This document shows positions 1-64,000 of a DNA stretch of 64,000 nt, piece by piece. The position numbers were made by a program, and so were the translations under genes. Source of the DNA: Raja brachyura. Lineage: Eukaryota. The notes under the pieces were generated by a model that saw only the letters and a program-made list of their open reading frames with translations, searched no databases and was not told the origin of the DNA. Position 1 is the stretch's first letter. Each line of letters starts with the position of its first letter. Location: assembly GCA_963514005.1 (NCBI GenBank), contig OY740810.1:19654001-19718000 (forward strand). Reading direction: 5' to 3'.

Positions 1-560
1 ACGCTTATCATTCCATTGAATTTTCAGGATTTTGCACCGACAGTTTTCTAATGCTTTGCGATGACTGCTGTATGTTGTTATCATATCTGAAGCATATAAT
101 TGGAGGGGAGAAATTGTTGCTGCCTGGTAGACCATTAGTTTTGTGCCGAGTCAGGGTTGTTTATCTGCCTTTCCAACAATCAAGGTTATGCAACTGCATT
201 GATGTCAGTACAGTGTCACCACTGATGTCTGCCTATGCCTAGAGTTGGCTCCCACGATAAGAGCATTTTACAGGGTCATGTCATGACCTTTATTGTCATA
301 GGGCAGGTGGTGCACAGAAGAAAGGTTGGTTTTGTTGGTATTAAGGATCACTCTCTCATGCTTCAGTGAAGCAGTTGACAATGAATAATTTTCTAGCTGT
401 TCTGAACATCAGGATCACTCCCCTTGGGAAATTTGTTGAAGTGGTGCATTATTGCAGCAAGAAAGATTGAGAAAAGTGTTGGGGAGATGTCATCAGCTTA
501 TTTTATACCAGTCTTCACAGAGATTAATACTGTTGTAGAACCATTCAGCATCATCGCTTA
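1..560 (-). mobile_element. Degenerate RTE-clade LINE reverse transcriptase relic
   Basis: Minus-strand translation gives VKTGIK*ADDISPTLFSIFLAAIM and GTKLMVYQAATISPLQLYASDMITTYSSHRKALENCRCKILKIQWNDKR, resembling the RTE motifs TGVKQGCVLAPTLFSIF and TKLKVYRAVVLPTLLYG..LRKILxIxWQDR; contains stops and frameshifts. Confidence 0.75.
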
Positions 561-2139
561 AACACAATCGTGAAGTAAACACAGAAGGAAATAATAAATG
601 TAGTGGAGCACCAAATTTGAAGGTGTTCCATTATCTACTCATTCCCCCATCTCACAACTTACCACTATACCTCGGTACATTTGACAATAAATAAAATTGT
701 GTTGAAAATGGCAATATACCACAACTGGTGCCTGCATTATAAGTTGGAGTTGTTGCACAGTGAAGATTATGTCCACTCCGACTCTGGATGGACAAATTCA
801 TAATGTGATTTACGCTATTTCCTTTGACAAGAATAAGGTGAAGTGGAAAGATTTTTATGTAGGCAGCGTGCAAAATGAATGCTCAACGAGCCAAGTGTTA
901 CTTCGTAACAGTGATTGCTTCGATATGGCATTGTCTTAATGGGGTATCATAACCCTCAATGCAAAGTGGGGAAACCTATATACTTCAGATACAATTATTC
1001 TTCTATTATTGTTCTGTGAACCCAGTGTTCACAGCTGAAACTCCAGTTGCCAATCACTGGTACTACCCTAACTCTCCACCTTTGAATTCAATGGGATGTC
1101 CGCACCACAAGTCAAAAGCTTTCTCCCTCTGCTTGGTGAAATTGTTGCCATGGTAACCCATTGACACATACAACTCTTTACTAAATCTTGTGTTTATAAC
1201 AGAAAAAATGTGCCAAGATGCTTCACAAAGGCATGATGAGACAGGAATGGATGCCAATTTAAAGTTGAAGAGCAGAAGACCTAAAGCTTGTGTCAAAGAG
1301 CTCTGCGTGAGAACTTTACCTTTTTTAATTTTTATCAGAGCATTTAGCAATTAAGCATAGGGACATAAAGACATTTATATAGAACCTCAAGATATCTACT
1401 TGTACTTTATTGTCAATTACATCCATTTGGAATTGCCTTTTTCAAAACTTTGGAAATGCAGCAGTTGCCGCTGTAAGGTTTCAACTTAATAATGATAAAT
1501 CATTGTAATATTTGCTAAAGGATACATATTTTCTGTAAAACTCTAATCTGCATTTGGTTTATTTTCTCTTATGCACTATCTAATGTACTCATGTCTGGTA
1601 TGATTTGTCTACATAGCACGCAAAACAGTTTTTGACTGTATCTCAGTACACATGATAATAATAAACCAATACCGGGAACGCTTACACTGCTCTTTGAAAT
1701 GGTGCCATGGGATCTTTTATATTCACCGAAGGTGGCAGACAGGCTGACTAACCAGGGACACAGCATTACCAAATCATTCTCTCATTGGGAGTGACAGTCT
1801 AGATGTGTGATCATTTCTCCAGAGAAAGATTTTTAAGTCCACATGCCTCCTGCTGTGAATGTTGTCACAGAGCCAACAAAGGGAATTCTTTGTAAGTACA
1901 AGTTTGGGTTTCTCTGAAATTGATTCTACCAAAGATAATTAACAAGAAGCAACCCAATTGTTGTGGCAGATCACTCACACTTCCATCTACACCAACATCC
2001 CTCCCCATTTTTCAGGTCCAAAGAACCCACTGAAATAGTTATTTGACTGCCATTGCAACAAGCACTGTACAGTTGTCACAAAACAAAATCCCAGATGTGA
2101 TCACCCCGCCCGGCCTGATAACGGCCTCTGCTTGTAAAC

Positions 2140-2660
2140 CCGCTAAACCTGTACTTACCCCTTTCCAATCCACCCTGCACTTCTCCTCCATCCATCCATC
2201 CTGTACTGATCCCCCATCCATCCTGTACTAATCCACGCTTTCATCCCGTACTGACTCCATTTACCCTGCACCTTCCCCTCATTCATCCTGCACAGACCCT
2301 CCATTCCACACTGTACTGACCCCCCCCCCACCCCCAATTCATCCTGCGCTGATTTCCCCCATCCCCCATCCATCCTGTACTGATCCTCCCATTCAAGAAG
2401 AATGGGGGGAACAGTCTGAAGAAGGGTCTGGACCCGAAACATTGCCTATTTTCTTCACTGCATAGATGCTGCCTCACTCGCTGAGTTTCTCCAGCACTTT
2501 TGTCTACCCCCATCCATCCCATACCAAACCCCCCCATTCAACATCACTGACACCCCCGGTGGTCTCCCCTCACAATTTTACCTACTCCAACCAACACGTA
2601 CTAATTCACCTGCCTCAATCCATCCATTCTGCACTGACTGCCTTCTAACCCCCCCCCCCA
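2140..2660. repeat. Degenerate C-rich tandem repeat (ccatcctgtactga-like units) interrupted by a Penelope-derived short repeat at about 2411-2508
   Basis: Recurrent cctgtact(g/a)a and ccatcc units; embedded gtctgaagaagggtctggacccgaaac...tttgtctac segment. Confidence 0.7.
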
Positions 2661-2699
2661 CAATGGAATGCAACCAAATGTGTTTTAATTCCCTATGTT

Positions 2700-3301
2700 A
2701 TTATTTGTTTTAATCCATAAAGATGGATTAATTAAATTGTGAACACTTGAAACATTTAAACCGCAGAGTTCGATTGTCACTGCTGCCGTTGACACGTTAT
2801 TACAGAGTTCATTTTAACGGCAAATCAATGCTCTAATATGGAGTATCAGTACTGTAGTTATTTAATGAGCAACATTCACAACTATACGTACACATATATG
2901 TTACCATGGTTCAGGATTTATTAACACAGGTTGATCATACGCTGAATAATCCAACCACATTTTTGTTTGGAAGTGGAAAGAACTAATAGAAATTGCATTA
3001 ATTACAATGTGTAAAAAGAGTTGAGATACTGTCTTATAATTTTGCTGCATGTCATTGTGGTATATTTCATGTCTTGATTGGTGAATATGTTTAGTTTGTG
3101 ACTTTATTTGAAGCAGAAATAATATGTGAATGCTTCATTGAGTATATTTCCGACTGGTGACTACGCACTTCGTCCGAGCACATTATCGCATGCGTCATGC
3201 AAGCCATCTTAAATGACCACCTAAACTGTCATTTGGCAACCTAAAAAGCTGCCAAGGTTGCCCGGCTGGCAACAGGGAAAAAAAGTTAAGCGAGAGCCCT
3301 A
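2700..3301. mobile_element. Possible end of a hAT-like DNA transposon
   Basis: Terminates in gttaagcgagagcccta (reverse complement TAGGGCTCTCGCTTAAC, a TAGGG-type TIR) after a ggcaac-rich subterminal region; no partner TIR found and the left boundary is a guess. Confidence 0.35.
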
Positions 3302-3914
3302 GTGATTAAACAACTTGATATTGTACAGTCCCTTTCAACATAGAAAAATGTCCAAAACGGCATCAAAAAGCAGAGTGAAACAAAAGGAATTGAAAAGTCA
3401 AGTTTAAATTCAATAAAATTATTGTATGAAGGGAGGGAAGTGGAGAACTGAAGATATTTAAGAAGGGACCAAAATTCCAATTCACAACAGACAAAATGTG
3501 AAGAGACGCCACCAAGGCACCATACGTTTGACAGCCTCGCCACCAGTCTCTCTGTTTCTTCGTCTTTTTTTTGTTATTTTTAGCACGTTTTAAAGGTTTG
3601 TGTAAATGTTCTCTGGATTGTTTTACATGGGGGAGGGGGAAGGAGTCAGGGGAGACTCTGACCGTCTTAATACAAAAAATTGAAATATGATGTTAGCATA
3701 CTCATCATTTTATCCACATTGACACAAGATCAGTCTATCCAGTCGACTGGTGTTCCATATGGCTATATTGTTCCATATGGCCATATTCTCTGTATCAGAG
3801 GGTCCTGTCCAAGAAATGAGCAATACAAATCCAGTAAAAATAAAATCTAAATCTGTTGACAAATAAGACGAGTGCACTTTATTGGACCTATTGTGTTCCT
3901 TGATTGCAGAAAAA

Positions 3915-4625
3915 TCATAAACATAGAAACATAGAAATTAGGTGCAGGAGTAGGCCATTCGGCCCTTCGAGCCTGCACCGCCATTCAATATGATCATGGC
4001 TGATCATCCAACTCAGTATCCCGTACCTGCCTTCTCTCCATACCCTCTGATCCCCTTAGCCACAAGGGCCACATCTAACTCCCTCTTAAATATAGCCAAT
4101 TAACTGGCCTCAACTACCCTCTGTGGCAGAGAGTTCCAGAGACCCACCACTCTCTGTGTGAAAAAATTCCTTCTCATCTCGGTCCTAAAGGATTTCCCCC
4201 TTATCCTTAAGCTGTGACCCCTTGTCCTGGACCTCCCCAACATCGGGAACAATCTTCCTGCATCTAGCCTGTCCAACCCCTTAAGAATCTTGTAAGTTTC
4301 TATAAGATCCCCTCTCAATCTCCTAAATTCTAGAGAGTATAAACCGAGTCTATGCAGTCTTTGTTCATAAGACAGTCCTGACATCCCAGGAATCAGTCTG
4401 GTGAACCTTCGCTGCACTCCCTCTATGGCAATAATGTCCTTCCTCAGATTTGGAGACCAGAACTGTACGCAATACTCCAGGTGTGGTCTCACCAAGACCC
4501 CATACAACTGAAGTAGAACCTCCATGCTCCTATACTCAAATCCTTTTGCTATGAAAGCTAACATACCATTGGCTTTCTTCACTGCCTGCTGTACCTGCAT
4601 GCCTACTTTCAATGACTGGTGTAGA
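3915..4625 (-). mobile_element. CR1/HER1-type LINE, 5'-truncated 3' end
   Basis: ORF 4100-4681(-) includes QVQQAVKKANGMLAFI..LVRPHLEYCVQFWSP..RRFTRLIPGM..RTRGHSL..FFTQRVVGLWNSLP (CR1 ORF2 C-terminus); (tttctatg)n tail reads catagaaa-catagaaa near 3921. Confidence 0.95.
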
Positions 4626-5079
4626 ATTAATGGACAGATTACCCAATTTCCAAGCAAAAAACAACAAGTCACCAGAGGCAATTTATTTCACTCTGGCACA
4701 AACTCACTGCATGTCAGCTGCTTGTCATCTGAATATTTGCCAAATAGCGCAATGTACTACAGCTGCTTTCCCTTACAATGACCACAAAATAATCAGTGAA
4801 AATTCATAGCATAGATAAAAAAATTGCTTCACACTTTGAAAATTTGTGGATGACATAACTTATGTAAATTGCATAAACAAGTAAACTCACATGCATTTAA
4901 ATATGGTGAATGGAAAAAACTTGTTTATTTCAGATCATCAATAGATGTAAGTAAGGCTTGGACTTAATGCCTACCCTATTCACTGGCCCCCAATTTCAAT
5001 CCATGCTGAATGATTACAAAGAGCTAATTCTGGACTAAATTCCGTTTATGTGACACAAAAATGTAAACGTATATTCATA

Positions 5080-5860
5080 GAATTGGCATGAAGAATCATC
5101 ACAAGACCTCTCACAAAGAAAATCCCCTCAAATATGTTGCCTAGTCTGAATGAAAGGCATTGCAGATTACTGAGGGAGAGAAATTAACAAGGCACTGGTC
5201 GCAATCTTCCAAAGATACGGGGTTTGTGAGAAAATGAAAATGTTACACTCTTATTCAAAAATAAAAGGATGCAAGTTTAAACCCTGTAACTACAAGTCAG
5301 CCTGTGTAACTTGAGTGATGGGAAAGCTACTACAGACATAATTACAGCACAAAATTTGCAATTGGACGTGAATAAATAAAGGAAAAGTAGAAGGGATGTG
5401 TCAAAGGAATCTATTAATCAACATTTTTAATGAGGTTATAAAGGATTCCACAGTTGGCAATTGTATGTTGAACATTAATAAGGAATTTGACAAAAATACT
5501 GCAGATGCTACAAAACTGAAATAAGAATAGGTGTTGAGATGCACTTGGCACTTGCTGAAGTACCACCAAATACACGTCAGGAAAATTGAGTCATGGAGCA
5601 CAGAAAGAGGGGAAAGTGAAATTAAGGATTCAAAATTGACAAATAAACAAGAAAAAAACAATGGTGAACATCTTTTTAATCTGAGATGATTGGTGCTTGG
5701 TTCACTACTTATCCAGATATAATCCTAAAGGAGTGATGAACACTTAAATTAACAGGACATTTCAAAACTTGCTGAGGGCAAAGCCTGGAAGCAGAGAAAC
5801 AGCAAGAATAGTGACATAATTCACATGGACATTGAAAAGGTTGGTGAAACAGGCAAGCAC
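5080..5860 (+). mobile_element. Highly degraded CR1-like LINE fragment
   Basis: Remnants such as aatgttacactcttattcaaaa..aaccctgtaactacaagtcag (NVTPLFKK..PGNYRPVS-like). Confidence 0.5.
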
Positions 5861-6299
5861 AAAGCAGACCTGACTCTAGCCATTGCCATCTTACTTTACC
5901 CTCAATCAAAATGGCGATGGTATCATGACAGTATTGTCAAAGAACATTTACCAGGAAACTATTCAAAGCTTGTCTTGGTTTTTTTTTTAACCAACTCCAC
6001 ACCTCATTAGAGCTTTGATCCAAACATGGGGAAGAAAGGCAAATTCTGGTGGCATTGAGAGTAGCCATTCTTATCCCCAAGGAGGCTCCTGACCAAGTGT
6101 GGCATCGAAGAACACGGTAAAACTGAGAAAATGGCAAAAAGGGAAACTACCCCATGGTTAGTGATAAATCCAAAGATGGCTATCAGCCGTGGAAATCATT
6201 CACATCAGCAGAACTGAAAGTAACCTTTGTGTCATGTGGCTGTTGGGAAATGAGCATATTGAAGGAGGAAAAATACAATGAACCATCTGGGCAATCAAA

Positions 6300-6670
6300 A
6301 GCATGATATCACCCTCCTATTCAGCCTCCTGCTGGGGTTACCATTAAGCATTAATGTAAATGGATCATACCATGACAATAGTAAGTCAGAAGTTGCGATC
6401 AAGCAGCTATTGATTAATCTCCTGACACCCCAAACCCTTTCCACCATATCCAAGGCACATATCAGCAATGTGATGGAAAACTCTCCGTTTGCCTGGATGA
6501 GCACAGCTTCAGCAAGAGTCAGGAAGCTTTTTACAAGAGAGGAAACAAAGCCATTTAGCTGAAACCCCACCCCCCCATTCGAATATTTCACTTCCTCCAT
6601 CACTATACACAACGGGTGTAATACATACCATCAACATTGCAGTTACTCACTATAGCTATTCCAACAAGAA
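6300..6670 (+). mobile_element. Old LINE (CR1/L2-like) RT C-terminal fragment; related relics at about 50700-51100 and 53000-53700
   Basis: ORF 6278-6562 contains LLTPQTLSTISKAHISNVMENSPFAWMS, resembling a LINE LSTIYKAQVRSVMEYSPLAW motif. Confidence 0.55.
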
Positions 6671-8660
6671 GGAAATGAGCATTCACTCAAATGGGATTAT
6701 TAAAAGTCTCTCAGTAGCTAGTGGGAGGTAAAGAAACAGAAATGTTGGCAGATTGTATAAAGATGTGAAACCAACAGGGTTGTCATAGTGGGCGACTTCC
6801 CCAAAATCAACCGGTGCAAAAGGCTTATTTTGGGCAAAAGGCTTATTTGGGGCAGAATTTATTGAGTATATCCAAGAGGGTTTCTTGAAACTGTGTGTGG
6901 ATAGTCCAACTCAAGGAGGGACCATACTGGACCGAGAAATGGGAAATAAGTCTGGCCAGGTGACTGGTGTTTCAGTGGCAGAGCTTTCTGGGAACAGTGA
7001 TCACTACATAGGTTTTAAGATAGTTATGAATTAAGGATAGGTCTGTACATTTCAGGGAAAGTACGAAATTGAGGCAAGGCAGATTACAATATTTGGCATG
7101 AATTAGGGAGAGCAAATTGGAAAAAGCTGTTATCGAGTAATCACATCAGACAAGTAATTTAAAGACCAGCTGATCAGAGTTCTGGAGTGGCATGTTCCAG
7201 TGAGGAAGAGGGATAGCAAGGAAAGGGAACTGTAGGTGATCAGAGAGTTGTAAACTTAGTTGAAAAGGAAGAAGGTTCAGGCATTGAGGAATATAAAACA
7301 AGCACAAAAGAACTCATGCAGGAAATTAGAAGGACCAAAAGGGGCCCTGAAGTGTCATTAGCAAGTCAGATTAAAGTAAATCCTATGGCTTTTTAGTACA
7401 TTAAAAACAGGAGTGTAACTATGGAGAAGGTAGGACCACTTAAGGATAAAAGGAGAACATTTATTCTTGGAGTCAGAGGATGTAGGTGATGCATTAAATG
7501 CGTACTTTGCATATGTATTCGCCAAGAAGGACAAGAAGCATAGTGGATCAGTGTGCTAATATGCAAGGACAGTTTGAGGTCATGATGCACATGGTGTTGG
7601 CCATCTTGAAAGGCTTGAGGGGAGATAAATCTATCCTGGGTTATTGTGAGATGCAAGAGACCTGGGTTATTGTGAGATGCAAGAGAGGAAATTGCAGGGG
7701 CCTTGACAAAGAACTTTGTATCCTCTCAAGCCACAAGTAAAATCCCAGAAGACTGGAGAGTAGCCAATATTGTTCCTTGGTTTCAGAAGGGAAATTGAGA
7801 TAATCCAAGAAATTGTAGGACAGTGAGCTTCATGTCCACGGTAGGGAAGTTATTGGAGATTCTTCAGATAGGATTTACTCCCTTTTGGAAGAAAATTGGA
7901 TAATTAGGGACAGTTAGCTTGGAGCCTTTTTCTGCAGCAGATCAAGGTTCACTAATGATTGAGTCCTTTTTTTCTTTAGGTGACAAAGGTGATTGAGGAA
8001 GGTAGAGCAGTGGATGTTGTCCACGTGTACTTTAGTAAGGATTTGATAAAGTCCCCCATGGTAGGCTGATCCAGAAGATTAATATGCATAGGATCCATGG
8101 TGATTTGGTAGTTTGGATTCAGAATTGACTTGCCAATAGAAGGCCGAGGGCAGTGGTGAAAGGGAGTTATTCTAACTGGAGGTCTTTGACCAGTAGTGTT
8201 CTGCAGGGTTCTTTGTTAGGGCCTCTGTTTGTGAGATATAAATGACTTGGACATTAATATAGATAGGTTGGTTACTAAGTTTGCAGACAATGCCAAAATG
8301 GTGGAGTTGGAGACAGTGATAAAGGCTGTCAAATAATAGAGCAGGATATAGATCAGTTACATATGTAGAAATTAAGTTTAATCGGAGCAAATGTGAAGTG
8401 TTTGCACTTTAGGTGGTCAAATACAAGTGGATAGTATATAATTAATTGTAAGACCCTTGACAGTATTGATGTACAGAGGGATCTTGGGGTCTACGTCAAT
8501 AGCTCCCCGAAAATGGCAACAAATAGATAACGTAGTCAAAGCGGCTTATGGTATGCTAACCTTCATCAGTCAGGGCATTGAACACAAGAGTCAGATTGCA
8601 GTTTTATAGAACTATGGTTAGGCCGCATTTGCAGTCACGGTCACCCCATTGCAGGAAGGA

Positions 8661-9927
8661 CTCGGCTTTCAGGTCGGGCGATGCCCGTGCCTATAGTTCA
8701 TCGAGGGCCATCAAGAACGTTAAACACAGATACAAGCTGCGGATCGAGGAGCACTTCGACAGCAACTCCGACCCCCAACGCACGTGGCATGGCATCCAGG
8801 CCATCACTGACTACAGAGCCACCAACTCCACCCCCACTTCCAGCGACACATCCTTCCTCGAGGAACTCAATCACTTTTATGGCTGCTTTGAAAGGGACAA
8901 CCAAGAGTTGGCCATCAAGGCTGTGATCCCCGATGACCACCAGCCCCTCACACTCAACCCCTACGACATGCACGTGGCACTGAGTAGGATCAATGTACGT
9001 AAGGCTGCCGGCTCTGACGGCATCCCCGGCGCGTCCTCAGGACCTGTGCTGCACAGCTGACAGACGTCTGGACTGACATCTTCAACCTGTCACTTGCCCA
9101 GGCAGTTGTCCCCACGTGCCTTAAAACTACCTCCATCGTGCCAGTGCCAAAACACTCCACTGCGGCGAGCCTCAACAACTTCCGCCCAGTTGCACTCACC
9201 CCTATCAAGTGCTTTGAAAGGCTGGTCATGGCACACCTCAAATGCTGCCTACCTACCACTCTGGACCCCTACCAGTTTGCATACTGCAAGAACAGGAGCA
9301 CGCCATCTCAACAGCACTCCACTCCGCCCCCTCCCACCTCGACAACAGAAACACTTATGTGAGAATGCTGTTCATCGACTACAGCTCAGCATTCAACACC
9401 ATTAACCCCTCTAAACTGATCGCCAAACTCGATGACCTGGGCATCAACGCCTCCCTCTGCAATTGGTTACTGGACTTTCTAACCAACAGACCATAGTCTG
9501 TTAGGTTGGATAACCATTCCTCTTCTATCCTCACCCTGAACACTGGCGTACCCCAGGGCTGCGTGCTGAGCCCCCTCCTCTACTCCCGCTTCACCTACGA
9601 CTGCATACCTATACATGGTACCAACACCATCATCAAGTATGCAGATGACACGACGGTGATTGGCCTCATCAGCGACAACGATGAGTCGGCCTACAGGGAG
9701 GAGGTTCAGCTCCTAACAGCATGGTGTGCCGACAATAACCTGGCCCAGACTATCCAATCACCAGCAAATTGCACGGATACCACTGTATATGTATAGATGT
9801 ATATACTCATACTACTGCGCAATTACTTGTTTATTCGTAAGTTCGCCCTTCGGAGATACCAACTGCATTTCGTTGTCTCTGTATTGTACACTGCACAATG
9901 ACAATTAAAGATTGAATTGAATTGAAA
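8661..9927 (+). mobile_element. Rex1/Babar-clade LINE fragment (frameshifted RT)
   Basis: [70 protein letters not shown] and IKYADDTTVIGLI motifs; (ttgaa)n tail at about 9905-9927. Confidence 0.9.
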
Positions 9928-10208
9928 TGATGTGGAGGCTTTGGAGAGGGTACAGAACAGTTTTGCAGTATGCGGGGGCATTAGTTATAAGGAGAGATCG
10001 GAGAGGGAACTTCCATTGTTTTCTCTGGAGCATCAGAGGATGAGGGAGAACTGTTAAAAGTGTATTACAGCATGAGCATCATAGATGGGGTAGACAAAAT
10101 CTTTTTCCCAGGGCAGCATTGTCAAAGTTAGAGGCTCCAAGGTCAGATGGGAGAAGTTTACATGCAAGGCATGTTTGTTCAAATAGTGGTGGATGTCTGG
10201 AATGCAAT

Positions 10209-11479
10209 TCCCCATTTCCCTGGTCAATTCTTCCCTTCCCTCCCTCTCCACCCCTTCCCCGGGCACTTTCCCTTGCAACCGCAAGAGATGCTACACTTGT
10301 TGCTTTACCTCCCCCCTCCACTCCATTCAAGGACCCAAGCAGTAATTCCAGGTCAGACAGAGGTTCACCTGCACCTCTTCATAACAAGAGGATTTCAGTA
10401 CAGGAGTAAAGAGGTTCTTCTGCAGTTGTATAGGGCTCTGGTGAGACGACATCTGGAGTATTGTGTAAACTTGGTCTCCTAATTTGAGGAAGGACATCCT
10501 TGTGATTGAGGCAGTGCAGCGTAGGTTCACGAGATTGATCCCTGGGATGGCGGGACTGTCTTATGAGGAAAGATTGAAAAGACTAGGCTTGTATTCACTG
10601 GAGTTTAGAAGGATGAGGGGGAATCTTATAGAAACATATAAAATTATAAAAGGACTGGACAAGCTACATGCAGGAAAAATGTTCCCCATGTTGGGTGAGA
10701 CCAGAACCAGGGGCCACAGTCTTAGAATAAAAGGGAGGTCATTTAAGACTGAGCTGAGAAAAAACTTTTTTACCAATTTATGGAATTCCCTGCCACAGAG
10801 GGAAGTGGAGGCCAAATCACTGGATGGATTTAAGAGAGAGTTCGATAGAGCTCTAGGGGCTAGTGGAGTCAAGGGACATGGGGACAAGGCTGGCACAGGT
10901 TATTGATAGCGGACGATCAGCCATGATCATATTAAATGGCGGAGCTGGCTCGAAGGGCAGAATGGCCTCCTCCTGCACCTATTTTCTATGTTTCCTCCAA
11001 CCTCATGTATTGCATCCGCTGCTCTAGATGCCAGCTGATCTATATCGGTGAGACCAAGCGGAGGCTTGGCAATCGTTTCGCTGAACACCTCCGCTCGGTC
11101 TGCATTAACCAACCCGACCTCCCGGTGGCTCAGCACTTCAACTCCCCCTCCCATTCCGTATCCGACCTCTCTGTCCTGGGCCTCCTCCACGGCCAGAGTG
11201 AGCAACACCGCAAATTGGAGGAACAGCACCTCATATTCCGCTTGGGGAGTCTGCATCCTCTTGGCATGAACATCGAATTCTCTCAATTTTGTTAACCCTT
11301 GTTGTCTCCTCCCCTTCCCACCTCTCCCTCAGCCCTCGGGCTCCTCCTCCTCCTTCTCCTTTCTTCCCCCCGCCTCCCCCCACCAATCTGAAGAAGGGTT
11401 TTGGCTCGAAACGTTGCCTATCTCCTTCGCTCCATAGATGCTGCTGCACCCGCTGAGTTTCTCCAGCATTTTGTGTACC
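10209..11479 (+). mobile_element. Penelope-like element 3' part with GIY-YIG endonuclease and terminal repeat
   Basis: PGTFPCNRKRCYTC..FTCTS joined across an insertion to SNLMYCIRCSRCQLIYIGETKRRLGNRFAEHLRSV..PVAQHFN..EQHLIFRLGSLHPLGMN; flanked by a 12-bp TSD ctggaatg(c/t)aat at 10197-10208 and 11480-11491. Confidence 0.9.
10377..10991 (+). mobile_element. Younger CR1 3' fragment inserted in the Penelope element
   Basis: ORFs 10147-10482 and 10484-10906 (FITRGFQYRSKEVLLQLYRALVRRHLEYC..RRFTRLIPGM..RTRGHSL); ends in ttttctatgt and splits the Penelope reading at FTCTS|SNLMY. Confidence 0.92.
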
Positions 11480-13578
11480 CTGGAATGTAATGTTGGGTTT
11501 GGTGGTGGAAGCAGCTACAATAATTGCATTTAAGAGGATTGTAGATGGCCACATGGATAGACAGGGAATGGAGGGATAAAGAGCACATGTAGGCAGAGGA
11601 AATTTGTTTAACTTGGGATCATGTTCGGCACAGACATTGTGGGCCGAAAGGCCTGTTCCGTGTTCTCGAATTTTCATAAATACAGCCCCAACACAAAGGA
11701 CAAGGGGAGGTTGAGAACGCATCCAACAGATTCCTCATCAAAGTGCACACTACCTGAAGTAAACTGCCATTCATTCAGCGAAGCTGCATATATAGATGGG
11801 AGTGCAATCGTTCAAGAAAACAGCTCCTCCACATTTTCTTATGAGCATGTAGGGGGTAATAAATGACACCTGCTGACAACGCTCATAAAAGTAGAGAGTT
11901 TACTATGGAGGAGCAAAGTACTTCAATGAAAAAAAGAGGCTATAAACGGATACGAGAACAGAGTGACTGCTAAATCTGTGTACAGAAATCTTTTAATGTG
12001 GCAGGGCAGGTCAAGAAAGCACATATGTTGAATATGTGGAGGATAGCAAATAACAATGCAAATGCCTGGGAAAGAGTTCCCAAAATGTTACCAGAATCAA
12101 TAAGTGACTGAAAAAATAAAGATTGTTTTTTGCATAAGAGGAAGCCAAGCAGTGAAAGATCTCAAAATCACAAAGGGTCTTAATAATGTAAATACCAATA
12201 AGCCTATCTAATGGCAAACGGGTCAAGGAACAGAAGGTACAGGTGTATAGATTGATTACAGGGATCCAGTGATGACAGAAAGAAAATGGAGTCAGTGATG
12301 CAGCACAGAAAAAGGCTCCAGACTCCATCTGCACAAACCATCAAGCGCCTATTTCCACAATACACATTATTCATTTCATCCCTAACCATCTTCTCTCCAC
12401 GTTCCACATCCCCCCCCCCCCCCCCCAAGATTCTAACACTCACCTGGACAATAGGGGAAATTTACAGTAGCCAATTAACCTCCCCACCAGCATGCCTTTG
12501 GGATGCGAGATAAAACCAGGACACCCAAAGAAAACACATGCAGTCACAGGGAGAACATGTAAACTCCACACAGGGAAAAATCCAGAGATCAGCATTGAAT
12601 TTTGTGACGAGACAGCAGCTCAACTTACCACTGTGGCATCCCAAACCCTTTTCATGCCAAGAGTAATTATGAACGAGCAACTTAGACAATTTAGAGATAT
12701 AGATAAGCAGATTCAGTTTTGACCAAACATGTAGTTGAAGGTAAAAGCATCACAGGGTTTCAGGGAAAGATATATGGATTGGGTGCAGCCAAGTAGCTCT
12801 TACAAAAGCCAGTTTACGGTCGTCGGTGTTATAAAATATCACCTTGTTCACGTGGGCATATAAACCCAATACAAAAATCACTCTTCAGACCTGTTTTCTG
12901 CGTTGCACAATGCTACACTATTTACACATGATATAGTTAGAGCACATAAGAACACATGCAGGTAAATATGCTTTACGGCTAACGGTATAGTACAAGATTA
13001 GTAAATTAGTAAATCCCAGTTTAAGGACAATTGTGGATTGAAAACTCCCGTCAACTGCTCATAGGTTTGAGATGCAGCCAAATTATTTGGAGCGAGGCCT
13101 TTCCTCCATTGATCTTTCAGTTTAAAAAAGGAAGATACTGTCGATGCTGATAATTTATGAAAGATGTATGATATCGCCTGGACCCGAGAGTTCCTTCAAA
13201 ACCCACCAGACAATGGTACGGGTGAACACTCGGTGCGGACAGCTGGCTCCCTCGGGCTGTTCTGTGGAGAATTGCCCCCGCACCCTCCTCCACCTTCACA
13301 TAGGGTACCGGTGATGAGAGGGAAAGACAGCGGAACGGCCCGGTCGGGTCCCGGCCATCGACCAGTTGCTGGGATCAGGTTTCCATCACCACAGAACACC
13401 TTCCACTGCCCGTGTCCGGCCCAGCGCGGTCGCTTCGGCCGCCCGGGGTCCCGGAGCCGCAGGACAATTACGATGCGCAGGTTCCGGCCCCGGGGTCTAC
13501 GCGCCTGCGGCCCACAGGCTCGGCCCGACGTCATGCCTTAGCAGCACCGGGGTTAAGTGTTTACCGCCGCCCACTCAC

Positions 13579-13740
13579 CTTCTACAGGGCCCTATAATAA
13601 AGCCGGCTCCTGTCCCCAACTTCATTCAAACTCACTGCGGGACACGATGCCGGGAACCCGCACTGCCGCAACCTCGGCCTTTCATCCCGCGACAAGGCAG
13701 CCGCGGCCGCAGGATCATCCTTAACCCGCAGATAGGCGGC
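13579..13740 (-). other. Putative non-coding first exon (5' end approximate)
   Basis: Minus-strand donor GAAG|GTGAGTGG with the intron starting at 13578, inside the CpG island; no downstream coding exons recognised in the window. Confidence 0.5.
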
Positions 13741-13745
13741 GCCTT

Positions 13746-13920
13746 CCTACAGCGCCATCAGCGGTTCGGAGTCGCCTGAAGCGCCCTCGGCGGTTTGGAG
13801 TCGCCTGCAGCGCCCTCGGCGGCTCGGAGTACCTACAGCGACTTCAGCGGTTCGGAGTTTCTCCAGCTTTTTGTGTAACCCTCAGCGGTTCGGAGTCGCC
13901 TGCAGCGCCCCCGGCGGCTT
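13746..13920. repeat. 29-bp GC-rich minisatellite (about 5.5 units)
   Basis: Units cctrcagcgccctcggcggttcggagtcg start at 13746, 13775, 13804, 13832 and 13899. Confidence 0.9.
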
Positions 13921-15548
13921 GATGGTGAAAGTAAAATAAAAGCAGGTGAAAGAAAGCTGAAATCAAAATATTAAAAACACTCAGCAGGTCAGGCAGCATT
14001 CACAACTCACCCCACGTGGATTTCAATTTCGAATTTCATCTGCACGATTCGGCTCCACCAGATCACAGATATGCTGAAATTGTCTAGCATTTGTCAAGGC
14101 AGAGCCTCGTCTCATCCTGAGACGCCCTTAATGCATATACATGCTCTCTTTACAATTAAAACACAGACTCACTTGATCTCAAAATTGCCATGTTCCGTAG
14201 TTCTATTAATATTTACTCTTCTATTTTCTATTATTTCGTCGCCACATTCAGTGCTGTTATTGGTGACTTTTCCCTTCCTTTCTGACAGGATAAATCACAA
14301 ACTTCAATTGTTACATTCCAAAACCCATCCAGATTTTTGTCCCATTTCAGTTTTTTTCTGATCCACTCCCCTTCCAGTCTCACGCCTTGCTGTTGACATC
14401 GCCGATCATTATTTTCTATTTCTGTCCACTCCGTTTACACATATTTTCCTTCCTTCCCCGTTCAGCACCATGAAGGTTCATGCCTTTGCTACTGAAAAGA
14501 GACAACAAAGTGCTGGAGCAACTCAGCGGATAAGGAAGCATCTCTGAAGAACATGGACAGCCATCGTTTCAGGTCGGGACCCATCTTCAGACTCAAAGCG
14601 ATACTGCCTTAACGCGCTGAGTTACGTTGTGTCATTTTTCGCAGTTCCTTGTGTCCACATGGCTTTGCTGCTCCCTCGCTGGTCTGTTCTTCAATTCCCA
14701 CCAACCACCTTCCGTCTTATGACACTGAGTATACGTCCCTTTGCAACTGCCTGAGGTGCAACACCCATCTATTGAAGGGTATGGTACTGTCCGAACAAAG
14801 AGACCAGTTGCAATCTTTTCTGGCACAACATAGCAGTTGAGTGGTTATCAGTTTAGTGTGATCGTTTCGCTGAACACCTACGCTCAGTACGCTTTGGCCT
14901 ACATGATCTGTACCTTTTCATACCTCTGGTTTTCTTCTCCCCGACTCTCAGTTTGAAGAAGGGTCCCAACCCGAAACGTCACCTATCCCTTTTCTCCAGA
15001 GATGCTGCTTGACCCGCTAAGTTGCTCCAGTATTGTGTGTCTATTTTCAGTGTAAACCAGCATCAGCATTTCCTTCCTACACAATTTAGTGTGAATATTC
15101 AGTGAAGCAGTGCCTGTATCTTAAGGGGTTCAAGAACTCAGGGAGAGTTGAGGACAGAAATGCAGTTGCTAATTCATGAAGCTGACATCATGGGATTCAC
15201 TTCATCCTGCATTGTAAAATTGCAATATTTAGTAAAACCACTATTTCAATCTATTAGAAGTCGCACCACATTGCGTCGTTTACTATTCCTATTACTCCTC
15301 TCACAGGGCAGCAAGAGAATAATAACAAGCCAGTCGAGACAGTCAATGGACAGTGGCTCTGAAGCACATGGAGTAGTGCGACCAAGGTGAACCGATGGAC
15401 TGCATCAAAGTGTCAGGGCAAGGTGGAAGCAGTGTGTGGAAATAAAAGTAAAAGGTTTTGAATCATGCACAAACATAAAGCACCATTGTATTAGGGGAAA
15501 GCCATTCATTTTTTGCTAGTTCATGGCTGATCGATGATTCATCTCCAT

Positions 15549-15868
15549 TTAGTTTGGTTTAGTTTAGAGATACAGTGCGGAAACAGGCCCTTCGGCCCAC
15601 CGGATCCGCGCCGACCAGCGATCCCCGCACATTAACACTAGCCTACACACACTTGGGACATTTTTTTACATTTACCAAGCCAATTAACCTACAAACCTGT
15701 ACGCCTTTGGAGTGTGGGAGGAAACCGAAGATCTCGGAGAAAACCCACGCAGGTCACGGGGAGAACGTACAAACTCCGTACAGACAGGCAGCACTCGTCG
15801 TCGGGATCGAACCCGGTTCTCCGGCGCTGCATTCGCTGTAAGGCAGCAACTCTACCGCCGTGCCACCG
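15549..15868 (-). mobile_element. tRNA-derived V-SINE (HE1-like)
   Basis: Minus strand: head ggtggcacggcggtagagttgctgcc (A box), gggttcgatccc (B box), V-domain-like ggagtttgtacgttctccccgtgacctgcgtgggttttctcc, CR1-like 3' end gggccgaagggcctgtttcc, (ctaaa)n tail. Confidence 0.9.
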
Positions 15869-16144
15869 TTATCTTCATCCATCCCACATAAATTCACACA
15901 GCACATAAGTGCACCTTTTGCCCCCCAAATCCAACCATCAAGCACGTCTGTACACCAATCCTACACCAATCCCATTGTTTTCTTGCAAGGTTCCCATCAA
16001 CTTCATCCCCCTTACCACAGATTCGATCACTCATCTACACATTAGGGACAATTACCTGTGGGCAACTAACCTACCAACTGTGTCTTTGGGATGTGGGGGA
16101 AATTCATGCAGTCACAGGGAATCCATGCAAACTCCACACAGACA

Positions 16145-16450
16145 ACGGCACACTGGTGCAGCGGTCGAGCTGCTGCCTCACAGCGCCAGAGACTCGGTTT
16201 CAATCCTGACTACGGTTGCTGTCTGTGTAGAGTTTGTACATTCTTCCTGTGACCGCGTCGGTTTTCTCCAGGTACTCCGGTTTCCCCCCACGTTCGACAT
16301 AGGTGGAGGTTTGTAGCTTTGTTGGTTTCTGTAAATTGCCCGAAGTGTGTACAATGCGAAAGTGGGATAACATAGAACTAGTGTACGGGTGGTTCCATGG
16401 ACCCGGTGGGCCGAAGGGGTTGTTCCCGCGCTTTATGTCTAAACTAAACA
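16145..16450 (+). mobile_element. tRNA-derived V-SINE (HE1-like); adjacent fragments at about 16030-16143(-) and 16660-16840(+)
   Basis: Same head, central domain and ctaaactaaa tail as the 15549-15868 copy. Confidence 0.85.
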
Positions 16451-18099
16451 ACAACCTAGCTCGCTGGAACAGAGAAGCAGCAGCTTAACCAGCTGCGCCA
16501 CTGTGGCTTTGATCTGTATCATCCTTGTTACCTCAACCTAACAAAATACTATTCCTGAATATTCCTGTTCACAAACCCGCAGCTTCTGAAAGAGAATTAC
16601 AATTTTTTTTTGACGGGAGAAAATATTTCCTGTTTGTATTCCTTAATTTAGGGCAATGGAATTGGCGCAACATAGATGCAGTAGGGTCGATCCTGACTAG
16701 GGGTGCTGTCTGTACCTAGTTTATACGATATCCCCGTTAACGCATGGGTGCTCCGGTTTCCTCCCACATGCCAAAGACTTCCTGGTGTGTAGTTAGAATT
16801 TGTCCCGAGAGTGTAGGACAGTTTTCGTGTACGGGATCGCGGACATGCGCGGACATCAAAGGTGGAGTAACTCGGCAGATCACACGGCATACATAGCATC
16901 TCAGGAGAAAAGGAATAGGTCGAAATTCTCATATCGCTAAGCTATATGGGAACTTATGTGATCGGAATACTACTCAAATTGATCATGTGTAGAGTTACTA
17001 AATTGAGCGCATATGAAGGAACTGCAGATGCTGGTTTAAACAGAAGATGGACACAAAATGCTGGAGTAACTCAGCATCTCTGGAGAGAAAGAATGAGTAA
17101 CGTTTCGGGTCGAGACCCTTCTTCAGACTCTCTGGGCAGCGTTTCGTGTCGAGACCTTTAATGAGTGTAAGTGGGATTAAATTTAGTGACTTGCTTGGTA
17201 TGGTAATTACAGCTGGACAGGCTCTCAACCTTAACAATGAGGAGGTCAACATCATCATTAAGTTTAATAGCCACACTTAGAACTCAGGGAACACTTAAAA
17301 GCTTATTAACAAATTGGTTCTAGCACACTAGAAAAAACGCCCATTTTCTGTGACTCAAGTGCAGCAGTGTGAATTGAAGCAGAGAGACTTTTTTCCTCTG
17401 GCTGGAGCGACTAAAACGAATGAGTATTCATTTCAAGGGGTCGGCCATTTAGGACAGAGATGAAGTATAATTCTTCACTGGGATGAATTGAGAATATTTA
17501 TAATTTCCAACCCCAAGGGGCTGTGAGTGTTCAATTGATTACTGTTCAAGACTTGAGAGTGATAGATTTAAAAAAAAAGGGATGTGGGAATCAGGATGAT
17601 CAGAGTAGAGCCAGATATGATTTTATTCAGTCTTTGGGTAGGCTTGAGAAACCACTTGGCTTACACACAGAGTGAAGCCAGTGCATCGGCTGTGCCTGTG
17701 AGCCACTTTGTAGTTGGATTCTGACACTGTAACCAAAGTTAGTCCAAGGCAAAGCTCATTACAACTAGGCAAAAATTGAGAGATTAAAATAAACTCCCCA
17801 CACAAATCTTTGGACCTTAAGATCAGTCATTACTATCCCATAAAATAACTACAGGCTTTGTTGACTTTTTGCTCTGACTGGAATAATTACAGCAGGTGAA
17901 TTCCCTTGTGTCTGAACTTTTTGCATTTTGTTTTCACAGAAAGTGAAACTTCCCCACCAATCTTAACTGTATGGAACCCCAATAGAGTGGGCTTAAAACA
18001 ATAATGATTTTGGAAACTGGGGAGAGGCTATGGATGTCTAAACCTTTGTCCAGCAGCTTCTGTGGTCAGAAACATTTATATGGATCTCTAATGTAGGAA

Positions 18100-18862
18100 A
18101 ACGGTGCCCCTTTGGTAGGGGGCGCTGTCCTGTGTGGTATGGCTGCCCAGCCTGCAGCTGTATGTTTTTCACCCTTTTCTTTTTTTCTAGTGTGTTAAAG
18201 TGTTTTGTTTTTGGAGCCTATTCTTTTTTATGTGGGGGTGAGGGGTGGGGGGGGGAAGGGGGAAACTACTTTTCCTGGTCCCTACCTGGTCGGAGAGGCA
18301 GCTTTTCTCCGGGCTGCAACTTCGACCCGTCCTCGTGAAGCGTAGCGGGCGATGCCTTGCCTGGGTCGCCGCGCTGGATGGAGTTCCGGTGAGCTGAGGT
18401 GAGCTGAGACCGCCGAGACAAACATCGCGGAGCCGCGGGTCTGCGAGCAGCGGCGCTGAACTTTAACATCGGGAGCCAGTGGGGGAGCTCCATTCAGCGC
18501 GGCCTTGTCGGCTTCGGAAGCCGCGGACTCCAGTAGGAAGCGGCCGTTCCGGGTGTCCCAAGCCGCTGAGAGGATTCTCCCGACGCCGGAGCACCGTCAC
18601 CCGGCGAGAATGGCCTGGAACATCGGGCCTCCGTGAAGGCAACTATGGAGGCCTCAATATGCCTGACTATGGGTGGACGTGGGTTGGGGACTGGACATTT
18701 TGCCTTCCCTCATAATGGGAACCATTGTGGGGGGATGTTTTTATGTTTAAATCTCTTTATTAGTGTTGTGTCTGTATTCTTTATTTTATGTGCTGCATGG
18801 CAAGAAGCATTTCACTACACCAATTGGTGTATGTGACAAATAAACTAACCTTTAACCTTTAA
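18100..18862 (+). mobile_element. GC-rich non-coding retroposon-like repeat; related copies at about 25590-25871, 26560-27020 and 3505-3660
   Basis: Shared aacatcgggcc / ccctcac(a)..tgtggggg(g)atg / ttcact..ccaattggt..gtgacaaataaa blocks, followed by short tandem tails (aacctttaacctttaa, tgtatcttgtatc, ctttgaac). Confidence 0.7.
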
Positions 18863-19340
18863 CATATCAGGGCCCATTGAGCTACATAGGAAATATTGAA
18901 TGCGCACAAAAAATTGTCATAGAAGCAGATTCTAAAGGGAGTTTAAGCAGTGGTGCCTAGACATGCTTGAATTAGATGATAACTGATACTGTGGACTGGG
19001 TGGCTGATTGTGCTTACAAATACAGGGAGGAATGACACTATGGAGAGGCATGCAAACATTAAAAAATGCGTTTCAAGCCTGCCCTGACATTCAATATGAT
19101 CATGGCTGATCTGCTGTAGGCCTCAACTCCTGTACCAGTAATTGTAGCCCTCTATTCTCTGATCTTTCAAAAATGTATCTATTTTATTTTTAAATAGGCA
19201 CCATGATTTATTCCAGAAACCACCCTCTGCAAGAAGAAGTTCCTACGTTCCTCAGTTTTAAATGACTGGCCCCTAATCTTGTAATCATGTCTACTCATTC
19301 AAGATTTCCCCAGTAGAGGAAACATCTTGATATATACTTT

Positions 19341-19498
19341 TTGTTTAAGTAGGAACTGCAGATGCTGGAAAATCGAAGGTAGACAAAAGTGCTGGAGAAA
19401 CTCAGAGGGTGCAGCAGCATCTGTGGAGCGAAGGAAATATTTCCTTCGCTCCATAGACGCTGCTGCACCCGCTGAGTTTCTCCAGCACTTTTGTCTAC
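19341..19498. mobile_element. Palindromic Penelope-derived short insertion inside a degraded minus-strand CR1
   Basis: Inverted arms of about 60 bp centred on ggaaat|atttcc (19433-19444); 15-bp TSD cttga(t/c)atatacttt at 19326-19340 and 19499-19513. Confidence 0.85.
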
Positions 19499-20924
19499 CT
19501 TGACATATACTTTGCCTGTGAGGATCTTGTACATTCCAATTCATTCTTTTAAATTTTTGATATTGTTCTATTTTCTTTAGCTCCGTGAGATGATTCAAAC
19601 TTGGAGATAGAGGAAGTTCACTCCAGCTTTGGAAGTGAGAACATTGGGAGAGGGATAGAACAGACGGGATCAAGAGTTGTTTACATTGATGGAAAGAGTG
19701 ATGACAGCTGGATTGAAGAGGATATTGAAAAGAATCCGTCAATAATATCAGCTAACGTGAAAACTGAGCAGAGAAGTTGGGTGTCAGAGGTTTTGTAGAA
19801 ACACGTTTGAGGGAGAATGAGGGACGACAGGAGTGAGACTAGAGAAAGATGCATGTTCAAGGCTGGGATAGGTAAAGTCCAATCCAATGGGTTAGGAAGA
19901 AGAGGTACTATCAGAAACCATTTCATCTCAATCAGAATGACAATGTAAGGTCACAATCTGCTTGCTTTTATGGTGGAGGTACAGGTACAAGATTTTGGGA
20001 AGAGAGATTTAAGCAGAAACTGTGCAGAAGAATTTTTTTTTTAAAAAACAGGTTTACCATCACATTCCAAAGTGAGCATGAAACAACAGTGGAAGGGAGA
20101 CTTGGACCTATTGTGTTCTACGTGGCCCGTCCAGCTCTGGCAGTACGCGGCTCAACCTCATAGTTTACACAAAATATCTAGTCTAACTCCCTCACACTTA
20201 AATGATCAGGGTTGTGGATTGTGTCCAGGGGAATGATAAGTGTAAAAGAGTAATAATTTTGGTGTATTTGATGGCCCCTGATACCCAAAGATCTTTAGAA
20301 TTAAGTATTTACAACATCTAATCCATGTTGTTTAAGAGGAAATGCAGGAGTAAATGTGTGACATGTTCCCACAATGGCACTCTCATAATGACCAGATTGT
20401 CTGCTTTTGTAATGTTGATCAAGTATAAATATTGTTCTGTATTTTGGAGAATATCCCTCCCTGGTTTTAATCCAATTTATTGTTTTAGATTACTTATGTC
20501 TACCTGAGAAAATTGAGCAGGCTCCGTTTAGTTTTCCTCTTAAAGGCAGTACCTACAATACCCCCATTGTACTGCACTGAAGCATCAACCTAAATTTGAT
20601 GCTCAACTGCACGAGTTGGTCATGAATTCCTGACCTTTCCACAGAGAGGAGCAAATTGAAGGGTCGAGGCTCTCGGCTCCAGACACTCAAACCGCACTGC
20701 CCCCCCCCCCCCCCAAGTTGCAAAACATACTTGGCTAATAAAGTGAGTATGAGTACGAGTACATAAGGCAGCCCAGTTACTGTTGACAAGTCATAAATCT
20801 TTAATTGTGATATAACAAATGTACTTCAACATAAATTGCACAGTTAATTCCACAAGGCAAGATTTGATCATGTGAATGGAAGAACTAATCTATTATTCAC
20901 AGTTCAGGTTGCTCATGTGATGAT

Positions 20925-21016
20925 CTGCCCTGCGCTGTATGGCAGACTATGACTTGTTGTTAAACTAATAGATAAGAAACAACAAAATCACTAGTCTTCC
21001 AAACAGAAGTGAGCCA
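20925..21016 (-). ncRNA. mir-7: pre-miR-7 hairpin (miR-7 family; flanks resemble the mir-7-3 type)
   Basis: Minus strand 21001->20978 reads UGGAAGACUAGUGAUUUUGUUGUU (exact mature miR-7-5p). An 18-nt loop follows, then star arm CAACAAGUCAUAGUCUGCCAUA at 20959->20938. Basal cugu/acag pairing, CNNC (CAUC) 16-19 nt after the 3p end, basal UG at -15/-14. Confidence 0.98.
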
Positions 21017-22659
21017 TAGATCTCGATCCAACGGGACATAATGAGTAAAATCACTTGCTGCAGAGAAGTCATGTACAAAACACAGAGGGTCACCAGACAA
21101 AGAGCTCAGTCACTCATCATTATTACAGCACAATATCATCTGATTAAAATACTCCTTTCAAGGCTCCACCTTGTTATCACATTCTGGATTTGAAGGATGA
21201 TGATGATGATGAGATGTGTTGTTTGACTGCGACGGAGCCCGATCATGTCACCTCCTCTGTATTGGAGATACAATGCGAGTGTTTTTGGTCTTGCAGCTCA
21301 CAGCCTTGTCCCTGCACTCACAATATGATAGCATTGTGATTTATCTGCTGCTCCTTCTGCAGCATCAATAGCATTTTTTCTATTACATTGATTAATACAT
21401 CAGACCTCTCAAAACAGCTGCCATCCAATTTTGTTGAGGCAAAGTTATTATGAAATGTCTCTTCTGCTTAGATTTATCTTTTCATTCTCTTCTCCGGATA
21501 AAGCAACTGGAAGTGGGCACAGTACCGAGTCACTGACTACAAGCCAGTGGTTTGTTTGATTATAATATCTTGGTTGTGCTTGTAATCACGTTACTGGTGA
21601 GAGTGATCACTGAGCAGAGAGGGAGAAAACCATGGAGCAAATACAGAGAAAATGTACCCTTTGATGCAAACCTGGTTGCAATAGAAAAGTTTTCAAAAGA
21701 TCAGTGTTACTTTCTCTATTGACCATTTCTTCTTGTGCCAAACAACTAGATAGGAGCCCACCTTGTGCCCATCACATTATGTTTACATGCATGCTGCAGA
21801 GTTGTGTCTATGTGCTTGCATATGCTATGTGCAAGTGATTTAATGCCTCGAGTCCCTTTTACAATTTGCAGTTATTTGTAGTTTATGTGTTACAAACAGC
21901 CACATAGATCTATCCTATATTTACCCTAAAGTAGGTGTTCAAGTACATAACTGTGTGTACAGTGCCTATTATCTCATTTTTGCACAATGATTGTGCAAGT
22001 GTGCTTGTTTGTGTACACGTACACATTTCTCAATCTGTGTGCCCCCATGTTCACTAATGTTATTTCTGTGTGTGGATCACTCATGCAGAGGTACATTCAT
22101 GTTAACTCACTTTTACTATTCACTATTTTAATTTGCAATACTCACAATTTGCTCCCTGCTCCCCACTTGTTTAAGTCGAACCATGGATTGGAATTAAGCG
22201 CAGAGCAGTAATAAAATATAGATTCTAACAATGTATGCTATAGAATACATAGAAAGTGACCAAAGTCTAGAGTGTTCAGAACGTTAATGAGGAAGGTTGC
22301 AGTTAAATTGGAGCCATTAGGGCACCTATGTCTTTTCCTGCAGTGAATGGGGGCAAATAACATTCATTTTTCATTAAAATATGATTGGAAAGGTTTGTGA
22401 TTTTATCAGAACTGTGAAGTAAATTACAAATCTTTGGTCATTTATCTTTTTCATAGAAAGAAGCAATATCACTCGACTGGTGAAGCTGTGCTTATGAAAA
22501 TGCAAAAAAAAGTGATACTAGCTAATGACCACAAATGGCCAGGTTCAACTATCAACATAGAATTATTGACAAGTGCAAATTATGTTGTTGAAAATCAAAA
22601 AAACTGTAATATAGGTTATTTTTGTCAGTCACATGTCAAGAATTAAAATGTCAGTCTTT

Positions 22660-22975
22660 TTAAGTTTAGTTTAGAGATACAGTGCGGAAACATGCCCTTC
22701 GGCCCACCGAGTCCGCACCGACCAGCCATCCCCGTCCACTAACACTATCCTACACACACTAGAGGCAATTTATTTTACATCTATACCAAGCCAATTAACA
22801 TACAAACCTGTACATCTTTGGAGTGTGGAAGGAAACCAAAGACCTCGAAGAAAACCCACGCAGGTCACGGGGATAACGTACAAACTCCATACAGACAAAC
22901 ACCTGTAGTCAGGATCTAACCCGGGTCTCTGGCACTAAGGCAGTGGCTCTACCCTTCCACTACATCACTGTGCTG
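22660..22975 (-). mobile_element. tRNA-derived V-SINE (HE1-like)
   Basis: Aligns by eye with 15549-15868, including the tttag tail. Confidence 0.88.
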
Positions 22976-23899
22976 CCTTTTCACCAAATACCAATGCAAA
23001 TTTTAATTGCATTTTATAACAAGTGCAAACACATCTTAAAACTCAATTTAGCTTTCTCCTGCAAAAAAAATCATATACATTTAACTGAGAGCAGATATGT
23101 TAGATACATACATAACTGATCAAACATGCATATACACTGATGTTTTCATACATCCGTGTTCATAAACAGGACCAAGCTAGGCGTGATGATTCCTAATGCA
23201 TCAAAAAAAAACCCAATAAAACTTTTGACTTTGAGTTTGTTTTGGAACAACCCACTTACAATCAAGATTAAATCTTGAGCTATGTGCTTCATTGTTCTGT
23301 TAAAAAACAAACATATTGGATTAACAAGGATTAATTTAAGGCTTTATACCTAGAAACAACCATAAGTAGCTCCGCTAAAATGAAAAGTATGATCATATTA
23401 ATAAGTAATAAAATTGCACCATGCCCATTATTCCAGAAATACTGTCAATGTTGCATTTCCATCCTCGCTAAAATCAGACTGGTGCAATTTCCTGAAGAAT
23501 AATTGTGGGGACTTTGGCTTTGAACGGTCTTCTCTGCTTTCAGAAGCATTGAGTGAAGACACAGATATATCAGGATCATTATGGAACAAAAATGTTTCAG
23601 TAATTACAAAGCCAGTAGGTGTCCAGGGGAAATCACATTTCTCAGTGTGACTGGAAGTGGGATTGTGAGGAAAGGCTAAATAGGAACTGATGCTCTACTT
23701 CACTGTTTCAATGTTCGCACATCTGTGTCACGCCAGCTCTGCTGGAGTGCTGTCACACAGTCATTAGAGATCTTCTGGACCATGGAATAAACAGCGGCAA
23801 AGGATACAATTTAATGACAAGACTACCTATACTTGGCAAATAATAGCTGTCACATTCAAAATTGGTTCAGTGTCTTTTTGTAAACTGAAAATTCACATG

Positions 23900-24106
23900 T
23901 TCTTTCCACTCTGGGTTAGGATTTCACAACAAAGAACAAAAGAAACAAAGCTTGTACATATTCTGCATTTTAAAACCTGTTGAAACAGGGCAGCAAGGGA
24001 GGGAACATATGCCAGTGTTGCTTTAGACCATGGGGGAGGGATTGATTTTCTGACGTCTATGATGAATACCACTGCCTTGATGATCTTTCTTTGCACATCC
24101 CTGCAT
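23900..24106 (-). other. Candidate downstream exon of the miR-7 host transcript (3' end unknown)
   Basis: Acceptor gttctgctttgcag|ATGCAGGG at 24107/24106 in unique, repeat-poor sequence; no homology recognised. Confidence 0.3.
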
Positions 24107-27029
24107 CTGCAAAGCAGAACTACCAATTCAGTGAGTGGGGCTAATAAGCGCCAACTTTGCATGGTGTCTGGGAGTCAAGGGAAGGTGCCATGCATTTCCC
24201 ATTATTTATGGGATTTAGTGTCCGTGACTACGTTTTCTGGACTGGTGAGGATTCCAGACCTCACTTCATTTCTGGTGAAGACCTCCAGCAGCAGTAACGA
24301 TAATACATTACATACATGCTCAATTAAATCTCTTATGATGCCTGTGGCCTCCATGCATGAATATATCGTTGGCACTGTAAACTGCAATACAATTTACCCA
24401 GAGGTTCCCATTGCTTTTAGTAATCCTTTTTTTCAAATCAAGACCAATTACGTTGCATGTAAAAGTTATGTGCAACAATATATTTTTTTGTACATAGTCT
24501 CCTCCTCCCTCTAAAAAAATGGAAGATATCCTAATGTTATCAGCAGATTTCACAATTGGCCTTATGGCACTAATCCTGTAATTCACGATAACTCACACCA
24601 TGAAGCACTTAAAAATTAGGAAGTCACCAGACAACCTTGCTGTTTAGCTCAGCAATATCATATCGCTGACGCACATTAGAAAGTCAAACACTGTTTAAGC
24701 AATTACTATTGGCCTCAACGTCCTGGGCAGGAACTCCTGTGTGGGTCATAGTGCAGTGAATATGAAGGACCGTGAACACGGGCAGGATCTACCAATATAA
24801 TGATATACCCCTTGTCAGAGTATCATAGTGTCATCTGGAGACAAATCAGTGTGATCAAGGAAGCCAATTTGTGATTGGGGCCAGAGTTGGATCTGTGAAA
24901 AATCCTCTAATAAGTTCCACTATGAAAGAACAATGACCTTTGCACATTTGACAAACTCATGTCTACGCTGGTCTCAAGGCATCTCACATTAACTTACTTG
25001 GTGTTACTGATACAAAACAAAATATAGAAAACAAGTGAATCTCTACATATTACCAATGTCTAGCCGCAGGTGCTGGTAATGGAGGATGGGTGGGTTATAA
25101 CCATAGGGAGTTAAGGATTTGTGGCTTATGCTTGGTGAGGACTCCTGTAAATACATAAGTGAGATGGCCCCACCCCTGCAGTCAACCCATCTCTTACCAT
25201 TTCCAAGGCCACATAGGCCTTCTTTTGTCAGACTTTGACACTCCCTCCTCCGCTGGTCCATTACATTAATTACACCACTTTCCACCTCATGTATTTCATT
25301 TGTTTCAGCGTCACATTTTCCCTCTTCTTTGCCACTCTGAAACTATGACAACCGGAGACTAAACAAATGGAATCATAGTAATCTGAAACATAATTGGAAA
25401 AGATGTTGTTAAATCTGCAGCTTATAAAGGTTCACGCATTGAAGGGATGGCTCTTCAGAAGCACCTGCAAGAAGTGTCCTTGTATGTATAGTGGGCACAG
25501 GAAACTGCCGAGAATTTATGGTATAAATCTAGGCTCCCTGCTAGAGTGTAGGATCACAAAGGAAGTCTCACAAGGTGCAAGCCTTTGAGTTCCATCATCC
25601 CAGCGAGAGGGTCTGAACATCGGGCCGCCCGTTGCGGCAACTGCGAGGGGCTCGGGAGCCCCCCGACCACGGGTGAACAACAGAGGACAACAGAGGAGGA
25701 TGACTGAATTTTGGAGCCTTCCCTCACAGTGGGAAACTTTGATTCCGCTGTGTGGGGATGTCCGTGTTACAGACTATCGTGTTCTGTGCTCTATTATTCG
25801 TATGGCTGTATGGTGACCACACATTTCACTGTACCAATTGGTACACGTGACAAATAAATGTATCTTGTATCAATATGTCTCAAATTCACCAATTCAAAAT
25901 AAGTTTGATGTTAGCTGAACCACACCAGGAATGAGCTTATCACTACTCTTGTATGAAACTATTCTGAAAGCTAATTTAACAATTAAAATAATGCATTTTT
26001 GCCTTCATTACAATGTGGTAGAAGTTCTTCTCTTCTAATGTCTACTCCTTTCCAGATATTGATTCAAGGCAAGAATTCCAGGCCTGTATGACGGGTTGGT
26101 TGATACAATTTGTATTAATATAGCACTTTAAAACATGTCCCAAGAAACTTAACAAACAACTAATCAAGCAACGTGATGAGTCTTAGAAATATTAAAGTAT
26201 ATGGCCAGGTTTGCTAAGCAATATACTGTAGAAAGATCCTCAGTGGGGGTGTGGGAGTAAGGAAATAGAGACTTTGGGTGGGGTTTTCCAGGCAAAGAGC
26301 TTATGTAACTGTAAAAGTGAAGACGTTAAAGAACAATGGGATGCAGAAAAGTTATTCAGAAACAGTGGAGTCCTAGGGCACAAGGAATTTACACAAATTG
26401 AGAGGATTCCTGGAAATGAAGGTTAAAATTTCAATGTAGACTCTCTGCCAGATTGCGAGTATGGTGATGAATGAGCAGGACTGGATTTGAATCTGCATTC
26501 TCTAAATGAATTATTGTTTACAATGAGTACAAAGTGGACCAGAGAATCAGAATACATTGGGAGCTGCAACCGTGGGACCCTGCAGGACATATCATCATGG
26601 AGCTGGCGATCCCTGTCGGGGATCGACCTTAGAACTCCAACCGCGGGAGCCAGTGGACTTTAACGTCATGGACCTCGCGGTACCTGGTTAGGGACCGACT
26701 TCGGGAGCTCCAAGCCGCAGGAGCTTCAACCGCCCCGATTGCGGGAGCTTCGATCGGCCCAACGTGGGAGCTTTGATCACCCAGACTGTGAATATCTCCA
26801 CTGCCCTGACCGCGGGAGGATAAAGAGGAGGAAGATAGGACATGATTGTGTTCCATCACAGTGATAAATGTGGGGAATCTACTGTAGTGGATATTTATGT
26901 TAAGTTATGTAGTTGTGTGTCTTGTTGGTTTTTTTAGTATGGCTGATTGGGAATTCGAGTTTCACTTACCTTGATTGGTTACACGTGACAATAAACAGAC
27001 CTTTGAACCCTTTGAACCTTTGGATTCTT

Positions 27030-27853
27030 ATGCATCAGCGAGACCAAACGTAGACTGGCCGATCGTTTCACTGAACACCTTTGCTCAGTCTGCTTGGACC
27101 TACCAGATCTCCCGGTTGCCAAACACTTTCATTCCCCTGGGTTACACAAAAAGCTGGAGAAACTCAGCGGGTGCAGCAGCATCTAAGGAGTGAAGGAGAT
27201 AGGCGACGTTTCGGGTCGAGACCCTTCGAAGAAGGGTCTCGACCCGAAACGTCGCCTATCTCCTTCACTCCTTAGATGCTGCTGCACCCGCTGAGTTTCT
27301 CCAGCTTTTTGTGTAACCCTCGATTCTCCAGCATCTGCAGTTCCTTCTTTAACACTTTCATTCCCCTTCCCATTCCCACACTGACATTTCTATCCTAGGC
27401 CTCCTCTATTGTCAGACTGGCCAAACACAAATTGGAGGAACAGTATCTTATATTTTGCTTGTGCAGCTTACAACCCCGTGGTATGATTATTGATTTCTCT
27501 AACTTTAAGTAACCCCTGCATTCCCTCTCCCTCCTCCACCCAAGTCATACTGGCTTCAAAGTCGTCCTGTTGAGTCTCATTGTCTGTACTCGTTCTCACC
27601 TAATGAACGCTAACAATGGCCCATTTCCTTTATCATTGTTACTTTTTTGCATATCATTCATTCATTGTTCTTTATCTCGCTACATCTCACCTTCTATATC
27701 TCTTGTTTCCCTTTCCCTAGACTTTGTCTGATGAAAGGATCTTGACCCGAATAGTAGTTCATTCCATTTCTCCACAGATGTTCTATGACCCGCTGAGCTA
27801 CTCCAGCTTTGTGTCTATCTTCGGTTTAAACCAGCATCTGCATTTCCTTCCTA
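27030..27853 (+). mobile_element. Degraded Penelope element (GIY-YIG remnant plus terminal repeat) with a nested palindromic insertion at 27139-27350
   Basis: gagaccaaacgtagactggccgatcgtttcactgaacacct parallels the ETKRRLGNRFAEHL coding sequence near 11050; 17-bp TSD aacactttcattcccct at 27122-27138 and 27351-27367. Confidence 0.85.
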
Positions 27854-29329
27854 CCTATTGCATACCCAGACTGCTCTCATACAACATTATCTGTCAGTCT
27901 GTGAAGAGGCGCCAAATTCAGGTTGTACACTCATTTTTGTCTACATATGTGTGCAGGTACCTTGCTATTTGGTACGTGGATGGGCAAATTAATAACAATA
28001 TTTCAGTGCCTTTTCAGTAAATCTGACTTCACATATTGATGGCTTTAATGTAGGGTTACTATGACATTAGTTACTTAGCAACAGAGAATGACAACATCGG
28101 GTGTTTGGCCTTCTAGATTGCAAGCGTAGTCTGCCTACACCCTCCGGCAGGTCGGTGACGGTAGTTAAGATTCTAAACCCACACACAAACAAGGATTCTA
28201 ATTCTGTTACACAGCCCAGGAAACAAAATGTGCTCTCGACATAATTCACTCCCCAAGGCTTGCCCAAATACACCCAGGTTTAGCAGTTGCATCTTATTAC
28301 TTCTTCATGTACCAATTCTTCAGCCACAATGTGCCTGTGCCTTTGCATGCTCTTCCTAATCACCTCTGTTATGGCCCTTAATCCATTTTTCCAACTGTAC
28401 TTGGTCATCTCCAGCCTTAATCATTTAATTACATTAATCCCCTTGACTGGCCTTCTTTGTATGAGCTCTGGGATGTGTTTGTAGTGAGAGGTGCTCTGGC
28501 AACACAAAGCTATTGCTCAGGCTGGAAGTGAAGCGTGATCTGTTTGAGGATGAACACCTGGAGACCCTCAGCGTGCTGACTGTATTCATTGATGTTGCCC
28601 TCCCCCAACCAATTCTGCTCCATACCAATGGATCTAGAAAGGGCAGCAAACAGCAGGAAACCGAATGCACACCCTATTGATCTTTGCTCTCGAACTGCCT
28701 CCCACTTCAGACGGCTAATCAAACACAGTTACCTGCTGTAGTCATGTTCATGCAGCACACTGCCATGACAACAGTGCTGTGATTCACACCCAGAATTACC
28801 TACTTTTTTTAAAAAGGGATCTTAATGAAAAATATTAGGGAACCAGTAAATTACATAAATTAGAGTTCAGTGTTACAGGGATGGTAACTATTCTTGTTGA
28901 AACAACTTTTTAAAAAATATATTGATCAAAGTTCATTATCCAAAATTATTTACAAAAAAAATACTTCTGACCCTGCTCCCTTTACTCCCTCAAATATTGC
29001 TCTCATAGACACTGAACTTTGCTAAAGTTTTGATTCATAGCTTTTAGCAGGACAACTAATCATGGAGTCAAGTTTTGACAGGACAGAAAGGGATTTAGAC
29101 ACAAAATTAAAAATGAAGTCAAATTCCTCCATTTCACTACCTTTCTCATTAAAGATTTACGACAGTTTCACCTCATCAGTTCAATGAGGCAAGAACATTT
29201 CACATTCTAAAAATTCTCTCATGTGCCCTCCTCATTCACAAATGTATATTATTTAAAAATTACAAACCTGTGGAAAATATTTTTTCTCTTCACTGTCAAA
29301 TTGCTTTTTAACTTTCAAAATCACAGTTC

Positions 29330-29800
29330 AATGTTTGGTAGCTTTGGTCAATGCTATAGGAAGAATGTCACTAAATTAGAAATGGTGCAAGAAAAAGATT
29401 CACAATTATGTTATCTGGACTGCAGGCTTTGAGTTATGAGGAGAGGAGGGGATGGGCTAAGTCTTTTGTCGCTGGAGTGCAAGGGGCTCAGATAGGAGAA
29501 TACAGTTCTTTCCCCAGGGTTGGAGTGTTCAAAACTAGACTAAAACATGAGGGAAAATTTAAAAGGGATCTGAGGGGCAACTTTTCACACAGAAAGTGGT
29601 GCATATAAAGGAATGAACTGACAGAAGAAGTGCTAGAGGCAGCTACAATTACAACATTTAAAATATACTTAGACAGATGTGTGATTAGGAAAGGTTTAGA
29701 GGGATATGGCCAGGTGCAGGCTAGTGCAACCAACTCAATTAGGCCAGTTGGACGAGTTGGGCCGCAGGGCCTGTTTCCATGCTGTTTTGCTCTATGACTC
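29330..29800 (+). mobile_element. Degraded CR1 3' fragment
   Basis: YRKNVTKLEMVQ, LSYEER and RDLRGNFSHRK remnants; 3' end gggccgcagggcctgtttcc..tatgactc. Confidence 0.75.
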
Positions 29801-31145
29801 TAATGCTTATATTAATGATCTTGTAATCCAGAAGTGGGAGTTCAAATTGAATTAAACAAATCTGGTAATTATTCTTTGAAAATAAAGTTAGTAGTTTGCA
29901 GGGAGAAGAAGCAGTTCTTAATAATCCAGTCTGACTTTATGGTTTGCACCAGGTTAAACAGACCGTTTGCTTTTAATTGCTCTTGCGATATGAGCAGTCC
30001 CCTGCTTCTCTACTTCAAGATAAATAATCGCAATATCCAAGCCATTTTTCATTGATAGTCACCACTGGGATTCACTGTGGCGAGAGCCTGTTGCTGAGTG
30101 TAACTCTCAGATCTTCATTTACTAGGGCAGTCATTTCCACTCAAATAGAACGAGGCAACAAAATTGCACACTTCATCAGCACTGAAGTTTATGCCTGGTG
30201 GCATGTCTAAGCCAGTGCAAAACATACATACGAATTACCAAATAAGATTTGAACCTACAATCTGTGACCGAATGACTCCGTTCTTACCCCATAGGATGCC
30301 CAAATTAATCTGGTGTTTGCAAAGGGTTTGTGTTTGTGCTCAAATCTTCATGGCACTGCAGATCCCAGCATGCTGGTGCATGGACTAGAAACATCCCTCC
30401 TGTTGTATGTTATACAAATGCAAGAGCATCTGCATTCTTTCTGGCAGGTTTCCTATCTTCCCCATGTGATTATTAACCACGAGTAAAGGTCAGAATCTTT
30501 GAATATTGAAAGAAGACAGGATACATCAAAAGGAGGATCACGGGGCCAGTGACAGTCAACAGACCCCATCAATCAACTTCAAATGTTTCTCTCAAAGACT
30601 ATTAGTGCGACACCAGGTCCGAAAAGTGAAAGCAATTGCATTGAACAGTCACTTACAGGGGTTGGCAACCTGTCTGCTGCCCACATTGAGGAGATCAGCC
30701 AAAACAAAGGATCTCTTGCCCTTGCCAATCATTCACCCACTCTCACAGTTAACTGTCAATTAGCTTAGCGCTGCTAAAACCAGAGATTGACTTGGAATCA
30801 GAACACAGTACATTTACATTCTCCTAGCTAACAATGATCTATTCTACGTTTTCCTTGAACTTCACCTCTTTTGATGTCTCGTTTTCACACACTTTACCCT
30901 TCCTTATCTTTGTGTCTCCCTCTCCCCTGACTCTCAGTCTCGACCTGAAACGTCACCCATTCTTTCTATCCAGAGATGATGCCGGTCCCGCTGAGTTACT
31001 CCAGACCATGTTCGTCGTGTCATGTTCCCCAAACTAACTTGGAAGCCTGATTTCAAATGGCAAACGCCATTCAGGACCCATTTTAAACAGAAGCAGTGCC
31101 GAGTCCACCCATCGCCGACAATGTTGGAATTGAACCATTCTGTAC

Positions 31146-31292
31146 CTTGTCTCCGCATCGTTTCAAAGGTGGTCTCACACCTTCCACCAACCAGCATGCT
31201 GTGTCCAAAGTTTTCCTCCGGCATTGTCAGTAGCGGTGAGAGCGGACATCCTTTGTAAAATGTGTCTTCGCGAATGATCACATCTCTGCAGC
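31146..31292 (-). other. Candidate 147-nt internal exon of the miR-7 host gene
   Basis: Strong acceptor tccctttctttttctcag|GCTGCAG with a long pyrimidine tract, donor CAAG|GTACAG, CpG-containing unique sequence. Confidence 0.5.
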
Positions 31293-31439
31293 CTGAGAAA
31301 AAGAAAGGGATAATAAATGGGGAAGGGAGAACGAGATGGGGGGAGCGTTGGAGAGAACAGGAGAGAGAGAGAGAGAAAGAAAAACAACAGCGAAGCAAAA
31401 TCAACAATGGGGAAATTAGAGGGTGCAGAGGTAGCGGCA

Positions 31440-32400
31440 GTGAAAGAGAAGGCGTAGGACGAGATATTAAATTCCCGCACCATGTCACGGATTACCCTGA
31501 CACGCTGGGTCAGCAGGTAAACTGCCTACGCTGAGACTGACAGGGTTATGACCAGGCAATCATTCACAAAGATTCAAGCCAGTGCCAAACATACCTACGA
31601 AACATCAAATAAATGTCATCTCTGCAGCAACAAGGCAGCGACTGGATTGAGTTTTAACTCCTTGAGATCCGAGCTGCGGAAAATCTGCAATTCAACCAAA
31701 ATATAGCAGGTGTGAAGAACAGGGCGGATCCGTCCAAGTTTAACTCCAAGTCTTGTGCAACCACTAGCGAAATTTGGTGCAAGCAGGTCGTGCGAGGTAG
31801 GGGCACAGTCAATGCAAGCCCGACCCCCACCCTGCCGCGTTTCCAATGATGTGTCCCAATTCGGTTCGCTTTCACGTCGGCAGAGATGGTCCTGTCAATG
31901 TCAGAGGAGGAGCTCTGGGTTGAGACCGAATGAAACTCACGGTTCTTATCAGAAACAGGTTCAGGTCTCCCTTCACACAACCCTCGCTTGCAGTTTCAAG
32001 GGGCCACGCGGGTAGCTTTGAGTATTAGCGCTGCTGTGTTACAGGGGACGTGGCAGTCCAAGTGTACACAGAAGGATCTCACGGAGAGCGTCAGCCTCTC
32101 AGTTGCTCCGGGCTCTGACACTGCCCACAGGCAAGAACTTTCCCTCACTGTGTCCCAGGTGGTAACACAGGGCATCGGGCGCAAGGCACACAGTATTGTG
32201 CCTTCCCCACACCGGCGAGGCTGCGAGGAAACGATGAGCGTTTCCCTCCAAACAACATCTTTCCGCAGAAATCTCCGCAGTGTAAGCCGCGCACCCCATT
32301 CCAGCCCAGCCCGGAGAACGGCACGTCAAGCTCCACTATAGAGCGAGCCCGCCAACAGGCGAGATCAGAATACTACGCGCATTATTTTAGCCAAGATTTA
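31440..32400 (-). promoter_or_regulatory. CpG-rich region; candidate promoter or alternative first exon of the miR-7 host
   Basis: Non-repetitive CpG-rich sequence; minus-strand donor ACC|GTGAGT (intron from 31940); CRE-like TGACGT at about 32323-32328. Confidence 0.5.
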
Positions 32401-33379
32401 TTCAACATATTATAACTTAATGCGAAATAAAGATACAAATCTGATCACAAAGTAATCCGATACTTGGGAGGACTGATATTGATTTACAAGTGGACCAGGG
32501 CACCAAACATCCAGGCCAGCCACGGGGCTTGTTTATTTATTCACCTTCTAGTTTCTTTCCCAACGCCCCACCCCAAATAAGTCTGAAGAAGGTTGCCGAT
32601 CCGAATTGTCACCTATTCATGTTCTCCCAGCGATGTTGCCTGACCCGCTGAGTTACTCCTGCATTTTGTGTCTTTTTTTCCGTAAACCAGTATCTGCAGT
32701 TCCTTGCTTCTACCCTTGGGTTGTTTTTGTGTTTACAAGCCTTCAATCCAAACCTTAAGCGCAATATTAAGACTATGGCCAGTGAGTGCCATAGGGATAA
32801 GCTGTCAGATCCCATGTGTTCAACATTTATAGCAATAACTTGGCTAGAGAAGACCAAAAGTAACATCTCCAAATTTGCAGGATTGGAAGGTAATTAGGGA
32901 AGATGCAGCAAAGCAGCGTCAAAGGAATTTGGACAACAATTTGGCAGCAGGAACAATTAGATTATCCACCGAACTCCGAGGAAGGGTTCCCACCAGAAAC
33001 ATCACCTATCCATGTTCTCCAGGAATGCCACCTGACCCACTGAGTTCATAAGTGATAGGAGCAGAATTATGCCATTCGACCCATCAAGTCTGCTCCACCA
33101 TTCAATCATGGCTGATCTTTCTCTCCCTCCTTACTCCATTCACCTGCCTTCTCCCCGTAACTCCTGACACCAGTAAGTTGTGGGGTTTTTTCCTTGCAAA
33201 CCTGCATCTGCAGTTCTTTGTTTCTAGATTATCAATTTTATGTCCAAGAAAAAAGCTAAATTTTGTTTTGAAATTGTGAGACACATGGTAATGTTGATGT
33301 TCAAATGGATCAGAGGGTCAACAGCCAAGGAGGGAAGGTTCAGTGGGCATGAAATTGGTACAATGTGCTCTTGCATTAA

Positions 33380-33950
33380 CATTCATGACCAAAAGGAGTT
33401 AAGTTCAAGAGTAAAGCTGTCTTGCTACAGTTATAGAGACAACTCCAGGAATATTCTGTATAATTTTGGTCCCCTTAAACAAAACGAGATTTACTCGTGA
33501 GATGAGGAGCATGCAGTGATCCTCTACGCCAATTCATGGGCTCATTGGTCTATCTTTGAGGAGCGATGAAGCAGAAAAAGCCTGGAGTTTAGAAGAGTGA
33601 GAAGTCTCATTGAAACATGGGGGTAGACTATGTACATGCAGGGTGCAGGGATGAGGTCTCCTGGTTCAGGAAGCAAGGAATCACCATTTCAAAATAAGAT
33701 GCAGGTCATTTAGGACTAAATTAATACAAAATTTCTTCTCTAAGAGCATGGTGAATCTTTGGAATTGTCCACACTCAGAGGCCTGTGGATTATTCAAATC
33801 AAATAATCGATTTCTGGATAGTAAAGGAATCAATGCAGATGGGGGGTAGGACATGAACATAGACAATGCTTGAAGATGATCAGCCTTCATTTTGTTAAAT
33901 AGTGGAACCGGCTTGAGGTTGCCAAAAGGCTTTCCCCCCCCACTAATATT
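33380..33950 (+). mobile_element. Degraded CR1 3' fragment
   Basis: ctggagtttagaagagtgaga, tttaggactaaa..ttcttctc..ggtgaatctttggaatt (LEFRR, FFSQRVVNLWN-like). Confidence 0.7.
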
Positions 33951-35359
33951 ATGTTATACATGATCAGGAAAACTGGAACAGTGACCCTAACAGGCAGAGC
34001 ATAAGGGTGATATCCAAAGTACTTCAACTGCTCCTAATTAAACTTGGCCCTCAAAGTTACTCTCCTTGTCACTTTACTAACCCTCTTTAGAGGATTTTTC
34101 CTCAGAGTTTCTCAGTTCCCCACCACAGCACACTTGAAGCAGAAGTAGTTCTGGAGGAATTCTTCTCTGGGTTGACTTTTGCTAAGCAACAATGCTTTAT
34201 CAGTTATGCTCTTGTTAAGCACTGTTTAATCATGTTTCCAGGGTAGAATTATCAGAGAACAGCATAGGTCAATCAGAAGGAAGTAGTTAGACTGGTTAAC
34301 AACATGGCAGGCCGGATCTATCTTGCCATGGTTACGAATACCTGATGATAGGGAAAGTTTAACAGGATTTGGCAAACAAAAAAACGGTGGGACCCACTAA
34401 CTCACTACAAATGCAAGTTCACAATTACAGCTTCTCTTCACTTGCTGTCACAGTCTAATGATAGTTTTGAACTTTTTCAAATCCTGTCTCCTCACTGATA
34501 AGTCAAAGTCAAAGTCAAAAGACTTTATTGTCATGTGTCCCTGACAGGACAATGAACATCTTTCTTTGCATAGCACAACAGAACATAGTAGGCATTGACT
34601 ACAATTGATAAACAAAGTATACAAATAAAAGCAATTAAAACCATTTCTGACATTGTTCATGCTGCCTTTGCTTGTTATTCACCAAGATGCACAATAATGG
34701 ATTAGCACAACAAGCCTCTGTTTTATCTATTAATGCAGCATCCTTTAGGCAAAATAGTAATAATTAACCTCAGCAATAAAAAACAAATCTGCCGTGATCT
34801 CCTGGAAATGTGTAAAACACAATTGTGCAACATTAACTAATTTATCCCCCATGGCATTACTAACAGTGAGCCATAGAAGTGTAAATTGACAAAATAATAT
34901 TTAAAATCTCAGTTGAAATAGCAAATGAATTGCATATGGACATATTAAATTCAATTTCAATTTTTGTTTTAGGGATGTAGCAAAACTAACAAGTCAGTTT
35001 ACTGCCTAAACCAAGTTGCATTGTTAGCAGTATGATCCATCTTTTGTGAACTGTGTTTGTGAGATCAGGCCAGGTAGTAGACCCTTCCCCTCCCAAAGCA
35101 CATTAGTTCTGTATTTATAGCAATTTATCAAGTCATTTTCAATTCTATAAATCCACAGATTTAAAAGGCTTTAAAGTTAATTGCACATCTCAAATTTGTG
35201 GAATTTGAACTCTCAACTCTAGAATAGCTGTGACATAGCAACGATGTTATGATGGACCAAGAGCAATCTAATTTTAATCCAAGCCTGTCAAATTATTCAA
35301 ATGTGAATAAGCAATAAATTTATGAAGAAATCTGAACATTCACCAGTTTACACATCCTA

Positions 35360-36490
35360 ATTAGAAACATTGAAAATAGGTGCAGGAGGAGGCCATTTGG
35401 CCCTTCAAGCCAGCGCCACCATTCATTGTGAACATGGCTGATTGTCCCCTATCAATAACCTGTGCCTGCCTTCTCCCCATATCCATTGACCCCACTAGCC
35501 CCTAGAGCTAACACTCTCTTAAATCCATCCAGTGACTTGGCCTCCACTGCCCTCTGTGGCAGGGAATTCCATAAATTCACAATTCTCTGGGTGAAAATGT
35601 TTTTCCTCACCTCAGTCTTAAATTACCTCCCATTTATTCTAAGACTGTGGCCCCTGGTTCTGGACTAGCCCAACATTGGGAACATTTTTCCTGCATCTAG
35701 CTTGTCCAGTCCTTTTATAATTTTATATGTTTCTATAAGATCCCCCCTCATCCTTCTAAACTCCAGTAAATACAAGCCCAGTCTTTTCAATCTTTACTCA
35801 TATGACAGTCCCGCCATCCCAGGGATCAATCTCGTGAACCTATGCTGCACTGCCTCAATCACAAGGATGCCCTTCCTCAAATTAGGAGGCCAAATCTGTA
35901 GACAATACTCCAGATGTGATCTCACCAGAGCCCAATACAAATGCAGAAGAACCTCTTTACTCCTATACTGAAATCCTCTTGTTATGAAGGCCAACATTCT
36001 ATTAGCTTTCTTCATTGCCTGCTGTACCTGCAAGCCAACCTTTAGTGACCGGTGTACAAGGATGCCCAGGTCTCGCTGCACCTCCCCTTTACCTAACCTA
36101 GCCTCATTGAGCTAATAATCTGCCGTGGAGTAGACAAATTGTTAAAGAAGGAACTGCAGATGCTGGAGAATCGAGGGTTACACAAAAAGCTGGAGAAACT
36201 CAGCGGGTGCAGCAGCATCTAAGGAGCGAAGGAGATAGGCGACGTTTCGGGTCGAGACCCTTCTTCAGACCCCCCCTTGTTTTTGCCGCCAAAATGGATA
36301 ACCTCACATTTATCTATATTATACTGCATCTGCCACGCATCTGCCCACTCACTCAACCTGTCCAAGTCACCCTGCAACCTCCTAACATCCTCTTCACAGT
36401 TCACACTGCCACCCAGCTTTGTGTCATCCGCAAACTTGTTAGTGTTGCTCCTAATTCCCTCTTCCAAATCATTAATATCCCTCTTCCAAA
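35360..36490 (-). mobile_element. CR1 LINE 3' part interrupted by a Penelope-derived repeat (about 36140-36270)
   Basis: ORFs 36219-36494(-) INDLEEGIRSNTNKFADDTKLGG..LQGDLDRLSEWADAWQMQYNIDKCEVIHFG and 35794-36081(-) QRDLGILVH..LEYC.. Confidence 0.93.
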
Positions 36491-36727
36491 TCATTAATAT
36501 AATTAATTGTTTAGTAAATTAGGGCTTGTTAAAAAATCCTTGTATATAATCTTCTCCAAGGAGTGGAATGTGTTTTACCCAGGCTGCTTCTTTAGACAAC
36601 ATTTATACCCTCTTCAAGAATATTGTTTTTCACCTCTGCTGCACTGAATTACATACACACATATTTTAGTTTATAAAACAATATTTGTGTGGGTTCTTAA
36701 TGCATCTATTGTGATGAAGAAACTCAC

Positions 36728-36945
36728 CCATTGCTGATCAGTACCATGGTGTTGATGTTCCTGCCACCAGTCATGTCTCCAGTTGTAAAGGTGCTGAATA
36801 AGTTCTTCTCCCCGCTGGATGTGGGCCTGGGGTCGCAGCTGCTCCAGGTCGGAGTCCCGTCGGTCCAGGGTCAGTTCAGAGTCGCCCAGGACATCTCCGG
36901 CCGTGAGCAGCAGTGCAGCTGCCGAGAATGCTTCTCCGCTGGTTC
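36728..36945 (-). other. Candidate first exon of the miR-7 host gene, preceded by a GC box
   Basis: GC- and CpG-rich block; minus-strand GGGGCGGGAC near 36947-36956; donor AATGG|GTGAGTT (intron from 36727); no upstream pyrimidine tract, so a first exon is more likely than an internal one. Confidence 0.55.
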
Positions 36946-38107
36946 AGTCCCGCCCCGTCTCCCACTTGCATCTGCCCCCTCTCTCTCTCTCTCTTTGTTA
37001 CACCCCGCTTTCCCGCTACCTGGCACCCCCGTTCCTCAGATTAAATATTTTTTTACACATAAATTATGAATAAAGATAAGAATTTATACACAGTTTATAC
37101 AGCCAGTGCTTCGTTCGCTTATTCTTTATCACGAATGACCTTTAACAAATCCCATGATTCCTGGCGTTTTTCGGAATACCGAACTTGCATATTGCCACTC
37201 AGTATCTCTTTAATGCGGTTAACCATGAACACTATGGGCCACAGGGCTTTTTTCACTGTTTGCCCAATTGTTAATTGTCATACAAATTGGAGTAACCCTT
37301 TGATGGTTGGGATTGGCATCTTGCCATTTTCAAGATGCAATTTGAATAACAATAACCACCTAGAGTGCCACCTCTCATCTCAGCAGCTTTCTGTTCCACC
37401 TGAAAAAAATAATGTCAGCCCTTTCCCTTCTCTCTTCATCCCGCCAAGTGACAAAGACACATCTGCCTTACCTTTTGAGTTTCTGGAACAAAACGTCCAC
37501 GATTTCAGGCAACAGCTCTTGTCGCCTGACCCAAAGGAAATTGTATTTCCTCAGCCTGGCATTCAGCCAGCACAAAGAAAGCAAACCACACGATTAGCAA
37601 GAGTAGCGACAAGAGGTGATGGTAAAGTGCCGGAAGTACTGAGCAATCAGACAGCAATAGGCGAGAGAGAAAAATAGATGAGCTTTTAAAGAAAGACAGA
37701 CGGTGTTTATCACAGTCATTTACCCACAACATTAACCCTTTCTCTCTCCACAGATGCAGCCTGAGCTTCTGAGTATTTCCAGCAACTGCAGCATTTTGCT
37801 TTGTGGAAGGACAAACAAGTTGTGCAAAATGGTGAACCGTTCATTGATAAGTGTGGAAGAAAAACATTGATATCCTAATATCCCAAAATGCCTTTCAGAT
37901 TAATAGAATCTTGAAGAACCCAAATGTATGTGGCGGCCATTAGCAGCATAGAAAAATCTCAAACAACAGCAAACTAATTGTTCAATTTGATGGTCTGAGG
38001 ATGTATGTGACCAGGACAGAATGTTTCAAAAGGCGCATGATTTCTTATATTTATTGGAAGGGGAACATACAGATAAAGCCATACAGAACCAGGCTTGCCC
38101 ATGCTGC

Positions 38108-38197
38108 CTGAAGAAGGGTCTCGACCCGAAACGTCGCCTATATCCTTCGCTCCTTAGATGCTGCTGCACCTGCTGAGTTTCTCCAGCCTTTTGTGTA
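38108..38197 (+). mobile_element. Short Penelope-derived insertion beginning at the hammerhead-like core
   Basis: ctgaagaagggtctcgacccgaaacgtc..tttgtgta, flanked by cccatg(c/g)tgcc duplications at 38098-38108 and 38198-38208. Confidence 0.85.
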
Positions 38198-39394
38198 CCC
38201 ATGGTGCCCCATTTACATGTTCCAGCGTTTGGCCCACATCCCTCCAAACCTTTCCTATCCAATGCGTAATTAAACTGTATATCTATAATTTGTAGAATAG
38301 TTCTGTAAAATAGGGCATAAGCTTTCAATTTAATATGCACCCAACTAATGTCCATTAGTTGAGACTTGTACCATTGCCAAGTCTCTACGATTTATTCAGA
38401 GTACTGCAGTGGCAGGCTAAAATTATTACTTGCAAATGATCCCTATCACGGCTTATACAGAAAATGGAGGGTATATATATGTCACGTAGAATAAGTCAGA
38501 ACTTAGATCCTTCTCAGTATTTTCAGCCAACATAGTGAATTGTGTTAAATATATACAAATAATGGGGAAAGTCGAGGGGGAGAGAGCGAGAGAGAGACTG
38601 TTCAGCGTTGGTGTTTTATTAGACCATAAGCTGAGCTTCCAAACCTACATACTCTCAATCGTTAATGCCAGCCAATTGTATCTGCAAAACAATAACTAAC
38701 TCACCTGTCAGAACATCTATTGTTAACCAATGCCTTTAACCCACTACTGTGTTCTTTAAAGTTTCCACAGGTGACTACTGCAGTGCTGTAGGTGCTGTGA
38801 ATCACAGAAACAGATTCTTTGGCCCAACCCTTTCACACCAACCAAGTTTTCATTCTGGGACAGTCTCATTCACCTGCATTTGGTCCATATGCCTCGCAGC
38901 GCTTCCAATCCCTATTGCTTATATCTCTGGTTTATCATTCACCCTCAATAGACTCAAATGCACCAAAACTCTGCCCTTAAACTCGCAGGGCTTCATTCAC
39001 TAGTACCCCTGTGTTGCTGAACTGCACCGTCTCCTGGCACCAATGCAACATTAAATAGTTTAACTTACTCCTTGGCCTTGCCTGTCCCACTCACCCCTAT
39101 TTCTGTACCCTCCTCCTTACCAAAAACACTGTTCCTCCATTCTCGCCTCTTTGCAACTCTAATTTGTTCAAGACTGGCAATCATTCTTTGAGTTTTCAAA
39201 TTCCAAAGCTCTGGAATTTCTTCAAGTTTCTCTCTGCAACATCAATCAACTTTAAGCTGCTCCTTCAAACCCATCTCAGTCTTGGTATCAAGCATGAATA
39301 ACAGACGTCAATATCACTATTATTCCCAGTATTATTGAGCAGATGGATTGTATAATCTTTAGATTAAGTGGTATTAGAGAATGGACTTAATTAG

Positions 39395-39782
39395 GTCAGA
39401 AATAGACAATAGGTGTAGGAGTAGGCCATTCGGCCCTACGAGACAGCACCACCATTCACTGTGATCATGGCTGATCATCCCCAAACAGTACCCCATTCTT
39501 GCCTTCTCCGCATATCCCTGACTCTGCTATTTTTAAGAGCCCTATCTAGCTCTTGAAAACATCCAGAGAACTTACCTCCACCACCCTCTGAGGCAGAGAA
39601 TTCCACAGACTTACCACTCACTGTGAGAAAAAGTGTTTCCTCATCTCCATTCTAAATGGCTTACTCCTTATTCTTAAACTGTGGCCCCTGGTTCTGGACT
39701 CCCCCAACATCGGGAACATGTTTCCTGCCTCTAGCATGTCCAAACCTTTAACAATCTTATATGTTTCAATGAGATCCCCTCG
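39395..39782 (-). mobile_element. CR1 3' fragment
   Basis: Parallels 3915-4310 (gtaggccattcggccc, tgatcatggctgatcatcc, ctgtggcccctggttctggac). Confidence 0.88.
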
Positions 39783-42349
39783 CTCAATTCAAACATTTAT
39801 ATTCTCACGTCTCATTACAAATTCCTGCCTAAATTCTCTCAACCACACCTCAACTTCGGGCTGATTGGGCACGCTAACAGAATAAAATGCATCTGTAAAA
39901 ACAATCAGTTCAGACCTGGCACTATGAAAACACATTCTGTTCCTCAAGCCTGGTCCATAATTAATATCCTGGTTGATCTGACTAACGTCAACTCTGCATT
40001 CCAAACTACCTCTGCCAAAATTTTGCCCTTTGCTTATCAATTAATCCATTTACCTCTTCCTCAAAAGTCACATTCTTTAAAAAAAAGTGACTTTTCAAGA
40101 AAAGACCCAGCAGAAGGTCACATGGCAATACTGATGCCAATGCAAGCTTTTCCATCCTATTCCCCTCCAATACTGAGCCGAGAATTTACACAATAACAGT
40201 AACAATAAGTAATGTTGTAACCTGTGAGGACTGACATGACACAATGGTGTTAAAAGGAGAAACACCACTGCTCCTTTCATCGAGTGAATTCATCTCAAAG
40301 TGCTTTACCAAAGAAGAAGGGTCTCGACCTGAAATATCACCCATTCCTTCTCCACAGAGATGCTGCCTGTCCCGCTGGGTTACTCCGGCACTTTGTGTCT
40401 ATTTTAAGTTTTATTGACTGCTCTAACGTGGAAAGTATTTATTGAACTAATCTTCCACAATTTGATAACCAGAAAGTTCTATTTTAAGGATGGCATGAAG
40501 ATAGTTCAATGAGATCTTTACACTCAATCTGAGACAGAGGACCTAAAGCACCTCATGTGGAACAGCTGCGCCAACAGAGCCACAGCTGCGAGAAATAACA
40601 GGCATTTCTATGCTTTATAATGATATGATTATTTTAAGTTGCAGCTGCAAATTTTACCTCTAGAGCACGGATTTCTCGGAAAATAATGGCAGTAAAATAA
40701 ACTGCTGGAGAAACTGAGCAGGCTGAGCAACATCTGTGGGGGGAAAGGGATTATCCATGTTTTAGATCAAAACCCTGCATCAGGATTGGAAAAGCCTGCA
40801 GACAAGTCAATTGGATTTTATCCGCAGGATACTCACTGTTTCAGAAGGTTCAGACTTTCCTCATTACCCTGGATGATCAAAAAAGGTTTTGGGTGCAAAG
40901 GAGAAAAAAGTTATAAGCTAGAAAATGGGCAATTGAACTGTGCACCATACTGATAAATTGTATCTATCCCTCAATGTTTAAAATGTGGTAATGTCCTACG
41001 AGTATAGGTAGCACCAATCCACAAATGTGATTTCACGTCTCCCTGCCTGTGATCTGCTTTTAACACAGAGGCTGTTGCCATGGCTACAATGCACATCTTG
41101 ACCATGCACAAGATTTGGTTAATGCATTAGAGGTCAGACCAGTGAGCACTACCACTCATTCACATCAAAGCAAACCTTAACTGGAATGTTGACGCCTGGT
41201 TAGGTGTCTGATGACTTTCAGGTAAGTCCTCCTTCACTCCAAGGTCCTCCATACCCCACATTGTCTTTTCCTGATCTGGTCTAAAGTAGCTCCCCATGCT
41301 TGACTTGTTCAGTGGAACTGTGGCTCAAGACAGGTTAGAGGTTTAAAGTTTTATGCTAGGGCATGGGGACAAACACAACTGCCATGCCAGCGAATAATAA
41401 GAGTTAAAAGGTCCCACCTTTTTTGTTTAACATTCTTCTCTGATTAACTGGCTGGTTTAACTTGCTTAAGAGATCTTGTGTTTAAAATCCTGTGTTGTGG
41501 TGGTTAGTGTGGCCAAAGGCAGGCAGTGTGTCATATAAATTCAAACCTAGCTTTTTCCCATCACAACCCTGCTCAATGTGTCCAATGTTTTGTTGGCGAA
41601 TGTGATTTTTTTTTGGTGAAAGAATGACCTGGGCTAAATGTTTTTTTTGCACTGAGTCAAAGCTTTCAACTATAGCTGCACAAACAAAAGCACATAAGTG
41701 GACACTTGTTACATTTTAGGTTGTCTTGCTGCAAAACAGATTTAAGGTCAATTTGGGTGAGAAAAACAGCAAAATTATCCTTTAGGGCTCGTTTTTCTCA
41801 CACAAACCTAATAGCAGGTGATTTAAAAACGGGGCATTCCTTGCAATCTATATAAAAATGACTAAACTACTCTCACTGTGCAGGTTTTCAAGTGCCAGGA
41901 CTCAGCATTGATTAATGCTAAGAGTTCCAAATCCAGTTAACAGCACCTTCACGTCTTCTGACAATCAGTGACAATTACAGCAAAGTAGTCTGGCAGTCAG
42001 TTTAGAGATTCAGAAGCATTGCATCTGGTCAGTTGCACATATTGAAGCATTGGTACTGCCAAATGACTGCCACAATCAATGCAACCATTCCTCAACTAGC
42101 ACAGAAAGTAGTTGAAGGTACACTACTGAACAAGGTAGTAAATGTCACAGGGCAATTCAACTTTGGAAAGCTGTTACTAAAGAATGGGTTTCAGTAAACA
42201 AACGGCACAATCTATAGCAAACAAGCTTCCATCAAACGGAAATGCAAATTTATCCTAGCAACCTCAAAATGGTTCAGCTGATGATGGTAAAGAGCAATGA
42301 GACACAAGTGCACAAAAGATTAGCTGAAGGAATAACAGACCTGAAGACA

Positions 42350-42580
42350 ACTGCAAACTGGCCCGACTGCAGTCTGTAGGAGTACTTGCTGAGGGACACA
42401 CTGAAGCTTGGTGCAGCCAATGCCAAGGCCCTGTGGGGGAGGAACACAGTCTAGGATCCTTCCGCTGCTGGTCATAAGGTGGGCAGGGTGTGGTGGAGAT
42501 GCCCCTCAAAAAATAAGGGAAGGAATTCCACGCCAGTGGGCCACATGAATAGCAAGAACTGAGATAATATGGCATTTTAT
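42350..42580 (+). mobile_element. L1/Tx1-like LINE 3' fragment
   Basis: L*EYLLRDTLKLGAANAKALWGRNTV* followed by a 3'UTR homologous to 49974-50271(-). Confidence 0.65.
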
Positions 42581-45500
42581 TTAAAATGCCACTTTGTGGT
42601 AAATGGAACTAAATTCACAATATTGACAATGATCCCACGGGAGCTGAATACCCAATGTTCAAAACTCACAGGCAAAGGTTAGCTGGTGTCCATGCTCAGC
42701 TACAATTGGCCTTAGTACCCACAGCCTAGGAAGAACTGTATCGCATTGTGATTTTCTGGGCCTTCAGTTTTGCTGACCTTTCTCCTCAAATGGTCTATAT
42801 ACTGAGGCCACATGAGACCTGGCTGTCACATACATTGTCATTTAACATGAATGTTGCTGGAGCCTTAGAAGCAGCATGGTCCTCAGCAAGAAAAGCAGGA
42901 TGAAGAGAACTTTAAGTGTGAGATATACCTTACCTGAGGGCATAATAGTGGGCCGTTGATGAAAACGATGGAATCTCATGATAGGCTGAAGGTCTCTGTG
43001 TACGTGTGGTGGAGGAGATCCAACTACTGTCCAATTTTGCTGCCTTATATTGGTTTGCAGAAGTGTTTGCATCTGCCTTGGTATTCCAAGTTGGCCCAGC
43101 TGCAGGAGGAGTGGTTTGTCTGGACAGCTACTGTTTTAGGAACTTCTGCCATGGCAAGAGATCCCATGTTTTTTATGAAATTCTGCAGGTGCTATACATA
43201 TCTGTCCCAAAGGTCTTCAACAAAACAAAAATGTGTTGGAGATACTATACAGATCAAACAGCATATGTGGGGAGAGAAATAGGGCTAATGTTTCTGGCTA
43301 AAGAACCTTCATCAGGAATAGGAAGTCTGTTTTAAGGAGGTCTGGGCACCACTTTATTCTTTATTGTGGAGATTTGATCAACTGATGGCTTGTTGGGACA
43401 TTTTACTTGTCAGTAACAGGCAATTTAGTCTGTAAGTTTAGAGTCTTTAAGGCAGAGCTGTCAAGACTAAAGACTAGTGATCACGATATGTTTGCTGAGT
43501 CAGTTATTTCAATGCAGACATTTAAGAATTGACTGAATTTAAAGCCCACACCTGCTGTGATGCCATTTACACAAGTAAGCAGAATAGTTGCCCAGGGCTC
43601 AAGGTAACTACCTTGCCACCGTAGTCATTGCATCATTGACATGGCAAAACTGGGGAAAATAGATTTCACCCAAGATACATATCTATCAATAAAAACAAAT
43701 CCTTCCTGACAAATCTTCTGACCTAATCAGGTTACTCCTGCATACGCTCCTGGATAATCTGGAAGATGTTCAGTTATATTGAGGATCACTGCAAGAAGTC
43801 TTTACCAAATGTCTATTGTTTCCACCATTTCTGAATACACAGCTGCTCTCACAGCACAAAAGCCACGCAGTCTTTCAATATCACAGCTGAAAGGTGAATA
43901 CAGCATCAGCCTAAAGACAGGAGAAGGTTTAACACTTCAAATGCTGGCTCATAATTGAAGTAGGATCCATCTAAGGAAACAAGCAAAATGAGAATACCAC
44001 TGGCTGGTGCCCATACCCCCACTTCCCAGGTATTAGCCAGGGGGGCATTCAGTGCCTCAATGTACCATTCTAAGGGCTTATCTAAATAGTTTATTTTGGT
44101 TCCAAAATCTCTGCGCATCTATCTTTCAACTGCAACCTGAAATGGAGCTGATTGCACCCACAGCTGCAGCCTCAAGGCAGAGAATACCACATTTCTAATT
44201 TATCTCAGAAAAGACACTTCCTAATTGTTTACTTTTATGATGCAGCAATACTTACTTACATGTATATAGTACCTTCATTTTATAAAACAAGTTGCACCAT
44301 AGATACATTGTGAAATTTGATACCATCGCATCAGGAAAGGTAAGTTAACGGGAAATTTGGTTTAAGAAGTGGGCTCAAGGAATCTTAGAGAGAATAGTCA
44401 AGGCAATTGCTGTGAAGATTTGCTTCTTGGGGCAAATTTAGAACTGGGGGCATTCTTAAGATAAGAGTCCACTATTTAAGATGAAGATGAGGGATTTCTC
44501 AGAGGACAGCAGTCCTTTGGAATTCTGTTTCAGTGAACTGTGAATGCAGAGTTGTTGGAAATAACTAATGTTAAGATCGCTTCCTCTATAGTCCAAAAAT
44601 CGAGCAGGCAGCTGGGACCAGATCAGCAGATTTTGTTGAGTGTTGGCTAAAGGGGCTACCTAGCCTACACTTGCCATTTATATTTGAGCTACAATGTCAA
44701 AATGAACCCGCAATGAAAGTACGTTACACTTGGAGTTATAGGTGATAAAACACACTGGAGCACCAGCTGCATAGAACAGCTTTGCATGGTATTCTTCATC
44801 CCTCCCTGGAATGTCACCTGAAGGCCTAAAGGCAGGTCAGAACAAGACCTCAGCAGGAAACATGAACATCAATTTTGCCAGAGCACCATTTTGTCTAAAT
44901 CACCTTGAACCTTAAGTTTCAAATGTCATTCAACCTTGCACTCTGTGTTAATATGAAGACAAGAAAATTAGAGCGGGAAAGAAAAGCATATTAGTGGAAA
45001 TCTGTAATTAAACTGTAATAGTACATGAAGACAATAATCAACTAAAAGTGAAAAGCAGGGGTACACTTTAAATGTTCAATTGTCCTCTTCATCAGACTCT
45101 AAACGGAAGGGAATGTGATCAGAGTGGATAATTGTTTCATGCCATTTTGCTGGGGGAGAGTTGAGTAGAGATAAGACAAGAGTGATATTCACATTTCTAG
45201 CTGCCTTACCTCCATTTGGGACCAGACTGCATAAAGACAAAGAACCCCTAATTATAAAGTGCCCCTCACAATATTTAGACAAATGTACTTTACAGCTAAC
45301 AATGCAAGGCTTTAACTCACACACCAATACCAATGAAATAAGCAAATGTTTCAGGTTATCTATTTGAGCACTCAATTTTCATGCTTCTTTGAAAGAGCGG
45401 CACTCAAGCATATGGAGCCTTGCTTACCCAGTAGAGCCATGGATAATAAAATCAGCCAGGACTCTTCCTGCTATGGTTGGGCAAGAAATCGATGCAGAAT

Positions 45501-47997
45501 CATACCAGAAATGTATGGACAATTCAACAACAGTTCAGAATAACTGGAGGTTCCTTGAACGGCAGAGAAAATTGTTCCAGCTCATAACCCAGTGATATTT
45601 AGCCGCGCTGTTACCATAAGCAACAGTGATAAATGATCAACTACACCAATGTGCCAAAGCTTGCTGAGCTGAATTCCCAAATCCCCAGCCTTCCATTCTG
45701 AATTCTGGAAGGGTAACTGGTGCATGTGAATAGAATCACAAAATGTTTCACACTCTGGTTTGGTCTAGTCCTTCTGTTGTGCTAGCTCAAAGCTCTCACC
45801 TCCCTGCCCAACAGCTTTCAAACGGACAGGTTAAAGGTGAGGGGGGCAAATCAGGCACACAAATCAGGCCGGCAACAGCAAAATGCAAAGAACAAATTAA
45901 ATTTTGCTAGAGAATGAAATCAGAACAAATCTTGTCTGGTGCCTAATATGTTGACATTTAGCCGATTTAACCCACTGAAAGGCATGTTTTGAAGAAACAA
46001 TAATTTAAAGAGCGCAGTAGCACTAGGTCAAATAACAGTGTTTGGCTGAAGAGAACAGAGTGCAGCATTGATTACAGTTTGCTGATCCTCTGGGGCAGCT
46101 TTTTGAGGTGGATTTTGAGATCTTTTAATGCAAGATAATCCTATCACAGTATTTTATCAATACATCGGAGGGCAGGCTGGCTGTTAAATATTGGGTGGTT
46201 TAACCCTTTTGGTAACAAATATCCACAGCCTAATAAATTAATAGTTTCATGTCTTCCGAAACAGCCAATAAATATTTCTCTTTATCCACCCTGCGTTTCT
46301 CCAGCAAAGTACTTTTACTTTTTACCAGCAAAAATAGTGCAAATGTTCTTACAGTGGTATTTCTAGTTTGATATTTTGCAGCACTTTCCCAAAGGTTCCT
46401 TTACATGCATGTGCTTTATTCTCAGATCAAAAATGGAAGACTCAAACCTGCGGGTACAATCTGCTGGAATAACTCAGCGGGTCAGGCAACATCTCTGGAG
46501 AGCATGGATATGTGACAGTTTGGGTCGGGTGCCGAACACCCACTCATGTTCTCCAGAGATGCTGCATGACTTGCTGAGTTACTTCAGCACTGCTTATTTT
46601 TGTGTAAACCGGCATCTGGGTTTCCTTATTTCTACATTTAGATGCACTTGCATTTGCTTTCAAGTTTTAGTCCTTCATAAGGTCATAAGTGATAGGAGCA
46701 GAATGAAGCCTTTCGGTCCATCAAGTATACTCCACCATTCAATCATGGCCGATCCATCTCTCCCTCCTAACCCCATTCTCCTGCCTTCTCCCCATAATCT
46801 TTAACACCCATACTAATCAATAATCTATACCTCTGCCTTCTCCGCATCTCAGTGCCTTCAATCACCTCTAGATTGAAATACTCCCTCAGAACATATTCCA
46901 CTTATTTGTTGATACCCCACAAGTGTCAACTTTACATCGGCAACCCAGGCACTGATTGTTAATGGTCTATTCATTCATGAACAGCATTACAATAGTTCCA
47001 GGTCCAATCTATATCTAATGCACAAATGAGCATCTTCTAATGGAGACAAAGCATGAATACGACCACAGGGGCAGCTTCCTTTGACCTGCACCAACTGCAG
47101 AAACCAACTTTTACCTGGCAGTGATGAATTGACCCAACAGACTGGGGTTGTATCAAATATCAATCACAGGCTTAAACGAGTGCCTTATCTATCCCTGCAG
47201 TGAACTTTATATTTTCATAGCATGCTGGACAATGAATTGATGTGGAAATTACCCCAAGGGGCAATAATCAGAATGTGTTCATGCATAATTGTCCAGAATT
47301 CTAACTTTTGATAAGTGTTCAATATTGATGAAATGCAGTTCCATTGATGACTATCCTCAAGATGTGATTATTCTTCATGCTAGCCCTGCCTGTTACATTA
47401 AGATTATTCCACTAAGGCTAGTTCAGTTGAGGCTGGCCCCGTACTCAATGCTTGTACACAATCTCTCAGCACAAAGTTTTCAGTTCCTTAACCCATGAGC
47501 ATTCAGGCTGTTGCACCCGTCACAGGGCCTGTCATCAGTTTAACTCTGCACTGAGTTGGAATAATTCATTTATTGTTCATAAACCAAGGCAACATGTGAG
47601 CCACGGGACTATAAATAATCAAGACAATAATACCAGTTATAATCTCTCAAAAATCCATTAGTTCTCTCCTGCTCGGGAGTAATCCCACTTTATCACTGAG
47701 ATGCATTGAAATGCCTGAGAGGTGTTCACTTTAAGCTTTTAAGATGAACTTGGACAGTTCTCTGGCCAACAAATTACACTGTAATGTACTTAAATTACAA
47801 TGTTTTAAAACCACTTTGCCACATGACTTTTACTGTGCTGGCCAATTTGGATATGTGGGATCTTACTGGGTGGCTGATTTCTGGACTATGAAAACACGTA
47901 AGAGCACATTAATCTGAAGTCAGTGAGAACAGTTTGTGCTGTAAGATATTAATTTATGCACAATATATGAAGGAAATGCAAGGAGGCAACGATTTCC

Positions 47998-48278
47998 TAT
48001 TTAATTTAGAGATACAGCGTAGAAACAGGCCCTTCGGCCCACCAGAGCCACGCCGACCAACGATCCCTGCACATTAACACTATCCTAAACCCACTAGGGA
48101 CAATTTTTACATTTACCAAGCCAATTAACTGTACATCTTTGAAGTGTGGGAGGAAACCGAAGATCTCTGAGAAAACTCAGAGGTCACGGGGAGAACGTAC
48201 AAACTCCGTATAGACAGCACCCGTAGTTGGGATCGAACCCGGGTCTCTAGTGCTGCATACTGCTGCTCCACCGTGACC
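47998..48278 (-). mobile_element. tRNA-derived V-SINE (HE1-like)
   Basis: Same structure as 15549-15868, with B box gggttcgatccc. Confidence 0.88.
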
Positions 48279-49973
48279 GCATTTAAACTTCATGTTGTAT
48301 TGGCACTTGGCAGCATTTCTGGGCATGAGATTTTCAGCGTTTAATTCTTTTAGGTATTCTTTATGCACATAATATGTTATGATTAAATGGTTTAAATCAC
48401 AGATTGTGGACATTACTGTCAAGGGCAGCATTTACTGCATATTCTAGTTGTCCAGGAAGGTGATGGTGAGCTGCCTTCCTGGACCACTGCCATTCGTGTG
48501 GCACAAGTAGCCGTACATTGCTATCGATTGGGGCATAATCCCAGAACACCCAGTCATGACGGAAACAAAATACATTTGAAGACAAGTTCATGAGAAACTT
48601 GAAAGAAGCTTGCGGGGTTATCATGTCCTTCCCGATTGTGGAAGCAAAAGTTTGGATTAGATATGGTGGAATGAGGAGCATTTCAACATAGCTCATTTTT
48701 GCACTTTAGCACCAACTTGATGCCAGTCTTTAAATCAGTTACTTTGACTAAAAATATTTTCTGACAGAGATTTCTGTGACAGTGACTTGAGGAGGGGGAA
48801 AAAATATCATAAGGTGACACTTCAAATGAGCCTAAAAGATCAGGTGCTCGGAAATTTTCTTGTTACAATAGTGCAATGTTTCACTTTACTGATCGAGTAA
48901 CAGACTTCAAGACTAATGACGTGGACTAACAAGTTCAAATCCCAACAATTTATATCCAGGTTAATTGTGAAAACTAATTTTGCACTTTTTCTTATAACTA
49001 ATTCATTGTGAAGTATATTGCCACAACTTCACTAATATCCATATTCAGAAAGGGATCGGCAGTCCTTACCTCGACTGTACTTTACCATTCCAGATCCAGT
49101 CCAATGCCTGCAAATGGTCCATGAAAACCTTTACAGCAAAACTGCTAGAAAGGAAAGAAAACTAAATGGATGACCCAGCATGTATCCAAGCACCACACTG
49201 TCAAAGCTCAACCAATTCTGCACAATTCCTGTTAATGAGGGGATGCCAAAATTGAGGGATGGGACAACAGTATGACATTGTTAATCCTGGCAACACCATG
49301 AAGGACCTGTCCAAAATAACACAGCCCTGAAGGACACGGCTTACAGATTGACCATTACAGGAAATGAAAAAAAGCACTGAGGGGAAGAAATAATGATCCT
49401 AATCTATTTATTGCCATTGCATCGATCACCTCAACACAGCTGTGCCTAACGTCTCCCGCCCCCAATTTTGGCACATCTTCATTAGTGAGAACCGTGCCGT
49501 GTGATTGACCCTAGACTGCATGTGGTGGATGGATCAATGCTATTGAAGTAGTCTATACAGATGGCTACTTCTGAAGTGTGGAGAAAAACTCCAGGTTCAC
49601 ATTGAGGATACCCTTTAACTTGAAATCATACACAGCTGTAGGGCAGAGAGTTCCTGGATTTATCTACAGTGACACTGAAGGAATGTCAATATACTTCTAT
49701 GTTAGGATGATCTGCAACTTTGATGGGAACCTGCAGGTGATGATGTACCTTGTCAGGGGTTTGAAAAGTGCTGCCAGAGTAGTGAGAGACATATGCTGAA
49801 TTGCATTGTGAGGATAACAGAAACTGCAGCAATGGAGCAGTTGCTGGAAGGAGTGCTCAGGGTAGAAACAAGGAACTGCAGATGCTGGTTTACACAAAAG
49901 GACACAAAATGCTGGAATAACTTAGTGGGTCAAGCAGCATCTATGGAGAACATGATAGGTGGTGTTTCGAGTT

Positions 49974-50271
49974 TTTTTTAAATATTTCAAAATAGACTTT
50001 ATTCAAGTAATAAATATATACAATACATCAACCGTGCGAAAAATCCATCCAACATTTTCGGAGGCTATACAAATTGCTCCATACAGTCTATACACATTTT
50101 TCAAATTTCGCGAATCGATCCCCCACCCGTGCCACTCATGTGGCCCCCCGGCATGGGATACCTTCCCTTATTTTGAGGGGCGTCTCCACCATACTGTGCC
50201 CCCCATGTCCAGCAGCGGAAGGACCTTAGACTGTGGCCCTCCCCCACCGAGCCTTGGCGTTGGCTGCACCG
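49974..50271 (-). mobile_element. 5'-truncated L1/Tx1-like insertion with poly(A) tail and 17-bp TSD, inside a Penelope-derived repeat
   Basis: Minus strand GAANAKARWGRATV*, AATAAA and A tail; TSD aggtggtgtttcgagtt at 49957-49973 and 50272-50288. Confidence 0.85.
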
Positions 50272-51899
50272 AGGTGGTGTTTCGAGTTGGGGACCTTCTT
50301 CAGACTGAATGCTTAGAGTACATGGGAGGTCAATCAACTGACTATTTTGCCAATACACAATTCAGAGTCACACCCAAGAACCGGGCAGGTTTTCAAAACA
50401 ATTTAATCTAAAGATCACCATTATCAATGAGCATTTTACTGCATATTTGATACTGTGGTAGGATACAAATACATGATTCTGGGTCACAAATCCAACCTTT
50501 CAATTACCCACACAGTCACTTAACCACAACGCTACCGCGTGATTGGTTCTTTTCTGCATCCTCACATCAAAAGACAGTTAAGCCAATTGAATTTCATATG
50601 ACATCAGGCAGCAAATGGATACAACAGAAATAGCAAAGATTCTTCAGTCTCAACCACAATCCAACTGCAATACCTTACAACTGCTCACTATAACAGTGGT
50701 ACCTGACAAGGAGATGGACTGTGGTACTTCTTGACCAAAGTGCAGGACAGTTCCAATTGGTAATCCCCCCAATACAGTCTATTAGTAAATAACTAGTGAA
50801 ATGGTGGAAGATGGTGTCGAGAACACCGTCAAGCAGTTCTGTTTGTCCCACTGAATTCCTCCATCAGTTTGTTGCTTACTCACCCATTGACTTGTTCATG
50901 GAAGGTCAATCAGTGCTAGGCCACACCGCTCTAGGCTTCCATTCCCCAAATGATAGATGGACAAAGGGATTGAATTACCCAGATGAGTTGTGAGTGATTG
51001 CCTTTGGCGTCAAGACAGCATTTGACCAAATGTGGCATCAAGAAGCCCTGGTAACATTTAAAATCAATACAAATTAGGAGAGAAACTCAGCATCAATCAG
51101 TCAGGTTGATTTGGTTTATTGGCGGTACTTTGTTTATATGAAAGAAGCTCAGTGTAGACCCAGCCAACAGTCCCTGCCAGTGGGAACGCAAAAGTGAGGA
51201 CAAATATTTTTTTATGTTCACTCGATGGTAAGATGAATCACTAAGTAAGATCTATAATAAAAGAGTTCAGTCTACAGCCACTGCTCCTGACTGGTGAGAT
51301 TTAATGCCAGGAGCACAGCAGCAATCATGTTTTCTACCAGTATTTTATGAAGTGTCCCATACCTCTCAAGATGGCGATCCCGCAGTTGATTCAATGCCTA
51401 TCCTCTGACAGGCTCATGCCCTGGATCTCTACCACACTTTCAAGGTTGGAAGAATAGTCCAAGTAGTTTTGGATTTTGAGTATTGTTCTGTTGTCAATTT
51501 CCTCAATCTGATTAATGAACACACAAGAAAAACAATTCAATAAAACCTCTATTCAATCTTTTACTGTTGATGGAAGGACATTTTCTACTTGTATTTGTTG
51601 GTGTATTAAGTTACATCTCTAATTTTGTACAGCTGTCTTGAATGCTAAATTGAATATTGAACTAAATTCAATTCAGTTAGAGTTGTCTTCCAAACTAAGT
51701 CATGTCAAATTAAACAAAACATTCTTCATCATCATTATTGCAGCTCCAGGGGAATGTAGTTGGAAAAGGACTCTCATAACAGACAGTGATGTGACACGAG
51801 CTATTATTAGGTCTCTTCAAAGCATCCCAAATTATTTGAGGTACGACTACCGATTACAGCTGCCAGTGCATAGAATACCTATAAATAAGCAATAGCCAT

Positions 51900-52870
51900 T
51901 TTTACTGCCGGGGATGAACTTTCTCCTCCTAGGCAGAGCAAGGATAGAATTCCCTGTTCCTCACTCTCCACCCTACCAGCCTTTGCATTCAATGGTTCAT
52001 CCTTCACAAGTTGCAACAGTTCCAACAAGATTTTACCGGACACAAATTGTCCCTAGTCGCTAAGCATTGTGAAGAGAGCTCTAGGTGATTCTATGGTCTG
52101 CTTGTCCACACTAAGGACTCTGCTCCTTCTATAACTTTCCCCCATGCATCACAAGAGATGCAGCACCTTTCCTTTCATTCTTTTCACCATCTAAGGAAGA
52201 CCGCATTATGAACGCAGGGCAAATGCAGTGCATCATCTGGAAGAAACCAAATGCAATTCAGGTGACTTTTTTGCGAAGCACCCGAGCTTAGTCTGCAGAA
52301 GTGACCAAGCTTCCAGTTACCTGCTGTTTTAATATTCCATCCCATTCCCATGCTATCCTATGGCCTCATGCATTGTTACAAAACGGGGCCAATGTAAGAG
52401 GTGCAGGAAATAAGCGAGATGCATTCAAGGGCTTGGTCAATCATGGAAGAAGGGAAGGCACCTCAATTGTGAATATGCTGCAGCCCGATTCGTTGCTTTC
52501 TCTGACTTTCAGAACTGGCCATTTCTGCCATGAAACATCCATCAGATATTGGCCCAGTTTTTCCTCTGCCCATTAGCAAAGCCTGTCATGCCAGGCACGA
52601 CTGGTGGCCCAGCATTATGCAACAATTTATGCTGCTCTCTCTGCTTTTTCCAACTGTTGCCAATAACACATCAATCAATCAGTATTGCTCCACAGCAACC
52701 CTACCCTTATCCTATCACCTTTATCTTAGCCATTACTCTTCTCATCTTCACAGCAACTTGCTATTCCTCTTTTCCAGTTTATACACAGGGTCTTCACCTG
52801 AAACGGTAACGGTTTCACTTTCCACAGACACGGCCTAAAGGCTAAAAGTTTTCAGATTTCTGTTTTATTT
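51900..52870 (+). mobile_element. Highly degraded Penelope-like element
   Basis: gaaaccaaatgcaattcaggtgac..gcgaagcacc..cttccagttacctgctgttttaat..cccattccca parallels the GIY-YIG region; terminal-repeat remnant near 52790-52860. Confidence 0.55.
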
Positions 52871-54033
52871 CCGATTTTAAGTTTGCGCAGAAACGGGGAT
52901 GTTCACTTTCATTGATCATCATGCACTTTCACTTGTAGAACTTCAGCAAATGAAACATCGCATGATTCAACACAATATGACCTAAACATTCAGGCATGTA
53001 ATGTTTGTGTTACAAATGCCAGCAATCACCAAGTGCAACAACATTCGAGCCACTTATACCAAAATGCCATTGCCGAATCCCCCACCGTCAACATTCCGTG
53101 GAACTCAGTAATTAATTAGAAACTAAACTGGGCAAGCCACAAATACAGTGGCGACAAAATACAATCACAGACTGGCTATTTTGGTGGTTAGTGACTCCCA
53201 AGACCTAGCCACCATCTGAAAGCACAAGGCAGGGGTGATGGAACATTTCACGTGCCGAGGTGTATAGCAAAAACAACTCAAACAATTGATTTTATGAAAA
53301 AAAGTAATGGCAACTAACTTTATTGGCACCCATTAACCACCCTAAATATCGATTCCCTCATCCACAGCACTCATTACATTGTGTACCATGTAAAATGCAC
53401 AGCAGTTACTCATCCAGGCTACTCCAACTGTATCTCCCATATCTGCAATCTCTACAACCAAGGAGGGCAAGAGCAGCAATTGCATGGGAAAGCCATGTCA
53501 TGAATCATTTGGATTGTCAAATATATTGCCTGTCCTTTGTCACTGGCTCCAAATCCTAGAACTCTTCAAGAGCAGCACTATGGAAGCACCCTCACCAGGA
53601 GGATTGAAGTGGTACAATAACAAAGCTAAATATCATATTCTTAGAGATGGGCAATAGACATTGGCTATGCTAGCAATGTCCAGATCCCAATAATGACTAT
53701 GAAACAATTATTCAGTTTGAGAATCTCACTGCATGTTCTTATATAGAGGTATACACCGAACATTAAACTGGGAATGGACAGGATTTTCAGTGAATGTCTA
53801 CCAATAGGCCTCACTTAAAGAAACCAAAAGAAACAAATCCATTTGAAATTGTCGATCCAATCGAAAACAAATGAATCTTAAAGCAGAAAAACTAAATTCA
53901 AATAAAGCTGCCAAAAAGCTCATCCCAACCAAGTACCTCCGAAACAATTGCTACGCAAACAGAAACTTGATGAATATAAAAACATGATATCCACATGGGT
54001 TGAATAATCAGCAAACTATTTAAGCTTACTGGT

Positions 54034-55790
54034 CAAACAACTGTGAATAGACTCAGAATGCTGGAGTAACTCAGTTGGTCAGACAGCATGTCTGGAGAAA
54101 AGGAATAGGTGACGTTTTGGGTTGAGACCCTTCTTTAGACTGAGAATCAGGGATACATCTCACTGTGGTCTGCTTTGTTTTACCTAATCTGAACAGCCTG
54201 CTTGCTGATTAAAGGTAGTAAATAACATCCCATTGTTAGTCTTAGTGAGATTTGTTTGAATGCTTAATAGTATTAAAGTTAATGGAAATGGAACATTCTA
54301 TATTAGTGGCAAGAAATTATATTTTCTCTATTTCTCCAGCTTTATGTGAATCTTGAAAAAAACAAAAATACTACTGGGTATAAAACCCACTTTGGCAATA
54401 AATCTTGAAACCTTGTCCATCTTTCCTATGATCAGCAAAAAGAAAATTGAACATGATATATAATGAGAGGCAGTGGTGTTATCAGTTTTGCAATTCTAAT
54501 CAGGGAAATTTTGCCTTGATATTTGCAGCAAGAATTAAATCAATGCTGTTATATAGCGCTTGTGAAAATTCTCGCCAGGCAGGAACGCTCCTTACCTAGA
54601 TAGTCAGGCTTGTTCTATTCTGTATTGCGGCCTGAATAAAATGGTTTAAATTGTAAATAAAAGGGTCTACTCTTTTAAACAAGTTCAACTTATGGTTTAC
54701 TCATGGACAACCAAAAACAATAGAGTCATAGTCATAGAGTGATACAACTTGGACAACCAGAAGCAATTGAGTCATAGAGTCATAGAATGATACAACATGG
54801 GCCTTCGGCCTAACTTGCCCACACCGGCCATATCCCAGCTACACTAGTCCCACCTGCCTGCGTTTGGTCCATATCCCTCCAAACCTGTCCTATTCATGGA
54901 CCTGTCTAACTGTTCCTTAAACTTTGGGATAGTCCCAGCCTCAACTACCTCCTCTGGCAGTTTGTTCCATATACCCACCACCTTTGTGTGAATAGTCTGA
55001 CCAGAAATCAAATTCAGTAACTCAGTTCAGTTCAATTGCTCAAGCTATAACCAGGAACACGAGTTGGTCCGGACTGCTAAGGGCAGACTAGTTTGTCCTC
55101 TTGATTTCTATAAATGTTGTACTAATCCTGCAGGCTTCAACCAATGTCGTTTCTGCGACTCCAAAGGCAACCATTTGTCAGGAAGATGACAAGGTTTTGA
55201 ATTTTACAGCATAGAGAAAATCATTTGCTATCGCTCTCTTAACAAGGTATCCACTCAAACTGACTTGCCTCATCTTCACCAAACAATTTTTCATTTATTT
55301 TAATCAATGCAGACACCAGTTTTTTTGCATCAAAATGTTTTGGTCCTGAGCATGAACTAGATTTTGAAATGAAATTTGCTCCAGTGTCTCTCGCCTTGTC
55401 AAATAAGCCCAAACAGTACCCTTAATTTGTGGCTTCAATTGCATTGGATTCCTTCCTGAAGCACAACTTTAAATTAGACTAATTTCTAACAAAACCTAAC
55501 ACACGGGCTGTATGGATTTAATTCAGCTTTCTGCATTCAAATGTTAATCTTAAATTCTATTCTGTATATCCTGGCAAGCCAGTGTCATCAATGGGATGTT
55601 ATTTACTACCTTTAATCAGCAAGCAGGCTGTTCAGATTAGGTAAAACAAAGCAGACCACAGTGAGATGTATCCCTGATTCTCAGTCTAAAGAAGGGTCTC
55701 AACCCAAAACGTCACCTATTCCTTTTCTCCAGACATGCTGTCTGACCAACTGAGTTACTCCAGCATTCTGAGTCTATTCACAGTTGTTTG
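54034..55790. repeat. Perfect 202-bp inverted repeat (arms 54034-54235 and 55589-55790)
   Basis: Base-by-base comparison shows the arms are exact reverse complements; spacer 1353 bp. Confidence 0.95.
54720..54990 (-). mobile_element. CR1 3' fragment with duplicated (gagtcata)n tail
   Basis: gagtcata repeats, ggcccttcggcc-like end, ccatatccctccaaacctgtcc, actacctcctctggcag. Confidence 0.8.
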
Positions 55791-57379
55791 CATAATGTAG
55801 GTTTCTGCTCTCACTCCATCACATTTTCTATTTTCCACCTTCCCTCACTTTACCTTTGTCAGTTTTCAATTCTTCCCTTCCTTTTGAATTGTAGTGAAAG
55901 GGAGAAGAAGATTTTTTACTATTTCTAACAATTCTCTTGAAACCCCATTGATCTGAAACATCAAGGTTTGCTGTCTCCACAGATGCTGCCTGATGTGTTG
56001 AGCATCAGAGACTTTTGTTTTTACTGTCCAAAATATATAGTGAATGCTCAAGTACAATGCCAGCCCAAGATCACACCATGCCAGAGAGAAGTTGAGATGC
56101 CAACACAGTGAATCTGTAACTAATTGAAATAAATTGATTAGGAATAAACAGGTTTAAGTGGGTAAATAGAGGCAGTGCACATTTAAACCCAATGGCATGA
56201 ACACGGCTCTCTCAATTTTAGGTAACACACCCTCCTCTCTCTTCTTCCGCCCACCCCTTTCTGTGGACCACCTGGTCTTGCACTCTTTCTCCCCTCCATC
56301 TTCCCCTCTCCCCTTCCACCTAGATTTCTTCCTTTAGCTTCACAATTTGCATCTCTTCAATCTGTCGCACACCATCTTTTCACCTCTAGCCTTAGCCCAC
56401 CATCTGCCTATGAACAAACCCCTTCCCCCCCACCTCGATCAACCTATTCCCTGCCAGGATTCTTCATGCCCCCCCTCCCCCACACAATCGGTCTGAAACG
56501 TCACCTATTCATGTCCTCCAGAGATGTTCCCGAACCGCTGAGTACTCCTGCACTTTGTATCTTTTTTGTAAAGCAGCATTTGTATTTCTTTGCATTCATC
56601 TGCACTATACAATTCTAATTGACACTGGTTGCATAGAGTATAGTTTGGAAAGCTAAACAAATCTAATAAATTAGTGGCCTTCTGTTAACGAGTGGTCTTC
56701 TCAAGTAAAACGTTCTTCCTGCATTTCATTCAGTTCATTTTTCAAATAATCGAAATAAGAATCTAAATAAAAGTAGGATCAAAGACAAAAACGCCTCAGA
56801 GCAAAGACTATTCGAATACAAGGACTGCAAGAAGTCTCACTCCAGCAGAAAGATTATGGCATTTGTAGCGATGTATTTAATGATCAAAGTACTCAGAACA
56901 TGAGCACATACCACACACACAAATCCACTGCAGGATCTAACTCAGAATGTTGATTTATTTTCCCTTTAGACTCTTTCTGACTGGCTTGCCATGTATTTCC
57001 CGTTTTAGTTCAGATTTCTTTAAATGCCCATGTTTTTGTTGCCGATATTTTTGTTTGCCTAGATTTTACCAAACAATTGCAGGTTGCTTGAACCGTAGAA
57101 TTCGCCGCATGGCCGTCCTGGGACTCGCTGCAAACATATTTGCTACAACATTTCTCCACCACTCACCCATCCACCCGGCACTGCAGCGCTAGAAATATCT
57201 GCTTGTTTACCAAGAGTTGCACTACGTTTGAGTTTCATGAAAACTATCTTAAATGAGTTTACCATATGTCTTGTAAATTTCAAAGCAGCAGGAAATTAGT
57301 CGTGCGAGCGGGAGGGCGGTGGTATAAGTTAAAATACACGAGATTGAATAATTTCTGCCCAGACCATTATAATATAACG

Positions 57380-58020
57380 TGTCGGAAGGAACTGCAGATA
57401 GTTTCGGGTCGAGACACTTCTTCAGACTGACCAGTCTAAAGCAGGGTCTCGATCCGAAATGTCGTCCATTCCTTCTCTCCAGAAATGCTGCCTCACTCGC
57501 TGAGTTACTCCAGCATTTTGTGTCTACTTTCGATTTAAACCAGCATCTGCAGTTTTTTTCTTACACAAAGGAACTGCAGATGCTGGTTTACACCGAAAGT
57601 AGACGGAAAATGCCGGAGTAACTCAGCGGGCGAGGCAGCATCTCCGGAGAGAATGAATAGGTGACGTTTGGTGTCGAGATTGTTCTTCACCGCGGGTCAT
57701 GTAAACCCGACACGAAGGGATGTGGAAAATTGTGGCTTTTAATATAACGGAAGTAGACACAAAATACTGGAGTTACTCAGCGGGACAGGCAGCATTTGTG
57801 GAGAGATGGAATGGGTGACGTTTCGGGTCGAGCCCCTCGTCAGTCTTCCATTTAAACCAGCATCTGCAGTTCTTTCCTCCGCTTTTAATACAACGCCGGA
57901 ATTAGAAATTGTAAACAGTGATACGTAAGAAGGAACTGCGGATGCTAGTTTACACCGAAGATTGACATAAAATGCGAGAGCAAATCAGCAGGACGTTTCG
58001 GGTTGAGACCCTTCTTCAGA
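57380..58020. repeat. Cluster of about 5 Penelope-derived short repeats in alternating orientation
   Basis: Repeated gaaggaactgcagatgctggttta, ggagtaactcagcggg and gacgtttcgggtcgagacc blocks. Confidence 0.85.
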
Positions 58021-59438
58021 CAAATAGGGATGTTGTGTGGGAAGTAATTGGTCAGATTGTAAATCATTTCATTGGCTGCTCTTTATGCGACGTGGAAGTT
58101 TACAACTTCATTTTTATTTTGCGGTTATAAATCCTGCAATAAACCACGAGTAGCTTCAATAACACAGCTGGGAAGCTAGCAGTGGCTTCTGTAAACACCT
58201 GCTCCCGTAGCCTTGCAGGTCACTTCCGCCTTTTCATTCGCTACCCTTTAACGCCAAACCATTGTTTAACATCAATTGGAACATTTTACGTCAATTGTTA
58301 AAACATTCGCAACAAGCAAATAACAAAAAGCAAATCACATGGGACAAGAAACGTACACGGTTAATGTTTCGATTAATATTTATAAAATGCACGTGTTCAT
58401 TCTGTTGAACAATATCCTCAGCTATTAATCAAATAATTAAACAAGTTATATGGGACAGTAATTTTTTACATTTTCGGTTCATATTTATAATTTAAGTCAT
58501 GTTACATTCTATTCCACAAATGTAAACAACATATACTGAAATCTAGTTTTAGTACCATAATTGTTAAGTTGCCTCAATTTCGACAATTTAAGATTGTTTT
58601 TTTAATAACTGCCCCAAATTGGGGTCATGGCATTTAAAATCTATTCTCCCACAATTTTGCCAGGATTACTGCCTGGAAAGATCAGCGAAAGTCTCAGTTG
58701 TAAATGCGAATAAGAAATAAAATCGAAAACAGTCGCCAACCCGCAGCTGAAAGAGCTGGTTGGAGATCTCTAGATGCTGCGGAATCCGTTTAGCGTATCC
58801 AGAATTTTTCACTCGGTTTTAAAATAATTTATATTTAATGCACTAAACGTATACACAATGCGTGATATTTAGAACAACTAATTTGAAGGTCAAATACATC
58901 AATATTCTATTTTGATATGACCATGTATATTGAAAATATTATTCCCACATTGTTAAACAGATGCAAACTTGAAGTGTAAATCCCGTACTCGGCGATAACT
59001 ACGGCAAAGAAGCAAGCCATTCGGTCCGTCAAACTTGTACTAGCTCTGTGTTAGGGTAATTCAGTTAGTCTCACCATAGATAGACGCTAAATGCTGGAGT
59101 AACTCAGCGGGACAGGCAGCGCCAATGGAGAGAAGGAATGGATGACGCTTCTTCAGACAAACAGGGATGTTGCATGGGATGTAATTGGTGAGAATGGAAA
59201 TAATTTCGCTGGTTGATAGTTATGCGATGTGAAATTTTACAGCTTCATTTTTATTTTGCGGTTATAAATTCTCCAATAAACCACGAGAAGCTTAAAAATA
59301 CAGCTGAGAAGCTCGTAGTGGCTTCTCTCCACACCTGCTCATGTGGCCTTTCAGACAACTTCCGCCTTTTTCATTCGCTACCTTTTAACGTCAAACCTTT
59401 GTTTAACATCATTTGCAACCTTTTACGCCAATTGTTAA
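58011..59438 (+). repeat. Diverged direct duplication of a 291-bp segment (58011-58301 and 59148-59438)
   Basis: Collinear from cttcttcagacaa to caattgttaa; roughly 80% identical by eye. Confidence 0.9.
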
Positions 59439-62400
59439 TATATTTCTGTTCAAACCAGCATCTGCAGTTCCTTCCGACACACATAGTCTCACCCCGTTTG
59501 CAGATCGCTGCTCTAATAACATGCTGTGCAAGTGAAATAAAATCCCCTCGTTGCGAATTACTTCTGTTCTATGCCCTATATTTTTTTTTGAACGGTCCGC
59601 TAATGGGAACAATCTCTCTTCATTTACTCGGTCTCCACCTTCTTGATCGAGCTGCATCTCCGAACTTCTCGCAACTTAATCTGCCCCAAGAACAACTCCA
59701 ACTTCTCTAGGTCCCTCGTCCCTGTAAAGATATTTACCAAATGTTGCACCTTTAAGGCCTTCCCATCATGGCGAAGTGTGATACCAAGAAATGAATACAG
59801 TGTTTCGCACCGCTGCATTGCTTAATTGTGCATGACATAAATATGCATGACTTCCTTGTAAGAAATGACTCCCAGAATCTCACATTTACTTTCCCACATT
59901 CTACAATCTATGCACATACACTCACAGATCTGTTCTTGTCCTCTGAATTGGGCATTTTTCCATGTATTTCCCTTTTTTTTTTTAACTTCGCCATTCCCGG
60001 CATTAAATGTCGTCTGCAACCGATCCACCCATTCCACCTGCCCAACTATCTCTCTTCGTTTACCGGGCCTCAACTTTTGTTTCCACATATACATGTTATA
60101 GTACTCTACTTACACGCGTACTTTTGCTAACAGAGTACTCGATGAATTTAACCGGTAGAGCATCGGGTTGGTGCAGATTCACTGTTCGGGCTAAATAAAA
60201 ATGAAACACTGCAAAGTATAACTTTTTTTTCGGTAGAATCTATTTTCTACGTTCAAAATTCATAAGGACATCATTTCTATTTATCTAATGCATTGCACTT
60301 CCAAACGCTTCAAAACAGGACATCTGAAGAATGTGGCGGTAGGGACTGTAGATGCTGGTTTAAACCGAAGATAGACGCAAAATACTGGAGTAACTCAGCG
60401 GGTCAGACACATCTCTGGAGAAAATGAATAGCTGAAGGGTCTCGACTCGAAACGCCACCTATTCCCTTTCTCCAGAGATGCTGCCCGACTCGCTGAGTTA
60501 CTCCAGCTTTTTGTGTCTATCTGAAGTATGTGCTCGTTTCTGAAATTAACTAGAATTTGACCAACCCGGTATCGACATCTGCTGCCGCCGCTCCTATCCG
60601 CCTTGCCGCTGTGCTCCATAGAAACGGCTCCTCTGGTCTTGACTCTGGAGACAGATTCATGTGGTTACCCATCGACAGCATCTCGAATAAAAGAAACAAG
60701 ATATATACTAAATATGTATTTCTCACATTCAACTCGCATCATTGATACAGGTGAAAGCATCAAGCGAATAGATTGATAAGAAGGGTAACACGGAGAGAGA
60801 AGGGAATGCAGATGCACTAAAACATTCTAGCGAACCGGGCAACATCTCTCAACATGGATAGGTGACGTTTCGGGTCGGGCATGGTGGCGTTGCAGAAGGC
60901 TGGAAAAGAGGTGCGAGATGCCAGGCTTTGTCCTGCCCCTCCTCTCTTCCTGCTTTCCCCCCTTCCCTACTATAATCAGTCTGAAGAGGGTCTCGACCCT
61001 AAACGTCACCTATCCATGTTCTACAGAGATACTGCCTGACCAGCTTAGTTACTCCAGCATTCAGTGTGTTTTTTTTGTGCTAAAAAATGGTCTTATTTTA
61101 AAAGTAAGCAAGCCACCGGGTCAACGTGTTACAGAAACCAATGATACAAACACAACCCATCCTGCAGAGCGGGGTCATGCTCAGGACGTAAGTGGCATTA
61201 AAACAGCCTATAAATTGTATCGGAAAGATGCTCCGAGGCCCTCGGGAAGAGATGGAGATCAATAATTTGTACCCAAAAGGTCCAAATTATCTACAGCCAG
61301 CTCAAGGGTAAGATGACGTGGCTTCAACAGTCGGCAAGCAACTCGAGAGACTTTGGTAGTGGAACAATTTGTGCAATTTCACGTCAGATTTAGGTAACTA
61401 CCTCAAATCGATTGAGTTGCCTCACTGCAGGTGGGATTCCTCCGTTTATACATTGAACACCCCATTCATCCTTCATCCCAAGACCCCACTCCGGGCGCCA
61501 GCACACGCGTACGCAATCAGCAGGCGGTGGTCTTCCTTCGCCCCTGTGATGGGGAAGGGGGGCAAATGATGGAAACAATATTATTTGTTAAAGCATTTCT
61601 TTAAAGCAGTGTTTTAAAGAGCCATTGCTATTGGCAATAACCTTGACAATAGCAAAACTCAATAATGGAAAGGTCAAGAACCTGTGTGCACATCTGCTAA
61701 GGGAATATATTGTAAAATATTACGATTTTAGTGACCATTTAACACAAATCTGTTCAGATTGGAAATTATATTTCTCAGAAATTGAATTCTGATACTAATT
61801 CTCTCACCATTTGTCATGCCGGTCCTTGATGTTACATGCTGCAAATATTAAATTGCCAGGCTCTTGGCCGGCGGCTGTGCTATTCAAGTCTATAGTCAAG
61901 GTTTCACATTTTACCCCTTAGGTTCTATTCTCAAAACTAAGAGAAGGTCCGAGGACGTTTTCAGTCGGGATCTATCAAAATTAGTAAACTCATTAAGCTG
62001 TTTCCTCCGGGATTCAGTTTCCAGCAAACTTCTCAATTCATTTATTTTACCCGAGAAATTTCCAGTGGTAATCTGCATCAATAATAATTAGAGAGGTTCG
62101 TGAGAAAACCCATCCCCTATTTTCCCACCCAATAATAACGTAAACATATAAACGTAAACACATATAGGAAAGGCACGTACTTTAAAAGGCCACCCTACTG
62201 ATTTTTAAAGTTGTATAATTTAATCACAGCATATTCACTGATGATCAGCTTCCTGGCTACTGATTTGTATGTCTACTCTCACCTCGGCTCCAACCATTAA
62301 AAAAAAACAAGTTTATGTTTATAATTTGCAGTAAAAATTAAAATAGGATTGTTGCTTTAACAAATATTCATTTGGCTTAATAGAACCTGAATCAAACTGG

Positions 62401-64000
62401 AATCCTTCAAAATAAATGTTGACGATTCCTTATTTATTCACCCATTAAAGTATTTAAAAGGAAAGTTAAGAAAACTCGTGCAGGCATACTGACCTGAAAC
62501 GTCAACTTTCTCTGTCTAGAGAAGCTGCCGACACATACACAGAATATTCCCCCTATTCTTATTTTATTGCAATAGCTTTCTAATTTGCTGACAATTTTCC
62601 ATTTTAATTTTACAGAACATCACGTAATTATTATAATCAATTAAAACCAAACCAAATAATTTACTGAAACAACAATTGTTGATATATCTGTTAAGGAAAC
62701 ATTCGATTTTACCCAGGGCTCTCCGGGCAGTTTGTACGCCCAATTTTCGTTGAGAATCAAATTTTACAATGGAAATTTAATTTGAAAAAAATCCAATCTC
62801 ACCTGAAGCAACCTTTGAGTTAGCAAACTGAAATAACGAGGATCACTGCAACGCTGTGGCGTGTCCACCTAATTGAGGGGCGGGGACAGGTCGAGGCGTG
62901 CGAACGTGCATTACTATCAGGGTGGGATGTATGATGGCTTTATAATAAATCAATTTAAAAAAACAATTCTAATTGGAAGAAACGATTACTGGAATTGGAA
63001 ATACCTCGAGACCACTGTTTCTTTGGCGAAGGACTCTGCTGGACGAGACGTCGCCTCAATTCCTTCATGGCGATGTGACAGGGAGCAGCCCTTTTCCAGC
63101 TTTTTATAGCTGCAGGTTGAACTAAAGGGAGGAGCAAATGGGAGGAGCTAACCTTCTTATCCTTCTCACTTATCCATTTTACAGTTACGTAAAAAGCAAC
63201 CGCATCTGTTTAAAAAATAAACACAATTAGAATCACCTTTCGCATCACCTTCGATTTATTTCCGCAAAGCCTTTTGAGGGGGAGCAACTTTCATCAATGA
63301 AGCAAAAATCCGGATGGAAAAGATCTGTCGGAAAGCTTTACAGGGAAGGGGGTCAGGAATAGCTTTGATCAGGCGAGGGGTTGAGAAGAGAAACCATCAG
63401 ACAGATGTATTGAAGAGGGGCTGGCGGTAGGGATGGGCATTCTGAACTTAGATTTGTGAGTGAACACAGGATTGATTTAATTTTCCGGGCAAGCTAGGTG
63501 ACCGGGAAAGGACCAGGTGGGCCAATTTACCCCATGCGGTGGTTCTGTTTTGAAGATAGAAGAGTTTGAATCGTTCGACTGTGAAAGAGGAACGAGTTGG
63601 AGGGAAACTTAAAGAAATTGAATATTTAAAAATAAAGAAAAAATCCAAATCGCACAGGACTAGTCACATTTATTTCTTCTGTGTCACCTCATATGTTATC
63701 CTTTCCAATGACCTGAGTGTTCACAGTCTACATGTAGCTGAAGGCTATTTCATGTTGTCTATTTACTGTGTAAAGTTTTTTTATGTTGTTACTTGTTTTA
63801 ACCGAGTGTTTTTTTCCGTCTGGATCAGACAATTTACCGGTTAAGATCCCACTCCAAGCTCCCATATTTTGATCGGGCTCCATTATAATACTGAGAATGC
63901 ATTGACATCAAAGCCAGCAATCCGGATTTACATTACGCTTTTATATGACAGCGATATTACCCATGGAAAATTGTCACGCTGATCCGACACGACACGAAAT

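What the first reader, a model, noticed from the sequence alone, without database searches (positions are those of the whole stretch)
2416..61010. About 25 short repeats carry a minimal hammerhead-ribozyme-like core: a retrozyme-like family tied to a Penelope element
Seen: the most abundant short repeat contains CUGAAGA-A-GGGU(CUCG)ACCC-GAAA-CG-UC. Intact or near-intact copies lie at 2416-2443(+), 11388-11415(+), 17099-17126(-), 36241-36268(-), 38108-38135(+) and 57992-58019(-), with many decayed ones. The same motif sits just 3' of the GIY-YIG ORF at 11388. Known: the hammerhead core is CUGANGA-stem II-GAAA-stem III-UH; Penelope-like elements carry minimal type I hammerheads with a reduced palindromic helix III that can act as dimers; an extra nucleotide after A9 is a natural variant (CChMVd). 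Here helix III is the palindrome ACGU with a GUC/GUU triplet. The 17.1-kb copy has a 4-bp helix I (GAGU/ACUC), and the 11.4-kb copy keeps stem II through G-U wobbles. Inference: a very high-copy non-autonomous, potentially self-cleaving retroelement family, with copies inside the putative miR-7 host introns.
Basis: partly seen in the sequence, partly recalled or inferred. Interest (0 to 1): 0.75.

Follow-up and report, generated by a model that had tools for sequence, protein, structure and literature searches.

The report
Penelope-element minimal hammerheads in skate repeats
The repeats are real but of a known kind: they are the end pieces of Penelope-type jumping genes in what is likely a skate genome, each carrying the small hammerhead-ribozyme motif described for these elements in 2014, and most copies are decayed and likely do not cut themselves.

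Summary
Observation confirmed: 41 profile hits (0 in controls), 25 with a recognisable core; exactly the six named copies pass a strict minimal-hammerhead descriptor. They are 3' ends (pseudo-LTR plus optional ~35-nt tail) of Neptune-type Penelope-like elements (PLEs): both subfamilies are joined to GIY-YIG sequence, 5 of 8 head-to-head pairs carry 12-17-bp target-site duplications, and 14 of 32 arms have the tail. The motif is a genuine conserved structure: 32 of 65 distant PLE relatives carry it ~100 nt after the endonuclease, with compensatory changes in helix I; one family matches the published Acropora Neptune hammerhead. 'Retrozyme' fails its defining tests: no tandem arrays, minimal rather than canonical ribozyme, no RNA ends at the cut site in one polyA run. 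No covariation among window copies; the consensus helix I is only 2 bp; complete same-strand cores are at least 9 kb apart. miR-7 is real, its host gene unshown. Unexplained: most short copies begin within 5 nt of the core. One insertion carries 285 nt of a neighbour's flank. This scan noted the same thing in four other (shark) windows. Known class, new member.

The parts
10209..11479 (+). 5'-truncated Neptune-type PLE copy (subfamily A) without tail, between a 12-bp target-site duplication (10197-10208 / 11480-11491, 1 mismatch)
10262..10381 (+). RT-EN linker with CX4CxxC Zn-finger-like motif (one in-frame stop)
   Evidence: tblastn 67-74% to ray and skate PLE proteins P0005, P0002
10377..10994 (+). 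LINE-like insertion splitting the PLE ORF; 89% identical, inverted, to 35364-35989
   Evidence: LINE identity is inferred from the translation, no Pfam hit
10996..11295 (+). GIY-YIG endonuclease, C-terminal end of the PLE ORF
   Evidence: (88% to a Leucoraja erinacea protein)
11388..11415 (+). minimal hammerhead in the pLTR, 92 nt after the stop codon; stem II with two G-U pairs, helix I 1 bp
2416..2443 (+). minimal hammerhead, palindrome lost; copy 2412-2509 without tail
17099..17126 (-). minimal hammerhead with 4-bp helix I formed by flank; copy 17002-17129 with tail
36241..36268 (-). intact minimal hammerhead; young subfamily A copy 36136-36271 with tail
38108..38135 (+). intact minimal hammerhead; young subfamily A copy to about 38201 without tail
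57992..58019 (-). hammerhead core with deletion right after the cut site (no helix I); copy 57921-58021 with tail
27022..27858 (+). older subfamily B PLE end: GIY-YIG pieces 27022-27141 and 27371-27509, about 215-nt pyrimidine-rich spacer, decayed hammerhead at 27728, tail
27139..27350 (.). young head-to-head pair inserted into the older GIY-YIG; left arm without tail, right arm with tail; 17-bp exact target-site duplication (27122-27138 / 27351-27367); arms fold into an 88-bp hairpin
19341..19498 (.). head-to-head pair, both arms starting 3-4 nt after the cut site (no core); tail on one arm; 15-bp duplication, 1 mismatch
60336..60518 (.). head-to-head pair, tail on one arm; 14-bp duplication, 1 mismatch
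57750..57880 (.). inverted copy without tail joined to a tail-only arm; 15-bp duplication, 1 mismatch
14491..14657 (.). decayed head-to-head pair; 12-bp duplication, 1 mismatch
14862..15081 (+). subfamily B copy with a 48-nt GIY-YIG remnant at its 5' end and tail; 13-bp duplication, 1 mismatch
   Evidence: 81% to 27063-27110
59076..59483 (.). likely PLE-mediated transduction: hammerhead copy (-), 285 nt that are 84% identical to the upstream flank of the 58021 copy, and an inverted tail; 10-bp exact duplication found only at 59066 and 59484
20926..21016 (-). mir-7 precursor (neighbour, no functional link shown)

Best explanation
The repeats are the 3' ends (pseudo-LTR with its minimal hammerhead, plus an optional ~35-nt tail) of Neptune-type Penelope-like retroelements, likely inserted by the element's own endonuclease and reverse transcriptase, and the individual copies are likely decaying and mostly not self-cleaving. 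Shown in the sequence: joins to GIY-YIG coding DNA, two fixed 3' ends about 65 and 100 nt after the cut site, head-to-head pairs with the tail on one arm, 10-17-bp target-site duplications, and conservation of the hammerhead with compensatory changes across distant PLE families. Inferred by analogy with the Anolis PAc element: the enzyme nicks both DNA strands, starts reverse transcription at either of two internal RNA sites (giving copies with and without tail), usually stops at the 5' edge of the hammerhead, and two such cDNAs are joined head-to-head. The hammerhead was likely under selection in the master elements (weak, dimer- or protein-assisted cleavage of the precursor RNA), and uncleaved RNA was likely the main template, because most copies keep the core upstream of the cut site.
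For: Both subfamilies joined to GIY-YIG sequence at 11388, 27728 and 14953. Linker CX4CxxC and homologs with RT + GIY-YIG; Neptune/Nematis are defined by this linker (PMC8557442 passages). 5 of 8 inverted pairs have 12-17-bp duplications against 10 of 300 random boundary pairs (a sixth match was within-element sequence and is not counted). 14 of 32 arms that reach the first 3' end carry the tail. 32 of 65 relatives' loci with at least 300 nt downstream carry the motif 77-162 nt after the endonuclease, 0 of 65 antisense, 0 in 20 shuffles; on 29 distinct rows 97.4% of cells pair, all 3 helix I pairs change on both sides, 0 of 500 shuffles reach the score (stem II pairing was required by my descriptor, helix I was not). 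Subfamily A and B majorities differ at 0 of 28 hammerhead positions and 13 of 64 downstream positions, p=0.008. Same motif consensus and an identical Acropora Neptune example in PMC4209133 Fig. S3. Two RT start sites, tail, protein-assisted and dispensable hammerhead in PMC11167929.
Against: No full-length or intact PLE ORF lies in the window and no genome is held, so the masters were not seen. The 5' ends are more tightly clustered than random truncation suggests: only 5 of 25 anchored copies keep the pyrimidine tract, and 11 of 12 tested copies stop matching within 5 nt of C3, which would also fit a separate short master. Subfamily B has a stop in the frame that is open in three subfamily A copies with tail. 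The A-versus-B identity also covers the non-catalytic loop II. Core positions in copies are somewhat less mutated than downstream ones (11 of 201 against 206 of 1755 non-CpG sites, p=0.006; p=0.08 against 129 of 1385 once subfamily-variable columns are removed), so some selection on copies is not excluded.
Confidence: 0.75

Rival explanations
1. Most short copies (above all subfamily B) come from discrete non-autonomous, SINE-like masters of about 130 nt that start just before the hammerhead and are mobilised in trans by the PLE enzyme.
For: 5' ends cluster at -5..0 of C3 in 11 of 12 tested copies, 5 more start inside the core; stop codon in the candidate frame of subfamily B; the 59076-59483 insertion shows that the module can carry unrelated sequence; reads cover the post-hammerhead part about 6-25 times more deeply than the GIY-YIG part in run X24.
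Against: Subfamily B sequence is also joined to GIY-YIG DNA (27022-27858, 14862); several B copies keep 15 to more than 100 nt of upstream pLTR; no internal promoter was identified.
Confidence: 0.17
2. A non-LTR retrozyme family: tandem units self-cleave, circularise and reinsert by rolling-circle reverse transcription.
For: Hammerhead-bearing, non-coding, high-copy; retrozymes derive from PLE pLTRs and occur in the one chondrichthyan sampled (bioRxiv 10.64898/2026.07.22.740005); one partial head-to-tail piece at 17140-17165.
Against: No tandem array of the unit; pairs are head-to-head; complete same-strand cores are 8,972 to 26,720 nt apart; minimal, not canonical ribozyme; no molecule starts or ends at the cut site and no joint with raw-read support among the 15 joint rows shown for run X24 (77 rows not shown).
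Confidence: 0.05
3. The hammerhead likeness is chance in an ordinary short repeat.
For: No Rfam hammerhead match; folding z-scores between -1.1 and +1.1; no covariation among 22 window copies (101 of 500 shuffles reach the score).
Against: Same motif at the same position in 32 of 65 distant relatives with compensatory changes and identity of one family with a published PLE hammerhead.
Confidence: 0.02

Closest known systems
Minimal hammerheads (min-HHR) in pLTRs of metazoan Penelope-like elements (Cervera and De la Pena 2014, PMC4209133); nearest listed example Acropora digitifera Neptune
   Same: Core CUGAnGA, extra base before G10.1, G10.1-C11.1, GAAA, palindromic CG loop, UH; position about 100 nt after the GIY-YIG stop; mostly single, 5'-truncated copies, some in opposite-strand pairs; thousands of copies in coelacanth and Xenopus.
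   Different: Host is likely a skate (no shark or skate row in the Fig. S3 alignment or Table S1 as read); helix I is only 2 bp plus a mismatch, against 3-6 bp in 26 of 32 relatives; local density of about one hit per 1.6 kb.
Poseidon element PAc of Anolis (Frangieh et al. 2024, PMC11167929)
   Same: Two 3' end classes separated by a 30-40-nt tail downstream of the hammerhead; no RNA-seq ends at the cut site; hammerhead just upstream of a candidate ORF start.
   Different: Neptune-type linker here; candidate ATG lies 22 nt after the cut site (unproven), not inside the ribozyme; nothing tested biochemically here.
Adineta vaga Penelope insertions (Arkhipova et al. 2013, PMC3846280)
   Same: Inverted pLTRs, optional tail on one end, 8-10-bp duplications, solo pLTRs, unrelated DNA captured between pLTRs.
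   Different: Low copy number there; longer pLTRs (about 200 bp).
Non-LTR retrozymes (Cervera and De la Pena 2020, PMC7229834; Li et al. 2026 bioRxiv)
   Same: Non-coding, hammerhead-bearing, PLE-related repeats.
   Different: No tandem arrays, no canonical hammerhead, no circular RNA shown.

Membership tests
Minimal type I hammerhead of PLEs | Core CUGAnGA...GAAA...UH with stem II closed by G10.1-C11.1 | tested here: met
   6 copies pass the descriptor, 2 hits in 20 shuffles
Minimal type I hammerhead of PLEs | Extra nucleotide between A9 and G10.1 | tested here: met
   A in 22 of 23 copies covering the column; 32 of 32 motifs in relatives
Minimal type I hammerhead of PLEs | Palindromic 15.2-16.2 in place of helix III | tested here: met
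   5 of 6 descriptor-passing copies; 27 of 32 relatives
Minimal type I hammerhead of PLEs | Helix I of 2-6 bp | tested here: inconclusive
   Window majority gives 2 bp then a mismatch; relatives 3-6 bp in 26 of 32 with compensatory changes
Minimal type I hammerhead of PLEs | Location in the pLTR downstream of the GIY-YIG ORF | tested here: met
   92 nt (11388) and about 215 nt (27728) after the stop; 77-162 nt in relatives
Minimal type I hammerhead of PLEs | Self-cleavage as dimer or with protein | not testable with these tools
   No pile-up of RNA ends at the cut site in one polyA run, a weak test
Penelope-like element, Neptune clade | C-terminal GIY-YIG endonuclease after a PLE-type RT | tested here: met
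   GIY-YIG in window (just under cut-off); RT only in homologs P0013, P0017, P0024 (weak RVT_1), not in the window
Penelope-like element, Neptune clade | CX2-5CxxC linker between RT and EN | tested here: met
   10262-10381; the motif is shared with Nematis, and no RT tree was built
Penelope-like element, Neptune clade | Inverted 5'-truncated copy, optional 30-40-bp tail, target-site duplication | tested here: met
Penelope-like element, Neptune clade | Full ORF between two direct pLTRs (partial tandem) | not testable with these tools
   No genome held; none in the window
Non-LTR retrozyme | Head-to-tail tandem repeats with at least two complete hammerheads | tested here: not met
   (window only)
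Non-LTR retrozyme | Canonical type I hammerhead with 6-bp helix I and loop-loop contacts | tested here: not met
   helix I 0-4 bp; no Rfam match
Non-LTR retrozyme | Abundant circular RNA | tested here: inconclusive
   polyA library is unsuited; 'goes back' joints occur in the large, likely DNA contig sets too

The most novel reading that the evidence does not exclude
The short copies are 'strong-stop'-like cDNAs: the PLE transcript would start at an initiator-like TCAGT three bases before the hammerhead core, so internal priming 65 or 100 nt past the cut site yields a complete 95-130-nt product that integrates on its own. This would explain the clustered 5' ends, the 2-bp helix I (only three 5' bases available) and the large excess of short copies, would make the hammerhead a 5' cap-removing switch (a few arms start 2-4 nt after the cut site), and would turn every solo copy into a handle that lets the PLE enzyme move flanking host DNA, as seen at 59076-59483.
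Probability: 0.25. Interest if true: 0.5.

Novelty: new member of a known kind. Interest (0 to 1): 0.22.

Why it matters
As a class it is known since 2014. It extends minimal PLE hammerheads to a likely skate genome at high density (6% of this window). The value lies in the anatomy: two fixed 3' ends, one-sided tails, duplications around inverted pairs and 5' ends at the ribozyme give in vivo footprints for the two-start-site mechanism shown in vitro for Anolis PAc, and a large natural sample for the open question of what PLE hammerheads do. Young head-to-head pairs would form long hairpin RNAs when transcribed.

Tried and rejected
Whole-genome analysis: no genome held. Rfam: no hammerhead match at gathering level in the window or at E<=10 in 36000-38400. 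Exact motif scans: 0 in metagenome contigs, 0 in viral contigs, 1 in prokaryote genomes (L001; not examined, treated as chance). Single-strand folding: 8 sequences, z between -1.11 and +1.08; a two-copy cofold did not give the dimeric hammerhead as minimum-energy form. Covariation among 22 window copies: none. RNA ends at the cut site: none listed among 8,400 laid reads of run X24, whose organism may not be the window's; the depth dip at 11336-11371 is a skipped repeat and was not used. Host gene for miR-7: no KH-type or other recognisable exon by eye in 126 frames of at least 35 aa in 18000-26500; 14 chosen window ORFs gave no Pfam hit; the whole window was not scanned. A shared spliced first exon upstream of the core: rejected, upstream flanks are unrelated. 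The candidate N-terminal peptide was not seen at the start of the 9 full-length or long relatives read, which are too distant or incomplete to decide. The 57384-57567 'duplication' was within-element sequence and dropped. The 2017 paper on dimer-cleaving PLE hammerheads (recalled as Luense et al.) is not held; nothing here rests on it. Literature searches for hammerhead + Penelope + shark, hammerhead + skate and Penelope + elasmobranch + skate found no description of this family in the held library, which lacks most subscription papers and repeat databases.
Full report
Observation. A profile built from 12 copies finds 41 hits (21 +, 20 -; 6.0% of the window) and none in 5 shuffles or the reversed window. 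25 hits can be anchored at the core. A strict minimal-hammerhead descriptor returns exactly the six named copies, against 2 hits in 20 shuffles. The repeat is longer than the core: about 65 nt follow the predicted cut site up to a first 3' end, and 14 of 32 arms that reach it continue with a ~35-nt tail. mir-7 is at 20926-21016(-). I found no host exon (not an exhaustive scan) and no strand bias, so the link to miR-7 is proximity only.

What the repeat belongs to. The frame 10996-11295 is a GIY-YIG domain (just under the Pfam cut-off) whose closest relatives are skate and ray proteins (88% to a Leucoraja erinacea protein), so the host is likely a skate. tblastn places the upstream part of the same ORF, with a CX4CxxC linker, at 10262-10381, separated by a LINE-like insertion. 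That linker marks the Neptune and Nematis clades (PMC8557442, passages read); longer homologs carry RT and GIY-YIG. A second, older GIY-YIG end at 27022-27509 runs into a subfamily B repeat at 27728, and a 48-nt GIY-YIG remnant heads the copy at 14862. So both subfamilies are PLE 3' ends. Eight head-to-head pairs were examined: five have 12-17-bp target-site duplications (10 of 300 random boundary pairs give such a match), and by my reading of the sequences six have the tail on one arm only, one on both, one on neither. This is the described PLE insertion anatomy (PMC8557442 passages; PMC3846280 passages and Discussion).

Is it a real hammerhead motif? Within the window there is no covariation (22 copies, 101 of 500 shuffles reach the score), as expected for copies that decay after insertion; G-U pairs at 11388 are common transitions. 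Between subfamily majorities the 28-nt motif is unchanged while 13 of 64 downstream positions differ (p=0.008; loop II is unchanged too). The decisive test came from relatives: of 80 metagenome loci with GIY-YIG domains 43-57% identical in their best segment, 65 had at least 300 nt downstream; 32 of these carry the motif 77-162 nt after the domain, none antisense, none in 20 shuffles. On an alignment of 28 of those 32 plus two window copies (29 distinct rows), 97.4% of cells pair and all three helix I pairs change on both sides; 0 of 500 shuffles reach the score. Stem II pairing was demanded by my descriptor, helix I was not; related rows inflate the counts. One of these families matches the Acropora digitifera Neptune hammerhead printed in PMC4209133 Fig. 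S3, and the window motif fits that paper's consensus, extra base included (main text parts 1-2 of 4 and supplement file 2 parts 1-2 of 3 read; file 1 could not be searched).

Is it active? Not shown. The window majority has only two helix I pairs followed by a mismatch, against 3-6 bp in 26 of 32 relatives. The two 4-bp helices (17126, 36268) use flanking bases. Minimal hammerheads need a partner; complete same-strand cores are 8,972 nt or more apart, and head-to-head pairs would trap the motif in a long hairpin (88 pairs at 27139-27318). Published minimal hammerheads show no monomer and low dimer activity (PMC4209133); the Anolis one cleaves only with protein and is dispensable for insertion (PMC11167929, parts 1-2 of 4 read). 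In raw polyA reads of run X24 (8,400 laid of 7,335,232 records; species relation unknown) the hammerhead region is covered equally on both strands and no start or end pile-up is listed at the cut site. This is a weak test, but fits passive read-through.

Retrozyme? The defining features are head-to-tail arrays with hammerheads, mostly canonical, and circular RNA (PMC7229834 passages; bioRxiv 10.64898/2026.07.22.740005, parts 1-3 of 5 read, supplements closed). No array of the unit exists in the window, and the ribozyme is minimal. It works like a PLE pLTR, and is not filed as a retrozyme.

Mechanism. Inferred from PAc: nicking of both strands 10-17 bp apart, reverse transcription from either of two internal sites, early termination, and head-to-head joining of two cDNAs. 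Shown here are only the products. Most copies keep the core 5' of the cut site, so uncleaved RNA was likely the template; three arms (both at 19341-19498, one at 60448) start 2-4 nt after the cut site and may derive from cleaved RNA.

What stays unexplained. Only 5 of 25 anchored copies keep the pyrimidine-rich upstream pLTR; of 12 copies tested, 11 stop matching within 5 nt of C3 and one at -15; 5 more start inside the core; 2 old copies and 1 duplicate were not tested (two further copies with a deleted core keep long upstream sequence; diverged references may under-call extension). Candidates are an RNA start at the initiator-like TCAGT (an Inr-like motif is reported in Adineta pLTRs, PMC3846280), a 3' splice site (the Drosophila Penelope intron ends next to helix I; PMC4209133, PMC2377424 passages), an RT block at the tract, or a short non-autonomous master. 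The insertion at 59076-59483 holds 285 nt from the flank of the 58021 copy between a hammerhead copy and an inverted tail, inside a 10-bp duplication: likely transduction, a property already reported for PLEs.

Earlier notes of this scan. Four reports on other (shark) windows reached the same class, one also noting short copies that start at the ribozyme; they are unchecked AI notes and were seen after my reading was fixed.

Verdict. Real feature, known class, new member in a likely skate genome; searches found no paper on this family in the held library. Interest 0.22.

Noticed in passing
window 54034-54235 and 55589-55790: A 202-bp inverted duplication at 100% identity, 1.35 kb apart, covering half an old repeat copy plus about 95 bp of flank; a very recent inversion or an assembly artefact.
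   Followed up: partly
window 49870-50307: One repeat copy is split inside the hammerhead by a ~300-bp insertion with an A-rich end and an apparent 15-bp duplication (read).
   Followed up: no
window 40697-40783(-), 43233-43315(-), 37743-37784(+): Older, more distant subfamilies with CUGAUG cores; 40783 has C at position 9 and a possible 3-bp helix I.
   Followed up: partly
window 36138-36218(-): A 27-codon frame from an ATG 22 nt after the cut site is open through the tail in three subfamily A copies but stopped in subfamily B; possible PLE N-terminus as in PAc.
   Followed up: partly
window 10994-11100: In run X24 the GIY-YIG region shows about 3:1 first mates on +, which in a usual stranded library means antisense RNA, while the hammerhead region is 1:1.
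   Followed up: no
window 57370-58060: Dense cluster of at least six arms in 700 bp, including tail-to-tail and head-to-head joins.
   Followed up: partly
L039:2579, L049:1733, L053:3383 (- strand): Distant relatives also carry an inverted hammerhead-bearing copy upstream, and L038 and L049 have a tail resembling the skate tail by eye.
   Followed up: no
window 30937, 56488, 59158, 60434: Several copies lost part of the hammerhead by deletions between short direct repeats inside the core.
   Followed up: no
window 15557-15832, 16163-16449, 22664-22953, 48000-48258: A second, unrelated ~275-bp repeat family, 69-86% identical between copies.
   Followed up: no
window 13746-13884: A 29-bp GC-rich tandem repeat (3.9 copies) directly followed by a 30-nt fragment of the repeat's 3' end.
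   Followed up: no

Follow-up and report, generated by a model that had tools for sequence, protein, structure and literature searches.

Known mir-7 loci, the skate hairpin, and its processing signals

Four Mir-7 genes, P1, P2, P3, and P4, are placed on paralogons 1-alpha, 2-alpha, 1-beta, and 2-beta, respectively; the comparative data of PMC8789304 score the gnathostome ancestor, coelacanth, and gar as having the full set, and human and elephant shark as lacking P3. The copy carried by hnRNPK is P2 (2-alpha), and its sister is P4 (2-beta) (PMC8789304, PMC11848845 Dataset S1). In mammals, miR-7 is described from the brain, neuroendocrine glands, and endocrine pancreas and from independently regulated loci (PMC13125240, PMC13468813). 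Dataset S1 of PMC11848845, which combines older and newer Mir-7 numbering, assigns elephant shark and catshark three mir-7 loci apiece; in both species one lies in hnrnpk and the other two are intergenic. The annotated shark and chimaera precursors measure 61–66 nt. In gar, three intergenic copies and one intronic copy are recorded (PMC8321539). Because elephant shark, catshark, and gar all carry intergenic copies, a stand-alone mir-7 is the usual case. On the strength of published tables and presumed chromosome homology, P1 is taken here to be human mir-7-2 and P4 to be mir-7-3.

The window (the whole 64,000-nt stretch of skate DNA that was analyzed) gave a single Rfam match at the gathering score. 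Positions 20926–21016 of the minus strand align with the mir-7 family (RF00053) over model positions 1–91 of 91, with a score of 76.8 bits and an E value of 7e-15, exceeding the curated threshold of 51.8 bits. No clustered second miRNA was found at the gathering score in the 64-kb window, and no tRNA was found in it. Down to an E value of 1, Rfam gave nine matches, comprising mir-7, its antisense (34.7 bits), and seven in inverted repeat copies at 19.4 and 57.5–57.9 kb. The parts of the hairpin are as follows.

20926..21016, minus strand: mir-7 pri-miRNA hairpin, full Rfam model (RF00053 76.8 bits; z −4.45)
20938..21001, minus strand: inferred 64-nt pre-miRNA, the putative Drosha product (homology and overhang rule)
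20978..21001, minus strand: mature miR-7-5p, 22–24 nt, seed 21000–20994 (medaka identity; 3′ end inferred)
20960..20977, minus strand: terminal loop, 18 nt, A/U-rich (pairing)
20938..20959, minus strand: putative star (3p) arm, 22 nt (pairing; in the register of annotated medaka 3p arms)
21003..21014, minus strand: 5′ strand of the lower stem, pairing with 20927–20938 (fold; the 4 bp nearest the cut are firm, the 4 bp farther out depend on context)

The 5′ end of the pre-miRNA was placed by homology to medaka miR-7-5p and the 3′ end by the 2-nt overhang rule. The initial annotation had claimed an exact mature miR-7-5p and a complementary star arm, and both were borne out: the first 22 nt of the mature arm (21001–20978) are identical to ola-miR-7-5p (22/22, compared by eye with the sequences in the PMC8321539 supplement), and the star arm (20959–20938) pairs with the mature arm to leave 2-nt 3′ overhangs at both ends of the predicted cuts. 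The 18-nt terminal loop exceeds the minimum (at least 8 nt) set for a canonical miRNA hairpin. The skate sequence shares its mature arm, seed, and hairpin with the RF00053 family along the full length; in contrast, the loop has a sequence of its own, and two star-arm bases, at positions 7 and 11, depart from the consensus while remaining paired.

The 91-mer folds into one hairpin at −31.1 kcal/mol (z −4.45), a value equalled by none of 200 shuffles; the z score was −2.79 for the hairpin in its 132-nt context and −4.36 for the 64-nt pre-miRNA alone. When 4262 windows of 91 nt were sampled from the same DNA, 121 folded as stably or more so; folding energy is thus insufficient to single out the hairpin, and the sequence match carries the call. 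Collectively, the full-length Rfam match, the fold, and the 22-nt identity with medaka confirm the miR-7 gene proposed for the minus strand. The locus can be regarded with high confidence as a genuine, intact, and canonical mir-7 gene of a skate or ray, now situated outside coding hnRNPK, and as one of the copies that came from the two vertebrate genome duplications. It is the expected orthologue of known chondrichthyan mir-7 loci, an ordinary gene with the standard mature product. The intergenic copies of elephant shark (Cmi P1 and P4) and cloudy catshark (two) are also chondrichthyan, also lie outside hnRNPK, and have 61–66-nt precursors as here; one intergenic elephant shark/catshark Mir-7 locus is very probably the orthologue of the skate hairpin. 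The plus strand folds as well at 20926–21015 (z −3.87; 34.7 bits), as is expected of such a hairpin, and an antisense product is annotated for the gar Mir-7-P4 locus (PMC11848845 Dataset S1).

Microprocessor motifs are positioned in PMC7174388 with CNNC 16–18 nt past the cut, mGHG at −5, basal UG at −14/−13, and UGU about 22 nt from the cut; according to PMC10954719, most natural pri-miRNAs contain only a subset. In the skate hairpin, three of the four (GHG, apical UGU, and CNNC) are in register, and the basal UG is off by one, at −15/−14 versus the canonical −14/−13. The elements located on the hairpin, including one in the loop, are given below.

20919..20922, minus strand: CNNC (SRSF3-type), +16 to +19 counted from the predicted 3′ cut (chance rate 13%)
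20979..20981, minus strand: apical UGU, precursor positions 21–23 (motif scan)
20933..20935, minus strand: GHG, +3 to +5, an mGHG-like Drosha element (motif scan and pairing)
20969..20964, minus strand: Musashi-type element in the loop (chance 3.3% per 18-mer)

A CNNC motif had been reported earlier on the minus strand; it is present at 20922–20919, just beyond the interval then assigned to the gene. The GHG faces −5 to −7, where a C-G pair and a U/C mismatch are followed by a possible U-G wobble that is unformed in the minimum-energy fold. A basal stem had also been described, and its 4 bp by the cut are firm (pairing probability 0.88–0.96) and lead into a 4x4 internal loop, but its distal 4 bp (−10 to −13), although paired in the 91-nt fold, have a probability of at most 0.05 in a 144-nt context. 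The loop element fits the Musashi-type motif. In human pri-miR-7-1, HuR and MSI2 bind the loop and block processing (PMC5462424); that proteins of this type might control the skate hairpin through its loop is a guess.

In the proposed route to the mature product, RNA polymerase II would start upstream of the hairpin, with candidate sites near 32.4, 37, or 57–63 kb, and copy the minus strand into a host RNA that is non-coding or long. Drosha/DGCR8, aided by the GHG, apical UGU, and CNNC motifs present in the sequence, would cut at 21001 and 20938 to give the 64-nt precursor, and Dicer would then take off the 18-nt loop. Argonaute would be expected to retain the 5p arm, with its initial U and unchanged miR-7 seed; by extension from mammals, this arm would act in neurons, the pituitary, and the endocrine pancreas to repress mRNAs that carry miR-7 sites. 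Because its product is that of the hnRNPK copy, the locus would add dose and separate transcriptional control and not new targets. It is very unlikely that the copy is silent, or recently duplicated, and yields no miRNA. A silent copy would fit the displaced basal UG and the weak distal stem, as well as the lack of a clear promoter beside the hairpin and of an RE1 (REST) site (0 matches to the site pattern at 3 mismatches), but the unchanged mature arm, the star changes that keep pairing, the diverged loop, and the three motifs in register form the pattern of a selected miRNA, and the hairpin is present as a single copy in the window.

Coding content and candidate host transcripts

Unlike mir-7-1 and fish mir-7b (P2), which are intronic in hnRNPK, the skate hairpin has no hnRNPK exons in its window. 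A Pfam scan of all 372 stop-to-stop ORFs of at least 50 aa with <35% masking, together with 8 repeat ORFs, found no KH domain; none was found either in 75 minus-strand ORFs of 22–49 aa at 19–26 kb, which gave one weak unrelated match. The KH-loop pattern was absent from all six frames, and no host-gene domain of any kind was found in these 455 ORFs. Because KH domains are absent from the scanned ORFs and the KH-loop pattern from all six frames, the hairpin is not in hnRNPK, in agreement with the earlier statement that no HNRNPK exons are visible. Placement in the last hnRNPK intron, as in the mir-7-1 type (P2), was rejected (0 KH domains in 380 ORFs of at least 50 aa and the 75 short ORFs).

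Pfam matches with E <0.002 among the 372 and 8 ORFs were reverse-transcriptase and GIY-YIG fragments only. RVT_1 at 9497–9793 was the sole match above the curated cut-off, and the weaker matches, which also belong to mobile elements, were RVT_1 at 9218–9493 and 36222–36518 and GIY-YIG at 10936–11292. No kinesin or exonuclease exon was found by Pfam in the window's ORFs of at least 50 aa, and no named coding neighbor for synteny was found within the 64 kb. The initial annotation had called the window gene-empty, which holds insofar as the scanned ORFs contain only mobile-element domains, but a CpG island at 13.1–13.8 kb bears a strong donor and resembles the opening exon of a neighbor. This island and two candidate host exons are located as follows.

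13101..13800, minus strand: CpG island, probable non-coding first exon of the next downstream gene (GC 0.61, CpG o/e 0.94)
31181..31292, minus strand: candidate host exon, unproven, with a strong acceptor and a moderate donor (splice scores 16.9 and 7.6)
36728..37040, minus strand: candidate host first exon, unproven, CpG-rich and GC-box-bearing, ending at a donor-like site (composition)

On the splice matrix used, a rough approximation, the donor of the CpG island at 13578 (minus strand) scored 12.0. The island at 13101–13800 is probably the first exon of the neighbor, with the next exon >13.5 kb away; it gave no Pfam or PDB match, and a PDB search of 13585–13746 returned 0 matches. Upstream of the hairpin, exon-like pieces without a protein homologue occur at 21322–21609, 31181–31292, 36728–37040, and near 37472, and CpG-rich stretches occur at 30.8–32.6, 36.8–37.3, and 56.9–63.6 kb. 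The frame at 36728–36943 had 0 matches among 1.84 billion representatives, and its PDB matches were only chance SH3-like ones (best E 0.52). Frames 36727–36870 and 31156–31290 gave no candidates among longer proteins, which is weak evidence, and PDB searches of 30937–31491, 36727–36870, and 31178–31525 gave 0 matches. Inspected by eye, the minus strand of 36728–36943 has three-base periodicity, with G or C at 37 of 48 third positions in one frame, and an apparent frame switch at a G run. This segment is possibly a decayed coding exon or an element.

Of 56 blocks of 1 kb, 43 have a G+T-rich minus strand, and the GC skew of this strand is strongest at 37.7–57 kb (p 3.8e-9; the blocks lack independence, and skew may also arise from replication). 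Strand skew is weak at 21–31 kb and nil at 13.9–20.9 kb. Donor-like sites numbered 47 on the minus strand versus 23 on the plus strand at the loosest setting (p 0.006), 18 versus 6 at the next, and 8 versus 3 at the strictest (p 0.23). Signals of this kind give no more than a hint of long minus-strand transcription. A host transcript of the hairpin's own is plausible. At 56901–63600 there is a broad domain that is CpG-rich yet A+T-rich (o/e 0.7–1.0), with a GC box at 62877; judged by its composition, it may be the unmethylated promoter region of a gene located at the right end of the window or past it. It is possible, although doubtful, that the hairpin is not stand-alone but intronic in a long minus-strand transcript that begins in this CpG-rich domain at 57–64 kb and is either non-coding or coding outside the window, an arrangement that would fit any paralogue. 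The strongest minus skew (37.7–57 kb), the unmasked state of the CpG-rich sequence at 56.9–63.6 kb, its GC box, and minus-strand donors at 62802 and 62282 are consistent with such a transcript. However, the skew fades near the hairpin and may stem from replication, and the closer CpG-rich stretches at 30.8–32.6 and 36.8–37.3 kb could themselves be promoters. Two palindromes resembling the RFX X-box lie in unique sequence at 1144–1157 and 41074–41087.

Paralogue identity

Two human genes offer partial parallels. Human mir-7-3 (P4 type) lies outside hnRNPK in the non-coding host MIR7-3HG (PMC13125240), and exon-like pieces with no coding homologue are found upstream of the skate hairpin; its precursor is listed as 61 nt (PMC11848845) versus 64 nt in skate. 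Human mir-7-2 (P1 type) is described as intergenic (PMC13125240) with a same-strand gene close downstream, as is probable here, but the flanks of its medaka orthologue, 7a-1, match the skate hairpin poorly. Sequence comparison was made by eye with four medaka hairpins only (7bb, 7a-1, 7a-3, and 7a-4; PMC8321539). The hnRNPK copy 7bb (mir-7-1/mir-7b type, P2) was the closest, with 29 of 35 positions in common across the lower stem, star arm, and 3′ flank; 7a-4 and 7a-3 shared 26 and 25, and 7a-1 shared 20 of the 27 given. The Musashi-type element in the loop is a further likeness to this type. In the 22-nt star arm, differences from the window numbered three for 7bb, four each for 7a-1 and 7a-4, and six for 7a-3. 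The five bases before the 5′ cut agreed at four positions in 7bb, three in 7a-3, and two in 7a-4 (one of the two given in 7a-1), and the eight bases after the 3′ cut agreed at six positions in each of 7bb, 7a-3, and 7a-4 (one of the three given in 7a-1). The first 9 bases of the star arm are common to all three non-hnRNPK medaka hairpins, and the first 10 to 7a-1 and 7a-4.

The 3′ arm and flank had been read in the initial annotation as a mark of the mir-7-3 type. These features leave the assignment unproven: the 3′ flank, which includes the Drosha GHG, is near the Rfam family consensus, and the same bases occur in several medaka paralogues, so they do not separate the paralogues. The annotation was right to place a mir-7 gene outside hnRNPK but overlooked the fourth gnathostome paralogue (PMC8789304) among the candidates.

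The most likely identity is nonetheless the mir-7-3 type (P4, 2-beta), an assignment about as likely as not. This type is marked by synteny with a block on human chr19, chicken chr28, and gar LG19, for which the 64 kb yielded no coding neighbor to compare. Since P4 is the sister of P2, a non-hnRNPK look-alike of the hnRNPK copy is most simply P4, and two observations point indirectly in this direction, the best likeness being to 7bb and the flanks of 7a-1, the copy of mir-7-2 type, matching poorly. Bird and mammal mir-7-3 hairpins may also resemble the one in the window, as the initial annotation proposed. Against the mir-7-3 type, likeness to the slowest-evolving copy may simply be the ancestral state, and both medaka mir-7-3-type candidates match the window less well than 7bb does. 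FEM1A is a single-exon ankyrin gene; with a FEM1A-like neighbor, an ORF of this sort would be expected past the downstream CpG island, and none lies there.

Gene layout bears on the mir-7-2 type (P1, 1-alpha; the human chr15 copy), whose host RNA can run into the next same-strand gene and which is a tentative candidate here. The human chr15 copy lies within the same-strand AEN model, and gar P1 lies within a same-strand kif7 model that starts ~23 kb upstream, as annotated in PMC11848845. The skate layout is similar: exon-like pieces lie 10–16 kb upstream, and 7 kb downstream, on the same strand, there is the probable first exon in its CpG island. No kinesin or exonuclease exon appeared, however, in the scanned ORFs of the window. 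The paralogue is retained in both chondrichthyans. Precursor lengths in the chondrichthyan copies point both ways: catshark P2 (older numbering, chr15 type) has 63 nt versus 64 here and the other intergenic catshark copy has 66 nt, which favors the mir-7-2 type, whereas in elephant shark the trend is in the opposite direction, with 61 nt for P1 and 63 nt for P4 (PMC11848845). Within the hairpin, the medaka orthologue 7a-1 argues against the mir-7-2 type through its 3′ flank (1/3), 5′ flank (1/2), and star arm (4/22 differences).

It is unlikely that the locus represents P3 (1-beta), the fourth paralogue, which coelacanth and gar have and human and elephant shark are scored as lacking, and that this skate has retained it. 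Four copies in the gnathostome ancestor and the presence of P3 in coelacanth and gar (PMC8789304) would allow for it, but both annotated chondrichthyans are listed with three loci only (PMC8789304, PMC11848845). At the sequence level, the first 11 star bases are shared with 7a-4, a longer run than with any other of the four medaka hairpins, as are 6/8 flank bases, but 7a-4 matches poorly over the remaining star bases and in the 5′ lower stem (2/5). Medaka 7a-4 is itself presumed, from chromosome homology, to be the P3 copy. Rather more improbable still is that P3 survives in skates under a spliced non-coding host of 15–40 kb, with the pieces at 31.2, 36.7, and 37.5 kb as relics of a decayed hnRNPK ohnologue; if true, a coding host would have turned into a microRNA host RNA, and P3 would have been lost independently among cartilaginous fish. 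An identity other than the mir-7-3, mir-7-2, or fourth type is scarcely to be expected.

Every sampled jawed vertebrate carries three or four mir-7 loci, and hnRNPK hosts only a minority of these; the significance of the skate gene is mainly one of annotation, and greater importance would follow only if the hairpin were the fourth paralogue. The locus is of use in annotating batoid microRNAs and in tracing the copies that were retained after the duplications. No literature on it was found for elasmobranchs or cartilaginous fish in a search that had most subscription journals outside its reach. The star-arm 17-mer was in the main text of no paper found, no paper found joined Leucoraja, miR-7, and microRNA, and PMC3789328 contains no miR-7. 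The miR-7 site of Cyrano is reported to be absent in sharks (PMC13125240), and the miR-7 loci of skates could therefore be informative on how miR-7 levels are set without that decay route.

Repeats and mobile elements

The initial annotation had also called the window repeat-rich. Self-BLAST masked 15.5% of it, and the fraction rose to 23.5% with hand-added element fragments (48,957 of 64,000 bases unmasked). Fragments of LINE reverse transcriptases, truncated and of two or more kinds, lie at 4103–4687, 8560–9900, 10469–10903, 35508–36111, and 39542–39841. The best named relatives of the LINE ORF at 4103–4687 are from Leucoraja erinacea (90%), Mobula hypostoma (85%), Hypanus sabinus (74%), and Chiloscyllium (70%), which points to a skate or ray, and most probably a skate, as the source of the DNA. 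The most frequent repeat contains a minimal hammerhead-ribozyme core, with the core bases, a short stem II, and almost no helix III. Eleven copies within 3 mismatches were found between 2416 and 58019, versus 0 in 100 shuffles, and seven have the full core pattern; Rfam reported none of the copies. Examples found by pattern match are the following.

36244..36268, minus strand: hammerhead core
17102..17126, minus strand: hammerhead core
38108..38132, plus strand: hammerhead core

The copy at 36225–36285 folds with stems I and II, no better than shuffles do. Minimal hammerheads of this sort are carried by Penelope-like elements (PMC6155905), and the repeat fits such elements as judged from the sequence; a GIY-YIG fragment lies at 10936–11292. 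Two 202-nt inverted arms at 54034–54235 and 55589–55790 are 100% identical, 1353 nt apart, and include non-repeat sequence; they represent either a very recent inversion/duplication or an assembly artefact. Head-to-head repeats form long, near-perfect hairpins at 27139–27319, 19397–19481, 57447–57679, and about 60400–60490, with energies down to −86.6 kcal/mol per 91 nt, and those at 19.4 and 57.5 kb yield the spurious sub-threshold Rfam miRNA matches.
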